In this document: positions 1 through 64,000 of the stretch, in pieces | How positions within the stretch are numbered: the first letter of the stretch is position 1 | Layout: every line of letters starts with the position of its first letter | NCBI GenBank assembly: GCA_964525555.1 | Contig: CAZGHN010000005.1 | Coordinates: 20,515 to 84,514, forward strand | DNA from: an uncultured bacterium | Lineage (GTDB): Bacteria; Hydrothermota; UBA3072 | Direction of reading: 5' to 3' | DNA: 64,000 bases | Notes under the pieces: model-generated | Told to the model about the DNA's origin: nothing | Database searches by the model: none | The model's input: only the letters and a program-made list of their open reading frames with translations | Translations under genes and position numbers: made by a program

Positions 1-57
1 GGCGCATCGCTTGAATTTGTTTCAGGCAAAGAGCTGCCGGCATTGAAGATATTGTAG
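1..57 (+). CDS. pgk: Phosphoglycerate kinase, C-terminal fragment (partial)
   Basis: Frame 1 reads GASLEFVSGKELPALKIL*, the conserved Pgk C-terminus; lies directly upstream of tpiA. Confidence 0.9.
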   Translation, partial: GASLEFVSGKELPALKIL

Positions 58-68
58 AGGAGGAGTGT

Positions 69-818
69 ATGAGAAAGTTGCTAATTGGTGGTAACTGGAA
101 AATGAATAAAGGTTTAGCAGAGACTGCCGAGTTTGCAAATCGTTTTAAAGAAAAGAAAATTTCAACGACAGGTATTGATGTGTTTGTTGCACCTCCATTT
201 ACTTCTCTTGTTGAAGCTAAGAAGAGTTTTGAGGAGACCGGCATAAAAATTGCAGCACAGAACCTTTTCTGGGAAGATGAAGGAGCTTATACTGGCGAGA
301 TTTCTGCTGTTTTTCTCAAAGAGCTTGGAATAGATTGGGTAATAATAGGTCATTCTGAAAGAAGAACCTATTTTGGTGAAACGAATGCAGGAGTTAGAAA
401 GAAAGTCGAGAAAGCCTTGCAAAGGCAGTTGAAAGTAGTTATATGTATAGGCGAAACAGAAGAGGAAAGAGAAGGCGGTAAAGCTAAGGATGTTGTGGAG
501 AAACAGATAGAGGAGGGGTTACTGGGAATTGACTACGATACTTCAAATCTTGCGGTTGCTTATGAACCTGTTTGGGCTATTGGTACAGGTAAAACACCAC
601 ATCCGGAAGACGCACAAGAAATGCATGCTATTATTAGGAGTAAATTAGGTTCTAAAAGCGATCAAATTAGAATAATGTATGGTGGTTCTGTTAAAGTACA
701 TAATTTGAAGGAATTTATTACCCAGGAAGATATCGATGGGGCTTTAATTGGAGGAGCAGCTTTGGATTTAGATGGTTTTGTAGAGATGATAAATATAGCA
801 AAGGAGATTCAATGTTAG
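69..818 (+). CDS. tpiA: Triosephosphate isomerase
   Basis: GNWKMN, IIGHSERR, AYEPVWAIGTG, YGGSV motifs; GAGGAGG RBS. Confidence 0.98.
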   Translation: MRKLLIGGNWKMNKGLAETAEFANRFKEKKISTTGIDVFVAPPFTSLVEAKKSFEETGIKIAAQNLFWEDEGAYTGEISAVFLKELGIDWVIIGHSERRTYFGETNAGVRKKVEKALQRQLKVVICIGETEEEREGGKAKDVVEKQIEEGLLGIDYDTSNLAVAYEPVWAIGTGKTPHPEDAQEMHAIIRSKLGSKSDQIRIMYGGSVKVHNLKEFITQEDIDGALIGGAALDLDGFVEMINIAKEIQC

Positions 819-1210
819 GCTTTTTAGTATCGCTGCATGTTATTTTCTCGGTACTTTTGATTCTTGTTATACTAATGCAACAGTCTCAGGGTGCGGGTAT
901 GAGTTCCGTATTTGGTGGAACTGGTGGGGGTTCTTTTTTTGGAGGGCGTGGAGCGTCCGTACTTTTGCGAAAAGTAACTATTGTACTTGCAGTGCTCTTT
1001 TTTCTGACTTCAACTGCAATAGCATTTAGAGTGCCAAGGGAAATTGGAGTTAATAGAGGAGGTATTGAGGAAAAATTAAGAGAAAATTTACCGGAAAGAA
1101 TAGGTGTGCCCTTTGAAGAAGGCGTAAAAGAAGGAGTTACACCAGAGGGAGTTCTTCCAGAAGGAAATATGATTCCGGAGGGGAGTACTGTTCCTGAGGA
1201 AAGTAACTGA
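812..1210 (+). CDS. secG: Preprotein translocase subunit SecG with acidic C-terminal tail
   Basis: Two TM helices around LMQQSQGAGMSSVFGG; tpiA-secG synteny. Confidence 0.93.
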   Translation: MLGFLVSLHVIFSVLLILVILMQQSQGAGMSSVFGGTGGGSFFGGRGASVLLRKVTIVLAVLFFLTSTAIAFRVPREIGVNRGGIEEKLRENLPERIGVPFEEGVKEGVTPEGVLPEGNMIPEGSTVPEESN

Positions 1211-1232
1211 TACAACTTTAAGGAGGATTTAA

Positions 1233-1838
1233 ATGTTTGCAGTTTTTGAGGCTAAAGGATTCCAGTTTGTTGGGAGTCCGGGAATGAAATTAAAAATTCC
1301 TCGATTAGATAGTGATATTGGTGAGAAAATTTCTTTTGAAAAAGTTTTGCTTGTTAAGAATGGGGATACGAAAATAGGTCAACCTTATATTGAGGGAGCT
1401 TCTATTGCAGCAGAAGTGGTAGAACATGGTCGCTATAAGAAGATAATTGTTTTTAAATTTAAAAAAAGAAATCGATATAGAAGGACAAAGGGACATCGTC
1501 AAACTTATACAGAGATAAAGATTAAAGATATTGTACTTGGTGGTAAGGTAGCAGCTAAAAAGAAAAGCGAAAAGACTGAACTGAAAACAGAAAAGAAGGC
1601 AGTAGCTAAAAAGAAAAGTGCCAAGAAGCCGACTATTTCCGCCGGTAAAAAGGCTAAATCGACTGTAAAAGCGAAAAAGTCTGCTGCTAAGACCAAAAAG
1701 AAGACAGCTAAACCTGCAGCTAAGCCGAAAAAGGAAATTAAAGCAACTGGGAAAACTAAAAAAACGAAAAGCAAAGCAAAAAAATCGGCAGCTAAGACAA
1801 AGAAAACTACTACTGGAACTAAGAAAAAGAAGAAATAA
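1233..1838 (+). CDS. rplU: 50S ribosomal protein bL21 with long Lys/Ala-rich C-terminal extension
   Basis: MFAVFE..G.Q, KIGQPYIEGA, KKRNRYRRTKGHRQ motifs; followed by rpmA. Confidence 0.96.
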   Translation: MFAVFEAKGFQFVGSPGMKLKIPRLDSDIGEKISFEKVLLVKNGDTKIGQPYIEGASIAAEVVEHGRYKKIIVFKFKKRNRYRRTKGHRQTYTEIKIKDIVLGGKVAAKKKSEKTELKTEKKAVAKKKSAKKPTISAGKKAKSTVKAKKSAAKTKKKTAKPAAKPKKEIKATGKTKKTKSKAKKSAAKTKKTTTGTKKKKK

Positions 1839-1899
1839 ATAAAAAAAGTAACTTTTAATGCTAAAGATTATAGCTTAATATATAAAAGGAGGATTTTGT

Positions 1900-2151
1900 A
1901 TGGCACATAAAAAAGGAGTTGGTTCATCGCGAAATGGAAGAGACTCAGGTCCCAAATTTCTTGGTGTTAAGAGATTCGGAGGAGAAGAGGTCCAGGCTGG
2001 AGCCATATTAATACGCCAGAGAGGTACCAAATACCATCCGGGATGGAACGTCGGCAGAGGCAAAGATGATACACTTTTTGCTTTAAAGGACGGAAGAGTT
2101 GAGTTTGGCAGGAGACACGGCAAGAAAATGATAAATGTAATCTCCGATTAA
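1900..2151 (+). CDS. rpmA: 50S ribosomal protein bL27
   Basis: [32 protein letters not shown] motifs. Confidence 0.98.
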
Positions 2152-2158
2152 AGAAAAT

Positions 2159-2268
2159 TAGCCACGGATGAACACAGATAAACACAGATTTAAAAAAAAT
2201 TTTTTTGGATTAAAGAAAAAAAATGGTTGGGAAAGGTATCCGTGATTATCCGTCGTAATCAGCGGCTA
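2159..2268. repeat. Inverted pair of 10-bp triad repeats (family A)
   Basis: tagccacggatgaacacagataaacacagat (2159-2189) faces atccgtgattatccgtcgtaatcagcggcta (2238-2268) across an A/T-rich spacer. Confidence 0.85.
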
Positions 2269-2305
2269 TTATATGTTTTATGTTGTTTTTGTTTAGAGGT
2301 TTGAC

Positions 2306-3910
2306 GTGTTAATAGGTTCTCTTTTGTTTTTACAAATCTTTTGTGTTTTTGACGTTATTAATCCTAAGTCTATCGAAAAAGGAATGAAAGGTATAGCGTT
2401 AAGTACCTTTGAAGAAAATAAAATAGATACAATAGAAGTTGAAATTTTAGGAAGAATTCCCGATTTTCAATTAGACCAGGAAGTTATAATTGCAAGATTG
2501 AAAGGTAAAGTCGTTGATGAGGCCGGTGTTATTGCGGGTATGAGCGGAAGTCCTGTTTATATAGAGGGAAAGCTGCTTGGGGCGATTTCTTTTGGATGGG
2601 CATTTGCAAAAGAACCCATTTGCGGTATTATGCCGTTTTCGGAAATGAAAAAAATGACTTTAAAAAAGACAGTTGGTTCTTCAAATCTTACACCAATAAA
2701 ACCAATTCTCACTGTTGCGGGTTTTCCTGCTTCGTCAATTTCTTGTTTGGATTCATTGCCTTTTGATTTTACTGTTTCTCAAAGCTTGTTGGGTGGCGAA
2801 ACAGAAGAGACAACTAAATTATTGCCCGGAGGGGTATGCGGCGTAACTCTTATTTCTGGGGATGGGAATATTTCGGCTATGGGTACGATAACGGAGATAA
2901 TTGAAGATACTATTTTTGCTATCGGACATTCTGCCTATGCTACAGGTTATTCGGAATTGCCTCTTTGCGGAGGAAGTGTTTTAACTTGTCTTCCTTCTTT
3001 ATATAATTCCATTAAATTGGCTACTCCGGGAAAGATAATAGGAAAAGTAATATTCGATGGATCTGCAGGAATAAAAGCTGTAATTGGAAATGAACCCCCA
3101 ATGATTGATTGTAAAATTAAGATTGGAGATCTTCAGAAAAGATATAGAGTTACTTCTGAGGTAAGTTTATTCCCTGCTATTCCTCCTTTTCTTTTGTTCT
3201 CAAACTGGATTGAAGAGATGGGGCAATATGAGAGTTCTACTGTAAGAGGAAAACTAAGTATATGGACTAATGAGGGGGAAATTCTGGTTCCTTGTGCTAT
3301 TAGCGGAGTTGAAATTCAAAGGGATTTATATCAATGGGTAAAAGAGCCTTTAATTGCAATACAGAGAAACAGATTTGAGGGCGTACAGATAGATTCTGTT
3401 TTGGTTAGTTTGTCTAGTAAACCGGAAATAAGAGAATATTTTGTTAAGAATTTGATTGTTGGAAAGAATAAATTTAAATTGGATGATATGATTAAAATTA
3501 ATGTAGAATTGAGCAGATATCGTAAAAACGATACTACAGTCAGTTTTAATTTTAAAGCTCCGGATAACCCATGTGAGTTAATTTTCAGAGTCTCAGGTAG
3601 AGATGAATATATCAGTTACGAACTCGATCGAGCACCACTTAATTTCCAGTTTGATTATTTTCAGGAGTGGAAAGATTTCTTAAATTCTTTACCTGCTCCG
3701 AATACTCTTATTTTATCTGTTTATAAAAAAGGATCTTCTTTAAATACAGATGCCGGTGAATTTAAAAATCCTCCCCCAAGTCTTAAAGTGGTAATGGAAA
3801 ATGATAAAAGAAACATTTATGGCGATTTATATTTTATAGAGGAAAAGAAAATAATATTCGATGGTCCTCTTAACGGAGAAAGTTCTAAAGAAGTTGAAGT
3901 AAGGAGGTAG
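2306..3910 (+). CDS. SpoIVB/peptidase S55 domain protein, secreted
   Basis: GVIAGMSGSPVYIEGKLLGA catalytic Ser motif; N-terminal hydrophobic signal; GTG start. Confidence 0.85.
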   Translation: MLIGSLLFLQIFCVFDVINPKSIEKGMKGIALSTFEENKIDTIEVEILGRIPDFQLDQEVIIARLKGKVVDEAGVIAGMSGSPVYIEGKLLGAISFGWAFAKEPICGIMPFSEMKKMTLKKTVGSSNLTPIKPILTVAGFPASSISCLDSLPFDFTVSQSLLGGETEETTKLLPGGVCGVTLISGDGNISAMGTITEIIEDTIFAIGHSAYATGYSELPLCGGSVLTCLPSLYNSIKLATPGKIIGKVIFDGSAGIKAVIGNEPPMIDCKIKIGDLQKRYRVTSEVSLFPAIPPFLLFSNWIEEMGQYESSTVRGKLSIWTNEGEILVPCAISGVEIQRDLYQWVKEPLIAIQRNRFEGVQIDSVLVSLSSKPEIREYFVKNLIVGKNKFKLDDMIKINVELSRYRKNDTTVSFNFKAPDNPCELIFRVSGRDEYISYELDRAPLNFQFDYFQEWKDFLNSLPAPNTLILSVYKKGSSLNTDAGEFKNPPPSLKVVMENDKRNIYGDLYFIEEKKIIFDGPLNGESSKEVEVRR

Positions 3911-3911
3911 A

Positions 3912-5810
3912 ATGCTATTATTTCTGATTTCGTTTGCTTACTTATGGGTTTACGAAGGGGATTCTCTTTATAAAGGTTTATCTGAAGGTTCTGTTATTAC
4001 AAAAGATTCGGTTTTCTTGGGAAATAGATTAGAAGAGTTTTCCTGGGAGAGCAGTGGGTTTGTTTCTAATATAATAAAAATAGATAAAGATATTTATTTT
4101 AGTATATCTGATGCAGGTTTGGTTTTAAGGTTGCAAAACGGAGAAAAGGTAGATACTATTTTTAATCGTGAAGGGAGTTTTATTTCTTTGGGGAAAAAGG
4201 GTTCCGCTATTGTAGTGGGAGTATCTCCGGAGGGAAAGATGTTTTTCGTAAAAGGTTCAAAAATTGTAGATTCTTTAACTGTACCTGCAGATAACATTTA
4301 TTGCATGTTTGAATTTGCCGGTAATTTTTTGATTGGTACTGGTCCTGAAGGTATAGTTTATAAGCTAGTAAACAATAAAGAATTTAAGGAATATTACAAA
4401 ACGGAAACTTCTTCTGTTACTCGTAGTGTGATAAAAGGTAAGGAGTTATTTTTAGGTACGAGCAATCCGGGTGTTGTTTATAAAATAGAGGAAAATAATA
4501 CTGGAAGAATTTATTATGATCCTGGTTTTGAGGAAATAAATGGTATCGGATACGTTGGGGATACCTTATGTATTTCGGGATTATTATTAAAAGAGATTGA
4601 ATCTCTCGGAGGTATTAAGTTTTATCTAAAAAATAGAGAGTATGAGGTTTATAGGGGAACTCCTATTTTATGCGGAGAGGAATCAAATGGTAAGTTTTAT
4701 GCAGGAGAATCCGAGGATGGACAGATTGGGGAATTTCATCAGAATGATTTTAGAATATTTGTCGATTTGGATGAATCTAAGATAACTTCATTGAAAAATA
4801 TTGACGGGGATTTATGGATTGGAACAGGATATCCGGCAAAGATTTATAAATTGACTTCGAAGAAATCAAAAGAAGCAACGTATACTTCCTCTGTTATAAA
4901 AGGAGGCGTTTCGGTTATTTGGGGTAATCTCGATTACGAAGGAGAGGGAGATATTAGTCTTTTTATAAGAGGAGGAAAAAAGAAAGAAGTTGATTCTTCA
5001 TGGAGTAGATGGGAAAATATTGATAATCGTATTAAAATAGAAGAACCGTTTATTCAATGGAAGGCAATTCTAAAAGGCGATAAGACATATCTAAAAGGGG
5101 TTAAGATTTCTTACGGAAGACAGAATTCGCCACCCCGGATAAAAAAAATAGAGGTTTTACCACCAAAAATAGGTACTGGTCAGCTTGACGAAGGTACTGG
5201 TATGGCGAGACCTATACCTCCCGAAGAAAGAGGTCGACTTACAAAGATGGGATTTAAAATCCCGGAGGATGCCTATATCATTGGCGAGGGAGTACGATGT
5301 ATATATTGGGAGGCAATTGACGCAGATAATGATAGATTGGTATTCGATATTTTTGTATCCAGAGATGATAAAAACTGGGATAAGGAGGAAGAAAATATTT
5401 TAAATAACAGTTATTTTCTTAATACTTTTGCTTATCCTGATGGTATTTATCATATTAAGATAATAGCTCGTGATGATTTAGATCAGGATTATCCTCTTAA
5501 ATCAGAGGAAAAGACTTCATTTCTTATCGATCAGACTCCTCCGATTGTTAAAGGAATTGAAAAAAGATACGAAAGGGATAGTATTGAAGTATCGGGATAT
5601 GCGACAGATGAGCTTTCAACTATTGTAAGCGTTCTTTACAGTACTTCGGAGATAAAAAAACTACAATGGAAAAGAGCTACTGCAGCGGATGGTTTATTTG
5701 ATGAGAAAGAAGAAAAGTTTCTTTTTAAGGTAGGTAAAAAAGAGAAATATGGGGCAATCAGAGTTGTTGACAGAAGTAGTAATAGTAAGGTTGTTAGGAT
5801 AGAATTTTAG
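3912..5810 (+). CDS. Secreted beta-propeller/Ig-like protein partnered with the S55 peptidase
   Basis: Repeated GTG.(P)G..YK blade motifs; W.A.DADND and PDG.Y..KI.A.D C-terminal Ig-like segment; 1 bp gap to upstream gene. Confidence 0.65.
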   Translation: MLLFLISFAYLWVYEGDSLYKGLSEGSVITKDSVFLGNRLEEFSWESSGFVSNIIKIDKDIYFSISDAGLVLRLQNGEKVDTIFNREGSFISLGKKGSAIVVGVSPEGKMFFVKGSKIVDSLTVPADNIYCMFEFAGNFLIGTGPEGIVYKLVNNKEFKEYYKTETSSVTRSVIKGKELFLGTSNPGVVYKIEENNTGRIYYDPGFEEINGIGYVGDTLCISGLLLKEIESLGGIKFYLKNREYEVYRGTPILCGEESNGKFYAGESEDGQIGEFHQNDFRIFVDLDESKITSLKNIDGDLWIGTGYPAKIYKLTSKKSKEATYTSSVIKGGVSVIWGNLDYEGEGDISLFIRGGKKKEVDSSWSRWENIDNRIKIEEPFIQWKAILKGDKTYLKGVKISYGRQNSPPRIKKIEVLPPKIGTGQLDEGTGMARPIPPEERGRLTKMGFKIPEDAYIIGEGVRCIYWEAIDADNDRLVFDIFVSRDDKNWDKEEENILNNSYFLNTFAYPDGIYHIKIIARDDLDQDYPLKSEEKTSFLIDQTPPIVKGIEKRYERDSIEVSGYATDELSTIVSVLYSTSEIKKLQWKRATAADGLFDEKEEKFLFKVGKKEKYGAIRVVDRSSNSKVVRIEF

Positions 5811-5843
5811 AAAATTAAATATCGAAATGGAAAATTTTAAAAT

Positions 5844-5929
5844 AGAAGTCAGAAGCCAGGAGTCAGAATACAGAATCCTATCCCAACCCAAAAACTATTG
5901 TCTCACACAAAGACACAGAGAGCACAAAG
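5844..5929 (+). repeat. Intergenic repeat mosaic (7-mer AGTCAGA run plus CACAGAGA triad)
   Basis: agaagtcagaagccaggagtcagaatacagaat then ctcacacaaagacacagagagcacaaag. Confidence 0.75.
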
Positions 5930-5994
5930 CCCCTTCACACAACCCAGAAAATTCATTTTGTTGTTACTAAATCCCAATATTTTATTTTACGTCT

Positions 5995-6558
5995 ATGGGG
6001 AAATTTATCTTTAAGTACAGATCCTTTTTACCCATTCCTTATTTTTTATTTTTGTTATTTGTTATAGAATTTAACTGCTTTACTTTCCTTGTTGGATGTT
6101 TAATAGTACTTTTAGGGCTTCTTATACGTTTCTTTTCCCAGGGATTTGCGGGTGATTGGATGAGAGGAAGTACCGTGTCTGCTTCCTATATGCTTGATGA
6201 AGGCGTCTATAGTATTGTTCGCAATCCTTTGTATCTAGGGAATTTTTTTATCGGTTTCGGTTTTACTTTGGCTTCTAATTTTTTTCTCATTTTTCTTTTG
6301 CCTTTCTACTCACTTGTTTTCTTCTTGTATTACTATTTAATTGTCAGGGAAGAAGAGAGTTATCTTGAGGGGAAATTTGGCGAAAGGTTTATTCAGTATC
6401 GCAAAAGCACGCCAGCATTCTTTCCGAATTTTAAGAGTTGGAAGAAAGGTCAGTTTTTGGGCAGAAATGCTTTGCGTATGGAGAAGAGTACTTATTTGAC
6501 CGTTGCTTTTATTTTTATTTTGTTTTTGATTAAATTTTTAATTTTCGAAACATATTGA
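5995..6558 (+). CDS. Isoprenylcysteine carboxylmethyltransferase/PEMT family membrane methyltransferase
   Basis: G.YS.VRNPLYLGN and EE..L..KFG..F..Y....P.F.P motifs; multiple TM segments. Confidence 0.88.
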   Translation: MGKFIFKYRSFLPIPYFLFLLFVIEFNCFTFLVGCLIVLLGLLIRFFSQGFAGDWMRGSTVSASYMLDEGVYSIVRNPLYLGNFFIGFGFTLASNFFLIFLLPFYSLVFFLYYYLIVREEESYLEGKFGERFIQYRKSTPAFFPNFKSWKKGQFLGRNALRMEKSTYLTVAFIFILFLIKFLIFETY

Positions 6559-6716
6559 ACACAAAGAACACAAAGAGCACAGAGATTACATTTAGAAAAA
6601 TTGAAAAATGGGAAAATTGGGAAATGGGTAAACCATTTTACTAATTTACAATTTTCCTGATTCGAAGAATCTACGGCCGTCGTCGGTCATCAGTCTGTTT
6701 TATACCTAAAACCTAA
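6559..6716. repeat. Intergenic repeat mosaic
   Basis: acacaaagaacacaaagagcacagag; aaattgaaaaatgggaaaattgggaaatggg with inverted partner tttactaatttacaattttcc; cggccgtcgtcggtcatcagtc. Confidence 0.7.
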
Positions 6717-6720
6717 CATG

Positions 6721-6749
6721 TTGACAATGATGTTATTTTTTTTTATAAT
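6721..6749 (+). promoter_or_regulatory. sigma70-type promoter
   Basis: TTGACA-N17-TATAAT perfect consensus upstream of the SGNH gene. Confidence 0.85.
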
Positions 6750-6821
6750 ACTTATATATTATGCAAATCCGTCACGAGATGATAATTCTAATTTTTTAAA
6801 CAAATAAGGAGGATATAACGA

Positions 6822-8111
6822 ATGTCTTATAAACCTTTTATGCGTAACATTTTCGCTTCCCGGCATTTCCCGTATTTTCGCAATTCGTTATTTGTATTAA
6901 CCGCTCTTGCTATACTGCTTTTTACTTTTGTTTTCGTCGCGTGTGCCGACTCCGAACCGGAAGACATTACGAACCCCGATAGTGTGTGGGTCGGAACCTG
7001 GAGCACGGCACCACAGCTCGTCGAACCATACAACAACCCGCCGGCGCCAGGATTAAGCCATAACACACTCCGTCAGATAGTTCGCGTTTCGCTTGGTGGA
7101 GACAGCCTTAGGGTGCGTTTTTCCAACGAATTCAGTAATAGCCCGGTGACGTTGAATGCGGTTCGGGTTGCCCTCTCTCTTGGAAGTGGTGCAATTGACA
7201 CGACTACTGATAAGGAATTGAGATTCGATGGAAAACCGGAAATTACTATCGAACCCGGCACTGCGGTTACGTCGGATCCTTTTCATTTCGAAGTGAATCC
7301 GCGGTCCGATTTAACAATCACGATTTATTTTGGCGATACATCGCCAGACGTGACCGGTCATCCTGGGTCACGAACCACTTCATACCTTCTTACCGGTAAC
7401 GAGGTTTCCGCAGTGGATTTCTCTGGAGCGGTCGCGACAGATCACTGGTATATAATCAATAGTATAGATGTGGTGGCGGTGGAATCTGCAGCTGCTGTTG
7501 TTGTACTGGGCAACTCTATCGCCGATGGACGAGGTTCGGGCACGAACAAGCAAAATCGCTGGCCGGACGAACTGGCGCGGCGCTTACAGGAAAACGCAGG
7601 CACCGAACTTGTGGCCGTTCTAAACCAGGGGGTTGGCGGTAATTGCGTACTTCGCGGGTGTCTGGGACCCTCTGCGCTGAGCCGTTTTGATCGCGATGTA
7701 ATTGGGGCAACCAGGGTGCGTTGGTTAATTATCCTTGAGGGGATAAATGATATCGGTGGGTCACAGGGAGCCGATGGTGCGGAACAAGTTAAGAATGATC
7801 TGATTGCAGCATACCAGCAAATGATCGATGAAGCACACGCCAATGAAATCAAGGTTTATGGGGCGACACTGCTTCCTTTCGGGGGTTCGTTCTACGATTC
7901 ACCGGAGCATGAAACCGCACGGACAAAAGTCAATGAATGGATAAGGAGTAGCGGCCACTTTGACGCTGTTATTGACCTCGATGCAGCTCTCTGTGATCCG
8001 GCGGATTCGCTGCGACTCTTGCCTTCCGCTGATACGGGTGATCACCTTCACCCCAATGAGACAGGTCATCGTATGATAGCTGAAGCTGTTGATTTAGAAC
8101 TTTTTGAATGA
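6822..8111 (+). CDS. SGNH/GDSL-family hydrolase lipoprotein (carbohydrate esterase-like)
   Basis: Lipobox FVAC; GNSIADG, NQGVGGN, LEGINDI, DHLHPN blocks; GC-richer than flanks. Confidence 0.9.
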   Translation: MSYKPFMRNIFASRHFPYFRNSLFVLTALAILLFTFVFVACADSEPEDITNPDSVWVGTWSTAPQLVEPYNNPPAPGLSHNTLRQIVRVSLGGDSLRVRFSNEFSNSPVTLNAVRVALSLGSGAIDTTTDKELRFDGKPEITIEPGTAVTSDPFHFEVNPRSDLTITIYFGDTSPDVTGHPGSRTTSYLLTGNEVSAVDFSGAVATDHWYIINSIDVVAVESAAAVVVLGNSIADGRGSGTNKQNRWPDELARRLQENAGTELVAVLNQGVGGNCVLRGCLGPSALSRFDRDVIGATRVRWLIILEGINDIGGSQGADGAEQVKNDLIAAYQQMIDEAHANEIKVYGATLLPFGGSFYDSPEHETARTKVNEWIRSSGHFDAVIDLDAALCDPADSLRLLPSADTGDHLHPNETGHRMIAEAVDLELFE

Positions 8112-8156
8112 TTCAATAACTATTGACTAAAAAGTAAAAATAAACTGTAGATTTAT

Positions 8157-8657
8157 ATGATCATAAGAAAAGAAACCACGTTGGACATTGAAGCAATTAC
8201 CCAGGTCACGATAGAGGCCTTTAAGACGCTCCAGGTGAGTAATCACACCGAGCAATTCATAATCGAGGCATTACGCGCCGCAGGCACACTTACTTTATCG
8301 CTTGTGGCAGAAATTGATGGCCGTGTGGTCGGGCATATTGCATTCTCCCCCGTGACCATCTCGGATGGCACTATGCATTGGTACGGACTCGGACCTGTTT
8401 CAGTATTACCGGAGTACCAGCGTCAGGGTATTGGTAAAGCCCTGATACAGGAGGGACTATCACGATTGAAAGACTTAGAAGCCAGAGGCTGCTGCCTTGT
8501 AGGGCATCCAGAATATTACAGGAAATTTGGATTTGAAAATGCTGAAGGACTTATCGTTGAGGGCGTTCCACAAGAGGTGTTTTTCGCGCTTTCGTTTGAT
8601 GGCCGCTTTCCGCAAGGTAATGTCATGTTCCATGAAGCGTTCAAAGCAGAGAGTTAA
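8157..8657 (+). CDS. GNAT N-acetyltransferase (YhbS-like)
   Basis: GHIAFSPV, LGPVSVLPEYQRQGIGKALI, VGHPEYYRKFGF. Confidence 0.92.
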   Translation: MIIRKETTLDIEAITQVTIEAFKTLQVSNHTEQFIIEALRAAGTLTLSLVAEIDGRVVGHIAFSPVTISDGTMHWYGLGPVSVLPEYQRQGIGKALIQEGLSRLKDLEARGCCLVGHPEYYRKFGFENAEGLIVEGVPQEVFFALSFDGRFPQGNVMFHEAFKAES

Positions 8658-8845
8658 CAAGGATGAGTTTTTTTATGATAGTGTATATGTAATTACCCTG
8701 AAGTATTGAAGTCGGTTTATATTAGCTGAAGTGGAATATGTACGTTTATAATTAGTAGATAGGCCAGGTTATGTCTCAAAGAAGATTTTTAAGCATATGT
8801 ATTGATATTACTAATCACAGGTTTTTAAAACTGAAAGGATTTAAA

Positions 8846-10183
8846 ATGATAAAAAAAACAAGTATTTTTTTATTCTTTAGCATCTTATTTGCGATTTCCC
8901 TTTTTTCGCAATGGTCCCGGGAGGAAATGGAGCGTATAAACAAGTTAAATCAAGAAGATCATCGATTGATGATGAAACTTTTGGGCATAACTGAACTTCG
9001 CGGTGGTCCGTCAGGCAATCCTGATGCGCCTAATGCCGCCAATACTGATGAGTCAAAAGCCACTCCTTATACCTCACTGCCGGATCCGCTTGTTTTCAAC
9101 GATGGTACACCGGTTAAAACAGCTGATCAATGGAGAAAGCGTAAAATTGAAATCTTCGAAGATTTTGATAGAGAAATATACGGAAGGGTTCCATCCAAAA
9201 CTCCAGCCGTTTCCTGGGAGGTTGTATCTGAAAAAGATACGTTTAATGGAGATTACCCTGTAAATCAAAAACAGCTTGTCGGACATGTTGATAATTCTCT
9301 GTATCCGGAAATTACTGTAGATATACAAATGACTCTCACTACACCCCAAAATATAACCGCGCCCGTGCCCGTTATAATTGAATTTAGTTGGATCTTCCCA
9401 AATGCATGGAAAATACCTAAAGAAGATGGCTCGAACTGGCGGCAGCAGGTATTAGAAAAAGGCTGGGGTTATGCTATCTTAATCCCTACAAGTATCCAGG
9501 CTGATAACGGTGCAGGTCTTAGACAGGGAATTATTGGATTGATAAATAAAGGACAGCCTCGAAAACTTGACGACTGGGGAGCTTTACGTGCCTGGGCATG
9601 GGGTGCGAGCCGGGCTGTAGATTATTTCGAGACAAATCCAGATATTGACGAAACACGTGTAGCTATTGAAGGCCTCTCAAGATACGGAAAAGCGGCAATT
9701 GCGGCCTTAGCTTATGATCCACGTATTTCAATCGGATTAATCGGTTCATCCGGTGCAGGTGGAGTTAAAATACTGCGTCGGGTTTTAGGGGAACAGGTGG
9801 AAAATCTTGCATCTTCAGGAGAGTACCACTGGTTTGCTCCAAACTTTATTAAATATGCAGGGCCATTGACTGCTTTGGATTTGCCAGTTGATGCTCATGA
9901 ACTTATAGCATTATGCGCTCCAAGGCCGGTTTTTATCAGTGTAGGGTCGCCTGATGTGGAAGGTCAATGGATAGATGCAAAGGGGATGTTTTTGGCAGGA
10001 GTCCATGGTGGTCCGGTTTATGAACTCTTGGGTGAAAAAGGTTTAGGAATATCAGAGTTCCCAGCTCAAGAGACAGCAGTAGTCGATGGAGAAATCGCGT
10101 TTCGGCAGCATGCCGGTGGTCATACTGTAGGCCCGAATTGGCCGGTTTTTATAAAATTTGCTGATAGATATTTTTCAAAATAA
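8846..10183 (+). CDS. CE15 glucuronoyl esterase-like carbohydrate esterase, secreted
   Basis: WGALRAWAWGASR, GLSRYGK nucleophile motif, LPVDAHELIALCAPRP; start moved to MIKKTSIFLFF (signal peptide, AAAGGA RBS). Confidence 0.88.
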   Translation: MIKKTSIFLFFSILFAISLFSQWSREEMERINKLNQEDHRLMMKLLGITELRGGPSGNPDAPNAANTDESKATPYTSLPDPLVFNDGTPVKTADQWRKRKIEIFEDFDREIYGRVPSKTPAVSWEVVSEKDTFNGDYPVNQKQLVGHVDNSLYPEITVDIQMTLTTPQNITAPVPVIIEFSWIFPNAWKIPKEDGSNWRQQVLEKGWGYAILIPTSIQADNGAGLRQGIIGLINKGQPRKLDDWGALRAWAWGASRAVDYFETNPDIDETRVAIEGLSRYGKAAIAALAYDPRISIGLIGSSGAGGVKILRRVLGEQVENLASSGEYHWFAPNFIKYAGPLTALDLPVDAHELIALCAPRPVFISVGSPDVEGQWIDAKGMFLAGVHGGPVYELLGEKGLGISEFPAQETAVVDGEIAFRQHAGGHTVGPNWPVFIKFADRYFSK

Positions 10184-10231
10184 AATATTAACAGGATTAG
10201 AGATTGAAATGTGAAATCCAAACATAGCCTC

Positions 10232-10426
10232 TAGTCGCAAGTCACCAGTCATTAGTCATTATATAGGTATTGGATACCGGGTACCAAATTCCGGAAGTAA
10301 ACTTCAATACCTACATGTTCTACATGTGAAAAATTGGTTGGTATGTAGGGTTTTTAAACAACTTTATTCTTTCCTTTGTGTCTATGTGCTCTTTGTGCGA
10401 GATTAATTTTTTTGGGGTAGGGTGGT
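10232..10426. repeat. Intergenic repeat mosaic
   Basis: tagtcgcaagtcaccagtcattagtcatt (7-mer), ctacatgttctacatgtg (9-mer), G-rich+ttttaaacaac linker, ctttgtgtctatgtgctctttgtgcgaga. Confidence 0.7.
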
Positions 10427-10506
10427 AGCCTTGACAAGCTTTGAAAATGTGTTACATATAACAAAAAATTTGTCAAAAATTTAATAATTCTAAAGGAGGA
10501 ATTGTT

Positions 10507-12654
10507 ATGGAAAATGTTTTCTGGTTTGTGCCCGGTGTTTCGGTTATAGCTCTTCTTTTCGCATGGGTTTTTTACTCGCAGATGATGAAAAAAGAAGAGG
10601 GAAATCCGAAGATGATTGAAATCGCAAATGCTATTAGAGAAGGAGCAATAAGTTTTTTAAAGGTTCAGGACAGTGTTGTGGCGATTTTTCTTGTAATAAT
10701 GGCTATTCTTTTTGCTGTTCTTGCTTTTGGGCTTGGAGTACAGTCTAAATGGATTCCCCTTGTTTTCTTACTTGGGGGATTTTTATCAGGTCTCTCAGGG
10801 TTTCTGGGGATGAAGACCGCAACAAAGGCTGCAGTCAGAGTAACAAACGCAGCCAGAGATTCTCTCGGTTCAGCTCTTAGTATCGCTTTCAGGAGCGGTT
10901 CAGTTATGGGTCTTTCGGTTGTTGGCTCATCTCTTCTTGGAATCTCTATATTGTTCGCAATATTTTATTTTGGGTTGAAATTACCTCTTGCCGAGGTTAC
11001 AAGTATTCTTCTCGGATTTGGCATCGGTGCGAGTTTTGTTGCTCTTTTTGCAAGAGTCGGAGGAGGAATTTATACTAAAGCTGCGGATGTAGGAGCAGAC
11101 CTTGTGGGTAAAGTCGAGGCCGGGATTCCTGAGGATGACCCCCGAAATCCGGCAACAATCGCGGATAATGTTGGTGATAATGTAGGAGATGTGGCAGGGA
11201 TGGGAGCCGATTTATATGAATCATATTCGGATGCGATTGTAGCTACTATGGCTCTTGGAGTTGCTGCGGGTCTTGGGATGAAAGGTGTCCTTGAACCCCT
11301 GCTTATTGCCGGTACCGGTATATTGTTCTCTATATTGGGAATTTTTCTCGTTAGAGCCGGAAAAGAAGCGACCCAGCATGGTCTTATTAAATCTCTTTCA
11401 AGAGGTATAAACTTTGCTATGATCGCTACGGGAATAGTTGCGATACTTGTGGTTAGATTCATTACTCCTGATAAGATGGGCGTGATTGGTTCTATTCTTG
11501 TAGGTCTTATAGCCGGTACTATTATAGGAAAAGCTACGGAGTTTTACACATCTTCTGCTTTTTCTCCTGTGCGTAAGCTTTCCGCTTCGGCAAAGTCAGG
11601 TCCTGCGACTTTGATAATCGACGGCCTGGCTCTGGGTCTTAATTCTACGGTTATTCCAGTTATAACGGTAGGGGTATCTATAATTCTCGCGTTTGCCTTC
11701 GCAGGAGGATTTAACAGTTTTATAATGGGTCTCTACGGTGTAGGACTCGCGGCTGTCGGTATGTTATCGACTCTCGGTATTACGCTTGCTTCGGACGCTT
11801 ATGGGCCAATTGCGGATAACGCGGGCGGAATAGCGGAGATGAGTGAACTCGGTAAAGAAGTGAGAACAAAGACAGATCAGCTCGATGCTCTCGGTAATAC
11901 AACCGCTGCGACAGGTAAGGGTTTTGCAATAGGTTCGGCTGCTTTTACCGCACTGGCTTTAATTGCTGCCTATTTGACCGAAATTAAAATGGCTTTGACA
12001 CGTTTGGGGGTAGAAGCTATTAATATTGGGGAACGAATGGTGAGTGTCAGCAGTGTTACTTTTCTCGAACTATCGGAATATTACAATTTAAGTCTTCTAA
12101 ATCCGACTCTTCTCGCTAGTCTTTTGATTGGTTCTGTTATTACTTTTCTTTTCTGCGGTATGACCATGAGTTCCGTAGGTGTTACTGCTCAGTCTGTAAT
12201 AGTTGAAGTAAGGGAACAATTTAAAGATAAAGATATACTTGCCGGCAAGAAAAAACCCGATTATGCGAGAACGGTGGCTATTGTTACCAAGGCTGCACAG
12301 AAACAGATGATTATCCCATCTTTGATAGCGATAGTCTCTCCGATTCTAATCGGTTGGATTTTCGGAGTTTCGGGTGTCGTTGGTTTTCTTGTAGGAGCAC
12401 TTGCTTCCGGATTTGCTATGGCTGTATTTATGGCTAACGCGGGCGGTGCTTTTGATAATGCGAAGAAATATATCGAGGAAGGAGCTCACGGCGGAAAGGG
12501 TTCAGAAGCTCACAAGGCAGGAGTTACAGGTGATACTCTCGGCGATCCGATGAAGGATACTTCAGGACCCTCACTTAATATTCTTATAAAGCTGATGAGT
12601 ATTCTTTCCGTTATTACCGCAGGGTTTGTTGTGGCTTTCAGCCTTTTTAAATAG
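10507..12654 (+). CDS. hppA: Membrane-bound K+-dependent (probably Na+-translocating) pyrophosphatase
   Basis: GGIYTKAADVGADLVGKVE, DNVGDNVGD, GNTTAA (Ala = K+-dependent type), GDTLGDPMKDTSGP. Confidence 0.95.
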   Translation: MENVFWFVPGVSVIALLFAWVFYSQMMKKEEGNPKMIEIANAIREGAISFLKVQDSVVAIFLVIMAILFAVLAFGLGVQSKWIPLVFLLGGFLSGLSGFLGMKTATKAAVRVTNAARDSLGSALSIAFRSGSVMGLSVVGSSLLGISILFAIFYFGLKLPLAEVTSILLGFGIGASFVALFARVGGGIYTKAADVGADLVGKVEAGIPEDDPRNPATIADNVGDNVGDVAGMGADLYESYSDAIVATMALGVAAGLGMKGVLEPLLIAGTGILFSILGIFLVRAGKEATQHGLIKSLSRGINFAMIATGIVAILVVRFITPDKMGVIGSILVGLIAGTIIGKATEFYTSSAFSPVRKLSASAKSGPATLIIDGLALGLNSTVIPVITVGVSIILAFAFAGGFNSFIMGLYGVGLAAVGMLSTLGITLASDAYGPIADNAGGIAEMSELGKEVRTKTDQLDALGNTTAATGKGFAIGSAAFTALALIAAYLTEIKMALTRLGVEAINIGERMVSVSSVTFLELSEYYNLSLLNPTLLASLLIGSVITFLFCGMTMSSVGVTAQSVIVEVREQFKDKDILAGKKKPDYARTVAIVTKAAQKQMIIPSLIAIVSPILIGWIFGVSGVVGFLVGALASGFAMAVFMANAGGAFDNAKKYIEEGAHGGKGSEAHKAGVTGDTLGDPMKDTSGPSLNILIKLMSILSVITAGFVVAFSLFK

Positions 12655-12663
12655 AAAAAAATA

Positions 12664-12962
12664 GGCCACTAAGGCACCAAGGCACTAAGGTAATATTGTG
12701 ATATAAAAAAATCTCTGTGCCTTTGTGGTTCTGTTTTTAATCAAAATAATAAATGGGGTGTGTGGTGTGATTTGTGATATTAGTGCTATTTGTTGTTCCT
12801 CATGGTTTTTTGGAGAAGTAGGAGTTTTAAACAACACAAATATATTTTTTTGTTCTCTGTGTGTTTGTTTTTTCTCTGTGATCTCTGTGGTTAAATTAGT
12901 TTTGATGGTGGGTGATGGGTTTTAAACAACATCATTTTTTCTTTGTGTCCTTTGTGGTTCAA
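12664..12962. repeat. Intergenic repeat mosaic (five triad blocks, two linkers)
   Basis: ggccactaaggcaccaaggcactaag with inverted ctctgtgcctttgtgg; atttgtgatattagtgctatttgttg; ctctgtgatctctgtggttaa; ctttgtgtcctttgtggttcaa. Confidence 0.8.
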
Positions 12963-12990
12963 TTCTTTATTTTTAAGGCAAGAAACCTCC

Positions 12991-13018
12991 TTGACACATG
13001 CGAAATTATTCGTACAAT
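12991..13018 (+). promoter_or_regulatory. sigma70-type promoter
   Basis: TTGACA-N16-TACAAT, then AGGAGG RBS. Confidence 0.75.
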
Positions 13019-13040
13019 AATTTGATTATAGGAGGTAGTC

Positions 13041-16000
13041 ATGAAAAGTTTTTACTTATTGATTAGTTTAATTGTCTGTTTGTTTGATCCGGTTTTTGTT
13101 TTTGCGGGTGAAAGTACAGAGCGTGTTGTGTCCGATTCCTGGTTAAATTCAGCGATGCGTAATATAGAGAAAAAAGAGTATGAACCGTCGTTACAGGAGT
13201 TAAATTACAGAGGCGAAAGTTTCACTCATCCTAAAATTCATCTTGCTAACAGAGCAAATAGTCTACGAGTGTATTTCGACGAGAACGGAATAGAACTTAT
13301 ACCGAGAGTTATTTCAGAAGAAGAAAAATGGAATTTAAAAATCAAATCGATCGAAGTTACGGACGGAAAAGATAGAAAGATTTTTAGCGATTTGGATGTT
13401 GTTATTGATGGGGATAATATTGTATGCACCGGCGATGGTATTGAAATTGTTTATGCGAATTCTAAAAACGGCATCCAACAAAGTATTTCTATACAGGAAG
13501 GGATAAAAGCAGAGAGAGTAAATTTTATTTTCAAAGCAGAAAATCTGGGTATTACTTCAGGAGGAAACAGATTTGTACTGAATAGTGGAAAGCAGGAAAT
13601 TATATACACGGTTGACAGAATCGAAGATGCTGAAGGGAAAGAGGTATCATATTTATTATCGAATGCGAAAGATAAGTTAAAGATTTCGTTGGACTACGTA
13701 AAGATGGTTTATCCGATAATAATTACTGCTAATATCACTTCAAATAGTCCATCTGCTGAAGATTTAATTGTATCAACGTCTACAAAAGATAGAGATATTT
13801 CCGAAACTCCTGACTGGACAGTGAACGTCATAGGCGGCCAATACATCTGTGCTTCCTCCGCCGGAGATGTAAATGGTGATGGTTATTCAGATGTTATTGT
13901 CGGTTCTTGGACTTATTCCCATGATGGAGGGGCTTTTGTGTTTTATGGAAGTCCCTCAGGTTTGGATACAATTCCTGCCTGGACAGCAGAACCCAATCCG
14001 CAAGCAGAAGGTGCGTATTTCGGCTGGTCCGTCTCCGGATCAGGGGATGTAAACGGAGACGGATATTCGGATGTGATTGTAGGTGCTTGTAGGTCTGACT
14101 CTGGAGAGACCGATGAAGGGAGGGCTTATGTATATTATGGAGATTCCTCGGGCCTTTCCAGCTCGGCTGACCGGATTTATGAATCTAATGAGGCACACGC
14201 GCGGTTCGGCAGTTCCGTTTCCTCTGCTGGAGATGTGAACGGAGACGGGTATTCGGATGTAATTGTGGGTGCTCCAGGTGTCTCCGGCCAACCAGGGCTC
14301 CAGGGAAGAGTCTTTGTGTATTATGGAAGTGCTTCCGGGCTTCCCGCCTCATCAGCCAGCTGGACTGTTGTTGATCCCGATGGAGGGATATATTTTGGTT
14401 GCTCCGTCTCCTCTGCTGGAGATGTGAACGGAGACGGCTACTCGGAAGTAATTATAGGTGACAATCAGCACTCCAATGGGGAAAGTTATGAGGGAAAGGC
14501 ATACGTATATCATGGTAATTCTTCCGGTCTTTCTACATCTCCCGACTGGCAGTTAGAAAGCAATGAAGTAGGCGCAGAATTCGGGACCTCGGTCTCCGGA
14601 GCGGGAGACGTAAACGGAGATGGGTATTCGGACGTGATTGTTGGCGCGGGTCAAGCCGGAGTAGTAGATGGGGGGAAGGCGTATATCTATTCTGGGAGTT
14701 TCGCCGGGCTTCTTACGTCGGCCAGCTGGACAGCAGAATGCGATTCGTCCATGGCGGGGTTCGGGGTATCCGTGTCAGGAGCGGGAGATGTAAACGGAGA
14801 CGGATACTCGGATGTAATTGTGGGCGCTCCCGGGTACAATAATGATAATGGCATGATATTTGTGTACAATGGTGGTCCCTTAGGTCTTCCTCTTTCTCCG
14901 GATTGGACTGCCGAACCTATTCCTTTGGTCCAATATGTTGGCGGTTCAGTCTCAACAGCGGGGGATTTAAACGGAGACGGGTATTCGGATTTGATTGTAG
15001 GCGCTCGCAATAACGCATTCGTATATCATGGAAGTCCCTCGGGACCCTCTACCGCATCTGACTGGGCGAAAGAAGGCGAACAGGCGAACGCATACTTTGG
15101 TTGCTCGGTTTCCACGGCGGGAGATGTAAACGGTGATGGATATTCGGATGTAGTTATCGGCGCTTATGGATACGACAATGGGCAAAATGGTGAAGGTAGA
15201 GCATATGTTTATCATGGAAGTTCGTTACTGCCTTCCGGCTCCCCTAACTGGACAGTTGAGTCCAATCAGGCAGACGCGAGTTTAGGTGTTTCCGTCTCCT
15301 CTGCGGGAGATGTAAACGGAGACGGGTACTCGGATGTAATCGTGGGCGCATCTGGTTATGATGATGGACAAATGGATGAAGGCGCGGCATTTGTTTATAA
15401 CGGAAGTCCCTCGGGGCTTTCCGGCTCACCCAGCTGGACTGCTGCCGAGACGGATCAGGCGTTTGCCTGGTTCGGGGGTTCCGTTTCCACAGCGGGGGAT
15501 GTGAACGGGGACGGATATTCAGATGTGATTGTGGGTGCTCGGGGGTACGATAATGCAGGAGCAAATAGAGGGGTTGCATTTGTTTACCAAGGAAGTCCCG
15601 GTGGTTTGTCCTCCTCATCGGACTGGACGGCACAGTCCGATCAGGCAGGCTCAGAGTTCGGAATCTCCGTCGCAGGAGCTGGGGATGTAAACGGAGACGG
15701 ATATTCGGATGTGATTGTCGGTGCTCATCTTTACGATAAGGGAGAAAGTGATGAAGGCGCTGTGTTTGTTTATAACGGAAGTTCCTCCGGGCTCGATAGT
15801 TTAACCAACTGGACTGCAGAATCGAATCAGGCGGATTCAAGATTCGGTGCGTCCGTCGCAGGAGCTGGGGATGTAAACGGAGACGGGTATTCGGATGTGA
15901 TTGTGGGCGCTTATTATTACTCCAATGGACAAACAAATGAAGGAAGGGCTTTTGTATATCACGGAGGTTCCTCCGGTCTTTCCGGTTCTCCCAACTGGAC

Positions 16001-17048
16001 CGCCGAGTCCAATCAGGCGGGTGCTTACTTCGGCACGTCTGTCTCCACGGCAGGAGATGTAAACGGAGACAGATACTCGGATGTTATTATCGGTGCCAAT
16101 TATTACACCAATGGAGAGTCTTATGAAGGTCGCGCATTTCTCTATACTGGAAATTTCTTCGGGCTCTCTATTGCCCCTGAATGGACCGCTGAGTCCAATC
16201 AGGCGAGTGCTTTCTTTGGCAGTTCGGTCTCCACGGCAGGGGATGTAAACGGAGACGGGTATTCGGATGTAATTGTGGGAGCTTATGATTATGATAATGG
16301 ACAAACGAACGAGGGCGGAGCATTTTTGTACTTCGGCAATGAAGGAGGTCTCTCTCTCGTTCCGACACAATCCACGCTGGACGGGTCACATCCTGTGCAG
16401 CTTGGCAATTTAACCGGGACCTCAGGCGTCCAGCTTAATTTGCTAGGAAGAACACCGCAAGGCAGGGGAAAAGTAAAATTGCAGTGGGAAGTTAAAGAAC
16501 TCGGTCAACTATTCGATGAAATATTCGACGGAGATTCTATTTCCGAAAGCGCTTCATGGTATGATACCGGCGTAAACGGAATAGAGATTTCAGAAGATGT
16601 AACCGGACTAAGTAGCGGAACTGCCTACCACTGGAGAGTAAGATTATTGTATGACCCGGTGTATTACGAGGGTTCATTACATTCCAGATGGTTGTCGATA
16701 GGTCCGAACGGATGGAATGAGACTGATTTTATTACAACAGACCTTTCCGGGATCGAAGATAATCCTGGCGAAATTGTGAATTTGCAGCTCAGCGTATTTC
16801 CGTCTATCTCAACAAATATCTTCAATATAAGGTTTTATGTTTCGGAAGAAGAAGCGAAGGAAGATATAAGTTTAAAGGTATACAACAAGGCCGGAATAAT
16901 GGTAAAAAGTCTTTTCAAGGGTAAGAAACCCGCAGGAGCTCACATGATAACCTTTAACGGGGACAAACTGCCGAATGATATATTCTTTATTTCTCTTAAA
17001 AAAGGAAAAGGAAAAAATCCTGTAAGGAAGGTTATTCTTCTGAGATAA
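13041..17048 (+). CDS. Large secreted FG-GAP (integrin-alpha-like) repeat protein with C-terminal sorting-like domain
   Basis: Signal peptide; 14 copies of FG.SV..AGDVNGDGYSD(V/L)I(V/I)GA; C-terminal PS....F.I...LKVYN..G..V..L...K..GIFF..L..RKVILLR. Confidence 0.92.
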   Translation: MKSFYLLISLIVCLFDPVFVFAGESTERVVSDSWLNSAMRNIEKKEYEPSLQELNYRGESFTHPKIHLANRANSLRVYFDENGIELIPRVISEEEKWNLKIKSIEVTDGKDRKIFSDLDVVIDGDNIVCTGDGIEIVYANSKNGIQQSISIQEGIKAERVNFIFKAENLGITSGGNRFVLNSGKQEIIYTVDRIEDAEGKEVSYLLSNAKDKLKISLDYVKMVYPIIITANITSNSPSAEDLIVSTSTKDRDISETPDWTVNVIGGQYICASSAGDVNGDGYSDVIVGSWTYSHDGGAFVFYGSPSGLDTIPAWTAEPNPQAEGAYFGWSVSGSGDVNGDGYSDVIVGACRSDSGETDEGRAYVYYGDSSGLSSSADRIYESNEAHARFGSSVSSAGDVNGDGYSDVIVGAPGVSGQPGLQGRVFVYYGSASGLPASSASWTVVDPDGGIYFGCSVSSAGDVNGDGYSEVIIGDNQHSNGESYEGKAYVYHGNSSGLSTSPDWQLESNEVGAEFGTSVSGAGDVNGDGYSDVIVGAGQAGVVDGGKAYIYSGSFAGLLTSASWTAECDSSMAGFGVSVSGAGDVNGDGYSDVIVGAPGYNNDNGMIFVYNGGPLGLPLSPDWTAEPIPLVQYVGGSVSTAGDLNGDGYSDLIVGARNNAFVYHGSPSGPSTASDWAKEGEQANAYFGCSVSTAGDVNGDGYSDVVIGAYGYDNGQNGEGRAYVYHGSSLLPSGSPNWTVESNQADASLGVSVSSAGDVNGDGYSDVIVGASGYDDGQMDEGAAFVYNGSPSGLSGSPSWTAAETDQAFAWFGGSVSTAGDVNGDGYSDVIVGARGYDNAGANRGVAFVYQGSPGGLSSSSDWTAQSDQAGSEFGISVAGAGDVNGDGYSDVIVGAHLYDKGESDEGAVFVYNGSSSGLDSLTNWTAESNQADSRFGASVAGAGDVNGDGYSDVIVGAYYYSNGQTNEGRAFVYHGGSSGLSGSPNWTAESNQAGAYFGTSVSTAGDVNGDRYSDVIIGANYYTNGESYEGRAFLYTGNFFGLSIAPEWTAESNQASAFFGSSVSTAGDVNGDGYSDVIVGAYDYDNGQTNEGGAFLYFGNEGGLSLVPTQSTLDGSHPVQLGNLTGTSGVQLNLLGRTPQGRGKVKLQWEVKELGQLFDEIFDGDSISESASWYDTGVNGIEISEDVTGLSSGTAYHWRVRLLYDPVYYEGSLHSRWLSIGPNGWNETDFITTDLSGIEDNPGEIVNLQLSVFPSISTNIFNIRFYVSEEEAKEDISLKVYNKAGIMVKSLFKGKKPAGAHMITFNGDKLPNDIFFISLKKGKGKNPVRKVILLR

Positions 17049-17050
17049 TT

Positions 17051-17161
17051 AGATAGTAGATAGGGAGTAGAGAGTAGTTAAGTAGTTGGTTTGTTGGGTT
17101 GTGGGTTCGTTGGGTCGTTTTTTTAACTACCTAACGACTTAACCACCTAACGTCCTAACTA
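17051..17161. repeat. Intergenic repeat mosaic (7- and 8-mer runs)
   Basis: agatagtagatagggagtagagagtag; gttggtttgttgggttgtgggttcgttgggtcgtt; taactacctaacgacttaaccacctaacgtcctaac. Confidence 0.75.
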
Positions 17162-17167
17162 TTTATT

Positions 17168-17638
17168 ATGGATTGGGAAGAAGAATTAAAAAATTTTATA
17201 GATAACAAAACAGTAATAATGGGCATCGGCTCGACCGTTCGATCCGACGACGGTGTTGGTGTTTTTATTGCCGAAAGCCTTAAAAAAATAGACGTCGATA
17301 ATGTGATTGTTGCGGATGCTACACCGGAACATTGGCTCGGATTTCTTAGTAAGAAGAAATTCGAAAAGCTTTTAATAATAGATGCGGTTCTTTTTGGAGG
17401 AAAAAAAGGAGAAATAAAGCTTTTTGATTTAAATGAAATTAGCAAGCGTTTTGGACTTACTCATTCTTCTTCCCTTCATCTTTTTTATAATTTTATATCT
17501 AAAGAAGGTTCTATTAAGGAACTTAAAGTTCTGGCTGTAATGCCTGAGAATTTAGAAATAGGAGAGGTTTTATCCCCTGTGGTTAAGAGTAGTGCCGAGA
17601 GGATTGTCGGCTTCTTTGAGAATTTTCAGCAAATCTGA
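17168..17638 (+). CDS. Hydrogenase maturation protease (HycI-like)
   Basis: MGIGS.VRSDDGVG, TPE, IIDAV, THSSSL motifs. Confidence 0.88.
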   Translation: MDWEEELKNFIDNKTVIMGIGSTVRSDDGVGVFIAESLKKIDVDNVIVADATPEHWLGFLSKKKFEKLLIIDAVLFGGKKGEIKLFDLNEISKRFGLTHSSSLHLFYNFISKEGSIKELKVLAVMPENLEIGEVLSPVVKSSAERIVGFFENFQQI

Positions 17639-18238
17639 CATTTTACTTATATTGTAAGAGGCAATGTTGATTTTTGACCCTTTGGGATCAAAAAAGCAAG
17701 ATTTTATACCTGATGCGTGAGCTGCTTCTATATCAAGTATTCTATCCCCGACACCCAGAGTTTCTTCTTTTTCCAATTTGTATTTCTCGATAATGTAATT
17801 AAAGCTGCTCGGGTCAGGTTTAAGGGGGAAGTTCGCATCTGAACTTACGATTTCAATAAAATATTTATTAAAGTCATTTCTTGATAGAAATTCATTTAGA
17901 CTTTCAAAGCCCCGGTGAGTTATAAGAAAATTTCCTCCGCGCCCCGATACGTATTCGAGAACGTCTTTTACTCCCTCAAAAGGTTTATCTTCGAAGGTCA
18001 GTTCCCCAAAGTATCTTTTTTTAAAATTTTCATAAAATTCTTCTCGGTCGATATTAAATTCATCGGCAAGGTTCTCTATGCAAGAAGTAATCGAAGATTT
18101 CGCAAGAGAATAAGCTTTATTGTAGTCGTATTCAACTCCGTAGTCCTTTTTTAAAACATTGATGAAAGCTTTTGTTATTTCGGGATATGTGTCAAAAAGT
18201 GTTCCGTCAAAATCCCAGATAAGATTTCTAAAACCCAT
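17570..18238 (-). CDS. HAD-IA family hydrolase/phosphatase
   Basis: IWDFDGTLFDT, THR, KPDP, VGDR.LD..AA motifs. Confidence 0.92.
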   Translation of the reverse strand: MGFRNLIWDFDGTLFDTYPEITKAFINVLKKDYGVEYDYNKAYSLAKSSITSCIENLADEFNIDREEFYENFKKRYFGELTFEDKPFEGVKDVLEYVSGRGGNFLITHRGFESLNEFLSRNDFNKYFIEIVSSDANFPLKPDPSSFNYIIEKYKLEKEETLGVGDRILDIEAAHASGIKSCFFDPKGSKINIASYNISKMSDLLKILKEADNPLGTTLNHRG

Positions 18239-18249
18239 CCCACACCACC

Positions 18250-18513
18250 ATTTTTCTCACACAGAGCGCACGGAGACACAGAGTTTTTTGTTTTTTACCA
18301 AATCCCAACCCCAAAATCCTAAATCCTGAGTCAGGACGCAGATAAACGCAGATTTTATAGATTTGAAAAAAAAATTCTTTTTCTTTTTTTTCATAATTGT
18401 TTCTATCTTGTAATTTATGGTTTTATGAATTTTGTCAATGGCGTTAACCGTCCAAAGTCCAGAGTCCAATGTCCAAAGTCAAGTTTTTTTGTGCTATCTG
18501 TGTCTCTGTGGTG
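18250..18513. repeat. Intergenic repeat mosaic containing a ~100-bp block repeated inverted at 24441-24540
   Basis: ctcacacagagcgcacggagacacagag...acgcagataaacgcagat; gtccaaagtccagagtccaatgtccaaagtc; tctgtgtctctgtggtgaa. Confidence 0.85.
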
Positions 18514-18573
18514 AATAAATCCCCTTGAAAAGTACAGATAATTAGTTATATTTAGATACATTAAGGAGGAAAA

Positions 18574-20103
18574 ATGAGAAAGTTAACAATAATCTTTTTG
18601 ATATTATCTGTATTATTTAGAGGGGATTTGTTTGGTGGCTTTCAGCCGCTTGAAGTATTAAAGATTGAAGATTTCGGTGCGAAGAGTAATGATGATATTC
18701 TTGATACCGAAGCTATAAATAAAGCAATCGATTCATGTTCTAATGTTGAAGGTGGGGTGGTTCTATTTTCCAATGGAACTTATCTTTCAGGTTCGATTCA
18801 TTTAAAAAGTGACGTAGTAATCCAAATTGATAAAGGGTCGAAGATACAAGCTGCGCCGATCGGAGCTAATATTTTCGATTCACCTGAGCCTAATAAATGG
18901 AGTAAGTATCAAGACGTAACTCAAAGTCATTTTCACAATGCTTTTATCTGGGGAGATAGCGTTAGAAAAGTTACTATAAAAGGAGGGGGTACAATAAGTG
19001 GGTCGGCTTCTCTTTTTGGTAGTTCAGGTAACGGTAAGGCAGATAAAGCTATTTCGCTCAGATTATGTAAGGATATTGTGATAGAGGATATAAATATAGA
19101 TGAGGGCGGACGCGTGGGTATTTTGGCTACAGGATGCGAGATAGTTCGTATAAATAATGTCAAGATAAAAACCCAGGGAGATGGAATCAATCTTATTGGT
19201 ACTAGAGATGCGGAGGTCGAAAACTGTGATATAAAAACAGTTGAATATAAGGAAAAAATGTCTATAGTAAGGGGAGATGCTATTGCTTTAAAATCCGATT
19301 ATTCCTTAGGCAGAAAATTACATTGCAAGGATATAAAAATCAGTGATTGTTTGATTTCTTCCTGTGGCAATGCAATACAGATTGGTCCGGAAAGCATTAG
19401 TGACTTTAAGAACGTACATATCTCTAATATTACGGTAAAAGTTGCAAACGATGCAGGTTTGATATTTACTTCAAACGATGGAGGGATAATTGACGGAGTT
19501 TTTGTTGAAAATGTTACCATGGAAAATGTTATGATTCCTATATTCATTAATTTATCCGATAGGAAAAGTGAGATTCCGGGGATTTCCAGTTCTTCTGGGA
19601 TGATAAAAAATGTTAGAATTAATAATTTCGTAGCTAAAGATGTTTATGGAAATAATAAAGATATAGGTATTACCAGTACAATTATGGGTAAACCTGGTAG
19701 GCCGATTGATAATATGGTACTTGAAAATATGAGGATAACTTACAAGGGCAGGAGTCTATCTTCTTTGGGACTTACCTCTGACCCTGCCGCAATTAAGGTT
19801 CCTGTCATTGATGATTACCGTCCGAAAGAATATGGACTGCGTCCGTCTTATGGCTTTTATTGTCGTTATGTTAAAGGATTGAGGATGAAAAATGTGTTTG
19901 TGGATGTGGAAGAAGAAGATCCGAGGCCCGCAATGATTTTAAATAATGTTAAAGGTGCAGCATTAGATCGTTTCTATGCCCACAGGACAGCTCTCAGGGA
20001 TTATGATATAATTCTGGATAATGTCAGTGATTTTTCGATGACCGCAAGTCTCGGAATAGTTAAAATCGAAAAGAAAGATTTTACTCCATTGACTGATTTT
20101 TAG
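18574..20103 (+). CDS. GH28/pectin-lyase-fold beta-helix glycoside hydrolase, secreted
   Basis: DFGA...DT.AI.KAI, GTYLSGSIHLKS.V, DGI, AIALKSD, NAIQIG.E, P.YGFYCR.V. Confidence 0.85.
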   Translation: MRKLTIIFLILSVLFRGDLFGGFQPLEVLKIEDFGAKSNDDILDTEAINKAIDSCSNVEGGVVLFSNGTYLSGSIHLKSDVVIQIDKGSKIQAAPIGANIFDSPEPNKWSKYQDVTQSHFHNAFIWGDSVRKVTIKGGGTISGSASLFGSSGNGKADKAISLRLCKDIVIEDINIDEGGRVGILATGCEIVRINNVKIKTQGDGINLIGTRDAEVENCDIKTVEYKEKMSIVRGDAIALKSDYSLGRKLHCKDIKISDCLISSCGNAIQIGPESISDFKNVHISNITVKVANDAGLIFTSNDGGIIDGVFVENVTMENVMIPIFINLSDRKSEIPGISSSSGMIKNVRINNFVAKDVYGNNKDIGITSTIMGKPGRPIDNMVLENMRITYKGRSLSSLGLTSDPAAIKVPVIDDYRPKEYGLRPSYGFYCRYVKGLRMKNVFVDVEEEDPRPAMILNNVKGAALDRFYAHRTALRDYDIILDNVSDFSMTASLGIVKIEKKDFTPLTDF

Positions 20104-20130
20104 CGTAGAATACTTGTCTCGCCATTGATT

Positions 20131-20418
20131 AAGGTTTCAAGGATTCAAGGTTTCTAGGTTTCAAGTAAAAAAGAAAAAGCTACAATTTCTACATGTGGAA
20201 AAAGAAAGCTGTTGGCTGACATCCGATTGCTAACGGCAAAAAATCTCTGTGCTCTCTGTGACTATTATTCGGGGTATAGTATTTAGGGTATAGGGTATAG
20301 TAGGAAGATATTTGTGCAATTTGTGCTATTTGTTGTTTTTCTTAGTTTTGGTGGAGTTGAGGGTTTTAAGACAAAAATATTTTTTTTATCCGTGTGTATC
20401 TGTTTTAATCCGGGGCTA
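20131..20418. repeat. Intergenic repeat mosaic (about seven motif blocks)
   Basis: aaggtttcaaggattcaaggtttctaggtttcaag; ctacaatttctacatgtg; gctgac...gctaacggc; ctctgtgctctctgtg; gggtatagggtatag; atttgtgcaatttgtgctatttg; atccgtgtgtatctgttttaatccggggcta. Confidence 0.8.
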
Positions 20419-20481
20419 ATTATTTGGGTGGGGAGGTGTTGACAACGTATTAATCCCATATAACTTTAAAATGTAAAAATC

Positions 20482-21684
20482 ATGAAATATTTAGTGTTTT
20501 TAGCAGATGGCATGGCAGATGAGCCTATCACGGAGTTAAAAGGGGAAACCCCTCTTGAAGTAGCCAATACTCCGGGATTGGATTCTCTTGCAAAAAGAGG
20601 TTCACAGGGCACACTCGTTACAATTCCTGAACCTTTCCCTACCTCCAGCGATGCGGCGAATCTTTCTGTTCTGGGCTACGACCTTGCGAAGAACTATTGC
20701 GGAAGGGGTCCGATTGAAGCTGCAAGTAAAAATATAGAATTGGATGAAGATGAGATAGCCTTCAGGTGTAATCTTATAACTATACGCGACGGGCTATTGG
20801 AAGATTATGCTGCTGGGCAGATTGATCAAAAAAATGCAGAAAGTTTGATAAAATTATTGAATAAAGAATTAGGAAATAAGAAAATTACTTTTTACCCGGG
20901 AGTAAGTTTCAGGAATATTTTAGTGCTTAGAGGAAAGGAATTTTCCGATGGGATAGAATTTTATAAACCGGATTCTAATCAAGGTAAAGAGTGGAAAAGG
21001 ATTCTGCCGCGTGCTAAATCCAAGGAAGGAGAAGCAACTGCTGGTATTATTAATGATTTAATAGAGAGAAGTGTTGAAGTTTTAAAAAATGCATCTCCCA
21101 ATCTAACACTTATCAAAAATAACAAAAAGCCTGCGAACTGTATATGGCCTTGGAGCCCGGGAAGAAAACCCCATTTTGAATCGTTTGAAGATAAATATAA
21201 TAAAAAAGGTGCCGTTATATCTGCTGTTGATGTGATTCTTGGAATCGGTAAGTTGACCGGGATGGGGGTTGTTAAACCCGACGGGGCTACCGGTTTTATA
21301 GATACTAATTTTGAAAATAAAGTTGAGGCTGCTCTTGATGCTTTAGAGAGTAATGATTTTGTTTATCTGCATATAGAAGCAATCGATGAGTGTTCTCATA
21401 TGGGGGATCTCGGATTAAAAATAAAAGCTATAGAAGAATTTGATAAAAGATTGGTTAGTCCAATTTTAAAGAAAATTGATGATAATGTGACTGTTGGGGT
21501 GCTTCCTGACCATCCCGTTCCAATAAGGTTGAGGAAGCATACCAGAACGCCGGTTCCTTTTTTGATTTCGGGTAAAAATGTGCCGAGGGATGGCCATACT
21601 GAATATTCGGAGAAGATTGCCGTAAAAGGTGGATTGGGTCTTCTGGATAAGTATACTTTTTTGGAAACGTTGTTTAGGTATTGA
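20482..21684 (+). CDS. apgM: Cofactor-independent phosphoglycerate mutase, archaeal type
   Basis: DGMADEP, TPLEVANTP, SD.ANLSVLGYD, GRGPIEAAS, H.EA.DE.SH.G, PDH..P, H...PVPF. Confidence 0.92.
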   Translation: MKYLVFLADGMADEPITELKGETPLEVANTPGLDSLAKRGSQGTLVTIPEPFPTSSDAANLSVLGYDLAKNYCGRGPIEAASKNIELDEDEIAFRCNLITIRDGLLEDYAAGQIDQKNAESLIKLLNKELGNKKITFYPGVSFRNILVLRGKEFSDGIEFYKPDSNQGKEWKRILPRAKSKEGEATAGIINDLIERSVEVLKNASPNLTLIKNNKKPANCIWPWSPGRKPHFESFEDKYNKKGAVISAVDVILGIGKLTGMGVVKPDGATGFIDTNFENKVEAALDALESNDFVYLHIEAIDECSHMGDLGLKIKAIEEFDKRLVSPILKKIDDNVTVGVLPDHPVPIRLRKHTRTPVPFLISGKNVPRDGHTEYSEKIAVKGGLGLLDKYTFLETLFRY

Positions 21685-21707
21685 TTCTTTTGAGAAGAAT
21701 CAGTACA

Positions 21708-21835
21708 GTTGGATAGTTAAATTGTTGAATGGTAATATAGATCCTTCGGATCAGTTGAATGGTTGAATTGTTGAGTAGTTGAATAGCAAAAAAACAAAAA
21801 ATAAATTAGTGTTTATCCGTGTTAATCCGTGGCTA
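21708..21835. repeat. Intergenic repeat mosaic (8-mer GTTGAAT(A/G) run with embedded mini-hairpin, plus family A triad)
   Basis: gttgaatggtaatatagatccttcggatcagttgaatggttgaattgttgagtagttgaatag; attagtgtttatccgtgttaatccgtggcta. Confidence 0.85.
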
Positions 21836-21862
21836 TATTTTGGGACTGCTTGCCATGGATCT

Positions 21863-24289
21863 CTAATTTATTAAAATTAACTTTTTCGTTTCCCTTAAAC
21901 TGTCTGTCTTAAATTGAATGAAATAGACCCCCGGGAGGAGTCTTTTGCCCTGACTGTCTTTTCCATTCCAATTAATTGAATGGTGACCGCGTTCTAACTT
22001 TCCTTCGAGCAGTTTTTTTATCAGTTTTCCGGTCACATCAAAAACTTTTAAAGAAGCGTGGGTCTGTGAAGATGTAGCTATGTAATTGATAATAATTTTA
22101 TCCGCTCCCAATACCACAGGGTTGAAATATAATCCTGTATTTGCAGAAGGATCACTGAACTTCTTGATCCCTGAAAAATCCTGGGTTTCCCATTCATCGT
22201 CAGTTACATAATGGTGCGGGTACGTAATTGGTCCGAGCTGTGATGTGTCTAGGAAAGAGAAAGCCCAAACAGGTACATCTGGTGGAGCACTCTGTAGCGT
22301 ATCACGCCATGCTTCGTCGGTCAACCTGTCGGATATCGGCTGGAGAAATTCATAATAGGAAAATCCGGCTCCCCAGCTTACGACTAGTTCGCCATTTAGC
22401 GGGACAATCACATATAGGTTAAAGGGATAGCCTACACCTTCTTCGAGGCAGTAGCCAGATATCAAATCGGTATGCACATCGGCAACAACCGGCGTACACT
22501 CTTCGTTATATACAGATAAGTCTCCACTGAAGAAGTGTCTTTGATAAGAATTTTCAAAAGTTAGAAGTTCAGCCATTTCGGCTCCTATACCTGTAATTGC
22601 CCTGTCTTCTTCCTCTGTAATAATTTGATTTGTAAGTTCTTTTTCTGCTATTGTTTTCAAGGTAAGCAGTAGGTTTTCAAGACCTGAAAGCCTTGCCTCG
22701 AAATCATAGTAAAGCAAATCAAGGTTATTTAGTCCTTCACGCATATAATCCGCGAGTGAAGCAAGCCTTCCGTAAAACCAGGGATTTGGTTCTACATACC
22801 CATGAATTGTTGGTGAAGGAGTTTTAATACTCCCGAAATAAGTTTGTTTTGCGTATAGTATTGTGTTATGTCTGAGTTCAGTCCAGCTCCCTAAAGCGGC
22901 GTAAAGTTCCTTGTTCTCCCATGCCGTATTTTGCATGAAGGTCGGGAACCCAGTACCTTTTACAAAAGTAAACGGCATAAGGCAATATAGCCAGTTCCAG
23001 TAAAGAGTTTGAACCCATGCTTCTTCGGGTTTTGCGTCAAACCGGGTTCTGAGTGAGCTTAGTGAGTCAAACACCCAGCTGGGTTCAGAATATACCGTAT
23101 CCAGGATTTCGACAGCTCTGTCGGACCCGAGTACCGCCATTACATCTAAACCTTTGGGAAATGTTCTATCAATATTTATTAGATGGGTGAACATGTATGA
23201 ATCAGGTGTAAATCTCTGCCCCATAAATCTGAATCCCTTTGGTGTAAGACTCGCTATTTCGGGACCCGGCAGTGAATCCGCTTTTATAATAAATTGTTCA
23301 AGTAGAGAATCATTCGCAAAAGTATCTGCCGGTAGTGAAGCAAAATTCTCTCCATAGATATCTTCCATTATCTCCTTATACTGATAGATATTAATGTCGT
23401 CAGTTTTACCTACATAGAAAACAGTGGGCAGATAAACTCTTTCCCATATGTCCATACCGGATTCTCCGCCTATTTCAGTATTATATATCGAATGGATTAA
23501 AAGGACTGCCATTCTTGTATGAAAAGTCGTCAGTCCCGGATAGCTTTGGTCATTTACAAAAGCTATTCTGCCATACCACATCATCGTTCTAAAATACCGT
23601 TCCAGTGTATCACTTATTGTATAATGTCCTCTTGGTACATATTGAGTGTAATCTTCCATGTAATCAAATATTGGTGAAGGAGATAGACCAGCGTGGGCTT
23701 GGATATACGTGAGTTCCGAATTCACAAGTGTATCCACCTCCGGTATGGGTGTAAATGAAGTGTCGAGAAGACATTTTGCTACGCTAAGATAAGCGAGATC
23801 TAAGCGCAGGGCTTCTTTTACAGAGGAATCGCTCACAAGAGTCCATTCTTCATTAATTATATCAATAAGTGTATCAGTAAGGTTCTCTATATCCGAAATG
23901 AGCTGTTGGGTTTCCGCAGTCTGGAGCATCTTGTCGTATAATTTATGATAGGTATGTAACAGCGCATCGCAGCTCACAAATATGGGGATTTCTTCTTCCC
24001 TTGCTTCGTTATAAATATCATACATCTCCATATAAGATGAGGGAGTTGCAACAAAAGCATTCTGGGATAAAAGTGATTCTTCTACGCCCGTAAAAGAGAA
24101 ACTGTCGATATTAATTACGTTGGTAAAGCCTGGATCTATCGTGTATGGTGTACTTGCAGGGGTAACATCTACAATGTGGGGATGGTACGTTCCGAATTCG
24201 GTTTCTATATCCTCGGTAATATCTGCGATCATATAAGCACTACCAGTGATACTGAAAATAAAATAGATTAAGATATATAAATTTTTCAT
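21863..24289 (-). CDS. DUF3160 domain protein with C-terminal FlgD/T9SS-like domain
   Basis: EDYTQYVPRGHYT, YFR.MMWYGR, FRFMGQRF.PDS, SWTELRH.TILYAKQ, GYVEP.P; C-terminal WNGKDSQGK...GVYF; start after AGGAGG. Confidence 0.88.
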   Translation of the reverse strand: MKNLYILIYFIFSITGSAYMIADITEDIETEFGTYHPHIVDVTPASTPYTIDPGFTNVINIDSFSFTGVEESLLSQNAFVATPSSYMEMYDIYNEAREEEIPIFVSCDALLHTYHKLYDKMLQTAETQQLISDIENLTDTLIDIINEEWTLVSDSSVKEALRLDLAYLSVAKCLLDTSFTPIPEVDTLVNSELTYIQAHAGLSPSPIFDYMEDYTQYVPRGHYTISDTLERYFRTMMWYGRIAFVNDQSYPGLTTFHTRMAVLLIHSIYNTEIGGESGMDIWERVYLPTVFYVGKTDDINIYQYKEIMEDIYGENFASLPADTFANDSLLEQFIIKADSLPGPEIASLTPKGFRFMGQRFTPDSYMFTHLINIDRTFPKGLDVMAVLGSDRAVEILDTVYSEPSWVFDSLSSLRTRFDAKPEEAWVQTLYWNWLYCLMPFTFVKGTGFPTFMQNTAWENKELYAALGSWTELRHNTILYAKQTYFGSIKTPSPTIHGYVEPNPWFYGRLASLADYMREGLNNLDLLYYDFEARLSGLENLLLTLKTIAEKELTNQIITEEEDRAITGIGAEMAELLTFENSYQRHFFSGDLSVYNEECTPVVADVHTDLISGYCLEEGVGYPFNLYVIVPLNGELVVSWGAGFSYYEFLQPISDRLTDEAWRDTLQSAPPDVPVWAFSFLDTSQLGPITYPHHYVTDDEWETQDFSGIKKFSDPSANTGLYFNPVVLGADKIIINYIATSSQTHASLKVFDVTGKLIKKLLEGKLERGHHSINWNGKDSQGKRLLPGVYFIQFKTDSLRETKKLILIN

Positions 24290-24364
24290 TTGTCCTCCTT
24301 GATATACCAATATAAGCATTTAAATTATTATTGTCAAGCTAACAGAGAAGCAAATATAAAAAAA

Positions 24365-24603
24365 CTTAGTTTCTTGGTGCCTTTGTGACTACTCTTTAGG
24401 ATTTCGGATTTAGGGCTTGAGATTTAAACAACAAAAATATTCTGCGTTCGTCTGCGTCATAACTCAAGATTTAGAATTTTGGGGTTGGGATTCCGTAAAC
24501 AAAAAAACTCTGTGTCTCCGTGGCTCTGTGCGAGGAAAATTTGGGGTTGGTGGGAGGATAGTTTTTAAAGCAAAAATATTTTTCTATCCTTGTAGATCTG
24601 TGG
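24365..24603. repeat. Intergenic repeat mosaic between divergent promoters
   Basis: cttagtttcttggtgcctttgtg; aggatttcggatttagggcttgagattt; 24441-24540 is an inverted copy of 18250-18352. Confidence 0.85.
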
Positions 24604-24633
24604 TCGACAAATAAGCTTTTTTACAAAAACCCC

Positions 24634-24661
24634 TTGACAAATTCCAAAATAAGGTTATAAT
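24634..24661 (+). promoter_or_regulatory. sigma70-type promoter of the lipid operon
   Basis: TTGACA-N16-TATAAT. Confidence 0.8.
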
Positions 24662-24767
24662 ACTTTATATGGCAAAGTTCTTTGTAAATTCTAGGAAAGA
24701 TATCTGCGAAGTGTGCTTGTGAAATAATTGTTGAATGTTATATTAATGGTTAGCGAGGAGGAACGAT

Positions 24768-26006
24768 ATGAGGAGAGTTGTGATAACAGGTATTGGAATA
24801 ATCTCTCCAAATGGTATCGGAAAGAAGGCTTTTTGGGAGTCTAACATAGAGGGTGAGTCGGGTGTTGGTATTATCGAAAAAATCAATACGTCGAAGTTGG
24901 AAACCAAAATTGCCGGTGAAGTCAAAAAATTTAATCCATCTTTATATATCGAAAAATCAAAAATAAAAATACTGGACCGTTTCGCGCAATTGGGGGTATC
25001 GTCGGCGAAAATGGCACTTGATGATTCTGCGCTTGAGCTTTATGAAATAAATCCCGAAAAGGTCGGAGTTTGTGTTGGTTCGGGGCTTGGTGGGGTTCTT
25101 TTTCATGAAGAGCAAATGATGGCTATGGATAAATACGGGCTAAGAAAAGCTAATCCAATGGGTGTCGTTAAAGTAATGCCCAATGCAATAAACTCTCATA
25201 TTTCGGTCGAGTTAGGATTAAAAGGACCGAATCTGACGATTTCTACAGCCTGTTCTTCGGGGGCGCATTCAATAGGTGAAGCGTTTAATCTGGTACGTTA
25301 TGGGAAGGCGGATGTTATGATAGCTGGTGGAGCAGAAGCTCCTTTAACACCTTTCACATTCAGTGCTTATAATTCTCTCCGGGTAATGTCCCGAAAGAAT
25401 GATTGTCCCGAAAAAGCTTCGCGTCCTTTCGATAAAGAAAGAGATGGTTTCGTTCTGTCGGAAGGAGCAGGTTTTATAATATTGGAAGAGATATCGCTTG
25501 CTCTTGCTAGGGGTGCAGATGTGTACTCCGAGGTAATAGGGTATGGAATGAACAGCAGTGCTTATCATATCGTTATCCCTAACCCGGAAGGCAAAGACAT
25601 GAGTGCAGTTATGAGATTGGCAATCGAAGATGCAGGAATTGAAAAGAGAGATATTGATTATATAAATGCACACGGTACCGCCACAAGGGCAAACGACCTT
25701 GCAGAGACAAAAGCTATAAAAGACGCTTTTGGAGATTACGCATATAAAATACCCATAAGTTCGACAAAATCTATGATAGGACACACTATAGGCGCGGCAG
25801 GAGCTATAGGAGTCATCGCTTCTGCTTTGGCTATCAAAAATGAGATAATACCACCAACAATAAATTATGAGAATCCAGACCCTGATTGTGACCTCGATTA
25901 TGTTCCTAATGTAGCCCGAGAAAGCAAGGTGAATACTGCCTTAATAAATTCATTTGGGTTTGGCGGCAGTAATGCTTCACTTGTAATTAAAAAATTTGAG
26001 AAATGA
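24768..26006 (+). CDS. fabF: Beta-ketoacyl-ACP synthase II
   Basis: STACSSG, SRPFDKERDGFV, INAHGT, KSMIGH, NSFGFGG (Cys-His-His triad). Confidence 0.93.
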   Translation: MRRVVITGIGIISPNGIGKKAFWESNIEGESGVGIIEKINTSKLETKIAGEVKKFNPSLYIEKSKIKILDRFAQLGVSSAKMALDDSALELYEINPEKVGVCVGSGLGGVLFHEEQMMAMDKYGLRKANPMGVVKVMPNAINSHISVELGLKGPNLTISTACSSGAHSIGEAFNLVRYGKADVMIAGGAEAPLTPFTFSAYNSLRVMSRKNDCPEKASRPFDKERDGFVLSEGAGFIILEEISLALARGADVYSEVIGYGMNSSAYHIVIPNPEGKDMSAVMRLAIEDAGIEKRDIDYINAHGTATRANDLAETKAIKDAFGDYAYKIPISSTKSMIGHTIGAAGAIGVIASALAIKNEIIPPTINYENPDPDCDLDYVPNVARESKVNTALINSFGFGGSNASLVIKKFEK

Positions 26007-26016
26007 GGGATTTGTT

Positions 26017-27450
26017 ATGAAAGACAAAAATAATGAAATTATAGATAAAATTAAGAAAATACTACTCGAGGCAGGAACAAATAAGGATATTGGTAAGGTA
26101 AAGATCGATTCAAAACTGGAAAGAGACCTGGGGATAGATTCTTTCGGCGCGCTCGAAGCACTATTTTCTCTGGAACAGGAATTCGGTATTACCATTTCGG
26201 ATAGGGATTTTTCTAAAGTTCGAACGGTACAGGATGTTATTAATTATATAGAGACGATATTAAAGGGAGAAAAATTCGAGGAAAATAAAAAGAGAAACTT
26301 CATTGAAAATCTCCATATAGATAAAAGCGAAGCCGATAAAATCAAATTTAATCCTTATTATAAATTAGTAGAGAGCAGTCTGGGCAGGGAGATATTAATA
26401 GAAGGCAAAAAATTGATATCTTTGGGCTCAAATGATTATCTGGGGCTTGCCAATGACGAAAAAATCAAAGAAGAAGCAAAACGAATATTAACGCAATATG
26501 GGATAAGTATGTGCGGTACACCGATAGTCGTGGGTCAAACGGATGTCAATAGAAAATTAGAAGTCAAAATAGCAGAATTTTTAAAACAGGAAGACGCAAT
26601 TATATTTCCATCGGGATTCCAGGCGAATATAGGAGTTTTTAAAACTCTATGTGATTCTGAGGATATAGTAATTGCGGATAAATCCGCCCACTCTTCTTTG
26701 ATTGAGGGAGCACTTATGTCCAATGCGTCCCTAAGATTCTTCCCTTTCAATGATACTTCTGCCCTGGAAGAAATCCTTAAAGTTTCCCAGGATTATAGGA
26801 TGAGATTTATAGTAGTAGAAGGATTATATAGTACGGAAGGTGCAAGTACTCCTCTTGACATAGTAAGCAAATTAGCCAAAGAATACAATGCTTTTATTAT
26901 TCTGGACGATGCTCACGGAGTGGGAGTTCTGGGTAGGGAAGGAAGGGGGGTTATGGAGAAATATGATATTTTCGATGTTGATTTGATTTCGGGTTCTTTA
27001 GGAAAAGCGATTGGCTGCTTCGGCGGTTTCCTGGCAGGAAAGGAAAAAATAATAGACTTTTTTAGATACAGACTCTCTTCTTATATCTATTCTACGGCGC
27101 TACCTCCTTCTGTTGCGGCTGGATGTTTATGTGCCATAGATTTAATCCCAAATTTATCCGAAAGACGTGACAGAATAAAAAATTATAAAGAAAAGCTTTA
27201 TACGGCTTTAAATAATATGGGATATAATCTGACAAATTCGACATCCCCTCTTTTCTCCTTATTATTTGAGGATACAGGTGAAACTCTAAAAATGACAAAA
27301 GCTTTATTTGAAAGAGGTGTTTACGGAACTCCTTTTCTTCCTCCAAGTGTTCCGAAAGAGTCCCCGAGAATCAGGCTTATCCCTAACGCCAAATTAGAGG
27401 AAGAAGATATAGAAAAAGTTATAGATGTCTTTGACGAATTAAAGGTTTAG
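26017..27450 (+). CDS. Acyl carrier protein fused to a PLP-dependent alpha-oxoamine synthase (serine palmitoyltransferase/BioF-like)
   Basis: N-terminal DLGIDSF...LEQEFGITI ACP; GSNDYLGLA, AHSSL, DDAHG.G, GSLGKA (PLP Lys), STALPP. Confidence 0.88.
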   Translation: MKDKNNEIIDKIKKILLEAGTNKDIGKVKIDSKLERDLGIDSFGALEALFSLEQEFGITISDRDFSKVRTVQDVINYIETILKGEKFEENKKRNFIENLHIDKSEADKIKFNPYYKLVESSLGREILIEGKKLISLGSNDYLGLANDEKIKEEAKRILTQYGISMCGTPIVVGQTDVNRKLEVKIAEFLKQEDAIIFPSGFQANIGVFKTLCDSEDIVIADKSAHSSLIEGALMSNASLRFFPFNDTSALEEILKVSQDYRMRFIVVEGLYSTEGASTPLDIVSKLAKEYNAFIILDDAHGVGVLGREGRGVMEKYDIFDVDLISGSLGKAIGCFGGFLAGKEKIIDFFRYRLSSYIYSTALPPSVAAGCLCAIDLIPNLSERRDRIKNYKEKLYTALNNMGYNLTNSTSPLFSLLFEDTGETLKMTKALFERGVYGTPFLPPSVPKESPRIRLIPNAKLEEEDIEKVIDVFDELKV

Positions 27451-27454
27451 ATCT

Positions 27455-28411
27455 ATGAAATATTTTCTCATTTATAATCCCACATCGAAACAGGGAAGAA
27501 GCAAAAAGAAATGGAAAAGAATTCTTCATTTGTTTGAGAAAGAAAAAGTAAATTTTGATTTTAGAATTACACAAAAAGAAGACGACGCTACATATTTGGC
27601 TTCTAAAGCGGCAGATGAAGGCTGGAATGTTGTCGTAAGTGTGGGAGGAGACGGTACAATAAGTGAGATAATAACCGGACTTTTTGAGACGGAAGGGTTA
27701 AAAAAGAGACCTAAATTGGGAGTTTTGCATGTGGGGACAAGTCCTGATTTTAACCGATATCATTGTATCCCTACCTATATAGAAGATGCTGTAGCGACTA
27801 TATTCAAGGGTAAAACGAAATTAGTCGACATAGGGAAAGTTACATATTCGATAAATAATAATGAAATACCTTTAGAGATGTTACCGATTCATCCCGATAG
27901 GAGAGTATCTTATTTCGGCAGTAATGTTAATATCGGTTTGGGTCCGAAGATAGCGTCTAAGGCAAACGGAAGGTTTAGAAAATTTTTAGGAGATTTTTGC
28001 GGAACATTGTTAGCAACGGTTGTTTCCATTTCAAATCTCAAAGGTTTTAATCTGACCATAAGTATAGATGGGGAAGAAAAAATTTTTTCTAATATAATAA
28101 ATTTAACAATAGGGAAAGATCCATTTCTCGCTTCCGGTATGAGAGTCTTTAGTGAGATTAAACCGGATGATGGAAGATTTTATGTTTTCAGCGTTAAAAA
28201 AACTTCTCTTGTGAATCTTTTATTGAATGTACCACGTGTTTACTGGGGAGATTTTTTGAAATACAAAGGCGCAGACCTTGAATACTGTGAAGAAATCGAA
28301 GTAAAATATAATAAAAAATATCCGGAGTTAGAGTTTGACGGAGACGCAAAGGGTTACCTGCCAGCTAAGATAAACTTATTACACAAGGCGCTGGAAGTGA
28401 TTATACCCTAA
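27455..28411 (+). CDS. Diacylglycerol/sphingosine kinase family lipid kinase (YegS/BmrU-like)
   Basis: IYNP.S, VGGDGT.SE, GTSPDF, VDIG, DDG, EFDGD. Confidence 0.85.
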   Translation: MKYFLIYNPTSKQGRSKKKWKRILHLFEKEKVNFDFRITQKEDDATYLASKAADEGWNVVVSVGGDGTISEIITGLFETEGLKKRPKLGVLHVGTSPDFNRYHCIPTYIEDAVATIFKGKTKLVDIGKVTYSINNNEIPLEMLPIHPDRRVSYFGSNVNIGLGPKIASKANGRFRKFLGDFCGTLLATVVSISNLKGFNLTISIDGEEKIFSNIINLTIGKDPFLASGMRVFSEIKPDDGRFYVFSVKKTSLVNLLLNVPRVYWGDFLKYKGADLEYCEEIEVKYNKKYPELEFDGDAKGYLPAKINLLHKALEVIIP

Positions 28412-28414
28412 ATT

Positions 28415-29443
28415 ATGAAAACGATATTTGTTACGGGAGGGGCCGGCTTTATAGGCAGTCATTTAATACGGGAATTAACAAAGAAAGATTACAGGGTTAA
28501 AGCTTTAACCAGGAGCGGCAGCAATCTTCGATTTATCTCAAGGTATGATTTCGATATAGTAAAAGGCGATATAAGAAACTTAAAAGAAGTTGAAAGCGCG
28601 ATGGAAGATTGTGATATTGTTGTTCATCTGGCAGCATTGGTTCGTGATTGGGGCAGGAAAAAGGATTTTTACGATATCAATGTAGGTGGTACGAAAAATA
28701 TTCTAAAAGCAGTCGATAAAAACAAAATTAAATTTTTAATTTACCTTAGCACTAACGCGGTTCTGGGCGAAGACGATTGTTCTGCGCCTAAAGATGAAAA
28801 TTCTCCTTATAAGGCAAGGTACCCGTATTTTTTATCTGACTTCTGGGAATCAGATATGAATCATTACCGCTGTTCCAAGATGGAGGCTGAGAAAACGGCT
28901 ATTTCCTTTTGTCGAGAAAAAGGTATAAAGCTTACTGTTCTAAGACCTGTCTGGGTGTACGGACCGAGAGAATTTCACTCGGGTCCTTATTATTTCTGCA
29001 AATATATTTCAGGTAATTTACGACTTTTGCCAGGCTGCAGAACGAATAAATTTCATGTAATATATGTTAAAGATCTGGTAAAAATTATTACAAAGGTCTT
29101 GAAGAATTCGCCGGAAGGAACAAATATATACAACGTCGGCTCACAATATGTGCCGACGATGGACGAGTTCTGGAAGCTTTTTTGCAAATATCTAAAAGTT
29201 AACCCTCCTATCTATTTACCAAAATTTCTGACCTATCCGCTTGGATTTCTGACGGAAGCGTTGTACAAACTATTTAGAATGAAAAATGCTCCGTCATTAA
29301 CTCGAGCCAGAGTGTCGATGGGATATTGTAATAACATTTACGATGTATACAAAGTTAAAAGAGAAATAGGTTTTAAGGAAACCCCTTTAGAAAAAGGAAT
29401 TAAAACCACCGTACGATGGTGGAGGAGGAATGGGTTTTTATGA
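28415..29443 (+). CDS. Extended SDR, NAD-dependent epimerase/3-beta-HSD-like reductase
   Basis: TGGAGFIGS, HLAA, NVGGT, YRCSK..AE (YxxxK), RPVWVYGP. Confidence 0.9.
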   Translation: MKTIFVTGGAGFIGSHLIRELTKKDYRVKALTRSGSNLRFISRYDFDIVKGDIRNLKEVESAMEDCDIVVHLAALVRDWGRKKDFYDINVGGTKNILKAVDKNKIKFLIYLSTNAVLGEDDCSAPKDENSPYKARYPYFLSDFWESDMNHYRCSKMEAEKTAISFCREKGIKLTVLRPVWVYGPREFHSGPYYFCKYISGNLRLLPGCRTNKFHVIYVKDLVKIITKVLKNSPEGTNIYNVGSQYVPTMDEFWKLFCKYLKVNPPIYLPKFLTYPLGFLTEALYKLFRMKNAPSLTRARVSMGYCNNIYDVYKVKREIGFKETPLEKGIKTTVRWWRRNGFL

Positions 29444-30732
29444 AAATCAAGCCTATTACAGGAATAAAAAGAGTTTTCTTTAATAGTTATTTAACCATTT
29501 ATATTTTCTTAAGATATACTCGTTTTTTGTTGTTGAGGCAGATATCTTTTAAACAGTATGTGCTATTCTTTAAAAGAATGATATTGCTCCAGATGCGTTT
29601 CAGACATAATAAATTTATCAGGATAGGTAACGTTTATAAATTACATCTTTATCTACCTGCTTTTCCTTCGCCGGCATTTTTCCACGCATTAAAGAGATTT
29701 CTGATGCTTAAGGGAGAACCTTCGTCGGTTTCCGTTCTACTCTCGGTCACAAAAGCCTGTACTTACAATTGTCCTCACTGTTACCAGAAAACAGATACAG
29801 GCTCGGAGTTATCGGTCGATAGGTTGATCGAGGTCGCAAAAAATATGCAGAATCTTGGGATATCGTTTTTTAATATTGAAGGAGGAGAACCTTTATTAAA
29901 ATTCGATAGGCTGATAAAACTTGTCGGCAGTTTGGATGAAAGAGCAGAGGTCTGGGTAAATACTAATGGTTTTGGTTTAACCTATAAAAAAGCAAAGAAG
30001 ATGAAAGAAGCAGGTGTTTTCGGCGTTATGATTTCCGTTCATCATTGGGACAGAATAAAATTTGATAGATTCGTCGGAAAAGAAGGAGCTTTCGACGCTG
30101 CCATTTTGGCTCTCGAAGTTTTCAGGGAAGCTGGTATAGCTACGGCAATAAATTGCTGTCCGACTAAGGAAACTATCGAGGACGGTGGGATCGAAAAAAT
30201 AATGAAATTGGCAAAAGACTATGGTTGCAGCTATGTACAGTTAATACACGGAAAACCCGCGGGAGGGTGGTTGGGTAGAGAGGATCCTTTGAAAGATGAG
30301 ACTATAAAGAAAATGGCACGTTCCCATACCCTGTTTAACAAACATTTTAAATACAGAAATTATCCCGCCATGTCATCTCAGGTTTTTGAATCTTTAAAAG
30401 AAAACTTCGGATGTACAGCGGGCGGCATTGAAAGATTTTACCTCAATCACCATGGTGAGGTTCAACCTTGTGAGTTTACGAATGTTTCTTTTGGAAATGT
30501 CCAGGATGAAGTTTTTTTGGTTATCTACAAAAGAATGAAAAGTTATTTTCAAAAACCCGGAACAAACTGGCTTTGTTGTACCGAAGCGAAAAAAATAGAG
30601 AAAGCTATACTAGCACAGAAAGAAAGGAAGGTTCCTCTGCCCAAGGAAAAAACAATTTCCATTGTTAAAGATTGGGATTTGGGAGAAGAAACACCACTTT
30701 ATAAAAAAATGGGACTTTATGGAAAAGAGTAA
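29440..30732 (+). CDS. Radical SAM protein with SPASM/twitch-like C-terminus
   Basis: CTYNCPHC, GGEP, TNG, CTAGG...Y....G.VQPC; ATGA overlap with SDR stop. Confidence 0.9.
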   Translation: MKIKPITGIKRVFFNSYLTIYIFLRYTRFLLLRQISFKQYVLFFKRMILLQMRFRHNKFIRIGNVYKLHLYLPAFPSPAFFHALKRFLMLKGEPSSVSVLLSVTKACTYNCPHCYQKTDTGSELSVDRLIEVAKNMQNLGISFFNIEGGEPLLKFDRLIKLVGSLDERAEVWVNTNGFGLTYKKAKKMKEAGVFGVMISVHHWDRIKFDRFVGKEGAFDAAILALEVFREAGIATAINCCPTKETIEDGGIEKIMKLAKDYGCSYVQLIHGKPAGGWLGREDPLKDETIKKMARSHTLFNKHFKYRNYPAMSSQVFESLKENFGCTAGGIERFYLNHHGEVQPCEFTNVSFGNVQDEVFLVIYKRMKSYFQKPGTNWLCCTEAKKIEKAILAQKERKVPLPKEKTISIVKDWDLGEETPLYKKMGLYGKE

Positions 30733-31669
30733 GTTCATACGGGCTTATATTAAATCTATGAGACCGTACCTTTTTTTCGCTACCGGTATAGCAGGATGGT
30801 TGGGAATCGTTTTTTCGGGAACGGAAGTAAATATTCTTAGGAAGTTCCTGGTACTGGTTCTTTTGTTCGCAAGCTGGGGGATAAATCAGATTGTGAATGA
30901 TTACCTGGGTATAAAAGAAGATAGAATAAATGCACCTAACAGGCCGATGGTTTCAGGAGAATTAAATATTAAATACGCTCTCATAACTACTTTTATTCTT
31001 TTCGTTGTGGGCGCAGTTATTTCCTATGTTTTGAATCCGTATGCTCTAATAGTCTATCTGATCGGTTATGTTTTTAACATTTTGTACGAATATTTAAAAG
31101 CTGTTCCGCTTTTAGGGAATATCTGGTTTGGAATACTTTTAAGTGTGTGTCCTTTTTATGGTGCGTTAGCTGTTAGTAAACAAACTTTATTTATAGTGTT
31201 TGCCAATAAAGATTTAGTATTCGTGTCTTTGTTTGTAGCGTTAATGTTCTCTACTATGACATTCTTTACTTACTATAAAGATTATATCGGCGATAAGAAA
31301 ATAGGAAAAAAGACTCTGGTTGTCTTATTGTCTCCGGAAAAAGCCAGATATTTAAATTTACCAATGGCTTTTATTCCTTATATAGCTCTCTTTACTGTTC
31401 TATACTTTAAATTGTGGCAACCGGATAATAATAACTGGTTTTTCATTCTAAACGGTATTTCTTTTCTTTTGATTTTTTATACGGCTCTTTTATTATTTCG
31501 GTATCCAGGAGGAGAAAAGGCTGCCGGTTCATTAAAATGGAATTTTTCAGGTACTGTGTTGTTTGAAACTTCATTTATCGCGTTGGTAAATCCATTGCTG
31601 TCGATTGTTTTGTTTGTCATGGGCTTCCTATTCGTTTATTATCTGTTTATTTTTCTTCAAATAGAATAA
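30719..31669 (+). CDS. UbiA-family membrane prenyltransferase (DGGGP synthase/ChlG-like)
   Basis: KSMRP, NDYLGIKEDRIN.PNRP..SG, Y..LK..P..GN, KDY.GD...GKKT; about 8-9 TM. Confidence 0.85.
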   Translation: MEKSKFIRAYIKSMRPYLFFATGIAGWLGIVFSGTEVNILRKFLVLVLLFASWGINQIVNDYLGIKEDRINAPNRPMVSGELNIKYALITTFILFVVGAVISYVLNPYALIVYLIGYVFNILYEYLKAVPLLGNIWFGILLSVCPFYGALAVSKQTLFIVFANKDLVFVSLFVALMFSTMTFFTYYKDYIGDKKIGKKTLVVLLSPEKARYLNLPMAFIPYIALFTVLYFKLWQPDNNNWFFILNGISFLLIFYTALLLFRYPGGEKAAGSLKWNFSGTVLFETSFIALVNPLLSIVLFVMGFLFVYYLFIFLQIE

Positions 31670-31674
31670 TTATA

Positions 31675-31703
31675 TTGACATATTATGATTTTTAGCGTAT
31701 AAT
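31675..31703 (+). promoter_or_regulatory. sigma70-type promoter
   Basis: TTGACA-N17-TATAAT. Confidence 0.8.
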
Positions 31704-31736
31704 GAAAGTATCGTAAAATCTTAAAGGAGGTATAGT

Positions 31737-32135
31737 ATGGAAAAGGAGAGGTATTATAAAGTCTTATTTATCATCGCGGGTTTATATGATTTTGTACTGG
31801 GCTTCGGGTTTTGCTTTTTCTATAAATGGTTACACGCGCATGTTCTTTTAAGACAATTGCCGGATCCCCCCATATATTTTCAGGTTTGCGCGGCTTTCAT
31901 AGGAATGATAGGAATAGGATATTTCCTGGTCTGGAAGAACCTTTATAGAAATGTAGATCTCGTTAAAATTGGTACCGGTATGAAGATTATCTATATACTG
32001 GGAGCAATATTGTTTTCTACTTATGCGGTTGTTCCTCTGGCTCTTGTTGTTTTCGGGATACTTGACGTTGTATTTATAATTGCGTTTGTAGAGTTCTTAA
32101 GATACGCAAAAGTTAGCGGAAGGATACCGGTTTAG
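31737..32135 (+). CDS. Small 4-TM hypothetical membrane protein
   Basis: AAGGAGG RBS, own promoter, four hydrophobic helices. Confidence 0.8.
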   Translation: MEKERYYKVLFIIAGLYDFVLGFGFCFFYKWLHAHVLLRQLPDPPIYFQVCAAFIGMIGIGYFLVWKNLYRNVDLVKIGTGMKIIYILGAILFSTYAVVPLALVVFGILDVVFIIAFVEFLRYAKVSGRIPV

Positions 32136-32157
32136 GTTTAAATTAGTAAAGTTAAAA

Positions 32158-32358
32158 AGCTGACGACTTACCGTCGAGGGCCAACGGTAAAAAAAATAGG
32201 CTATTGATGTGATTTTTTGTTGGAATAAGCTCTTAGCTTCTCGCCTTTGGCAGTTAGAAAAAAAATATTAAAACTTTGTGGTCTTTGTGTGAGTTAAAAA
32301 AAGCTGACCGCCGACAGCTGACGGCAAAAAATCTCTGTGTTCTCTGTGTCTCTGTGGC
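32158..32358. repeat. Intergenic repeat mosaic between convergent genes
   Basis: gctgacgacttaccgtcgagggccaacgg; ctttgtggtctttgtgtgag; gctgaccgccgacagctgacggc-aaaaaat-ctctgtgttctctgtgtctctgtggc. Confidence 0.8.
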
Positions 32359-32368
32359 AGAATCGATA

Positions 32369-33232
32369 TTAAAGTTCAATCCCTTCAACCGAAAACGGAT
32401 GAGGAGACCATGTTTTTTTATGCAGGATATAAACTTCTTTATATCCGATAGAATTTAGTAATAAAGCTGCTTCCTTAAATTTTGCGGTTATCTGTTCCGG
32501 AGAGTGCGCATCCGAACATAGAGTTATGGGGATGCGCATATTGTAAGCTTCCTCGATAATCCAGTTGCTTGGATATAAAGAATCCGTTTTGCCTCTTGCG
32601 ATTCCTCCGGTATTCACCTCTAAAATTGAATGTGATTTGGCAATAGTGTTCAAGGTATCGAGAACAGTTTCTTTGTACCAGTTTTCTTCTTCGGAGAAGT
32701 ATTTTCCCCCTTTATTGTTCATTTTGATCAAATCAAGATGTGCTATAATGTCGGGATTCTCTAATCTCAACATCTCTCTGATTAATTTGTAATAATCTCC
32801 CACAACCTTTTTTATGTTTCCTTTGTAGATTTCGTCTAGTCCTTTTTCGAAGTCTTCTTCGCTTTCATCGATTGCCCATCCTATATTTTTATCGAAAAAG
32901 TTAACGAAATGTACGGACCCTATTGAGAAATCCAGTTTAGAGAAATCTATTCCTTCTTTGTAGAAAGAGTTTAAATTGGGTAAGAAATCCATCTCCAGTC
33001 CGAGAAGTATTCTGATCTTATCTTTGTATTTTTCCGAAAGCTTGAGAACGGTTTTACAGTATTCTTTGTAATCTTTCTTTTTTATAACCCAATCTACTGA
33101 GAAAGGCAGAGGGTTGTGTGGGCTGAAACCTAGAATAGCGACATCCTGTTTTAAGGCTTCCTCGACGTATTCCTCCAGCATTGCATTTCCGTCATCGAAA
33201 TTTGAATGAGTATGAAAATTAACCCAGCTCAT
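32369..33232 (-). CDS. PHP-family histidinol-phosphatase (HisJ/HisK-like)
   Basis: FHTHS.F.DG, GLEMD, GSVH, AHLDL, EVNTGG, SDAH. Confidence 0.88.
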   Translation of the reverse strand: MSWVNFHTHSNFDDGNAMLEEYVEEALKQDVAILGFSPHNPLPFSVDWVIKKKDYKEYCKTVLKLSEKYKDKIRILLGLEMDFLPNLNSFYKEGIDFSKLDFSIGSVHFVNFFDKNIGWAIDESEEDFEKGLDEIYKGNIKKVVGDYYKLIREMLRLENPDIIAHLDLIKMNNKGGKYFSEEENWYKETVLDTLNTIAKSHSILEVNTGGIARGKTDSLYPSNWIIEEAYNMRIPITLCSDAHSPEQITAKFKEAALLLNSIGYKEVYILHKKTWSPHPFSVEGIEL

Positions 33233-33280
33233 AAGTCAAATAAAATATTAAAAAGCAAAAAGCAAAATGATATTTTTATT

Positions 33281-33394
33281 GGCCACAGATTTGCACAGAT
33301 ATGCACGGATTTCCCATCCCTACCCCATTTTATATTTTTTTTGAAATTATAAAAGTATTTTTGATCTGTGTTCATCCGTGTTTATCCGTGGCTA
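33281..33394. repeat. Inverted pair of 10-bp triad repeats (family A)
   Basis: ggccacagatttgcacagatatgcacggat (33281-33310) faces atctgtgttcatccgtgtttatccgtggcta (33364-33394). Confidence 0.88.
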
Positions 33395-33403
33395 TTTCTT
33401 TTT

Positions 33404-34513
33404 TCATACCTTAAAATGAAACAAAAGAACATCACCATCTTTTACCTCATAATCTCTACCTTCTATTCTTATTTTTCCGTGTTCCTTTATGTGTGCTTTG
33501 GAGTCATATTCGAATAAATCGGTACACTGGAAAACTTCCGCTTTAATGAATCCTTTTTCGAAATCAGTATGAATAATACCTGCAGCAGCAGGTGTTTTTA
33601 TTCCTTTTTTAAACATCCAGGCACGGACTTCAGATCCGTTTTCTGTAAAGAAAGTTTCTAATCCTAAAAGATTAAATGCAGTTTTTATAAGACGGTTAAG
33701 AGCTAGATCCTCTAAACCCAACATTTCCATAAATTCTTTTCTTTCCTCTTCTGATTTTATTGCTGCTATTTCCTGTTCATCCTTACCGCAAATTTCAATT
33801 ACAGATGCATTTTCCTTTTTCGCATAACTCTTCACCGATTCAGTAAATTTATTTTCACTATTTATGCTATTTTCGTCGATATTGCAGACATATAAAACTT
33901 TCTTTGTAGTAAGAAGATTTAAATCCCTTATCGATTTTTCCTCTTCGTCCTTTAGACCTATATTTTTTACAGGTATTCCTTTTTTTAGTTCCTGCTGCAA
34001 TTTTTCTAGTAAAGCTACTTTAGTCTGAGCGTCCTTTTTTAGCTTTTGGTCCTGGCTTTTGAGCAGTTTTGTGTTTTTTTGAAGGCTTTTTTCAACGGCC
34101 CCGAGATCGGCTAATATCAGTTCCATATTTATTACTTCGATATCGCGAATTGGATCTATATTTTCGTAAGGATGAGAGACATCCGGATCTTCGAAACATC
34201 TAACTATATGAATTATAACATTAACTTCTCTGATATGACTCAAGAATTGATTTCCCAGGCCTTCTCCTTTTGAAGCTCCTTCAACAAGACCTGCTATATC
34301 TACAAATTCAACTGTTGCCGGTATTCTTTTTTCTATATTTAATATATCTGCTATTTTAGTTAGCCTTTCGTCGGGCACTTCGACCATTCCCAGGTTTGGT
34401 TCGATAGTACAGAACGGATAGTTCTCTGCCTTTACCGAAAGACAGGTTAGTGCAGAGAATATAGTAGACTTACCAACGTTGGGAAGTCCGATAATTCCGC
34501 AATTCAAACTCAT
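33404..34513 (-). CDS. ychF: Redox-regulated ATPase YchF
   Basis: GIIGLPNVGKST, NYPFCTIEPN, DIAGLV.GASKGEGLGNQFL, AG.IHTDFEKGFI; start at MSLNCG after GGGAG. Confidence 0.97.
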   Translation of the reverse strand: MSLNCGIIGLPNVGKSTIFSALTCLSVKAENYPFCTIEPNLGMVEVPDERLTKIADILNIEKRIPATVEFVDIAGLVEGASKGEGLGNQFLSHIREVNVIIHIVRCFEDPDVSHPYENIDPIRDIEVINMELILADLGAVEKSLQKNTKLLKSQDQKLKKDAQTKVALLEKLQQELKKGIPVKNIGLKDEEEKSIRDLNLLTTKKVLYVCNIDENSINSENKFTESVKSYAKKENASVIEICGKDEQEIAAIKSEEERKEFMEMLGLEDLALNRLIKTAFNLLGLETFFTENGSEVRAWMFKKGIKTPAAAGIIHTDFEKGFIKAEVFQCTDLFEYDSKAHIKEHGKIRIEGRDYEVKDGDVLLFHFKV

Positions 34514-34567
34514 AATATTTCTCCCAGTAATATTATCATTTTTTTGTAAATTGTCAAACGGGGAATT

Positions 34568-34805
34568 AACCACAAAGGCACAAAGACACGAAGAATAAAA
34601 AAAAAGTTAAATGGTCAAATTGTTGAATGGTTAAATCGGCATCCCCCATACCACCAAATTATTAGCCACTGATTTACACGGATATACACTGATTTTTTTA
34701 TTGTTTTTTTTACTTGGACACTGGAATCCTCGAACCCTTGAGCCGTAAATTTAATGAACAACAAATTATTATTTTATCTGTGATTATCCGGGTTGATCCT
34801 TGGCT
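34568..34805. repeat. Intergenic repeat mosaic with family A inverted pair
   Basis: aaccacaaaggcacaaagacacgaag; gttaaatggtcaaattgttgaatggttaaat; tagccactgatttacacggatatacactgat (34663-34693) faces atctgtgattatccgggttgatccttggct (34776-34805). Confidence 0.82.
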
Positions 34806-35884
34806 CTTTCCTTTTTTTTCGCTAATTCTTTCAACTCCGAGTAATGTTCAAATAGTGAACATGCAAGTTTTTCTCTCTGTAGTAATTCTCCTCTTTCCCG
34901 GATTGCTTTTAGAAAAGGAGACTCGCAGGCTGCTTTTAAGCCCCCTTTTCTAATATTTTCAATGGAGATATTTATAAACGGACAGGGTTCGATTCCTCCT
35001 TCGGAATTAATGTGTAAAGATTGAATTCCGGCAGCTGTACAACGATTGTTTTCGCCGTATTCATCCTGCGGGAATTGAACCAGCACAATTGGTTTTCTAT
35101 TTCTGAAATCCAGGATTTTTTCTCGAAAAGCTTTTCTCTCCTCTTCACTTAAAACCCAATCTAATTTTGGATCTGGTCCGCAGGGTACGTATTCCGTAAA
35201 ATATCCGATAGAACATCCGAGTTTTACCATACTGTCTATAAATGCATCGTTTCCAAGTAATTTTGAATTTTCGGAAGTATTTGTTGCCGCAAAACCAAAA
35301 CATGCGCCGGCATTTCGCAAATTTTTCATTGCCCGAAGAGCTATCTGATAAGACCCTTTTTTTCTTCTGTTGTCAGTGTGTTTCTCGAAGCCTTCTATGC
35401 TGACAAGTTGGATTATGTTTCCGCTTTTCCGGATACGTTTGGTAAGTTCCGGAGTTATCTTTGAGCCATTTGTTATTGGAACAAAAAGAAGTCTCTTGTG
35501 TTTCTCCATATGTTCGATTGTGTCACTTCGAAGGTATGGTTCTCCGCCCGTAACTACTACAGAAAGTACCCCAAGGTCTTCTGCTTCATCAAAAAGAGAA
35601 TCAAGCTCTTCTGTTGAAAGCTCGTTATCTGATTTTCTGTCTCTTGAATAGCAGCCTCTGCAATTATAATTACATCTCATTGTCGGACTGATTGCTATCA
35701 CAGCAGGGATATTGCCTTTTATTGTCTTTTGTTTCTTTTCTCTTCTTCTTTTCGCAAGTAAAAGCCTTGTGCCGACTTTTAAGAAAAAAAGCATTCTTTT
35801 GGGACTGGAACGCCCCCACATCCATATTGCCAAGCGCACAAAATCGCCAATTCCATTTTCTCTTAATTTTATGTTTTTGTTCAA
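34784..35884 (-). CDS. Radical SAM/SPASM-like protein
   Basis: SPTMRCNYNCRGCY, TGGEP, TNG, CTAAG..SLHIN.EG.IEPCPF. Confidence 0.9.
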   Translation of the reverse strand: MNKNIKLRENGIGDFVRLAIWMWGRSSPKRMLFFLKVGTRLLLAKRRREKKQKTIKGNIPAVIAISPTMRCNYNCRGCYSRDRKSDNELSTEELDSLFDEAEDLGVLSVVVTGGEPYLRSDTIEHMEKHKRLLFVPITNGSKITPELTKRIRKSGNIIQLVSIEGFEKHTDNRRKKGSYQIALRAMKNLRNAGACFGFAATNTSENSKLLGNDAFIDSMVKLGCSIGYFTEYVPCGPDPKLDWVLSEEERKAFREKILDFRNRKPIVLVQFPQDEYGENNRCTAAGIQSLHINSEGGIEPCPFINISIENIRKGGLKAACESPFLKAIRERGELLQREKLACSLFEHYSELKELAKKKERAKDQPG

Positions 35885-35951
35885 GATTTCCTCTTAAAAA
35901 TTTATTAGAAGATAGTCTAAAACCTTACCTTAGCAACCCCATTTGTATCAC

Positions 35952-35980
35952 TTGACATAGTGGAAATATTATATTATAAT
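35952..35980 (+). promoter_or_regulatory. sigma70-type promoter
   Basis: TTGACA-N17-TATAAT. Confidence 0.8.
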
Positions 35981-36006
35981 CGTAATATATACAGAGAGGT
36001 TCCCCG

Positions 36007-37938
36007 ATGAGACATAAAATTATTTTTATATGTTTTTCCTTTATAAATATTATAGCTTACACCCAAGAAATTCCGCAGCTTCCGATCGGAATAAATATTG
36101 GTTCGAATAGCTACTATTCCAAGTGTCTTGTTTATAATGATGTTATGAAGACTGCCAGTCCCTGGCTTAGTTTTAATACTGCAGCCGATACAAGCTGGAA
36201 TACCGAATTAATCGATTCGATTCCGCTTGATTCCTGCGGATATCCTGTTCTGTTGCCATATACTCCTTTTGGTGAGGGCCCGCAGGGGGTACGAACTTTA
36301 ATAAATAATAACTATCTGGGTACGTATATACTCATGTTCGATGGACATGGACAAATTACTATTAATAATGCAACGCATGTACGATTAGATTCTAATAAAT
36401 ATTCGATTGAATTAACCGGTTATACGGAACATGTTTGGATTAATATATATAGTTCAACAGAAGGAAATCATATTAGGAATATTCGAATTATTCCGCAGGA
36501 GTATGACGGTCGGGAAGAAGAGATGCCCTTTTTTAATGAAAAGTTCTTAGAAGGATTAAAGCCTTTTCATGCTCTTAGATTTATGGATTGGATGCAGACG
36601 AATGGCTCCGAACAGAAAGAGTGGGACACAAGAAGCAAACCCTATTATTATTCGCATGGACTAGAAGATGGAATGCCGATCGAACATGCAGTGCGTTTAT
36701 GTAATGAACTAGGCGTTGATGCCTGGTTCTGTATACCGCATCAGGCTGATGATGATTATATAACAAGATTTGCCGAACTGGTTAGAGATAGCCTTGATAC
36801 TGATTTGAAAGTATATTTGGAATATTCAAATGAAATCTGGAACTGGGGGTTTTCTCAATCTCATTACGTAGGGCAGAATGCACCGGGACATAATAACCAG
36901 TATGTTATCGATGATCTTACTTCGATTGATCCTGTTAATTATTGCCATCCCGAGAAAGACGCGTACATGATGCAGCGCACTTTCCGTCTCTGGATGGAGG
37001 TATTTACCGGTGCGAATAGAGAACGTTTGGTAAGAGTTGGTACCGGACAGCATGCGTGGTACGGTAATACCGGACGTATTCTTAGATATCTTTTTAAACG
37101 TGATTTAGACGGAACTCCTCTTACGGATCCTATATACAATACGAGTACAGGCGCAGGCTGTGACGCATTTTCTGTTGCGGGATATTTTAACTTTTCCGAG
37201 GAGCATCACAATCAGTGGAACAGTATGGACCCCGATGATGTGACGCCTGAAATGATAATCGATGCCGTATTCTCTATTTATGATACGACATCGGGCTCCT
37301 GGACTGATGGTACAGACGAGTTTGTTAACGCGTTCGATATTGATTATCTAGTTTATGAAGGTGGGCAACATATGCAGCCCTGGATGCAGGGCGAGTATGA
37401 TTATAACCATGCGGTTTGGGATGCACAAATACATCCACGAATGTATGATTTATATATGCATAATTTTAGAAAACATACGGAAGAAGATATTGACTGTAAG
37501 CTTTTTATGGCTTATAGTTATGTTAGTGAACGTGAGTCGCGGTGGGGTTCCTGGGGACATCTTGAATCGGTATATCAAATAGGATCGGTTAGTGATTATA
37601 TGACAATAGCTCCAAAATACCAGGCTTTACTTGATGTAAATACTCCGAAGGGAAGTGCGCATAATGCTCAACCAATAGGTTATTATCTTAGAGTTAGTCC
37701 TAATCCTTTTAATTCCATTGTAAGGATAGTATATGGGATTTCACAGGATTGTGATGTGAGTATAAAATTATATAATGTTTTAGGACAGGAACTCGAAACA
37801 TTGTTTTCAGGAGGTAGAACAGCCGATAATGAATATATATTGCTTTCGGATTTAAGTGATTTTCCTGCCGGGATTTACTTTTGTAAGATGGTAGCCGGCA
37901 GGGTCGTTTTAAATAAAAAAATTATATGTGTTAGGTAG
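36007..37938 (+). CDS. Secreted putative clan GH-A glycoside hydrolase of uncertain family with C-terminal sorting-like domain
   Basis: LRFMDW, LCNEL..DAWFCIPH.A.DDY, EYSNEIWN (acid/base), YEGGQH (nucleophile); C-terminal PNPFN...YN.LGQ...GIYF. Confidence 0.7.
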   Translation: MRHKIIFICFSFINIIAYTQEIPQLPIGINIGSNSYYSKCLVYNDVMKTASPWLSFNTAADTSWNTELIDSIPLDSCGYPVLLPYTPFGEGPQGVRTLINNNYLGTYILMFDGHGQITINNATHVRLDSNKYSIELTGYTEHVWINIYSSTEGNHIRNIRIIPQEYDGREEEMPFFNEKFLEGLKPFHALRFMDWMQTNGSEQKEWDTRSKPYYYSHGLEDGMPIEHAVRLCNELGVDAWFCIPHQADDDYITRFAELVRDSLDTDLKVYLEYSNEIWNWGFSQSHYVGQNAPGHNNQYVIDDLTSIDPVNYCHPEKDAYMMQRTFRLWMEVFTGANRERLVRVGTGQHAWYGNTGRILRYLFKRDLDGTPLTDPIYNTSTGAGCDAFSVAGYFNFSEEHHNQWNSMDPDDVTPEMIIDAVFSIYDTTSGSWTDGTDEFVNAFDIDYLVYEGGQHMQPWMQGEYDYNHAVWDAQIHPRMYDLYMHNFRKHTEEDIDCKLFMAYSYVSERESRWGSWGHLESVYQIGSVSDYMTIAPKYQALLDVNTPKGSAHNAQPIGYYLRVSPNPFNSIVRIVYGISQDCDVSIKLYNVLGQELETLFSGGRTADNEYILLSDLSDFPAGIYFCKMVAGRVVLNKKIICVR

Positions 37939-37989
37939 GGTGGAATGTTTAATATGTTGAGGTTCAGTCATAATAATTGGGGGTTTTGA

Positions 37990-39381
37990 TTGATTAAACG
38001 TGTAATGATTGTTTTATTATTTCTTTGTTTCATCTATTCTCTTAAAGTCCAGGCTCAGCCGGTGCCTTCAGGCCGCAGACTCCGGGAGATTGTAGCTGGT
38101 GAGTTTGGAGACAGTGTTCTTATCGGCGCAACTACAGGTGTCTGGGCTTATGGAACACTTACAGGAATGATTCTGGGTAGGGAATTCAATTATGTTACGC
38201 CTGAGAACGATTTTAAGCAATGGAGCATTCATCCTGATAATGCAGATTATTATAATTGGTTTAATACCGATAGATGGATTCCCATGATGAGTGATCATAA
38301 TATTGAGATACTAAGAATGCATGGTCCAATCGGGCCACAGTGTTCCGGTTGGGCTCAGGATGATAGCAGAACACCTGAGGAGCTGGATACAAACATGTGC
38401 GATTTTATGGTGGCGGTTTGTCAAAGATATAACGGTACGCCAAAATTTGATTACATGGATGTTGTTAATGAAACTGTAGTTGGTGGAAGCTGGCACACAG
38501 ATAAACCGGGAACAGGCTGGGAATGTCCCTGGTATAAAATGGGTCTCGACACTGCTGGGGTTCCTATTTATATTATAAAAGCTTTTGAAATAGCGGATAC
38601 ATGTGCTCCCGATATAAAGTTAATTTACAACCACCATGAAGAACCGTACAATACCGCTTCCTGGAATTTAATCAAGCAGACGGTGCTTTACCTTCGGGAT
38701 TTGGGCCTTCGGGTAGATGGAATCGGATGGCAGGCCCATGTGGATTATGGCTATGAAACACCAGGAAGGTTAAACTCTATAAGAGCCTTAATCGATTGGG
38801 CGCATGCTAACAATCTCGAATTTCATGTTACGGAAGCAAGTGTATGGGTGAAGGATGGTCCAACGCAAGAACATTTTGACGCGCAAGCGGCTACGTACCG
38901 TGCTATTTTAGACGTTTTACTGGAGAAACGTTTTACCGGTAAAGTCGGATGGAACACCTGGCATATAGAAGATTTGCACGGATGGCATGCTGGGGATGAT
39001 CCCCCCAATTGGTACCCATCACTTTTTGACACCGTTTATGCGGCAAAACCGGCATATTATGCAATACAAGCAGCCTTAGAAGGGGAAGATGGAATCGAGG
39101 ATCCCTATGAAGATAAAACGGTTGCGTTCAAATTGTATAATAATCCGAATCCTTTTGCTTCAACAACTTCGATATGGTTTGAGATTCCGGTAAGAAGTTA
39201 TGTAAATTTGAGTGTATATAATTTAGCTGGTCAGGAAGTTGCCAATTTGGTTTCAGAAGATAGAGATCCAGGAAGACATACCGTTGATTGGAATGCGGAA
39301 GGTTTATCAGCTGGTATTTACTTCTGTCTTATGAAGGCAGAAGACTTTGTTTTAAGGCATGAAATGATACTTGTCAGGTAA
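37990..39381 (+). CDS. GH10 endo-1,4-beta-xylanase-like enzyme with C-terminal sorting-like domain
   Basis: TPEN.FK, DVVNE, DGIGWQAH, HVTE, LFD..Y.AKPAYY; C-terminal PNPF...YNL.GQ.V...GIYF. Confidence 0.88.
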   Translation: MIKRVMIVLLFLCFIYSLKVQAQPVPSGRRLREIVAGEFGDSVLIGATTGVWAYGTLTGMILGREFNYVTPENDFKQWSIHPDNADYYNWFNTDRWIPMMSDHNIEILRMHGPIGPQCSGWAQDDSRTPEELDTNMCDFMVAVCQRYNGTPKFDYMDVVNETVVGGSWHTDKPGTGWECPWYKMGLDTAGVPIYIIKAFEIADTCAPDIKLIYNHHEEPYNTASWNLIKQTVLYLRDLGLRVDGIGWQAHVDYGYETPGRLNSIRALIDWAHANNLEFHVTEASVWVKDGPTQEHFDAQAATYRAILDVLLEKRFTGKVGWNTWHIEDLHGWHAGDDPPNWYPSLFDTVYAAKPAYYAIQAALEGEDGIEDPYEDKTVAFKLYNNPNPFASTTSIWFEIPVRSYVNLSVYNLAGQEVANLVSEDRDPGRHTVDWNAEGLSAGIYFCLMKAEDFVLRHEMILVR

Positions 39382-39499
39382 ATTTCTTAACTTAGCTTTT
39401 AGATTTTCGCTTTTAGCCGTTAGCAAGATTTAGTTTATTGGTATATCTGTGAATCGGTAAGTTCGTTTTATTTTTTTACTAATTTACTAATTCACTCTT

Positions 39500-39817
39500 T
39501 TATGTATCTGTGGTTTCTTTTTTTATCCAGGAAAGATAACTTTCTAAGCCTTCTTTCATTTCGTACGAAACGATTGCGGGAACTTCGTAAGGATGTAATT
39601 CTTTTAATCTTTTTTCGACTTTTGAATACAGAGATTTTCTTGTTTTCATAATAAGAGCATACTCCCTGCCACGGGTGAGCTTTCCTTTCCATCTGTATAC
39701 GGATTCGATAGGAAAAAAAATTACGCATGCGACTAAATTTTCGTTGACTAATGTTTTGGCTATCTTTTCAGTAATAGCTTTATCCCCAAGAGTTGTATAG
39801 ATTGTTATAAATTTCAA
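39500..39817 (-). CDS. cutA: Divalent-cation tolerance protein CutA
   Basis: LVAC, S.YRWKG, KT, HPYEVP.I, Y..W. Confidence 0.93.
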   Translation of the reverse strand: MKFITIYTTLGDKAITEKIAKTLVNENLVACVIFFPIESVYRWKGKLTRGREYALIMKTRKSLYSKVEKRLKELHPYEVPAIVSYEMKEGLESYLSWIKKETTDT

Positions 39818-39827
39818 GATATTCTCT

Positions 39828-40103
39828 CTAAAGAGGTATCCATATTTGTTGTGCGGATATGATTTCGGAGTTGCCGGGTAGATTTATTTCATTTTTTGTT
39901 CTGGAGTAAAAAATTAAGCCTTTGTAAGATGTGAGATAATCGAAATCTTTTTTCATGAATCCTCCCTTTGATACGATAATAACGGGATTTTCGGCCCTGG
40001 ATATTATTTTAATAAAATCTTCTTCCTTTAGTCTTACAATAGCTCCTGAAGCTTTAATTGCTTTTGCAACTGCCTCATATGCTCCTGCTGCTCCATTACT
40101 CAT
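39828..40103 (-). CDS. Hypothetical protein
   Basis: AGGAGG RBS; A.AIKASGAIV motif; operon with cutA. Confidence 0.75.
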   Translation of the reverse strand: MSNGAAGAYEAVAKAIKASGAIVRLKEEDFIKIISRAENPVIIVSKGGFMKKDFDYLTSYKGLIFYSRTKNEINLPGNSEIISAQQIWIPL

Positions 40104-40151
40104 TTTCGCCTCCTTTTTCTTCTTATATCATTTTTTCGACAAAATATTCAT

Positions 40152-40204
40152 AAAAAAACAAAGTATACAGAAACATTGATTTTGCTGTTTCTGTACACTT
40201 TGTT
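40152..40204 (-). terminator. Rho-independent terminator downstream of the beta-barrel gene
   Basis: 19-bp arms aacaaagtatacagaaaca / tgtttctgtacactttgtt (1 mismatch), followed by a T-run on the minus strand. Confidence 0.75.
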
Positions 40205-40268
40205 ATAATATCTATTCCTTTTAAGGTTTATAATTTTCGGTAAAAATTTAACAGCAGGTTTTTTAAAG

Positions 40269-40826
40269 TTAAATGCTGATTTTTATTCCGCCTCTTATAG
40301 GAATATGAGTAAGGCTTCCGCCTTCCATAAATATAATCCCGTATCCGGTTTCGGCGAAAAATCCCATTAGTCCCATGGTGAAACTTGTTCCTGTATAAGC
40401 CAGGAAGCCGAAATCGGTCGATGAAGCGCTAATATCTAAAGCGCCAGACATACTTGCTGTAGTCGTAGTCATTTCTGCGCCTACACCGACGTAAAAAGAT
40501 GCAGGGGAAAGAGGTGGAGCGATGGAATATTCAAGTCCAAGTAGAATAAAAAGATAAGATATTTTAGTTGTAACATCCCCAAGTATTGTTTCTGCTGTTT
40601 CGGATTTCCATGTATATTCAATTGCGCCTCGTAAGCCGACCGGTAGAATAGGCGGCGAAAAAGTAGCCATGGCTCCAAAAGCCGGATAGGTCTGCATTTC
40701 TGCCCCCTCGACATTTATCTTCCACATTTCGACTCCGCCCATTGCTCCCGCTGATAAGCCGAGTACTCCGGCAGAGAGAGGTACACTTATAAGTAATAAA
40801 ACAACCAACACTGCAAACTTTTTCAT
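40269..40826 (-). CDS. Outer-membrane beta-barrel protein (8-stranded OmpA/OmpW-like)
   Basis: Signal peptide ending LSA; amphipathic strands (FYVGVG, FFAETGY, IRGGIKISI). Confidence 0.7.
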   Translation of the reverse strand: MKKFAVLVVLLLISVPLSAGVLGLSAGAMGGVEMWKINVEGAEMQTYPAFGAMATFSPPILPVGLRGAIEYTWKSETAETILGDVTTKISYLFILLGLEYSIAPPLSPASFYVGVGAEMTTTTASMSGALDISASSTDFGFLAYTGTSFTMGLMGFFAETGYGIIFMEGGSLTHIPIRGGIKISI

Positions 40827-40894
40827 ATGACCTCCTTTTTTAGTTTGCTATTATGAAATCATAATCCTTTTTGATAGGAATGTCAAGGGTTTAT

Positions 40895-40974
40895 TAGGTT
40901 TTAGGTCTTAGGTATTTGGTTTTAGTGAAGGGGTGGTGGGATTCTGAATTCTGACTCCTCACCTTCTGACTTCT
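40895..40974. repeat. Intergenic repeat mosaic (two 7-mer runs)
   Basis: ttaggttttaggtcttaggtatttggttttag; ggattctgaattctgactcctcaccttctgacttct (inverted relative of 5844-5878). Confidence 0.75.
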
Positions 40975-41988
40975 TTAAAATAACGTTTTCCCTTTTTCTT
41001 TAAGGGGATCTATTTTTAAATGCTCGTAAGCGAGTGGTGTTGCCTGTCTGCCCTGCGGAGTGCGTTTTAGAAAGCCGCTAATTATCAAGAATGGTTCAAA
41101 AACCTCCTCTATTGTTTCCTCTTTTTCTCCGACTGAAGTGGCAAGTGTTTTTAGTCCCACTGGGCCTCCGTTAAATTTTTCAATTATACTTTTAAGGATT
41201 GCTTTATCCATTATATCGAGTCCCATGGTGTCTACCTCGAGTTGTTCAAGGGCATATCTCGTTATTTCTAAGTCGATTTTACCTTTACCTTTAACCTCTG
41301 CGAAGTCTCGGACCCTCCGCAGGAGCCTATTGGCTATTCTCGGAGTTCCTCGTGATCTTTTCGCTATTTCATCTCCTGCATCACTTGTCATCTTAATTTC
41401 AAGGATGGAAGAAGAACGTTTGATTATCTGACTTAAATCTTCTGCTTGGTAATGGTTTAGACGCGGAATATAGCCAAAGCGTGAACGAAGAGGTGCAGAC
41501 AGAAGTCCTGTTCTCGTTGTCGCTCCTACCAGAGTGAAGGGTTGAAGGTTTATTTCTATCGAGCGTGCAGCCGGACCCGAATCAATCATTATATTTATGG
41601 AAAAGTCTTCCATAGCTTGATATAAATATTCTTCTACATCTTTATTTATCCGGTGAATTTCATCTATAAACAGAACATCGAATCTGTGAAGTTTCGTAAG
41701 AATTCCAGCCAGGTCCCGTGGTTTTTGAAGAACCGGTCCCGCAACGGCCATAATATCGACTTCCATTTCTCTGGCGATGATGTGTGCGAGTGTTGTTTTT
41801 CCCAGTCCCGGAGGACCAAAAAGCAGGACGTGGTCGAGAGGTTCATCCCTTTTCTTGGCCGCTTCCGTAAAAACTTGAAGATTTTCTTTTACTCTGTCTT
41901 GATTGATAAATTCCGAAAAATATCTGGGCCGTAGATTTTTCTCGTATTGGGCATCTATTGGATCTTTTGAAGGAGAAGTTATTCTCAT
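40975..41988 (-). CDS. ruvB: Holliday junction branch migration helicase RuvB
   Basis: LRP, GPPGLGKTTLA, FIDEIHR, GATTR, SRGTPRIANRLLRRVRD. Confidence 0.98.
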   Translation of the reverse strand: MRITSPSKDPIDAQYEKNLRPRYFSEFINQDRVKENLQVFTEAAKKRDEPLDHVLLFGPPGLGKTTLAHIIAREMEVDIMAVAGPVLQKPRDLAGILTKLHRFDVLFIDEIHRINKDVEEYLYQAMEDFSINIMIDSGPAARSIEINLQPFTLVGATTRTGLLSAPLRSRFGYIPRLNHYQAEDLSQIIKRSSSILEIKMTSDAGDEIAKRSRGTPRIANRLLRRVRDFAEVKGKGKIDLEITRYALEQLEVDTMGLDIMDKAILKSIIEKFNGGPVGLKTLATSVGEKEETIEEVFEPFLIISGFLKRTPQGRQATPLAYEHLKIDPLKEKGKTLF

Positions 41989-42533
41989 ATTTCTTTTAAA
42001 ACCTTTTTTACGATTTCATCTACCGAAAGATATTCTTCTTCTTTTATTACTTCGCATATAGCCTGATCTGCCTCTTTAGAACTGTATCCGATTGATATGA
42101 GAGCTTTCTTTGCCTCTTCTGCTTCTTTAGTCGGTGATGTTTTTAACTTGTCTTTTAGCTCAAGTATTATTCTTTTCGCAGTTTTACTGCCTATGCCTTT
42201 TATTTTGGATATTGGGTTTGGGTCATTATCTTCAAGGGCTTTTCTTAATCCATGCCCTCCGAGCCCAAGCATCAGCGAAAAAGCTGTTTTTGGGCCTATG
42301 TTAGGTACTTTAATAAGTGCCCTGAAAAGTTCTCTTTCTGACTTATTTTCAAAACCGTAAATATCTATACCATTTTGACTTATCGACAAATGGGTATAAA
42401 AGAAGATTTCATCACCTATTATCGGTTTTTCGTTCTCTAAAACAGCATTGACAAGGAGTCCAAAGCCGCCGATACTTACATTGATTTTGTTTTTTTCAAT
42501 ATCTAAAACTACACCTTTAATTGATTCCAGCAT
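41985..42533 (-). CDS. ruvA: Holliday junction branch migration protein RuvA
   Basis: LIKV.NIGPK.A, GIGSKTAKRII.ELKDK, AL.S.GY. Confidence 0.95.
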   Translation of the reverse strand: MLESIKGVVLDIEKNKINVSIGGFGLLVNAVLENEKPIIGDEIFFYTHLSISQNGIDIYGFENKSERELFRALIKVPNIGPKTAFSLMLGLGGHGLRKALEDNDPNPISKIKGIGSKTAKRIILELKDKLKTSPTKEAEEAKKALISIGYSSKEADQAICEVIKEEEYLSVDEIVKKVLKEI

Positions 42534-42990
42534 ATATATTTTCTTTGTTGAGATAACATATTATTGCGCCAAAGGCATCGGACACATCCAGCGGAATTTC
42601 TTCCGAGATGCCCAATATATTCTTAACCATATATCTTACCTGCTCTTTAGAGGAAGCTCCTGAACCGGTTACCGATTGTTTGATTTCACGGGGAGTAAAT
42701 TCCTGAAGAGGTAAACCTTTCATTTGAGAAAGCAACAGATAGACTCCACGAATTTCGGCTATTTTTATTAGGGTTTGTATGTTTGGTCCTCTGTATATAC
42801 TCTCTATTACAAGTTGATCCGGTTTCTCCGTTTCTATTAGTTTAGAAAGGGATGTGAAATATTTATTAAGTCTGTCTTCGCAAACCTTATGTTTCAATAG
42901 TTCCCATGAAAGTTTAGTTTTTTTCTTTTCTTTCGATAGTATTGCTATTCCAGTTTGGGAAAGTCCCGGATCTATTCCCAGTATTTTCAA
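42517..42990 (-). CDS. ruvC: Crossover junction endodeoxyribonuclease RuvC
   Basis: ILGIDPG, IE, K.SVTG.G.SSKEQV, D.SDA. Confidence 0.95.
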   Translation of the reverse strand: MKILGIDPGLSQTGIAILSKEKKKTKLSWELLKHKVCEDRLNKYFTSLSKLIETEKPDQLVIESIYRGPNIQTLIKIAEIRGVYLLLSQMKGLPLQEFTPREIKQSVTGSGASSKEQVRYMVKNILGISEEIPLDVSDAFGAIICYLNKENIYAGIN

Positions 42991-43739
42991 ATTTCGGAAC
43001 CTATTTCAGCTAGAATATCATCTGCAATGTCGAAATTGGAATAAACTTGTTGAACGTCTTCAAGGTCTTCCAGTACGGATAAAAGTTTGAGAATTTTTCT
43101 GGCATCTTTATCGTCTACTTCCTTTGTGGCTTTGGGTAGGAAAGTGAGCTCGTAAAGTTCGACGGGGATTTTTTTATCCTGCAACGCATTATAAACTTTG
43201 TGCAGTTCAGTTGGGTTGGTTTGAATTTCGTACGTATCTTTTTCCTCGTTTATATCCGTTGCTCCGGCATCGATCGCTACGTCGGAAAGTTCTGTTTCCG
43301 AAACATCTTTTTTTGGAACAATTATCAGTCCCTTTTTTTCAAAAATATAAGATACACATCCTTCCGCTCCTAATTTACCACCATGTTTCTCCATTGTATG
43401 TCTCATATCGGATGCGGTTCTGTTTTTATTGTCGGTCAAACATTCGATATACAAGGCAACTCCTCCCGGGCCGTATCCTTCGTATTTCGTTTCGACGTAT
43501 TCCACTCCAGGTAATTCTCCGCAACCTCGAAGTATTGCTCGTTCAATATTATCTTTAGGCATATCATTATCTTTTGCTTCCTGAACGATATTTCTTAGTT
43601 CAACATTTTTTTCCGGGTCTTTACCTTTCTTTGCGGCTACTGAGATTTTTCGAGATAATTTAGAAAATATCTTACCTCTTTTTTTATCTTCTTGTGCCTT
43701 CTGATGTTTTATACTGTGCCATTTTGAATGTCCTGACAT
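42987..43739 (-). CDS. yebC: YebC/PmpR family protein
   Basis: MSGHSKW.SIKH.K, YEGYGPGG, TDNKNRT, DVQ.VYSN. Confidence 0.96.
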   Translation of the reverse strand: MSGHSKWHSIKHQKAQEDKKRGKIFSKLSRKISVAAKKGKDPEKNVELRNIVQEAKDNDMPKDNIERAILRGCGELPGVEYVETKYEGYGPGGVALYIECLTDNKNRTASDMRHTMEKHGGKLGAEGCVSYIFEKKGLIIVPKKDVSETELSDVAIDAGATDINEEKDTYEIQTNPTELHKVYNALQDKKIPVELYELTFLPKATKEVDDKDARKILKLLSVLEDLEDVQQVYSNFDIADDILAEIGSEI

Positions 43740-43800
43740 TCAAACCTCCTTTTAAATATTTTAAGTAATATTTAATAATAATCAATAGGTTTTCGTATAA

Positions 43801-44676
43801 TTATTTTTCTATCTTCTTTAATAGCTGTTTCCAATCTTCTTCGACGTTTTTTTGTATAAGGGAAATGTCTTTTTCTTTTAAATGTTTGAATCTTCCCTGT
43901 AGTTTTAAATATTCGGAAATAGGTTTTACTTTAGCAAATTTTTTAGTTAATCTCCATTTTGAGCCATTTTCTATTTCTATTAAAGGAAAAAGATTGCTCT
44001 GTACGGCAAGTCGTGCCAACTTTACTGTTAATTGAGGAGGATATTTCCATCCGGTCGGACAGGGTGAAAAGATAAGTATAAAGCGCATGCCTTCGATATC
44101 CTTAGCTTTTTTGAATTTCTCTATCATGTCTTCAGGATAAGCAATAGAAGCTGTCGCTATATATGGAATCCGGTGAGCCGCCATTATTGAAATAATGTCT
44201 TTCTTCTGGCTTGTTTTCGGACGATCCACAGGAGTAGTAGTAGTCCAGGCTTTAATTGGAGTTGCGCTGCTTCGCTGGACACCCGTATTCATATAAGCCT
44301 CATTATCATAGCATACGTATATCATGTCGTCATTTCGTTCAGCTGCACCTGAAAGTGTCCCAAGTCCTATATCATATGTGCCTCCGTCTCCTGCCCAGGC
44401 AACGACGTTGGGTTTTTTACCAATTATTTCGAATGCTGCTCTTATTCCGGAAGCAGTAGATGCGGCAGTTGCAAAAGCTGCGTGGAAAAGAGGAACATTC
44501 ACCGACGAATATGGAAATGGTCCGTCTATTACAGTCCAACAGCATGCCGGTATTGTAAGGACTGTGTTTCTACCCAGAGCTTTAAGTGCATGTCTCATTG
44601 CGATATTTCCACCGCATCCCTGGCAGGCGACATTCCCACAGCTCATTATTTCTTCTTGCGGTATTTTTAATTTCAT
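43801..44676 (-). CDS. porB: 2-oxoacid:ferredoxin oxidoreductase beta subunit (POR/VOR family)
   Basis: AC.GCG, GDGGT.DIG, DNEAYMNTG.QRSS.TP, SPCPTGW. Confidence 0.9.
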   Translation of the reverse strand: MKLKIPQEEIMSCGNVACQGCGGNIAMRHALKALGRNTVLTIPACCWTVIDGPFPYSSVNVPLFHAAFATAASTASGIRAAFEIIGKKPNVVAWAGDGGTYDIGLGTLSGAAERNDDMIYVCYDNEAYMNTGVQRSSATPIKAWTTTTPVDRPKTSQKKDIISIMAAHRIPYIATASIAYPEDMIEKFKKAKDIEGMRFILIFSPCPTGWKYPPQLTVKLARLAVQSNLFPLIEIENGSKWRLTKKFAKVKPISEYLKLQGRFKHLKEKDISLIQKNVEEDWKQLLKKIEK

Positions 44677-45827
44677 ATCTTCAAACCTTTCCAGATAATA
44701 TCCGATTTAGGCTTTTTCATTTTTTTAACTTCTTCATAAATTTCGATTATATTTTTACTTGTGACATCCCGTCCGCCGAGCCCAGCTATTACTCCGAATA
44801 TCGGAGGAGAATCTTTTTCGTTGTACATTGCAGCTTTAATTTCTTGAAAGAATATCCCGGAAGCTCCGAATCCGATATTCCTATCTATAACAACAGCTTT
44901 ATCGACCGAGCTTAAAATCTTACGTACTTTTTCTGCAGGAAAGGGTCTGAAGACCCGTATTCGTAGTAAACCGACTTTTTCTCCTTTTTCCCGCAGTATA
45001 TCTATTGATTTTCTTGCTGTGGAAGCAATAGTTGCTGAGGAAATTATAAGATTTTTCGCATCGCGAGTTCTGTATGTTTCTACAAGACCATATTTACGGC
45101 CAAATATTTTTTCGAATTCTTCTCCTGTTTCTTCCCATCTGTTAAGAGCTTTTTCCATAGCTTTTTGGATTTTATATCTGAGTTCATAATAATTATCAGC
45201 AGTGGTCAGGCCCCCGAAAGTATGGGGGTCATCAGGGTCGAGCTTGTATTCTCTTTCGTAAGGTGGAAGAAATTTATCGACTTTTTCCTGTTCCGGTATT
45301 TCAATTGCTTCAGAGGTGTGCGAAAGAACAAAAGCAGCCAGGATTACCATTGCAGGTAACTCAACAGATTCGGCAACTTTATAAGCTTGGATGACCGAGT
45401 CCAGAACTTCCTGATTATTCTGTGCGTAAACTTGCATCCAACCTGTATCTCTCTGTGAAAGAGAATCGTTCTGTTCCGTCCATATAGACCATGGTGGGGC
45501 AAAAGCCCGATTTATATTGCCCATTACTACAGGAGTTCTGGCGCCTACAGCCCAATGTAGCATTTCGTGCATAAGGGCAGTTCCCTGTGATGATGAAGCA
45601 GTAAATGTCCTAACTCCCGCAGCAGAAGCCCCTATAAGTGAAGCCATAGCGGAGTGTTCGGATTCTACTTTGATAAATTTAGCATTAAGTTCTCCCGATG
45701 CGCACATTTCGGATAGAAGCTCTACAACTTCAGTTTGTGGTGTTATCGGATATGCCGATATTACCTGAGCTCGGGAGAGTTTAGCCCCGTAAGATAAGGC
45801 ATGGTTGCCCATTAAGACTTTTCTCAA
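44673..45827 (-). CDS. porA: 2-oxoacid:ferredoxin oxidoreductase alpha subunit
   Basis: AYPITPQT, VESEHSA, SSQG.ALMHE, GLGGRD; probable TTG start overlapping the porD stop. Confidence 0.9.
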   Translation of the reverse strand: MRKVLMGNHALSYGAKLSRAQVISAYPITPQTEVVELLSEMCASGELNAKFIKVESEHSAMASLIGASAAGVRTFTASSSQGTALMHEMLHWAVGARTPVVMGNINRAFAPPWSIWTEQNDSLSQRDTGWMQVYAQNNQEVLDSVIQAYKVAESVELPAMVILAAFVLSHTSEAIEIPEQEKVDKFLPPYEREYKLDPDDPHTFGGLTTADNYYELRYKIQKAMEKALNRWEETGEEFEKIFGRKYGLVETYRTRDAKNLIISSATIASTARKSIDILREKGEKVGLLRIRVFRPFPAEKVRKILSSVDKAVVIDRNIGFGASGIFFQEIKAAMYNEKDSPPIFGVIAGLGGRDVTSKNIIEIYEEVKKMKKPKSDIIWKGLKI

Positions 45828-46147
45828 TTTTCTTCCTCTTCGATATCTATGGCTCCCGAGGGGCATTCTTCCCAACAAATACCGCAGCCCTTGCAGTATT
45901 CATAATTGATTACGGGTTGTTTTATTTCTTCTTTATCTTTTTTCTTTGTTTTTTTTAGCTTTATAGCGCCTTCAGGACAAAATTTCCAGCAGATCAAGCA
46001 ATCAGTACACTTATCGTAGTCTATTATTGGGCGAAAGTTCCGCCAGCTTCCGGTTTTATTATATTCCATTGAAGAGAAGGAAATTGCCGAAGAGGGAAGA
46101 TCCTTTTCTTTTTTGTAAATAATTATTTTGTAAGATTTTTTTGCCAA
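45824..46147 (-). CDS. porD: 2-oxoacid:ferredoxin oxidoreductase delta subunit (2x[4Fe-4S])
   Basis: KTGSWR..RP, CTDCLICW..CP, YCKGCGIC.EECP. Confidence 0.9.
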   Translation of the reverse strand: MAKKSYKIIIYKKEKDLPSSAISFSSMEYNKTGSWRNFRPIIDYDKCTDCLICWKFCPEGAIKLKKTKKKDKEEIKQPVINYEYCKGCGICWEECPSGAIDIEEEEN

Positions 46148-46150
46148 TTT

Positions 46151-46699
46151 TCAGACCCTTGTTCTTTCGTAAGATTCTTCTGCTGCTTTAACGTTATCTT
46201 CTTTTTTTCTGGGGACTGCATTTTTTATGGCTTTTTTAAGTGATTCTAACTTACAGAGCTTTAGTATTTTTATAACACCGCCAAGTATTGCCGTGTTTAC
46301 TATAGGTGTGGATTCGCTCCCCAAATGGTACTTTATAGCAATTTCCCTCGCCGGAACAGCGGCAACCTTGAATTTACTGTCAAAACCGAATTCTTCGGGA
46401 TTTTTTGTGGTGTTTACGATGATCCAGCCGCCTTTTTTTAATCCGTCTGTAAGTTCAATAAAACCTATAAGGGTTGGATCGAGAATAACTATATGGTCAG
46501 GTTCGTATATCTTGGATCTTTCATATACTGTATCGTCACTGATACGTAAGAAAGCTCTGACCGGGGCACCTCTTCTTTCTACTCCGTATTCAGGGAAAGC
46601 CTGTATGAATTTTCCTTCGGAAGATAGCGCTTCGGCGAGTATTTTTGTCGCGACTACAGTTCCCTGTCCGCCTCTGCCGTGAAGCCTTAATTCGAGCAT
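46151..46699 (-). CDS. porC: 2-oxoacid:ferredoxin oxidoreductase gamma subunit
   Basis: HGRGGQG, FP.YG.ERRGAPV, NTAILG. Confidence 0.9.
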   Translation of the reverse strand: MLELRLHGRGGQGTVVATKILAEALSSEGKFIQAFPEYGVERRGAPVRAFLRISDDTVYERSKIYEPDHIVILDPTLIGFIELTDGLKKGGWIIVNTTKNPEEFGFDSKFKVAAVPAREIAIKYHLGSESTPIVNTAILGGVIKILKLCKLESLKKAIKNAVPRKKEDNVKAAEESYERTRV

Positions 46700-46703
46700 T
46701 TGA

Positions 46704-47687
46704 TTACCACCTTAATACCGTGGCACCCCATGTGAAACCGCCACCGAAAGCCGTAGAAAGAAGTATATCTCCTCTTCTAAGCCTACCGTCTCTTACTGCC
46801 CAGTCAATTCCAACGGGTATGGTGGCAGCAGACATATTACCGGTTTTATCAATTGTGATAACAGTTTTTTCCATAGGGATTCCCGCTCTTTTGATTGTAG
46901 CCTCTATAATTCTGATGTTTGCCTGATGAGGTATGTATACGTTTACATCTTCACCATCCAAGTTAGCCTTTTTTAAGGACTCAATTGCAGCTTTTTTCAT
47001 TTTGGTGACCGCGTGTTTATAAACCTCACTGCCCTGCATTGATACTGTGTGGAGGTTTTTTTTGACAGTATCTAGAGTTGGAGGCATTTTTGTTCCTCCT
47101 GCCTCCTGAATCAAAAGTTTTCCGAGTCTTCCATCCGCACCCCACATATAAGAAAGCAATCCTGAATCTCCATTTGATTTTTCTATTACCGTACATCCTG
47201 CCCCGTCTCCAAAAAGAATACAGGTGGAACGATCGTCCCAGTTTGTGACTTTTGAAAGGGTTTCACTACCGCATAGTAGAATTTTATTTGCCATGCCCGT
47301 TTTTATCATGCTGGCACTTAAGATAAGTCCATAAAGATATCCTGAGCACGCAGCGCTAATATCGAAAGTTGGAATGTTGGTCTTGACTCCAAGCTTTTTC
47401 TGAACCCAACATGCGGTTGCCGGAAAAAAGTTATCCGGTGTTATCGTAGCAACCATGATCACATCTAATTCCTTCGCCGGGATTTCAGCCATTTCCAGAG
47501 CTTTCCTGGCTGCTTTCGTAGCCAAATCCGAAGGAGTTTCATTTTTATCTGCGATATGTCTTTCTTTTATTCCGGTTCTTGTTGTAATCCATTCATCGGA
47601 AGTATCTACCATTTTTTCCAGGTCAAAGTTTGTTAAGATTTTTTCGGGTAGGTAAGACCCAGTCCCGGTAATTTTAATATTAAACAT
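46704..47687 (-). CDS. fabH: Beta-ketoacyl-ACP synthase III
   Basis: DTSDEWI..RTGI.ER, AACSG, FGDGAG, PHQANIRI, GNMSAA, FGGGFTWG; start at MFNIK after AGGAG. Confidence 0.96.
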   Translation of the reverse strand: MFNIKITGTGSYLPEKILTNFDLEKMVDTSDEWITTRTGIKERHIADKNETPSDLATKAARKALEMAEIPAKELDVIMVATITPDNFFPATACWVQKKLGVKTNIPTFDISAACSGYLYGLILSASMIKTGMANKILLCGSETLSKVTNWDDRSTCILFGDGAGCTVIEKSNGDSGLLSYMWGADGRLGKLLIQEAGGTKMPPTLDTVKKNLHTVSMQGSEVYKHAVTKMKKAAIESLKKANLDGEDVNVYIPHQANIRIIEATIKRAGIPMEKTVITIDKTGNMSAATIPVGIDWAVRDGRLRRGDILLSTAFGGGFTWGATVLRW

Positions 47688-47878
47688 CAGCCAGTCTCCT
47701 TTATCTATTCTATGTAATGAGTAGTAAAAGTCAATCCCCGCTGATCTTCTATGCAAAAAGGAGTAATAAGGAAAGATTTTTAACAAATCAAATATATTCT
47801 TTTCTTTTTTGTTCTATGTGTGTTTTTCATTTCTCTGTGTCCTCTGTGGTAAAAAATGGGGAGGTGGGGGATACGGTA

Positions 47879-47906
47879 TTGACAAAGTCTAAATCACCGA
47901 TATAAT
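47879..47906 (+). promoter_or_regulatory. sigma70-type promoter for acs (divergent from fabH), preceded by a repeat block at 47805-47853
   Basis: TTGACA-N16-TATAAT. Confidence 0.8.
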
Positions 47907-47981
47907 AAAATTACACGGTTCTTTTATATTAAAGTTTTCCAGATTTAACCAAATTATCGTAAAATTTAAAGGGAGGAGAAA

Positions 47982-49946
47982 TTGAGTAACGAAGAAAAAA
48001 AAGACATAAGTGTTTTATTAGAGGAGAAAAGAGTGTTTAAACCCACGCAGGAATTCGTCGAGCAGACTAATGTCAAGAAATGGATGGATGCGCACGGTAT
48101 AAAAGACTTAGACGAATTGTTGGAAAAGTCGCAGGATTTAGAATGGTTTTGGGGAGAAATGGCAAAAGAATTGGTGGAATGGTATAAACCTTACGACAAA
48201 GTTCTCGAGTGGGATACTCCATATGCCAAATGGTTTGTTGGAGCGGAATACAATATCGTTCATGATGCTCTCGACAAACACGTAAAAACAGAAAGAAAAG
48301 ATAAAGTCGCCTACATTTTTGAAGGTGAGCCTGGGGACATAAAAAAATGGACTTATGGAGAGCTTTATGAGGAAGTTAACAAACTGGCTAACGCTTTGAA
48401 GACTTTAGGAGTTAAAAAGGGAGACAGAGTTGGGATATATCTTCCTATGCATGTAGAACTCCCAATAGCAATGATGGCGTGCGCAAAGATTGGAGCGATT
48501 CATTCTGTTGTTTTCTCAGGTTTCAGTTCCACGGCATTTGCAGACAGGCTTAATGATTGTGAAGCAAAAGTGGCTATTACCTGTGACTCTTTCTATAGGC
48601 GCGGGAAAAAAGTCCCTTTGAAAAAACAGGCTGACGAAGCCGTAAATGCTGCTCCTTCAGTTGAACATCTTATTGTCTATAAGCGTACAGGCGATGAAGT
48701 GCCCTGGAATGATGGAAAAGACCTATGGTGGGAAGAAATTACAAAGGACCAGTCGGCAGAGTGTGAAACAGAAAAGATGGATGCGAATGACCTTCTCTAC
48801 ATTTTATACACCTCCGGCACGACCGGAAAACCAAAAGGTATACAACATGTCCACGGTGGTTATGCTGTTGGTACAGCGCAAACACTCAGATGGGTATTCG
48901 ATTTAAAGGAAGATGATGTCTGGTGGTGCGCAGCTGATATAGGATGGGTAACGGGTCACAGTTATATAGTTTATGCTCCGTTAATTCTTGGTACAACTTC
49001 GATAATATATGAAGGTGCGCCGGCATTTCCCGAACCGGAGAGATGGTGGTCAATGGTAGAGAAGCATAAAGTAACAGTTCTCTACACATCTCCTACGGCT
49101 ATAAGAGCACATATGAGGCTTGGAGATGAACACCCCCAGAAATGCAACCTCGATTCGCTGCGACTTCTGGGAACAGTTGGTGAACCAATAAATCCTGAAG
49201 CCTGGATATGGTATCATAAATATATCGGCAGAGAAAAATGTCCTATAATGGACACCTGGTGGCAGACAGAAACCGGTCACTTTCTGATATCGCCTCTACC
49301 GATTACTCCGCTGAAGCCCGGGTCGGCAACAAAACCGCTCCCAGGTATTTCTGCGGCTGTTTATAATGAACAAGCCGAGCCGATTACAAATGCGGGCGGT
49401 AATTTAGTTATACTGAAACCATGGCCCGGCATGCTCCGAGGTCTTTATAAAGACCCGGAAAGATATAAAAATGTATACTGGAGTAAATTCCCTAATACTT
49501 ACCTAGCCGGTGACGTATCGAGGATGGATGAGGATGGTTATTTCTGGGTCCAGGGTAGGGCAGATGATGTCCTTAACGTTGCAGGACATAGAATCGGTAA
49601 TTCGGAAGTGGAATCTGCTTTAGTAAGTCATCCGAAAGTTGCTGAAGCAGCCGTTATCGGTAAACCTCATGAGTTAAAAGGTGAATCCATAACTGCTTTT
49701 GTAGTCTTAAAGAGGGGAACAGACCCTTCAGAAGAACTTAGAGCTGAGCTACGAGAGCATGTTGGAAAGGAAATCGGCAAAATTGCAAGACCTGACGAAA
49801 TAGGGTTTGTTAACGATGTTCCTAAGACACGTTCTGGTAAGATAATGCGAAGAATAATAAGAGCCAAGGCAATTGGAGAGAAAGTTGGGGATATTTCAAC
49901 ACTTGCTAATCCTGAAGCCGTGGATGGTATTGGTGAAGCCAAGTAA
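47982..49946 (+). CDS. acs: Acetate--CoA ligase (AMP-forming)
   Basis: [52 protein letters not shown]. Confidence 0.96.
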
Positions 49947-49975
49947 AAGATTATGAACCTAAAAGGAGGTTTTTG

Positions 49976-51205
49976 ATGGAGGAAGATAAAGTTTTTAACC
50001 GATGGTTGATAGTGGGAGCAGCAGTTCTGATTCAGCTTTGTCTTGGCGCGATTTATGCGTGGAGTGTATTTCGTATACCCCTGCAGCAATCGATTGCAAA
50101 TGGAGGATTGGGACTTTCTCCCAGTCAGGCAACACTCCCATTTTCTTTGGTTTTGATATCTTTTGCTATTGCAACAATAATCGGAGGAAGATGGCAGGAT
50201 AAGGCTGGACCAAGACTTGTCGCAACTGTTGGAGGAATTGTTTTAGGCGCAGGAATGCTAATAGCCGCTTTTTCCAGGTCATTTATCTTGCTTACTATTG
50301 GTTACGGTGTTATCTCAGGATTTGGGATAGGCTTTACTTACGTATGCCCCGTCGCAACCGGAATCAAGTGGTTTCCCGATAAAAGAGGTCTGATAACGGG
50401 TTTAAGTGTTGCCGGTTTCGGAGCCGGAGCCCTAATCGTGGCGCCGGTAGCTCGTGCCCTTATAGACGGAATGGGTGTTTTTTCGACTCTGGCAATTTTA
50501 GGTATAGTTTTTCTCGGTGTTATTGTGATTGGTTCACAAATTTTAAGAAATCCACCCGCGGGATGGAAGCCGGAAGGTTGGATTCCTCCGGAAAAAACAG
50601 AAAAGGCCAAACTGGATTTCGGACCGGGGGAGATGCTTTCCTCCCTGTCTTTTTATCTTGTCTGGATAATGTATTTCTTCGGTTGTATTGCCGGACTTAT
50701 GATTATAGCACAGACTTCACCCATAGGCCAAGAGCTTGTTGGGTTGACTCCCAAGGTTGCAGCGTTAGCGGTTGGAACACTTGCAATATTTAATGCAATA
50801 GGGAGAATTTTCTGGGGACGTCTGTCCGATATGTTGGGTAGAAAGAAAACACTCTTTCTTATGCTGGTTATAAATGGTATCGCGATACTTTTATACAACA
50901 TTATAGAGGTATTTCCTCTTTACTACTGGATAGGAATATACATCGTTGGATTATGTTTCGGCGGTTACCTGGCTCTATTCCCTGCAATTACTGCTGATTA
51001 TTACGGCACGAAGAATATCGGGATTAATTACGGTTTGGTTTTCACGGCTTACGGTGTTGGCGGACTTCTCGGTACGCTTTTTGCCCCGAGAGTGCTCGAG
51101 ATAACAAAAAGTTATTCGATGGCATTTACTGTTACCGGTATACTTTGTCTTTTGGGCGCAGTGATCGCTATTATTAGCAGACCACCGGGCGTAAAACAGA
51201 CTTAA
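49976..51205 (+). CDS. OFA-family (oxalate/formate antiporter-like) MFS transporter
   Basis: LG..YAWSVF, KWFPDKRGL.TG...AGFG.G, DYYG.KN.G.NYG..FTAYG; 12 TM. Confidence 0.92.
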   Translation: MEEDKVFNRWLIVGAAVLIQLCLGAIYAWSVFRIPLQQSIANGGLGLSPSQATLPFSLVLISFAIATIIGGRWQDKAGPRLVATVGGIVLGAGMLIAAFSRSFILLTIGYGVISGFGIGFTYVCPVATGIKWFPDKRGLITGLSVAGFGAGALIVAPVARALIDGMGVFSTLAILGIVFLGVIVIGSQILRNPPAGWKPEGWIPPEKTEKAKLDFGPGEMLSSLSFYLVWIMYFFGCIAGLMIIAQTSPIGQELVGLTPKVAALAVGTLAIFNAIGRIFWGRLSDMLGRKKTLFLMLVINGIAILLYNIIEVFPLYYWIGIYIVGLCFGGYLALFPAITADYYGTKNIGINYGLVFTAYGVGGLLGTLFAPRVLEITKSYSMAFTVTGILCLLGAVIAIISRPPGVKQT

Positions 51206-51229
51206 GAGTTTTTTCGATATATAAAATAT

Positions 51230-51262
51230 AAAAGAGGAGCAGAATTAACCTGCTCCTCTTTT
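51230..51262. terminator. Bidirectional intrinsic terminator
   Basis: aaaagaggagcag-N7-ctgctcctctttt perfect 13-bp inverted repeat between convergent genes. Confidence 0.88.
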
Positions 51263-51281
51263 CTTGAAAGGAAGGGGAATT

Positions 51282-51671
51282 TTATTTTTCCGATTTACTC
51301 TGGATTTTATAGTAGGCTACAAGAGCAGCCCCTATGAAAGTCAAAACAAAACCGGCCATTGTGAAGAAATATATACCCTCGTCTCTCATTTTATATGCGA
51401 AGAACGAACCTCCAATCACAAGGCCAAGACCGATTCCAAGATAGATCAATCCTTTTCTCAGGTAATCAAGCGGTGTAGCGGGTTGGGGTACCGGTTCCGG
51501 TGGCAGTTCCACTCCGGCTTCTATTGCTTTTAACCTTTCTTCCCTTTTTAATTTTTCTTTTTTATAATCTGTTGAAAAGACAAAGTAAAAAACGATAAAG
51601 ATTACAAAGATGGGGAATAATATAGCAACAAGCGGTATTACTAGACCTATTAGACCGGTTAGATTTCCCAT
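51282..51671 (-). CDS. DUF6249-like membrane protein
   Basis: TM, then ERLKAIEAG, then L..GLI..G.GLG and two TM; AGGAGG RBS. Confidence 0.75.
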   Translation of the reverse strand: MGNLTGLIGLVIPLVAILFPIFVIFIVFYFVFSTDYKKEKLKREERLKAIEAGVELPPEPVPQPATPLDYLRKGLIYLGIGLGLVIGGSFFAYKMRDEGIYFFTMAGFVLTFIGAALVAYYKIQSKSEK

Positions 51672-51685
51672 AATAGTCCTCCTTT

Positions 51686-51802
51686 TTATTTGTAATAGGA
51701 TACGGTTTCTGGGTTATAAATATCATAATTACCTAAATCATTTGATGGGTAGAATTTCTCTTCTAAGTGTTTGAATCTATATTTAAATTTATACTTTAAC
51801 AT
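51686..51802 (-). CDS. Putative 38-aa small protein (not in the ORF track)
   Basis: GGAGG-N7-ATG; MLKYKFKYRFKHLEEKFYPSNDLGNYDIYNPETVSYYK*; stop abuts the RBS of the DUF6249-like gene. Confidence 0.5.
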   Translation of the reverse strand: MLKYKFKYRFKHLEEKFYPSNDLGNYDIYNPETVSYYK

Positions 51803-51826
51803 TTTTAACCTCCGTTTATTCAGTTT

Positions 51827-51853
51827 GACGCAGGATAGCGAAAATTTGTTTCA
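51827..51853 (-). promoter_or_regulatory. Putative ECF sigma promoter
   Basis: Minus strand TGAAAC-N17-CGTC(AAA), resembling SigW/RpoE-type consensus. Confidence 0.5.
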
Positions 51854-51865
51854 AAAAAACAATAA

Positions 51866-52144
51866 ATTTACCATAGAGGGCACAAAGAAACAAAGAACAC
51901 AAAAAGACCACAGAGAAAAAAAGTTATTTTGTTTTTTTCAGCCCATCCCCAAAAAATTATTCTCACACAAAGACACGAAGACACAAAGTTTATTTTTTCT
52001 GTTATTTCTACTGCTAACTACTCCCTTCTCCCTACTCTCTATTTTTGTTTTTGACTGATGCCTGGCGACTAGTGACTGATGACTGGTTGATTATTCAACT
52101 GATCCGAAGGATCTATATTACTATTCAACGATCCAACCACCTAG
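51866..52144. repeat. Intergenic repeat mosaic
   Basis: accatagagggcacaaagaaacaaagaacacaaaaagaccacagag; ctcacacaaagacacgaagacacaaag; ctactgctaactactccc; tgactgatgcctggcgactagtgactgatgactg; inverted copy of 21724-21760 at 52093-52129. Confidence 0.82.
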
Positions 52145-52155
52145 CAAAAAAACCA

Positions 52156-52183
52156 TTGACTACCTGACGAAATTCAATATAAT
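52156..52183 (+). promoter_or_regulatory. sigma70-type promoter, probably giving a leaderless mRNA
   Basis: TTGACT-N16-TATAAT with 6 nt between it and the ATG; no SD. Confidence 0.65.
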
Positions 52184-52189
52184 TCTTTT

Positions 52190-52969
52190 ATGAGGAAATT
52201 TACTGTTTTTTTACTTCTATTTATTGTTTCGTGTGTAACTACAGGACCCGGAGGGAAAACCGACATAATATTGATTTCTACAGCAGAGGAAGTTGAAATC
52301 GGTCAGCAGGTCGCTTCGGACGTTGAATCCAAGGAAAAATTATTAAAAAACACGGCTGTACAGAATTATGTAAACGGAGTTGGACAAAAGATTGTCAGGG
52401 TGTGTGATAGAAGGGATATAGAGTATAAATTCAAGGTTATTGATAAGAAAGAAATAAATGCTTTTGCATGTCCAGGCGGCTATATTTACGTTTACTCCGG
52501 ATTGCTTGAAATTCTTGATAATGAAGCTCAACTTGCCGGAGTTTTATCTCATGAAGTGAGTCATCTTGTGGCACGGCATTCAATGAAAAAACTGCAGAAT
52601 ATATATGGATATTCAATACTTGCTCAAATTGCTCTTGGTGATAAGGCTGAAGGTGTTGCCGGTGATATTGTAAATGTAGCAGCAATGCTTATACTTCAGG
52701 GTTATAGCAGGGATAATGAGTTTGAAGCAGATAGATATGGAATTTTGTATGCGAAGAATGCAGGTTATAACCCTCAAGGTATGATTCAGATTTTTGAAAA
52801 ATTTAAAACAATGGAAGGGAATCCTCCGCCTGCAGTGTTGGGACTGCTTTCTTCTCATCCTCCTGCTGGAGATAGGATTAGTAAGGGTAAATCTGAGATA
52901 GGTAGGATCGGAGGCACATCTCAACCTTACTATACAGAAAATTACGCTAAAATAAAATCACAGTTATAA
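52190..52969 (+). CDS. M48 family zinc metalloprotease lipoprotein (BepA/LoiP-like)
   Basis: Lipobox IVSC; INAFA.PGG.I, HEVSH, YSR.NE.EAD, SSHP. Confidence 0.92.
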   Translation: MRKFTVFLLLFIVSCVTTGPGGKTDIILISTAEEVEIGQQVASDVESKEKLLKNTAVQNYVNGVGQKIVRVCDRRDIEYKFKVIDKKEINAFACPGGYIYVYSGLLEILDNEAQLAGVLSHEVSHLVARHSMKKLQNIYGYSILAQIALGDKAEGVAGDIVNVAAMLILQGYSRDNEFEADRYGILYAKNAGYNPQGMIQIFEKFKTMEGNPPPAVLGLLSSHPPAGDRISKGKSEIGRIGGTSQPYYTENYAKIKSQL

Positions 52970-53051
52970 AAATTACATTGTTGGCATTAAGTCCTTTTCG
53001 GTAATCATTCGCAAAAACAGAGAGTGTACGTTTATTAGAAAAGGAGGAATT

Positions 53052-54080
53052 ATGAAAAAGCTATTAGTTTTAGTACTTATGTCCTTTGTGCTTTTGGGTG
53101 ATGAGTGGGGTTTTATAAATAAGAAAGGCAGAATGGTAATTAAGCCTCAATTTGAAGAAGCAGAAAACTTTTCTGAAGGTATGGCCAGGGTTTTAGTTGA
53201 TGGCAAGTACGGGTATATAGATAGTAAAGGGGAGATAGTTATAAAGCCCCAATTCGTTGAGGCTTGGGATTTTTCTGAAGGGTTAGCCAGAGTGTTATCC
53301 GGAGGCAAGTATGGGTATATTAATAAAACAGGCAGATGGCTTATTCAACCAAAATTTAATAAAGCGGAAGATTTTTCGGAAGGGCTTGCCTGTGTAAGTG
53401 TTAGGATTGGCATGGTGAATATATATGGCTTTATCGATAATAGTGGAAGATGGGTTATAAGCCCTAAATTTTGGAAGGCGCTTGGTTTTTCTGAAGGTTT
53501 AGCGCCCATTAAGGATTCAATTAGTGGGAAATGGGGTTATATTAATAAGGAAGGTTCTGTAGTAATCAAATCTCAATATGATGAGGTTTGGCATTTTAAG
53601 GAAGGTTTAGCAGCTGTACCTAAATTTACAGAAGGATTTTTTGCCTATGGTTTTATAAATCAGGAGGGTAAGTGGAAAGTTAGACCTAATTTTGAAGAGG
53701 TTTGGGATTTCTCGGAAGGTTTAGCTGCGGTGTTGTTGAACGGTAAATACGGTTATATCGATGAGAATGGCAAAATTGTTATTGAGCCACAATATGGCGA
53801 AGCATGGAGTTTTTCTGGAGGTTTTGCTGCGGTTGAGTTGAATGGCAATTTTGGATACATTAATAATCAAGGGAAATGGATATTTAAACCAAAATTCGAA
53901 GAGGCAGGTGATTTTTCAGAGGGAATTGCCTTGGTAAGAAAAAACGATAAATATGGGTATGTAAGAATAGCTCGGTTTATTTTCTTAAAAATTAGAAGAT
54001 GGGTTGTTCGTCCTCAATTCGAGGCGGGTAGGGATTTTTCGGAGGGATTGGCAGCGGTTAAAGTAAAAGGAAACGATTAG
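53052..54080 (+). CDS. WG (KWG) repeat-containing secreted protein
   Basis: About 9 repeats of K(Y/W)G(Y/F)I...G..VI.P.F..A..FSEGLA.V; signal peptide. Confidence 0.92.
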   Translation: MKKLLVLVLMSFVLLGDEWGFINKKGRMVIKPQFEEAENFSEGMARVLVDGKYGYIDSKGEIVIKPQFVEAWDFSEGLARVLSGGKYGYINKTGRWLIQPKFNKAEDFSEGLACVSVRIGMVNIYGFIDNSGRWVISPKFWKALGFSEGLAPIKDSISGKWGYINKEGSVVIKSQYDEVWHFKEGLAAVPKFTEGFFAYGFINQEGKWKVRPNFEEVWDFSEGLAAVLLNGKYGYIDENGKIVIEPQYGEAWSFSGGFAAVELNGNFGYINNQGKWIFKPKFEEAGDFSEGIALVRKNDKYGYVRIARFIFLKIRRWVVRPQFEAGRDFSEGLAAVKVKGND

Positions 54081-54194
54081 ATAGTATATTGATTTGTTAA
54101 AATTAAGATTTTGGATTTAGCTATAAATTCATCGTTTTGTTGGGTTGTGGGATCGAAACTTAGAAAATCTGTAAATCATTACATCCTATCCTTA

Positions 54195-54923
54195 TTACTC
54201 TCCACAACTACAAAGATTAGAACATTTATTGATTGCTTCTGAGATGAATGCGTTGTCGGAATCAAGGACCATAGGTCTAATATTATTAAGTAATTCCATC
54301 TGATAATGGCTGCATTCTTTTACTTTTGATAATAAAAATGTAGATTTTTGGTCGGGAAGGCATTTGCAATATCCCATTGCGGCATGGGCTTCTCCAAGCA
54401 TGTCTTTTATCAATTCTCTATTTATTTCCTCGCCTTCTTTAAAAGTAAAGATAAAATCCTTTGTTCTTCTGTCAGCTCGTTTTATATGAAGCCTAGCTTT
54501 GCTCTCATGACGTATGGTTAGCGCAAGTTGTGCGTTTTCTCCAAAGCGTTTTACGGGGTAAAGAGTATCTCCGGGTAGACTGTAGGCGCTAAAGGAGAAA
54601 GACAATACAAGTGTAGAAGTAAAAATTAAGGCGGCAAATGCTATCCTTCGGACAGGAGGTTTTGTTATTAATGTTCTAAGAACGAAGAGAGGTTTTATTA
54701 TTGCGTTTTCTTCCTTATCCGACTTAATTTTAGCCATTGTTTTTTCAAATGCCATTATGTCGATTTCCGGTTTAGGAGTGTTATCAATGCCGCATGCAAG
54801 ACTTAACATCGGTTTTAGTTCTTCTGCGTATTCGGGATATTCTTTCAGGCAATCATCGATGTTTTTTCCTTCCCTGATTTCGCTGATTAAAAGATCCAGT
54901 ATATCTTCGATTCTTTTTTTCAT
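54195..54923 (-). CDS. DUF5667-type putative anti-sigma factor with Cys-rich C-terminus
   Basis: CL..YPEYAEEL N-terminus, TM, SLPGD.LY.VKR..E motif; overlaps the ECF stop. Confidence 0.75.
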   Translation of the reverse strand: MKKRIEDILDLLISEIREGKNIDDCLKEYPEYAEELKPMLSLACGIDNTPKPEIDIMAFEKTMAKIKSDKEENAIIKPLFVLRTLITKPPVRRIAFAALIFTSTLVLSFSFSAYSLPGDTLYPVKRFGENAQLALTIRHESKARLHIKRADRRTKDFIFTFKEGEEINRELIKDMLGEAHAAMGYCKCLPDQKSTFLLSKVKECSHYQMELLNNIRPMVLDSDNAFISEAINKCSNLCSCGE

Positions 54924-55495
54924 AAATCTACTCCACTTAAGTGTCCTCTCATAGTTTTTAACGCGCGAAACTGCAGAAGTTTTACTGCTCCTTCCGAGAT
55001 TCCGATTATTTTTGCTATTTCTCCATTTTTATAGCCTTCTATAAATTTGAGAATAATGACTTCTTTTTGTCTCTCTGTAAGAAATTTCATAGCCTTCTTT
55101 AGAGCCTCTTCGTTTAAAATCTGTTCTGTAAAATCTTTACGCCCGTTTGGAATATCTCCGGGCATTTCCTGTACACTTATTTTGCTTTTTCTAACCGAGT
55201 TCTTGCGGTAGAAGTCTATTACAGTATTTCTAGCAATTTTGTAAATCCAACTATTAAAATTTCCTTTTTGCCTTGGAAGGGCTTTTGCGATTTTCAATAT
55301 AACATCTCCCGTAAGATCTTCCGCTTCGGTTTTATTATTAATGCGATAATAAATAAATCTATATATCTTTGTATAAATATATGCGAATAACTTTTCTTTG
55401 TAAGTTTCATTACCTTTCTTTGCAAGAGCAACTATTTCAGATATTTCATTTTCTTTAATTTCTTCATTTTTTAATAAAGACGAATAAATATCCAT
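54920..55495 (-). CDS. ECF-family RNA polymerase sigma factor
   Basis: AEDLT..V, F.SWIYKIARN..IDFYRK, L...QKEVI.L.F.EG....EIA.....SEGAVK....RA; start uncertain (55495 ATG or 55528 TTG). Confidence 0.93.
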   Translation of the reverse strand: MDIYSSLLKNEEIKENEISEIVALAKKGNETYKEKLFAYIYTKIYRFIYYRINNKTEAEDLTGDVILKIAKALPRQKGNFNSWIYKIARNTVIDFYRKNSVRKSKISVQEMPGDIPNGRKDFTEQILNEEALKKAMKFLTERQKEVIILKFIEGYKNGEIAKIIGISEGAVKLLQFRALKTMRGHLSGVDL

Positions 55496-55587
55496 AATGT
55501 TACGAACTAATATAACGGTTTTTTCCAAAAAATCAAAGGAAATTTAGAGATTAATTTGATTTTATTTAAGTCTTCTAGTATTTTGGG

Positions 55588-55617
55588 ATAAATGGGCAGG
55601 TTTTAACGGCCTGCCCA
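55588..55617 (-). terminator. Probable terminator after arsM
   Basis: tgggcagg-N9-cctgccca hairpin with a short T-tail on the minus strand. Confidence 0.55.
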
Positions 55618-55672
55618 ATCTCTACGGAAATTAACAAGCTTATATTAGAGTTTTTTAAAATTGTTACCAAAA

Positions 55673-56500
55673 TCAGGTCTTTTGACCGTAAACACTTATG
55701 CTCAAGATAGATTTTTCGAAGCTTTTTATTTCCTCTGGGGTGATTCCCGACTCTTCGATAATTGCTTTAGCGGTTGGATCTTTTTCGACATGTTTTAAAG
55801 GCATTACGACTTCCTGTTCTATTCTTACGTTCTCAAAGCCCGCTTTTTTTATAACCGCAATGTATTTCTCTTTTAACATTGCTCCAGCAAGGCAGCCTAC
55901 GTGCGCAGAAATAGATTTTTTTATTTTCACTGGCAGCTCTTCTTCGAGAACTATATCCGAAACCATCATTCTTCCTCCGGGCTTTAATACCCTGAATGCT
56001 TCGCTAAATACTCTTTCTTTGTCCGAGGATAAATTGATAACACAATTTGATATAATTAAATCTATTGAATTGTCGGCAACTGGCAAATTCTCGATTTCCC
56101 CCAATCTGAATTCGACATTGCCGAAATTCTCCTCCTTTGCATTTTCTCTGGCTTTTTCGATCATCTCGGGAGTCATATCCACACCTATAACTCGGCCATT
56201 ATCTCCAACTTTCTCCGCAGCCAAAAAGCAGTCGAATCCTCCTCCCGCTCCGAGATCCAATACTGTTTCGCCTTTCTTAATAGATGCCAACGCAGTCGGA
56301 TTACCACACCCAAGTCCCATATTTGAACCTTCGGGGACCGAATTGATTTCTTCTTCGCTGTATCCTATTCCCTTACTTATAGTAACTGCCCGGTTTGAAT
56401 CCGTACAGCAGGAAGTAATCTGACCGCAGCAAGAGCTATTCTCCCGGGCTATTTTAGCATATCCTTCTCTTATTTTATTTCTTATATATCTTTCTTCCAT
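55673..56500 (-). CDS. arsM: Arsenite S-adenosylmethyltransferase
   Basis: SCCG, GLGCGNP, VLDLGAGGG.D, GVDMT.EM, SNCVINL, GC.AGA. Confidence 0.95.
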   Translation of the reverse strand: MEERYIRNKIREGYAKIARENSSCCGQITSCCTDSNRAVTISKGIGYSEEEINSVPEGSNMGLGCGNPTALASIKKGETVLDLGAGGGFDCFLAAEKVGDNGRVIGVDMTPEMIEKARENAKEENFGNVEFRLGEIENLPVADNSIDLIISNCVINLSSDKERVFSEAFRVLKPGGRMMVSDIVLEEELPVKIKKSISAHVGCLAGAMLKEKYIAVIKKAGFENVRIEQEVVMPLKHVEKDPTAKAIIEESGITPEEIKSFEKSILSISVYGQKT

Positions 56501-56514
56501 TTTTCCCTCCGCAG

Positions 56515-57036
56515 TTAATTTTTGTTTATTTTTATATCGATGTCTATTTTCTTAATTTGCGCAAGCTTGGCAACAAAGTATATAGCGCTTTCCACTGAGA
56601 TCTTTAAATGTTCTGCAATGGCTTTTATGTTGAGGCTTTTTTTGTTTTTTAAATGGCCTAGAATTTCTTCATTCACCTGCCCCACCCATTCTTCAAACAT
56701 TGAGTTTATTTCCGGAGTTACGATAGCCGTTATTTCCTTGCTCTGCTTTATAGATTGAATCATTTCCTTGCACATATCCATCGGGCTTTCTCCTTCATTT
56801 TCCCCATCACAAGGCGAACCTCCACTCATCATATGCTGCATCATACCCATCATTGGTCCACTTTCACCCATCATATGCTGCATCATTTTTGGCATCATAT
56901 CTTTTATTAAAGCACCTTTTTCCTCTTCTGTCATACCATCGAAGAATTTTTCCATCATATTTTCCATCATTTCCTTCCTTTCTTCGGGTGACATTTTATT
57001 CATCATTGAATCCATCATTTTGTCTTTTATACCCAT
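56515..57036 (-). CDS. Methionine-rich hypothetical protein
   Basis: N-terminal half dense in MM pairs with two Cys; C-terminal TPE...MFE.W and wHTH-like segment; GGAGG RBS. Confidence 0.8.
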   Translation of the reverse strand: MGIKDKMMDSMMNKMSPEERKEMMENMMEKFFDGMTEEEKGALIKDMMPKMMQHMMGESGPMMGMMQHMMSGGSPCDGENEGESPMDMCKEMIQSIKQSKEITAIVTPEINSMFEEWVGQVNEEILGHLKNKKSLNIKAIAEHLKISVESAIYFVAKLAQIKKIDIDIKINKN

Positions 57037-57048
57037 ATTAACCTCCGT

Positions 57049-57396
57049 TTAAAAATCCTTACACTGTTTATCCCACCAACTCGGACAGCAAAACATTCTC
57101 TTTTTCGTTTTAATGTCGCTTATGTAGTGAGCAATTTCACCAAATATACCAAGCGCATCAAGAAGTCTCCTGTCTTTCAATTGGTAGTATATAAATGGCC
57201 CATCTCTGGCTGTTTTGAGAATTTGCGCCTCCCTCAAAACTTTTAAATGATGCGAAACAAGGGGCTGAGACAATCCTGTTTTTTCGACTATCTCAGTTAC
57301 AGAACGTCTCTTATCCTGGATAAAATTTATTATTCTTAAGCGATTTGTCTCGCTTAACGTCTGAAAAAGCATCTCCAACTTCTCCACTTCACTCAT
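57049..57396 (-). CDS. arsR: ArsR/SmtB family repressor with C-terminal CC-x7-C
   Basis: F..L....RL.I, V.EI....LSQPLVSHHL..L; first gene of the arsM operon. Confidence 0.88.
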   Translation of the reverse strand: MSEVEKLEMLFQTLSETNRLRIINFIQDKRRSVTEIVEKTGLSQPLVSHHLKVLREAQILKTARDGPFIYYQLKDRRLLDALGIFGEIAHYISDIKTKKRMFCCPSWWDKQCKDF

Positions 57397-57410
57397 ATAA
57401 GCCCTCCTTT

Positions 57411-57456
57411 ATATAAATGAACGTTTATATGATAGTAAACTCTTTTAAAAAGTCAA
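57411..57456 (-). promoter_or_regulatory. arsR promoter with overlapping ArsR/SmtB-type operator
   Basis: Minus strand TTGACT-N16-TATCAT; palindrome ATATAAA-N6-TTTATAT at 57411-57430. Confidence 0.7.
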
Positions 57457-57539
57457 GGGGGTAAAATTATTTAATTCGAATATTGCTTTGTTCTTTAGGT
57501 ATGGAGAATAGGGTAAAGGTCGATTCGGGAATCTTTATT

Positions 57540-57875
57540 TTAAGGCCTTGTTTCCGATTCTCCTGTTCTAATTTTCATAACTTCATCGACTTTAGAAACG
57601 ATGATTATTCCGTCCCCCGGATAGCCGGTTTTTGCGTTTTTTGAAATCGTGTTGACAATCTTATTAACGTTTTTATCATCCGCGACTATCTCCAATTTTA
57701 CCATTTTGGTATATGTCCCTGTGTGCTCGGCAGATATTTCGATGTGCAGGGGATTTACTTCATCTCCGAGAGCTCGAATGTCGATTGCAGTTAACCTCGG
57801 AGCGCCGATCTCTTCCAATTCGTGAATTGTTTTATCTGACATATAGGTTCTTATATAGGCTTTTATTAATTTCAT
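57540..57875 (-). CDS. P-II-like protein associated with heavy-metal efflux
   Basis: MKLIKAYIR, KLEIV, TG.PGDG.I.VS.V....IRTGE. Confidence 0.88.
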   Translation of the reverse strand: MKLIKAYIRTYMSDKTIHELEEIGAPRLTAIDIRALGDEVNPLHIEISAEHTGTYTKMVKLEIVADDKNVNKIVNTISKNAKTGYPGDGIIIVSKVDEVMKIRTGESETRP

Positions 57876-57892
57876 CTTTTCTCCCTTGCGAT

Positions 57893-60800
57893 TTAAGTTT
57901 TATTGTTCTTAAAGATCTCTCTTTCCTCTAACCATGAATATATTACAGGTACCAGAAAAAGATTGGTGAGTGTTGCGGTTATGAGTCCGCCTATTATTGG
58001 AGAAGCCATCGGCTTTATAACCTCGGATCCCGAGGAAGTAAAAAACATTATAGGTAAAAGAGCCAGAATAGTTGTCATGGTAGTCATCATGATGGGGCGT
58101 ACCCTCAACATTCCCCCATGTATTATAGTCTCCCTGACTTCATTTATATTTTCGGGTCTTCTTTCCCTGAAGAGATTTTGCGTTGCGGAGAGTAGCACTA
58201 CCGCGTTATCGGTTGCCACGCCAAAGAGAGCTATAAAACCCACCCAGACTGCTGTCGAGAATTTGAATCCAAGTACAAATAGAGAAATTATCCCCCCAGC
58301 CATAGAAAACGGAAGAGCAGTAGCTATAAGTAGAACCAAGCTGTTATCTTTGAAAGCCATATATAACAAGAAAAATATTACAATCAGACATATCGGAAGT
58401 ATACCGATAAGTCTTTTTCTTGCCTCTACTTCAGATTCGAATTGTCCGCTCCAACTTATGTAATAACCGGCGGGTATATTAAGCTCCCCACTGTTTATCT
58501 TCTCTTTAACTGTTTTCTGTGCCAATTTTACAAAATCCACAAGACCGATTTCATCCTGATTCACATTTATAAATACTCGAAAATAAGGCATTGTATTTTC
58601 TGCTTGAATCATTGCCGGGCCTAAAGTCTTTTCTGATTTTACAAGAAGACTTAAGGGAATCTGTTCTCCTGAAGGCGTGGGAATAAATATTTTTTCGAGC
58701 GATTCCACGTCTTCTCGGAAGTCTCGTTGATATCTTACCCGCACGGGATAGCGTTCTCTACCTTCCACTGTAGTCGTAATATTCATCCCACCCACAGCCA
58801 TGGAAATTACATTCTGGATGGTCTCGAGTGAGATTCCGTAACGAGCTATCTTTTTTCTATCGATTTCTATTTCAAAATAAGGTCTTTTTCCTATGCGTTC
58901 AGCATAAACACTGGAAGACCCTTTTACGCCCTTAACAATTTCTTCCAGCCTCTCCGCGATATTTTCCAGAATCTTCGAATTGGGCCCAAAGACTTTAATC
59001 CCAACCGGCGTCTGGATACCGGTGGCAAGCATGTCTATTCTGTTTCTTATTGGCTGAGTCATTATTGGGCTTACTCCCGGGACTTTTGTTTTTTCCTGTA
59101 TTTCTTTAATTAACTTGTCGCGTGTCATTCCCTTTCGCCATGAGTTTCGAGGTTTTAGATGAACAACCGTCTCAATCATTGTTACAGGCGCAGGATCAGT
59201 CGGGGTCTCAGCCCGTCCTAACTTTCCTACAACCCACTCGACCTCGTTCGGAAATTCTTTCTTAATTATTACATCCTGTTTTTTCATTACTTCCATCACT
59301 TGAGAAAGTGATGCTCCGGGTAGTAAAACAGGCATAAATAAAAGATCTCCTTCATCAAGAGGAGGCATGAATTCCTGATTTATAAGTGTGGAAAAACCTA
59401 TTCCTAAGATGAGTACAATTAAAGATAATAACACAACAATTTTCTTGTGAGCCAATGCCCATTTTATGGAAGGATAATAAATCTTTCTTAAGGCTTTTGA
59501 GGCAAACATCTCATCGGGCAACCGCAGCCTACCTCTTAACAAATAGAAAGAAAGAGTCGGCAATAAAGATACCGCAATTATTGCCGCTCCTACCATAGCA
59601 AATGTCTTTGTGTATGCGAGCGGCCTGAAAAGCTTTCCTGCCTGCCCCGTTAAAACGAACACAGGTATAAATCCTATTATTGTCGTTAAAAGGGCGAAAA
59701 AGACAGGTCTTCCTACCTCTTTTGCCGATTCTATGCATATTTCAAGTCGTTCTTCTTTTTTTAACTGTTTTTCTTTGCTTTCTTCCGCAAGGCGCCTGTA
59801 AATATTCTCAACAAGAACAGAACCGGAATCGACCATAACTCCTATAGCTATTGCTATTCCTCCGAGAGACATAACATTGGCATCGATTCCGAATAATCTC
59901 ATGAAAATGAACGAAATTAATACTCCAATCGGAAGAACTATAGAAATTATAGTACTGCCGAAAAAATGAAAAAGGAAAATTAGTATAACAAAAATAGTAA
60001 TAATTATTTCCTGCACCAAAGCATTTTTTAAGGTATCGATAGTTCTGTTTATTAGCCCCGTACGGTCATAAAAAGGAACAATACGGACTCCGGGAGGCAG
60101 ACCGGCCTTTAGTTCACCGATTTTTTGTTTGACGTTCTCGAGTACCTTTAATGGATTTTCCCCATATCTCATAACCACAACTCCACCCGTGACTTCTCTC
60201 CCTTCCCGATCCAGTGCGCCACGGCGGAAATCAGAACCAACTATCACCGAGCCGATATCTCTTATATATATGGGGACGCCTTTCCTTGAAGCAACAGATA
60301 TATTTTCTATATCTTCGATATTTTTTATAAATCCCAAACCCCGGATAATAAACTCTATACCGCCTTCTTCAAAAATCTTTGCGCCAACATCGATGTTGGA
60401 TTTTTTGACTGCATTTAGGACTTCGGTTATCTTTACATCGTATTTTAGCAACTTATAAGGGTTTACATCGACCTGGTATTGCTTAACAAAACCTCCGACC
60501 GATGCAACTTCCGAGACTCCTCCTGCCGCGTTTAGTTGATATCTTATATACCAGTCCTGTAAGCTTCTAAGTTCGCTTAAATCGTAGTTTGAAGGAATTA
60601 GCTCCTTGTTATCTACAGGACACTTTCCCGGAGAAGCAAAAGACTTTTCGGGATGATCCGGGCAATAATATCCATTCTCCACGGTATACCAAAAAATCTG
60701 GCCTACTGCAGTAACATCCGGGCCAAGAGTCACCTTTACATCATCTGGTATATCTTCCGTTGCAAAATTGAGCCTCTCGAGGACTCTCGTCCTTGCCCAA

Positions 60801-61111
60801 TAAAAGTTAGTATTCTCCTTGAATATAAGATTTATAAGACCAAAGCCAAAAGCAGATGAAGATCTTATCGTTTTTACATTAGGGGTTCCCATTAATTCAG
60901 TCGTAAGGGGATATATCACTTGATCTTCTACATCCTTTGGGCTCCTTCCCGGCCACTGGATATAGACAATTACCTGTAGTTCGCCTATATCGGGTATAGC
61001 ATCGACAGGTGTATTTTTCACCGCGAAGATTCCCCAAAGAATGATGAGTGAAAAGCCTGCAATCACAAGAAATCTATTCTTTAGAGACAGCTCGATTATT
61101 TTTTCTATCAT
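57893..61111 (-). CDS. cusA: CusA/SilA-type heavy-metal RND efflux permease
   Basis: PVDAIPD, N.MSLGGIAIAIG.MVD, EFMPPLDEG, PIRNRIDMLATG, R.RP.MMT. Confidence 0.92.
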   Translation of the reverse strand: MIEKIIELSLKNRFLVIAGFSLIILWGIFAVKNTPVDAIPDIGELQVIVYIQWPGRSPKDVEDQVIYPLTTELMGTPNVKTIRSSSAFGFGLINLIFKENTNFYWARTRVLERLNFATEDIPDDVKVTLGPDVTAVGQIFWYTVENGYYCPDHPEKSFASPGKCPVDNKELIPSNYDLSELRSLQDWYIRYQLNAAGGVSEVASVGGFVKQYQVDVNPYKLLKYDVKITEVLNAVKKSNIDVGAKIFEEGGIEFIIRGLGFIKNIEDIENISVASRKGVPIYIRDIGSVIVGSDFRRGALDREGREVTGGVVVMRYGENPLKVLENVKQKIGELKAGLPPGVRIVPFYDRTGLINRTIDTLKNALVQEIIITIFVILIFLFHFFGSTIISIVLPIGVLISFIFMRLFGIDANVMSLGGIAIAIGVMVDSGSVLVENIYRRLAEESKEKQLKKEERLEICIESAKEVGRPVFFALLTTIIGFIPVFVLTGQAGKLFRPLAYTKTFAMVGAAIIAVSLLPTLSFYLLRGRLRLPDEMFASKALRKIYYPSIKWALAHKKIVVLLSLIVLILGIGFSTLINQEFMPPLDEGDLLFMPVLLPGASLSQVMEVMKKQDVIIKKEFPNEVEWVVGKLGRAETPTDPAPVTMIETVVHLKPRNSWRKGMTRDKLIKEIQEKTKVPGVSPIMTQPIRNRIDMLATGIQTPVGIKVFGPNSKILENIAERLEEIVKGVKGSSSVYAERIGKRPYFEIEIDRKKIARYGISLETIQNVISMAVGGMNITTTVEGRERYPVRVRYQRDFREDVESLEKIFIPTPSGEQIPLSLLVKSEKTLGPAMIQAENTMPYFRVFINVNQDEIGLVDFVKLAQKTVKEKINSGELNIPAGYYISWSGQFESEVEARKRLIGILPICLIVIFFLLYMAFKDNSLVLLIATALPFSMAGGIISLFVLGFKFSTAVWVGFIALFGVATDNAVVLLSATQNLFRERRPENINEVRETIIHGGMLRVRPIMMTTMTTILALLPIMFFTSSGSEVIKPMASPIIGGLITATLTNLFLVPVIYSWLEEREIFKNNKT

Positions 61112-61159
61112 TTAGACTTCTACCTTAACCCTCGTAATATCTTAGTATCCGACGCGCTC

Positions 61160-62488
61160 TTATTCTTCGACGCCAATAGCTCCACCATAACCTATTGCCG
61201 CTATACCCGTAATTTGACTTTCTGAGTCGATAAGAAAATTTCCGTTTGTGACCACCACTTCTCCTTCTTTGACTCCATGCAGGATTGGATAGTAGTTTTC
61301 TTTTCGCATGTCATTACCTTCCACAGCAAGAGGACCGGTTTTTACTTCTCTGGGCTCGAAGTTGCCTTCTCCGATATAAACCCATACAACTTTTCTGTTA
61401 CCGGTGTTGATTACCGCACTCTTTGGAACGGCTACCACTTCATTTTTGTTACCTGTAGGAGTGACGTAGTCTGCTTTAATTTTCACATCGACATACATAC
61501 CGGGAAGAAGTCTTTCGTCTTTTTCGGAAAGCTGGATTTTAACCTGAGTCGACCTTGTTTTCATATCGAGTAGAGGTTTAATGGCTTTGACTTTACCTTC
61601 AAATTCTAATTCCGGATACGCAGCCGGGCTGGCAGTCACATTTTGCCCTTTTTTTACCCAGGCAATATCATTTTCGTAAATATCTGCATACACCCAACTC
61701 TGATTTTCCGGAATAATAAAAGAGGTTTGTACTTCTCTTTTCCTTCCAAGTGATTCTATTTCCGAGTTACTCATTCCTAACAATCTCAGTTTATATTCGG
61801 TTTTCCCCAACACGTTCTTTGCCCTTTTGTAGGATATCTCTTCTTCAGGGTTTATATTTTCCAAAAGCTCCAGAGCATTGATATATTCTTCCTGCGCAGT
61901 AACGAGTGTTGGGTCATAAGCTATCACCCCTACTGCGAGTATTTCCTTATATAAACTCTTTTTTTTTACCAGAGCTGTTTTCACCCCGGCAAGGACCATT
62001 CCTCTATCCTTTAGGTGTAGATAAGATTTTCCGCCTCCCTTTGAATCACTTTTTTTGACAGGGATCAAATTCATTCCGCAGATCGGGCAGTTTCCTTCCT
62101 TATCTGACTTCACTTCAGGATGCATTGAACATGTCCAGTAGAGTATTCCTTCTGTATTGGTATCTTTAAGGGTTTGTTCTTTTTCTTTTTGTTCAGGATT
62201 TTTGCCTATATACTTTTCCGGTTCGGCCATGAATTTATCGTCGCAGCCCGAACAACAGAAATAATATCTTTTCCCCTTGTATTCAACGACAGGGGTTAAA
62301 GCAGTTATATTAAAAGTGTTTCCCATGACAGGGCACCTAGTTTCCCTACCGATTTCTTCTTCCATGATTGTACTGCTTACGGCGGCAGATGAAGAGCTTC
62401 CTTCTGAGCTTTTAGAGCAAGAGTTTAGAACTACAATGGAAACGCTTATAATCAAGATTGTTAAGAAGATTTTAATTTTACTGGTCAC
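61160..62488 (-). CDS. CusB-like RND periplasmic adaptor lipoprotein with YHS and heavy-metal-binding domains
   Basis: Lipobox LNSC; CPVMG...YYFCC..C (YHS); WTCSMHP...GNCPICGMNL; NFLIDSESQ. Confidence 0.9.
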   Translation of the reverse strand: MTSKIKIFLTILIISVSIVVLNSCSKSSEGSSSSAAVSSTIMEEEIGRETRCPVMGNTFNITALTPVVEYKGKRYYFCCSGCDDKFMAEPEKYIGKNPEQKEKEQTLKDTNTEGILYWTCSMHPEVKSDKEGNCPICGMNLIPVKKSDSKGGGKSYLHLKDRGMVLAGVKTALVKKKSLYKEILAVGVIAYDPTLVTAQEEYINALELLENINPEEEISYKRAKNVLGKTEYKLRLLGMSNSEIESLGRKREVQTSFIIPENQSWVYADIYENDIAWVKKGQNVTASPAAYPELEFEGKVKAIKPLLDMKTRSTQVKIQLSEKDERLLPGMYVDVKIKADYVTPTGNKNEVVAVPKSAVINTGNRKVVWVYIGEGNFEPREVKTGPLAVEGNDMRKENYYPILHGVKEGEVVVTNGNFLIDSESQITGIAAIGYGGAIGVEE

Positions 62489-62814
62489 TTATTCCTCCTT
62501 TTTGTCGGAATTCTCACCTGTATACTTTTCCGGATTTTTCATAAATTTATCGGCACATCCAGGGCAGCAGAAAAAATATCTTTCCCCATTATACTCAATG
62601 ACTGGAGTAGATTTAGCTACTGTTACAGCATTCCCCATTACAGGGCAGGTTACCTTCATGCCGATTTCAGTTTCCGTTACATTACTCTTTACGGGAGATA
62701 CCGTTTCCCTCTCGATGTTTTTAGAGCAGGAGTTTAGAACTACAATGGAAGCGGCTATAATCAAGATTGTTAAGAAGATTTTGATTTTACTGGTCACTTA
62801 TTCCTCCTTTTTGT
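62411..62814. repeat. Direct repeat of about 95 bp, offset 309 bp (tandem duplication)
   Basis: 62411-62505 and 62720-62814 are near-identical and include stop, RBS, GTG start and signal peptide. Confidence 0.9.
62489..62797 (-). CDS. YHS-domain lipoprotein
   Basis: Lipobox LNSC; CPVMG...Y.G.RYFFCCPGC...F..NPEKY. Confidence 0.9.
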   Translation of the reverse strand: MTSKIKIFLTILIIAASIVVLNSCSKNIERETVSPVKSNVTETEIGMKVTCPVMGNAVTVAKSTPVIEYNGERYFFCCPGCADKFMKNPEKYTGENSDKKEE

Positions 62815-64000
62815 TTGTTAAACTAATTCCTACAGCGTTTTCGAGATCTGCAATTGCTTTATATAAGTCACTTATAGATTTATAATATTCCAGTTCAAAA
62901 GAGATTAAAGTACGTTCACTATCAAGCAAACTTAAGAATTCAATTTCGTTCGCTTCATAGGCTGAAAGAGCGGAATTTAGACTTGCTTTTGCCTGAGGTA
63001 TGATAGTATTTTTATATAGACTTCTAGTTCTGTTGAAATTATCAACATTTATTTTTGCTTCCTTTGTATCGAGTAAAATTTTATTCTCTATTGCCTTAAA
63101 GTGAGCTTCCGCAAGCTTTATATTCGCCTGGGCTTCCGCAACCATATCGTTCTGTTTGCCCCAGAAGTAGATAGGAATGCTCAAACCCACCATATATTTT
63201 TGATTGGTCATCCCCCCGGGCATTTCCTCCTGAGTAAATTTAAACGAGAAATCGGGTATGTATGTTTGTTTAGCAATAGATTTCATTCTTTTGGACTTTT
63301 CTTTTAACCAGCTTGTAGCTTCAAGGGTGGGCGAATTCTCCTTAGCAATTTCAAACAGACTATCTAAAACTATTTTTGCAGCGTTAGTACTAATTTTCCC
63401 GGGTATTCCAATAGGATTATCAATATTTCTGTTTAAAAGCATATTAAGTCTTGTTTCTTCAATACTTATATCATCTTTTATTTTTAATAAATCGTTTTCC
63501 GTTTTAGATAACTCGACCTGCGCCCGGAGCATGTCTGCTTGGGTCGCTTTACCTATTGAATAGTTTTGGGATGCTATATTAAACAACTGAATGAAGAAGG
63601 ATCTCGATTCGTTTACTACCATATATTTTTTATGCAGAAAAAATAAATTAGAGTAACTTTTCTTAACCTTATTCAGAATTTCCTGTTCCTTTTCCAGAAA
63701 AATATTCCCATACATTTCTGCCTCCGCCCTAGCGAGATTTGACCTACTGCTCAATTTTGTCGGGAAAGGCAGGCTTTGGGTAACGCTGTACATTTTCATA
63801 TCATTTGACGATAATTCTGTAGATATCATCGGATCCATTAAATTTCTAAATGGCGATGTTCTACTTTTATAAACTTCATATTTTGCTTTAAAAGCCAGTA
63901 TTTCAGGATTTCTTTCTCTTGCCTCTTCCAGAATATTACTTAATTTCAGAGTATCCATAGAATTTCCGTAAAGAATTAAATAGAAAAAGCATATGAGTAT
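62798..64000 (-). CDS. TolC/CusC-family outer membrane efflux protein (5' end beyond the window)
   Basis: NP.I.A, QSLPFP.KL, PD F, GLSIP, YE.N.I.FL.LLD; frame stays open to the window edge with a hydrophobic signal-like stretch. Confidence 0.9.
   Translation of the reverse strand: MLICFFYLILYGNSMDTLKLSNILEEARERNPEILAFKAKYEVYKSRTSPFRNLMDPMISTELSSNDMKMYSVTQSLPFPTKLSSRSNLARAEAEMYGNIFLEKEQEILNKVKKSYSNLFFLHKKYMVVNESRSFFIQLFNIASQNYSIGKATQADMLRAQVELSKTENDLLKIKDDISIEETRLNMLLNRNIDNPIGIPGKISTNAAKIVLDSLFEIAKENSPTLEATSWLKEKSKRMKSIAKQTYIPDFSFKFTQEEMPGGMTNQKYMVGLSIPIYFWGKQNDMVAEAQANIKLAEAHFKAIENKILLDTKEAKINVDNFNRTRSLYKNTIIPQAKASLNSALSAYEANEIEFLSLLDSERTLISFELEYYKSISDLYKAIADLENAVGISLTNKKEE

Follow-up and report, generated by a model that had tools for sequence, protein, structure and literature searches.

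We analyzed a 64,000-nt stretch of a contig from an uncultured bacterium of the phylum Hydrothermota (the window), in which the gaps between genes carry short, degenerate tandem arrays. Seventeen such gaps had been listed in the original prediction; Tandem Repeats Finder (TRF) returned a row for 16 of them, and the 17th, near 47.8 kb, holds a minus-strand two-unit CACAGAG dyad. As predicted, the units lie on both strands, and reading of the sequence placed arrays ending shortly before a TTGACA box in seven gaps; promoter scans were also run. An array or CAC-type element was present in 15 of the 22 window gaps of at least 100 nt and in none of the 10 gaps of 20 to 99 nt. We note that this census counted two real gaps as one, because the gene at 5995-6558 escaped the crude gene caller, and that the gap near 10.3 kb scored zero at the census thresholds, though its arrays are plain on reading. 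The sites are listed here with their evidence and, where one was assigned, their strand.

2163..2189, plus strand: 10-bp-period CAC triad (CACGGAT/CACAGAT, three units), beginning 12 nt past the L27 stop codon, with a degenerate inverted partner at about 2239-2270; minus-strand fold of -29.6 kcal/mol, z -4.6 (TRF row, regex match, reading).
5844..5929, plus strand: AGAAGTC array (5844-5868), C-rich block, CACAAAG-type triad (5906-5929) (TRF, reading).
6557..6671, plus strand: CACAAAG triad (6560-6584), AAATGGGA-type array (6595-6632), small palindrome GATTCGAAGAATC (6659-6671) (TRF, reading).
10228..10437: AGTC+NNN array, CTACATGT dyad (10311-10327), degenerate minus-strand CAC triad (about 10371-10399), G-rich block up to the -35 box (reading; TRF row at 10247).
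12667..12963: plus-strand triad (12667-12689), then four minus-strand dyads or triads (12713, 12770, 12874, 12941), with GTTTTAAACAAC linkers; orientation pattern '+----' (reading).
17085..17159: foldback of a GTTGGGTC-type array, a T-run and an inverted TAACGACC-type array; plus-strand fold of -37.8 kcal/mol, z -3.5 (TRF rows).
18260..18512: plus triad (18260-18283), CCAAATC array (18298-18326), GTCCAAA array (18450-18480), minus dyad (from 18496) (TRF, reading).
20127..20333: AAGGTTTC array (20127-20165), minus CACAGAG dyad (from 20245), GGGTATA array (20272-20300), ATTTGTGCA array (20310-20333) (TRF, reading).
21700..21833: GTTGAAT-type arrays on either side of small hairpin GATCCTTCGGATC (21740-21752), then a minus-strand 10-bp CAC triad (21805-21831) (TRF, reading).
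24373..24530: minus dyad (from 24373), TTTAGGA array (24395-24414), minus triad (24508-24530) (TRF, reading).
32274..32356, minus strand: minus dyad (from 32274), GCTGAC-type arrays, minus triad (32333-32356) (TRF, reading).
33250..33400: MITE-like complete unit with AAAAAGC array, left triad (33284-33310), C-rich block, A/T core and inverted right triad (33364-33390), ends TTGGC...GCTA; folds with z -6.0 and -4.7 (TRF row).
34571..34693, plus strand: plus CACAAAG triad (from 34571), GTTAAATG array (34606-34636), plus 10-bp triad (34667-34693) (TRF, reading).
39392..39496: TTAGCTT array, TTTACTAA array (TRF).
40894..40974: TTAGGTT array, G-rich block, TTCTGAC array (TRF, reading).
47833..47851, minus strand: CACAGAG dyad, then G-rich block and TTGACA box (reading).
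51881..52113, plus strand: all-plus chain of CACAAAG-type arrays (51881-51916), triad (51966-51988), CTACTCC array, TGACTGA array (52052-52085) and small hairpin GATCCGAAGGATC (52101-52113) (TRF, reading).

Genome-wide, the 332 kb of intergenic DNA contained 747 arrays with a period of 6 to 12 and at least 2.5 copies, or 2.25 per kb, and the 2.49 Mb of coding DNA contained 352, or 0.14 per kb, a 16-fold difference in density. The typical intergenic array has a period of 7 to 10 and spans 20 to 38 nt. Five dinucleotide shuffles of the intergenic DNA yielded 33 to 49 arrays, compared to 726 in the real sequence, bearing out the anticipated excess. Unit families of at least five members took in 589 of 736 arrays (0 to 8 arrays in shuffles), and the largest families contained 76, 63, 61, and 60 arrays (3 to 8 in shuffles). 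More than 120 distinct families with different cores were found, the commonest module being a triad of a CAC-core heptamer, either CACARAG at 8- to 9-bp spacing or CACRGAT at 10 bp. The units are indeed a limited, recurrent, nonrandom set dispersed among "safe" intergenic sites, as had been proposed; the shared vocabulary holds genome-wide but not, for the non-CAC words tested, within the window alone. There, CACRGATRAA occurred 8 times (0.56 expected) and CACARAGA 27 times (3.15 expected), and only such CAC-type words exceeded chance. For CTACATGT (3 versus 1.0 expected), GTTGAATG (6 versus 2.0), AAGGTTTC (2 versus 4.15), and GTCCAAA (5 versus 10.3), the signal lies in local tandem order and genome-wide recurrence rather than in sharing within the window.

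The modules are defined blocks and not the outcome of open-ended slippage. Median array lengths for periods 7, 8, 9, and 10 were 30, 27, 26, and 28 nt, with 95% of arrays shorter than 40 nt, and CAC elements had three units in 229 cases and four in only 7. Conserved sequences precede the CAC triads on their 5' side (TCTCA in 70 of 225, TTAGC in 33 of 225). In all ten families tested, the cores held 1.8 to 2.0 bits per position and the spacers 0.3 to 0.6 bits. Inverted 3+3 pairs (n = 11) matched at 190 of 231 heptamer positions and at 9 of 46 spacer positions; in viral inverted pairs (n = 25), 516 of 525 core positions were complementary, while the 50 spacer positions included 19 Watson-Crick and 12 G-U pairs. 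Conservation thus follows the heptamers, not base pairing. Module order is combinatorial, with no fixed element: among 212 adjacent module pairs, the commonest was seen only 8 times.

It is conceivable that the arrays are neutral products of replication slippage or templated repair, tolerated where the reading frame is irrelevant. They would then resemble the long simple-sequence repeats, with units of 5 to 11 nt, of other bacteria, among which heptamers are reported to be the commonest class in many species, with slippage proposed as their origin (Mrazek 2007, as summarized in PMC4679880; see also PMC4692102). Periods 7, 8, and 10 predominate in the gaps, and coding DNA is relatively richer in 6, 9, and 12; one array differs by 3 versus 4 units between close relatives; and roughly thirty 10-mers run on in a single phage contig. 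However, the narrow lengths, fixed unit number, and conserved 5' flanks described above are not expected of slippage, nor are variable positions at fixed phases, the strict polarity and the copying of entire 150-nt units from locus to locus. The same units are found dozens of times over and in different genera (0 to 1 for reversed patterns), and MutS was found in 40 of 41 genomes, which excludes a loss of mismatch repair as the cause. We consider this explanation improbable, and slippage as the sole cause is already largely refuted.

Modules face the middle of the gap regardless of the strands of the flanking genes. Among gaps of mixed orientation, 38 read '+..-' and 2 contained '-+'. Solo triads in the left third of gaps comprised 40 '+' and 10 '-', and those in the right third 8 '+' and 48 '-' (in all four gene arrangements; Fisher p 5e-12). 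In a split-sample test of 27 families, 119 cases conformed to this polarity and 43 violated it (82 versus 32 without the CAC families). CAC triads are mostly solo (193 gaps with one; 85 with several in a single orientation), and in the solo set only a minority have a recognizable reverse partner unit in front of them (35 such units).

This polarity bears on the proposal that gene cassettes target sites between transcription units and that the triads represent them, either as empty ends stacked together or as footprints of excision. Ends do stack with consistent polarity, and filled and empty alleles both occur, but triad order across genes was '-,+' in 55 cases and '+,-' in 38, centering the polarity on gaps rather than genes. 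No recurrent cargo gene was found between consecutive triads, where the genes are ordinary and single copy; the one small triad-bracketed open reading frame examined had no Pfam family and no paralogue; and no gene family recurred beside inverted pairs among 43 phage proteins scanned. On these grounds the cassette proposal is very hard to sustain.

Copies of whole units are dispersed. Two pairs of ~150-nt units are about 97% identical within unrelated flanks; the unit at 33250..33400 has such a counterpart, about 97% identical and with unrelated flanks, on contig C8. By blastn, 37% of intergenic bases match another gap. The suggested search for filled and empty orthologous alleles found both at the ychF/hisJ junction, compared at 12 congeneric loci: 2 were empty (6 and 8 nt), 1 was masked by N, and the other 9 carried three different mosaics, namely, the 10-bp foldback unit (2 loci), a CACAGAG-dyad type (4 loci), and an AGAAGCC/C-block/CACAAAG/TAAATCC type (3 loci). 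The predicted absence of units from operon-internal junctions held in the window, but the junction of the 33.3-kb mosaic is only 6 to 8 nt long in two congeners. Between relatives at 88 to 90% nucleotide identity, modules were gained, lost, and replaced. No target-site duplication was readable at the unit copies and junctions compared, and no mobilizing enzyme emerged: rve-type transposases had no match in the host genome and occurred in only 5 of 41 relatives, self-blast of the genome revealed no multicopy insertion sequence, and Y1_Tnp/RAYT genes did not covary with arrays across the genomes compared, being missing in two array-bearing genomes (G006 and G014) and present in two array-poor ones (G016 and G020).

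The distribution is patchy. Strict triads were found in 49 of 251 phylum genomes (reversed-pattern control, 0 of 251), among them 14 of 19, 6 of 8, and 4 of 4 genomes of families f1, f17, and f18, and in none of the 22, 14, and 13 genomes of f15, f10, and f24. Viral contigs matched the two CAC patterns as well, at least 119 for one and at least 120 for the other, and several of these contigs are bona fide phages. Viral triads are paired in inverted orientation, and the pairs fold as long hairpins (z -7 to -10); in phage contigs the pairs follow stop codons, with an A-rich tract on the upstream side (0.36 versus 0.175 background) and a T-rich one downstream (0.37 versus 0.18).

These phage pairs also fit a reading in which the modules are mainly cis-elements that selection maintains gap by gap, either polar terminators or insulators or putative binding arrays for an abundant DNA- or RNA-binding protein, with copying between loci secondary. 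Canonical terminator-like sites in the window (16 versus 16.4 and 23 versus 16.4) were not above shuffles, and gene ends therefore need another signal. The bin 0 to 10 nt after the stop codon is the fullest for array starts (of 297 nearest CAC elements, 37 begin no farther than 10 nt from it). The nearest gene edge sets polarity whatever the gene strand, as a barrier to incoming transcription would; conserved cores with free spacers also fit. Upstream of the apgM promoter, a triad plus G-block holds its position in 8 of 9 orthologues read while its sequence turns over; this position and the abutment on stop codons fit functional selection as well as insertion. However, more than 120 families of differing cores cannot all bind a single factor, divergent gaps are also filled (2.15 arrays per kb), and a T-run follows only 67 of 225 triads. 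Compositional polarity, C>G or otherwise, is not a general feature of the gaps, leaving a general Rho-loading role unsupported. Inverted arms lack a G-U strand bias, their mismatches are mostly transversions, and the ychF/hisJ junction is element free in two congeners. A primarily cis-acting role is therefore rather unlikely, in our judgment.

No comparable element is described in Rfam or in the literature searched. Bacterial MITEs (miniature inverted-repeat transposable elements) include Correia elements, RUP, and Nezha. Like them, the elements are short, noncoding, and intergenic, form complete units with inverted arms (33.25-33.40 kb), and occur as many dispersed copies with unrelated flanks, present or absent among relatives and patchy across lineages. 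In contrast to MITEs, the arms are not unique inverted repeats but triads of short cores, phased and separated by free spacers; modules are mostly solo, the more than 120 families combine freely, and neither target-site duplication nor parent insertion sequence or transposase was found. The suggestion of REP/BIME-like elements stands as an analogy: those of enterobacteria and pseudomonads are likewise extragenic, high-copy mosaics in which a few short motifs alternate in orientation, located between convergent genes and at the ends of genes and thought to bind protein. It fails for REP proper, whose units are imperfect palindromes that fold alone; the CACARAG triad lacks self-complementarity, the arrays vary independently of RAYT-type genes, and REPs are not known to have a tandem-triad build. 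Eukaryotic foldback transposons have inverted arms of tandem subrepeats, and the ends of Mu, Tn7, and IS21 contain several phased transposase-binding sites. The kinship with these is one of analogy only; the elements have no rve-type transposase match in their host genome and no known autonomous partner. Cyanobacterial STRR, Beggiatoaceae TAACTGA (PMC4679880), and Xanthomonas/Nostoc GGGAATC/GGGGAYT (PMC4692102) repeats are likewise intergenic-enriched tandem heptamers of sporadic phylogeny that vary between close relatives and have no established function, and the TGACTGA unit at 52052-52085 is one base from TAACTGA. Those repeats use one or a few units per genome in open-ended copy number (up to 43 in PMC4679880), and TAACTGA lies just upstream of start codons, whereas arrays here are excluded from the 40 to 60 nt preceding genes; this compares to over 100 families of fixed short length, strict polarity, and foldback assembly in our case.

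We favor, at a probability of roughly 55%, a model in which the gaps hold a diverse family of miniature, noncoding, modular, MITE/foldback-like elements that insert into intergenic DNA and nest there. The missing enzyme and target-site duplication, the predominance of solo CAC triads, and the unfixed module order count against it. Each module is a block of ~27 to 30 nt with three to four phased copies of an invariant core (4 to 7 nt) separated by free spacer bases, and modules would combine into inverted-arm units of about 90 to 150 nt, such as that at 33.25-33.40 kb. These units would be copied to new intergenic sites, favoring tight junctions and the centers of resident units; insertion into the middle of a resident would make left arms accumulate at the left side and right arms at the right side of a gap. 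Arrays would afterwards change unit number, decay, or lose their partner. The phased cores are putative binding sites for a trans-acting protein, transposase-like or another DNA-binding protein, that would move or copy the units, and gaps would grow by nested insertion. At gene ends, the units may secondarily have come to serve as terminators or insulators.

The window (G000:C5:20515-84514, 64 kb) comes from a genome of 2.82 Mb in 47 contigs with 36% G+C, and its genes are ordinary housekeeping genes, encoding pyrophosphatase, FabF, RuvB, acetyl-CoA synthetase, YchF and T9SS-sorted surface proteins. Tandem Repeats Finder returned 77 rows in the window, with a row at 16 of the 17 intergenic sites listed in the original prediction; the 17th (47.8 kb) is a two-unit CACAGAG dyad, and the listed sites are thus real. 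With our own, crude gene calls, an array or CAC-type element was present in 15 of the 22 window gaps of at least 100 nt and in none of the 10 shorter gaps; two gaps were counted as one because the gene caller missed a real gene at 5995-6558. Repeats of a different scale lie inside the gene at 13041-17048, whose 1335-aa product matches an XAC2610-related domain: 186-bp (62-residue) tandem repeats at 15491-16306 resemble the FG-GAP/VCBS type. Small proteins of 91 and 185 aa (39828-40103 and 40269-40826) adjoin cutA and had no Pfam match.

Genome-wide, arrays were defined by a period of 6 to 12 and at least 2.5 copies, and contig C15 was omitted from most counts. Intergenic DNA (332 kb) contained 747 arrays and coding DNA (2.49 Mb) 352, which makes them 16 times denser between genes. 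When the intergenic sequence was shuffled five times with dinucleotides preserved, 33 to 49 arrays arose against 726 real ones, bearing out the excess over chance. The main periods are 7 (306 arrays), 8 (268), 9 (87) and 10 (60); arrays cover 6.6% of intergenic bases, and 380 of the 774 gaps that measure at least 150 nt contain one or more. The vocabulary is limited, as had been proposed: units fall into 123 families, with 76, 63, 61 and 60 arrays in the four largest, and families of at least five account for 589 of 736 arrays, while in the shuffle control the largest family had 3 to 8 members and 0 to 8 arrays fell in families of that size. Within the window alone, only the CAC-type words were in excess as words (CACRGATRAA, 8 observed against 0.56 expected; CACARAGA, 27 against 3.15), but CTACATGT, GTTGAATG, AAGGTTTC and GTCCAAA did not rise above chance.

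Array length is near-constant across periods (medians of 30, 27, 26 and 28 nt; 95% below 40 nt), with a median of 2.8 to 4.3 copies and a median unit match of 82%. Of the modules, a triad built on a CAC-core heptamer is the most frequent (514 matches, 482 of them intergenic). Three units were counted in 229 CAC elements and four in only 7; the triads follow spacer patterns of 1+1 (77), 1+2 (68), 3+3 (49) and 2+2 (17), and their 5' flanks are conserved as TCTCA (70 of 225) or TTAGC (33 of 225). In all 10 families examined, some unit positions are near-invariant (1.8 to 2.0 bits) and others near-free (0.3 to 0.6 bits), so that each unit is a short core plus a spacer at fixed phase. We looked for a fixed module grammar and found none.

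Triads of 10-bp period flank a C-rich block and an A/T core as inverted arms, in units of 91 to 120 nt that fold well on both strands (z of -4.6 to -6.0). Small palindromes with TTCG-type loops (GATCCTTCGGATC, GATTCGAAGAATC) lie between flanking arrays; a related 12-mer, ATTCGAAGAATC, occurs 39 times between genes genome-wide. G-rich blocks (GGGGTAGGGTGG, GGGTGGGGAGGTG, GGGGAGGTGGGGG) lie immediately 5' of TTGACA boxes. Window features of these kinds are as follows.

33284-33390, inverted-arm unit of 10-bp period
6659-6671, 21740-21752 and 52101-52113, small palindromes with TTCG-type loops
10422-10437, 20440-20455, 47856-47872 and others, G-rich blocks before TTGACA boxes

Genome-wide, the G-block peaks 6 to 30 nt upstream of the -35 box, at about 76 of 614 promoter-like sites, a share that led us to reject it as a general promoter element. 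Across the inverted arms of the genome, heptamer positions match at 190 of 231 and spacer positions at 9 of 46, and mismatches in inverted repeats within gaps are for the most part transversions and show no strand bias of the G-U kind. This heptamer-only correspondence and the character of the mismatches favour recognition of phased cores over a conserved RNA helix, and selection for an RNA hairpin was rejected on the same two properties of the mismatches.

CAC elements point to the middle of the gap, whichever strands the flanking genes are on. Tandem gaps have 63 sense and 14 antisense elements in their first fifth but 11 sense and 66 antisense in the last two fifths, a polarity that is mirrored in convergent and divergent gaps. 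Where a gap has both orientations, the order is '+..-' in 38 cases and includes '-+' in 2. Even triads that are alone in their gap conform, pointing inward by 40 to 10 in the left third and by 48 to 8 in the right third (Fisher p 5e-12). The other unit families follow suit: when the polarity of each was derived from odd-numbered contigs, 119 arrays on even-numbered contigs obeyed it and 43 violated it (82 and 32 once CAC-like families were removed). Across genes, '-,+' (55) exceeds '+,-' (38), making the gap, and not the gene, the unit of polarity. The foldback unit itself reads '+ ... -' whichever way it is inserted; if units entered tight junctions and later insertions split their middles, exactly the observed polarity would arise.

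Intergenic sequence is extensively shared within the genome, 37% of intergenic bases matching another gap. Over about 150 nt, the unit at 33.25-33.40 kb of the window shares some 97% identity with a unit of contig C8; another near-identical pair involves contig C3, and the flanks are unrelated in both pairs. Between relatives, which were species-level MAGs, comparisons at 88 to 90% nucleotide identity revealed gain, loss and replacement of modules, and a GTTGAAT array differed by one unit (3 versus 4). The apgM promoter is conserved across nine congeners; the mosaics upstream differ in every species, with a common vocabulary. The clearest case of turnover is the ychF/hisJ junction, where the proposed comparison of filled and empty orthologous gaps found 2 empty and 9 filled among 12 congeneric loci, the remaining one being masked by N. 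The empty junctions measure 6 and 8 nt from stop to start, and the fillings are of three kinds.

10-bp foldback unit, 2 loci
Pair of CACAGAG dyads, 4 loci
Chain of AGAAGCC array, C-block, CACAAAG triad and TAAATCC array, 3 loci

In the window, the foldback unit carries a promoter-like TGAACA-17-TATAAT (33374-33346, minus strand) facing the downstream hisJ-like gene, which lies only 6 to 8 nt from ychF where congeners lack the unit. The start listed for the ychF ORF (33404-34573) is some 20 codons too far upstream, as the alignment to the YchF model begins at residue 21 and orthologue matches show a stop within the first residues; the CACAAAG triad at 34571 is therefore outside the true coding region.

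A metagenome scan for strain-level polymorphism gave no match closer than 80% protein identity, and an orthologue search with the pyrophosphatase gene gave distant matches only (58% or less). One 58-kb stretch is present twice in the assembly (C4:264-58312 and C15:164-58197, 99.8% identity); all 115 differences fall within the first ~500 bases, so that the pair is an apparent assembly redundancy, identical beyond that point and uninformative on polymorphism.

Pure slippage as the origin of the arrays is contradicted by these data, since unit number is fixed, flanks are conserved, variable positions are phased, the arrays are polar and whole units are copied. Loss of mismatch repair was rejected as a cause, MutS being present in 40 of 41 genomes. 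Most likely, the arrays make up a non-coding family of MITE/foldback-like modular elements, which insert between genes and nest in one another. The original prediction had also raised the possibility that they are the ends of gene cassettes, a reading that the data do not support: no recurrent cargo gene was bracketed by repeats or lay between inward-facing triads. Inward-facing triads bracket one gene with a TTGACA-type promoter of its own (G000:C2:187725-188171, minus strand); its product, a predicted membrane protein of 149 aa, belongs to no Pfam family and is without a paralogue in the genome.

For the mobile, foldback-like elements, the phased cores would be sites for a putative trans-acting protein. 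Searches of the genome for rve transposases gave no match, and a self-blast revealed no multi-copy insertion sequence. RAYT (PF01797, Y1_Tnp) was rejected as the mobiliser, as its presence in 29 of 41 genomes is unrelated to array content. No target duplication was readable at the boundaries of the copied units or of the ychF/hisJ fillings, where flanks are A/T-rich and boundaries fuzzy.

The modules may instead, or in addition, serve a function, which could coexist with mobility. Hairpin terminators are not above chance in the window: two 20-kb scans of positions 1-40000 found 16 and 23 sites with a hairpin and T-run against 16.4 expected, few of them at gene ends, and the genome may not depend on intrinsic terminators of the classical kind. 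The distance from a stop codon at which arrays most often begin is 10 nt or less, and in 8 of the 9 orthologues read the triad and G-block stay in position ahead of the apgM promoter. Inverted pairs of triads in phages, described below, resemble two-way terminators. Several observations count against any single function: there are more than 120 unit families, arrays occupy divergent gaps as well, compositional polarity is absent, and some ychF/hisJ alleles are empty. Solo arrays do not fold, and a T-run follows 67 of 225 triads. A Rho-loading (C>G) polarity was rejected as not general.

Sharing between genomes was judged by pattern searches with reversed controls; crude family assignment had placed the sharing of this genome's big families among sampled relatives no higher than the chance rate of ~22%. 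The two-unit pattern was present in 17 of 19 genomes of the same family (reversed controls, 0 to 1) and the strict triad in 49 of 251 phylum members (reversed control, 0 of 251). The spread of the triad across the phylum is very patchy: positive families include f1 (14 of 19 genomes), f17 (6/8), f18 (4/4), f27 (5/11) and f7 (11/37), and it was absent from f15 (0/22), f10 (0/14), f24 (0/13) and f28 (0/12). It was likewise absent from 20 genomes of other lineages. A 10-kb sample of G064, a high-copy genome of another family, has the same stacking of heptamer arrays. In G016 and G020, which lack the two-unit pattern, array density is 0.5 to 0.6 per 10 kb versus 2.2 to 3.4 in array-bearing genomes, about five times lower. 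G008, which first looked array-free, has triads of 9-bp period and is not a clean negative.

The two CAC patterns were also found in at least 119 and at least 120 viral contigs, and several of these contigs are real phages, as the neighbouring genes include those for portal, terminase, tape-measure and baseplate proteins. Among the matches listed, loci with the first pattern have a median G+C of 0.58, some reaching 0.70, and no recurrent gene family lies beside the triads. The phage triads, again among the matches listed, are inverted pairs 15 to 91 nt apart, often 8 to 25 nt past a stop codon and bordered by A-rich and T-rich tracts, and they form very stable hairpins (z of -7 to -10). Since families of the phylum reach at least 52% G+C, we do not claim spread beyond the phylum. 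In one viral contig (L413:3620-3920), about thirty 10-mers of GCCACAGATA type run up to a hairpin, indicating that the 10-bp unit can also grow into a long array. Two others (L405:2014-2161 and L415:1165-1315) have in common a conserved G+C-rich core, which includes a GGCCTTCGGCC hairpin, between inverted CACAGAT triads; folding of the full 150 nt gives energies from -82 to -97 kcal/mol (z near -9), and the units have no Rfam match.

Rfam 15 gave no match in the window at gathering score and, for the phage units, only sub-threshold matches to generic long hairpins (microRNA precursors). The literature searched, mostly outside subscription journals, contained no description of such elements. 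The nearest reports, from Beggiatoaceae, cyanobacteria and Xanthomonas (PMC4679880, PMC4692102), concern heptamer repeats that form open-ended arrays of one or a few units per genome. Unlike STRR or long SSR, the arrays here are not open-ended, near-perfect or freely variable in copy number, and unlike intrinsic terminators, they lack a G+C-rich stem-loop directly before a T-run at gene 3' ends. REP/BIME elements and MITEs are closest in behaviour, and each fails at least one defining feature. The resemblance to REP/BIME suggested in the original prediction extends to behaviour but not to structure or association with RAYT: a REP unit is an imperfect palindrome of 20 to 40 nt that folds alone, whereas CACARAG triads have no complementary bases and fold only as inverted pairs. 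Like MITEs, the elements are short non-coding units (91 to 150 nt) with many dispersed copies and insertion polymorphism between relatives at the ychF/hisJ junction. Terminal inverted repeats are seen in complete 10-bp-period units (7 strict pairs) and in 38 mixed gaps, but 193 gaps contain one triad and 85 contain same-strand triads only. In contrast to MITEs, these elements have no autonomous relative, and no transposase to match their ends, among the results of the rve, Y1_Tnp and self-blast searches.

It is conceivable, with a probability that we place near three in ten, that the CAC-heptamer triad foldback represents an undescribed class of mobile element common to several bacterial families and their phages. 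Each arm would offer a putative protein three phased sites to bind, at 8-, 9- or 10-bp spacing; the element would act as a portable two-way terminator or insulator, and the foldback would seed look-alike tandem-array modules that nest until the intergenic space is full. In a bolder form, an enzyme adding short templated repeats would write the arrays de novo.

Strict CAC triads mark 49 of 251 phylum genomes and more than 100 phage contigs, yet have no Rfam family. Whether mobile or functional, the modules break metagenome assemblies, with many matches at contig ends, and confound intergenic annotation. If mobile, they would be non-autonomous bacterial elements of a new kind, distinguished by multi-site arms, and their patchy spread would offer a clean phyletic handle on the enzyme. 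If functional, they could explain transcript ending and insulation in a lineage without evident hairpin terminators.

Follow-up and report, generated by a model that had tools for sequence, protein, structure and literature searches.

A widely conserved, undescribed gene cluster of an uncultured Hydrothermota bacterium with a possible role in isoprenoid-sphingoid lipid synthesis

The window analyzed here, a stretch of 64,000 nucleotides from contig CAZGHN010000005.1 of an uncultured Hydrothermota bacterium, carries a compact gene cluster that is widely conserved yet undescribed: no account of it was found in the literature searched, as the original prediction from the sequence had supposed. 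The cluster encodes a FabF-type ketosynthase (KS), an ACP fused to an alpha-oxoamine synthase (AOS), a lipid kinase, an extended SDR, a radical SAM enzyme (rSAM), a UbiA prenyltransferase and a small membrane protein (Table 1). It may constitute a self-contained module for the biosynthesis of a non-glycerol membrane lipid, in which an isoprenoid chain is carried on a phosphorylated sphingoid-type amino-alcohol, a reading that we favor tentatively and short of calling it probable.

Table 1. Features of the cluster and its boundaries, in window coordinates.
Feature	Position	Strand	Basis
Left boundary, intergenic short repeats, e.g. CTCTGTGTCTCCGTGGC at 24508	24345..24633	.	repeat family D6
Sigma-70-type promoter-like site, TTGACA-16-TATAAT, 12/12	24634..24661	+	motif scan, sequence read
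Beta-ketoacyl-ACP synthase II, FabF paralogue, 412 aa	24768..26006	+	TIGR03150
ACP::alpha-oxoamine synthase fusion	26017..27450	+	PP-binding, Aminotran_1_2
YegS/BmrU/DgkB-type lipid kinase, 318 aa	27455..28411	+	DAGK_cat and YegS_C
Extended SDR, NAD-dependent epimerase/dehydratase/3-beta-HSD type	28415..29443	+	PF01370, 144 bits
Radical SAM enzyme, SPASM/twitch-type C-terminal cysteine set	29440..30732	+	PF04055
UbiA-superfamily prenyltransferase, distinct DGGGPS-like subfamily, 316 aa	30719..31669	+	PF01040
Second promoter-like site, TTGACA-17-TATAAT, 12/12, before the seventh gene	31675..31703	+	motif scan, sequence read
Seventh gene, 132-aa membrane protein, four helices	31737..32135	+	co-conservation with the cluster type
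Right boundary, intergenic short repeats, CTCTGTGTCTCTGTGGC at 32342	32136..32369	.	repeat comparison, G025 alignment

The six plus-strand open reading frames lie at the coordinates predicted for them, and their domain names were confirmed with Pfam and NCBIfam. Their coupling is as tight as had been claimed, with gaps of at most 10 nt and two overlaps: successive gaps between fabF, the ACP::AOS gene, the kinase gene and the SDR gene are 10, 4 and 3 nt, the SDR stop and the rSAM start share ATGA, and the end of the rSAM gene overlaps the UbiA start by 14 nt. The start codons are ATG 26017 for the ACP::AOS gene (with a GAGGG Shine-Dalgarno sequence; open frame from TTG 25996), ATG 29440 for the rSAM gene (open frame from 29416) and ATG 30719 for the UbiA gene (open frame from 30662). 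The description of six genes under one promoter needs amending on both counts, because a seventh gene belongs to the unit and is preceded by a perfect TTGACA-17-TATAAT of its own. Promoter-like sites as a class show no enrichment (30 versus 25.2 ± 4.5 in shuffles), and the two 12/12 sites alone are conspicuous among them.

The seventh gene is part of the same unit. Its product has no Pfam or NCBIfam match and is modeled by AF2 as a four-helix bundle (pLDDT 85.6). Of 80 metagenome loci, 14 have the gene as a neighbor of UbiA, encoded on one strand or the other, and it never shares a locus with the OYE or AIRS genes described below. It also falls within the segment that a comparison with the same-genus genome G025 marks as gained or lost. 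In that genome the two flanking genes are adjacent and form an empty site, so gain or loss affects the whole 8 kb unit at once; the homology between that site and the window stops at 24344 and restarts at 32370, and positions 32270-32291 contain a 22-nt exact match to the site. The flanking "mosaics" of the original prediction do bound the unit, but they are short intergenic repeats found at other nearby intergenic sites too.

The cluster of the window, here termed type A, is one version of a widespread module whose genes are grouped far beyond chance. Co-conservation, on which the original prediction had been made to depend, extends across phyla in both genomes and metagenome loci. A search of metagenomes that took the UbiA subfamily as its anchor yielded 80 loci, 35 of them at least 9 kb long. 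At least one partner family lies beside UbiA in 71 of the 80; the nine partnerless loci are contigs of at most 2.1 kb or have UbiA at the contig end. Within the 35 long loci, AOS occurs in 30, the kinase in 30, rSAM in 28, the SDR in 25 and the KS in 25. Unbiased clustering of open reading frames from 84 sources returned only 11 recurring families, the next commonest being present in at most three loci, and no transporter, NRPS/PKS or resistance gene recurred among these sources.

In same-genus genomes the cluster is syntenic at 77-92% identity, and a genome of another family of the phylum (G015) has the order AOS-kinase-SDR-rSAM-UbiA-seventh gene at 41-61% identity, fabF and the ACP being dispensable in relatives, as their absence from this version indicates. 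An Omnitrophota MAG (L011) keeps FabF-ACP::AOS-kinase-SDR-UbiA together (36-53% identity) with its rSAM orthologue elsewhere in the genome (39%), Desulfosporosinus sp. BRH_c37 (L012) has all six families together, and a Spirochaetes MAG (L013) has all of them except the KS. By source names, the cluster is also found in Desulfobacterales, Kiritimatiellales, Calditrichia and DPANN/CPR-labelled MAGs. Fusions join several members: ACP::AOS in the window and L143, AOS::kinase in L149, SDR::rSAM in L163 and P0369, and UbiA::rSAM in P0374 and P0375. Related clusters carry an additional PurM/ThiL-like ATP enzyme (AIRS) and an Old-Yellow-Enzyme-type flavoprotein (OYE); the gene order AOS-kinase-AIRS is kept in 19 of the 35 long loci, and OYE is always present with AIRS-type clusters in the metagenome loci. 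Both are absent from the cluster type of the window; in the genome, an OYE homologue is likewise lacking and AIRS is represented by just a weak relative (28.6% identity). The distribution is patchy: the cluster occurs in five of 15 genomes of the genus (this one included), in six of the 201 genomes sampled from the phylum and in one of the 251 sampled from the phylum of the Omnitrophota record. An accessory metabolite would account for such a pattern as readily as a bulk lipid.

The FabF of the cluster clears the TIGR03150 cut-off (547.1 versus 493.75 bits), and a second fabF on contig C4 (G000:C4:160417), likely the housekeeping copy, scores higher at 616 bits. In the fusion protein, Pfam places PP-binding at residues 32-85, with the serine of a GIDS motif, and Aminotran_1_2 at residues 139-478 (167 bits). 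Residues H232, D304, D305, H307 and K337, corresponding to the PLP lysine and the His/Asp/His set, are invariant in 25 relatives; they cannot discriminate subfamilies, because they are common to all AOS enzymes. The synthase falls below the equivalog cut-offs for SPT (NF047600, 290.1 versus 640; NF047599, 271.2 versus 500; NF047603, 202.2 versus 670), BioF (TIGR00858, the top NCBIfam match, 335.8 versus 426.45) and Kbl (NF005394, 312.7 versus 460; TIGR01822, 257 versus 493). In a quick, midpoint-rooted IQ-TREE maximum-likelihood tree of 58 sequences, with references labelled by NCBIfam and ALAS, CqsA and CapB outside its reference set, type A and type B synthases form one clade (SH-aLRT 100) apart from the SPT/SPT-like side (95) and from BioF plus Kbl (84). 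The enzyme thus lies outside BioF/Kbl, as the original prediction required, and not inside the SPT clade of that tree either; the synthase of "type C" clusters falls on the SPT side. Among solved structures it matches KBL (216 bits), SPT (205 bits) and the cysteate-C-fatty acyltransferase 28eh (157.7 bits), and no second AOS was found elsewhere in the 94%-complete genome. Serine as the amino-acid substrate is a guess, because the synthase is outside the SPT clade and under all SPT cut-offs; the AOS::kinase fusion fits a hydroxyl-bearing substrate before ketone reduction, which favors serine, and the gene order speaks indirectly for it as well. Use of L-serine together with a long-chain acyl thioester is hinted at, again indirectly, by the AOS::kinase and ACP fusions.

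The kinase clears the cut-off of TIGR00147, the YegS/Rv2252/BmrU lipid kinase family (132.6 versus 118.65 bits), scores 98.7 bits for DAGK_cat, shows a GGDGT loop in its translation and has DgkB (2qv7) as its closest solved structure. The extended SDR, with GxxGxxG and YxxxK visible in its translation, has its best NCBIfam matches in HpnA and the OleD-type 2-alkyl-3-oxoalkanoate reductase, both under cut-off, and is probably a lipid ketoreductase.

The UbiA enzyme scores 112.6 bits against PF01040 (gathering score 34.2) and has MjDGGGPS (6m31, E 8e-16) as its best PDB match. Its earlier designation as DGGGPS-type is right in the nearest relative but fails on the equivalog cut-offs (PRK12883, 93.2 versus 353; PRK12882, 79.6 versus 296; PRK12884, 98.4 versus 269) and on the canonical motif 1. 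In this subfamily motif 1 reads NQxxNDxLGxxED (NDYLGIKED in the window): a glycine invariant in 38 of 38 members replaces the central aspartate of the canonical NDxxDxxxD, and a glutamate precedes the last aspartate in at least 90% of members. Motif 2 (KDxxGDxxxGxxT) is intact, with D188 and D192 invariant. The invariance of this glycine sets the subfamily apart from ordinary DGGGPS enzymes, and the diphosphate that it binds may be another one. A DGGGPS-like paralogue encoded in the same genome reads NDYFDVATD; a better DGGGPS-like UbiA (166 bits) is encoded on contig C10, and a GGGPS above cut-off on contig C13. For prenyl supply, the genome has an FPP synthase that clears its cut-off and one further polyprenyl synthase.

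The rSAM has a helical N-terminal extension of about 100 aa, and its CxxxCxxC motif with C-terminal auxiliary-cluster cysteines identifies it as a SPASM/twitch enzyme; 30 orthologues share C115/C119/C122 and C333/C352/C387 without exception. The PF13186 SPASM domain is detected in the orthologues of L012 and L013 and not, at 1e-3, in the window protein. Judged from an AF2 model (pLDDT 92.7), the nearest folds of the latter are SkfB (Z 25.4), SuiB, viperin, BlsE, PqqE and anSME. GDGT-MAS (7tom) aligns to the model with Z 18.6 at rank 11, under SkfB and other peptide or nucleotide enzymes, and gives no sequence match at E 1e-3 or better.

The scheme that follows is inferred from these assignments throughout, in every chemical step and the order of the steps as much as in the amino acid, the prenyl length, the acceptor atom and the reaction of the rSAM. 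A long acyl chain would be supplied by the dedicated FabF together with the ACP domain. Decarboxylative condensation of this chain with an amino acid (serine being the likeliest) by the PLP-dependent AOS domain would give a 2-amino-3-keto long-chain base. The DgkB-like kinase would phosphorylate the hydroxyl of that base, and the extended SDR would reduce its 3-ketone. With this single-chain lipid phosphate as acceptor, in the way that DGGGP synthase takes GGGP, and a prenyl diphosphate as donor, the UbiA enzyme would place an isoprenoid chain on the neighboring N or O; to our knowledge, UbiA-catalysed N-prenylation has no precedent. The product would be a two-tailed "isoprenoid-sphingoid phosphate", replacing the missing ceramide synthase step, and the SPASM/twitch rSAM might afterwards modify an unactivated position of the prenylated lipid. 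The four-helix membrane protein may be an accessory of this cluster type. A lipid character is suggested by the lipid-family cut-off passed by the kinase, its DgkB structural match, the OleD and HpnA matches of the SDR and the nearness of the UbiA enzyme to DGGGPS.

Bacterial ceramide synthesis involves Spt with its own ACP, bCerS and CerR, with the ceramide kinase CpgB in Caulobacter. The cluster resembles it in an AOS with a dedicated ACP, an extended-SDR ketoreductase and a DAGK-fold lipid kinase, and in that it would add a second chain to an amino-keto base. It differs in that the AOS forms a separate clade and misses the SPT cut-offs, the ACP is fused to it, a dedicated FabF is present, and UbiA and rSAM stand in place of the GNAT-like ceramide synthase; the predicted absence of that enzyme holds for the cluster in a Pfam search. 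The capnine (sulfonolipid) route likewise joins a fatty acyl thioester to an amino acid other than Gly or Ala and then reduces the ketone, whereas the cluster lacks a cysteate synthase and its 28eh match ranks under KBL and SPT; we know of no kinase, UbiA or rSAM in capnine synthesis. Context on bacterial sphingolipid and ceramide synthesis is provided by Ding et al. (2024, PMC11334938). The archaeal-type ether-lipid pathway from GGGP synthase to DGGGP synthase is also encoded in FCB-group bacteria, according to Villanueva et al. (2021, PMC7852524). The cluster shares with that pathway a UbiA nearest to DGGGPS (6m31; PRK12883/12884) and a proposed single-chain lipid phosphate acceptor. It departs from it in its sub-cut-off UbiA with the glycine substitution, in partners that would build an amino-alcohol rather than a glycerol phosphate backbone, and in the location of the GGGPS and of the more DGGGPS-like UbiA away from the cluster.

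Rather than a membrane lipid, the module could make a metabolite of specialised function and low abundance (a signal, an antibiotic or a pigment precursor, for example). In the manner of PigJ/PigH in prodigiosin synthesis, the KS and ACP::AOS pair would join a beta-ketoacyl-ACP to an amino acid and close the product into a heterocycle, whose ring UbiA would C- or O-prenylate and the rSAM would tailor. We consider this reading unlikely. PigJ/PigH (RedX/RedN-type) are the KS and ACP-AOS pair of prodiginine biosynthesis, and the KS adjoining an ACP-fused AOS reproduces this arrangement; the patchy distribution of a mobile, accessory unit, the HTH regulator that opens Desulfosporosinus-type clusters (nine sources), and the OYE and PurM-like enzymes of related clusters, suited to heterocycle or enone chemistry, point the same way. 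The PigJ match, however, is weak (80 bits against a cut-off of 900), the FabF clears the true fabF equivalog, and the cluster has a single ACP domain rather than two and no pyrrole-pathway genes, while it does carry a lipid kinase, an SDR, an rSAM and a UbiA. Complete versions of the cluster, in G015 and L013, do without KS and ACP, so beta-ketoacyl chemistry cannot be the core, and this reading offers no role for the lipid kinase, recurrent and above its family cut-off, nor is it accompanied by a recurrent transporter, NRPS/PKS or resistance gene.

Less probable still is that the phosphate serves as a leaving group, the kinase, with the PurM/ThiL-like enzyme in relatives, making from the serine-derived hydroxyl a phosphate or diphosphate that is eliminated to an amino-enone or used as UbiA donor. 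The OYE of related clusters would reduce such an amino-enone; in the donor version the amino-lipid would be the group transferred, not the acceptor. The PurM-family enzyme ThiL adds a phosphate to a phosphate group, and the AOS-kinase-AIRS order, the AOS::kinase fusion, the constancy of OYE in AIRS-type clusters, and the altered diphosphate-binding motif of an enzyme superfamily that universally cleaves diphosphates all speak for this route. AIRS and OYE hint at diphosphate or enone chemistry that is superfluous in the scheme proposed above, but the window type lacks both, its genome has no OYE and only a weak AIRS relative, and therefore the shared core must be able to work without a diphosphate. 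Primary diphosphates that are not allylic are also poor donors for UbiA enzymes. That the genes are chance neighbors with housekeeping roles (for example biotin synthesis by BioF, fatty-acid synthesis by FabF and ether-lipid synthesis by a DGGGPS) deserves almost no credence, even though bioF is the top match of the AOS (336 bits) and a GGGPS is present. The bioF cut-off of 426 is missed, the best bioB hit in the 94%-complete genome reaches 35 bits against a cut-off of 225 and bioD has no match there, in keeping with a non-biotin function; better fabF and DGGGPS-like genes exist elsewhere, and 10 of 14 other same-genus genomes lack an AOS match at E 1e-20 or better. Conservation across phyla and the fusions among members also oppose it, and the co-conservation data refute housekeeping adjacency.

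The isoprenoid-sphingoid reading has a more specific and more doubtful form, in which a "sphingo-isoprenoid" lipid would arise by DGGGPS-derived, archaeal-style prenylation of a bacterial sphingoid-type phosphate, followed by lipid-directed cross-linking or functionalisation by the rSAM. If the lipid assignment is true, the module would represent a third kind of membrane-lipid backbone chemistry, widespread in that it extends from this probable WOR-3 bacterium to records named Omnitrophota, Desulfosporosinus and Spirochaetes. "Sphingo-isoprenoid" lipids would then combine both sides of the lipid divide in one molecule, and anoxic sediments would hold in them a source of nitrogen-bearing isoprenoid lipids that has gone unrecognised.

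The cluster was originally predicted to be a six-gene operon, read from one promoter, that may make a hybrid sphingoid-isoprenoid lipid. ORF calling with Pfam and NCBIfam recovered the six genes with their named domains, all in the same direction within 24768-31669 of the window, and orf7 also belongs to the unit, which thus contains seven genes. Junctions are tight, with intergenic gaps of 4 nt between the alpha-oxoamine synthase (AOS) and kinase genes and 3 nt between the kinase and SDR genes. The true start of AOS is likely ATG 26017, which has a GAGGG Shine-Dalgarno sequence and lies 10 nt past the fabF stop; that of the radical SAM gene is likely ATG 29440, which forms an ATGA overlap with the SDR stop and has GGAGGAGG upstream; and that of UbiA is likely ATG 30719, which gives a 14-nt overlap with the radical SAM end and is the start of the L105 orthologue. 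The proposed promoter corresponds to a site at 24634-24661 scoring 12/12, but a second site with the same score at 31675-31703 leaves the claim of a single promoter only partly supported; as a class, such promoter-like sites are not enriched (30 versus 25.2 +/- 4.5 in shuffles).

Cluster genes, flanking repeats and related isoprenoid genes (G000, the window's own genome; C10 and C13, two of its contigs; L106 and L113, loci)
Feature	Position	Strand	Details
fabF	24768-26006	+	TIGR03150 547.1 bits, cut-off 493.75
ACP::AOS	25996/26017-27450	+	PP-binding residues 32-85, Aminotran_1_2 139-478
Lipid kinase	27455-28411	+	DAGK_cat and YegS_C; TIGR00147 132.6 bits, cut-off 118.65
Extended SDR	28415-29443	+	PF01370
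Radical SAM	29416/29440-30732	+	PF04055
UbiA	30662/30719-31669	+	PF01040 112.6 bits
orf7	31737-32135	+	132 aa, four predicted helices
GT-rich short repeats	21700-21850, 24345-24633, 32136-32369, 33350-33400, 34600-34820
GGGP synthase	G000:C13:12115-12834 (L113)		above TIGR01769 and NF003198 cut-offs
DGGGPS-like UbiA	G000:C10:13197-14048 (L106)		166 bits, below cut-off; different contig from GGGPS

Related gene sets occur in other phyla. In an Omnitrophota MAG (L011), FabF, ACP::AOS, kinase, SDR and UbiA are arranged in the same order as in the window at 36-53% identity, and a full-length radical SAM orthologue (39% identity) is encoded on a separate contig; this genome is the only one of 251 sampled from its phylum with AOS at E <=1e-100. 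A 500-aa hydrophobic protein encoded immediately upstream of its fabF (L011:7216-8718) recurs in 2 sources only and matches no Pfam family, and its reading as a diverged radical SAM protein was rejected (BLASTP E 0.83). In Desulfosporosinus sp. BRH_c37 (L012), the order is HTH-UbiA-OYE-ACP-AOS-kinase-AIRS-KS-SDR-rSAM/SPASM, where OYE is an Old-Yellow-Enzyme-type flavoprotein, AIRS a PurM-like enzyme, KS a FabF-type ketosynthase and rSAM the radical SAM protein; an ORF two genes upstream (L012:5135-6004), with a PF07737 (ATLF domain) match of 179 bits, looks unrelated to the module. From Desulfosporosinus orientis DSM 765, the UbiA homologue P0244 was recovered. A Spirochaetes MAG (L013) carries UbiA-OYE-AOS-kinase-AIRS-SDR-rSAM. 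Scanning genome contigs with an AOS-alignment profile retrieved the module in 3 of 80 cases among the matches listed (L011, L012 and L013), the patterns being mostly those of generic AOS.

To survey metagenomes, an alignment of 38 sequences of the UbiA subfamily was used as the anchor, and partner genes were sought by tblastn. At least one partner family was found at 71 of the 80 loci; of the nine without a partner, eight are contigs of <=2.1 kb and one has UbiA at the contig end. Among the 35 loci of >=9 kb, AOS and kinase each occur in 30, rSAM in 28, SDR and KS each in 25, OYE in 22, AIRS in 19 and orf7 in 9. Only eleven recurrent families (UbiA in 73 sources, rSAM 46, AOS 37, kinase 36, SDR 34, OYE 27, KS 25, AIRS 22, orf7 16, ACP 11 and HTH 9) emerged from an unbiased clustering in which 759 ORFs, taken from 84 sources, were compared all against all; each of the others is present in <=3 sources. 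Three architectures are distinguished: type A, that of the window (KS-ACP::AOS-kinase-SDR-rSAM-UbiA-orf7), with an A' form lacking KS and ACP; type B (UbiA-OYE-(ACP)-AOS-kinase-AIRS-KS-SDR-rSAM); and type C (UbiA-rSAM-kinase-AIRS-OYE-AOS). A reduced set, kinase-rSAM-UbiA-orf7, occupies 7715-11404 of L134, a 768,753-base contig, and neither AOS nor SDR lies within 10 kb of it; its backbone genes may lie elsewhere in the genome, or an external amino-alcohol may be used.

Members of the set are also found fused to one another. The window and L143 each encode ACP::AOS as a single protein, while AOS::kinase forms one 764-aa frame in L149, and SDR::rSAM one 805-aa frame in L163. A profile of the rSAM family collected 545 representatives at E <=1e-30, and six long proteins from the best 150 of these were scanned with Pfam. 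P0369 is an SDR::rSAM fusion, and P0374 and P0375 are UbiA::rSAM fusions whose UbiA domains retain NQxxND of motif 1, with Asp (P0374) or Asn (P0375) at the central position. More distant family members join rSAM to a PlsC-type glycerolipid acyltransferase (P0477), to a class I methyltransferase (P0487), or to ~1000 further residues containing DUF362 (P0371). A candidate UbiA::rSAM fusion in L158 was rejected: the UbiA match lies in a different frame, and Pfam finds rSAM alone. As judged from these sequences, natural fusions tie the pathway steps together. A chance juxtaposition of housekeeping genes is rejected by the co-conservation of the set across phyla and by the fusions among its members; the 71 loci with partners and the Omnitrophota, Desulfosporosinus and Spirochaetes versions confirm that the genes are conserved together.

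Within the lineage, the cluster behaves as a unit. In G025, a genome of the same genus, AOS has no match at E <=1e-20, and the orthologues of the two genes flanking the cluster, a DUF3160 protein with a T9SS sorting domain (Pfam) and a HisJ-type PHP phosphatase (81% identity each), are direct neighbours. BLASTN homology between the window and G025 stops at 24344 and restarts at 32370, the intervening G025 sequence consisting of 272 bp of short repeats only. Short repeats of the same kind lie on either side of the cluster in the window, which bears out the repeat mosaics originally noted on both flanks. Because the G025 flanks adjoin across these repeats and the same repeats border the cluster, the 8.0 kb block from fabF to orf7 is a presence/absence polymorphism with intergenic repeats at both ends. 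Many intergenic regions, and the empty site too, are filled with short GT-rich motifs (such as GTGTTTATCCGTG and CTCTGTGTCTCCGTGGC), on which recombination may act when the cluster is gained or lost. An AOS orthologue is present in 4 of 14 other same-genus genomes (83-89% identity), the other 10 having no match whatever (E 1e-20). Across 201 sampled genomes of the phylum, only 6, own genome included, carry a close orthologue, the sixth being G015 from a different family (54%); all other matches, with <=38% identity, are generic AOS.

The seventh gene matches no Pfam or NCBIfam family, a fold search returned no PDB match at E <=0.001, and Protein Atlas offers nothing more informative than unnamed 'hypothetical protein' clusters. 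It directly follows UbiA in same-genus contigs and adjoins it on the opposite strand in G015. Among the 80 metagenome loci, orf7 (14 loci) and OYE/AIRS (40 loci) are mutually exclusive.

The AOS falls below the NCBIfam cut-offs for bioF (336 versus 426), Kbl (313 versus 460) and three SPT models (290 versus 640, 271 versus 500 and 202 versus 670). Among solved structures, the best matches are KBL (7v58, 216 bits), Sphingobacterium SPT (8guh/3a2b, 205 bits) and AONS (176 bits). In a quick maximum-likelihood tree of 58 AOS, with reference labels from NCBIfam, type A and B proteins form one clade (SH-aLRT 100) apart from BioF plus Kbl and from the SPT/SPT-like side, while type C proteins fall on the SPT side. 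A role in biotin synthesis is excluded because the genome lacks bioD, any bioB that passes the cut-off and any further AOS; as the original prediction requires, the synthase does not group with BioF.

The cluster FabF is a second copy, that on contig C4 scoring 616 bits. The kinase is nearest in solved structure to DgkB (2qv7), and the best named matches of the SDR, HpnA and OleD-type 2-alkyl-3-oxoalkanoate reductases, are both under the NCBIfam cut-off. UbiA is nearest to M. jannaschii DGGGPS (6m31, E 8e-16) and misses every DGGGPS cut-off; its motif 1 reads NQxxNDxLGxxED, with Gly in place of the canonical central Asp in all 38 members, and the more DGGGPS-like paralogue on contig C10 has the canonical NDYFDVATD. 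The radical SAM protein contains CxxxCxxC plus three more invariant cysteines. Its confident AF2 model (pLDDT 92.7) has SPASM/twitch neighbours, namely SkfB (Z 25.4), SuiB (23.0), viperin (22.7), BlsE (22.1), PqqE (22.0) and anSME (21.3), with GDGT-MAS at 18.6 (rank 11). These fold searches indicate the general SPASM/twitch group, with no prominent lipid-specific neighbour and no indication of the reaction, and Protein Atlas places the protein in generic rSAM/SPASM clusters only. A second radical SAM/SPASM protein (34784-35884, minus strand, 366 aa), NirJ/AhbD-like and below all cut-offs, is encoded beside ychF 2.6 kb downstream of the cluster, outside the gained or lost unit.

Prenyl diphosphates are available to the cell: the genome encodes an FPP synthase that passes its cut-off, another polyprenyl synthase and GGGPS. 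All of the closest named homologues of the GGGP synthase come from 'candidate division WOR-3' (61-77% identity). Together with the T9SS sorting domain of the DUF3160 protein, these source names suggest that the bacterium is a WOR-3 (FCB-group) member from sediment. Because the GGGP synthase is accompanied by a DGGGPS-like protein, one of five UbiA-family genes, ether lipids of archaeal type may be among the products of this bacterium too. A PF13685 search for G1P dehydrogenase gave weak matches, in a family that also matches in 13 of 14 control genomes. On the acyl side, the minus-strand stretch 43801-47786 contains a FabH-type ketoacyl-ACP synthase III gene (46704-47786) that adjoins three genes for 2-oxoacid:ferredoxin oxidoreductase subunits, an arrangement that could provide fatty-acid synthesis with branched or odd starter units; genes for POR-type subunits are likewise found next to the L011 cluster (15787-18117).

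In the proposed pathway, the dedicated FabF would make or extend an acyl chain on the fused ACP, and AOS would condense an amino acid onto the acyl-ACP. The kinase would phosphorylate a hydroxyl of the condensation product, the SDR would reduce the ketone, UbiA would transfer an isoprenoid chain to the single-chain lipid phosphate, by analogy with DGGGPS acting on GGGP, and the radical SAM protein would modify the resulting lipid. Serine is favoured as the amino acid, by argument rather than measurement, because AOS and kinase are neighbours in both type A and type B, with a fusion of the two in L149, and because an amino-ketone bears a hydroxyl ahead of the reduction step only if it derives from serine or threonine. 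Related modules carry out extra chemistry, as is evident from the OYE and PurM/ThiL-like genes in types B and C; this could be diphosphate formation or enone reduction. The window's type does not encode it: the genome has no OYE homologue, and its only AIRS relative shares 28.6% identity. The hybrid sphingoid-isoprenoid lipid is thus the best available but unproven interpretation: the gene set and its conservation have been confirmed and extended, but the product chemistry is inferred.

In the openly accessible full texts searched, no paper was found describing this gene combination, in agreement with the original view that it is not a recognised pathway. GGGPS and DGGGPS occur in FCB bacteria, and bacterial UbiA homologues may function otherwise, according to Villanueva et al. 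(2021, PMC7852524). Ding et al. (2024, PMC11334938) describe Spt-like genes in anaerobes, for example in 33 Cloacimonadota MAGs where neither bCerS nor CerR is close by, and suggest that non-homologous enzymes may have replaced them. For a replacement of this kind the module is a concrete candidate, although its AOS falls into another clade.

The seven genes constitute a new, conserved and mobile module, lipid-type by prediction, built from known enzyme families; novelty lies in their fixed combination. It includes a new AOS clade, a UbiA subfamily whose catalytic motif is altered, and an uncharacterised radical SAM family, predicted to be lipid-associated. Culture tests may be possible because Desulfosporosinus species carry a related module. 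If the interpretation is true, bacteria of several phyla would, without a ceramide synthase, build lipids on an amino-alcohol phosphate backbone that carries two chains, a fatty and an isoprenoid one. This would bear on the 'lipid divide' debate and provide the sort of non-homologous route that Ding et al. (2024, PMC11334938) invoke for anaerobes with Spt-like genes and no nearby bCerS/CerR. It would also assign new functions to the altered-motif UbiA subfamily and the radical SAM family, and would predict new biomarker lipids in anoxic sediments.
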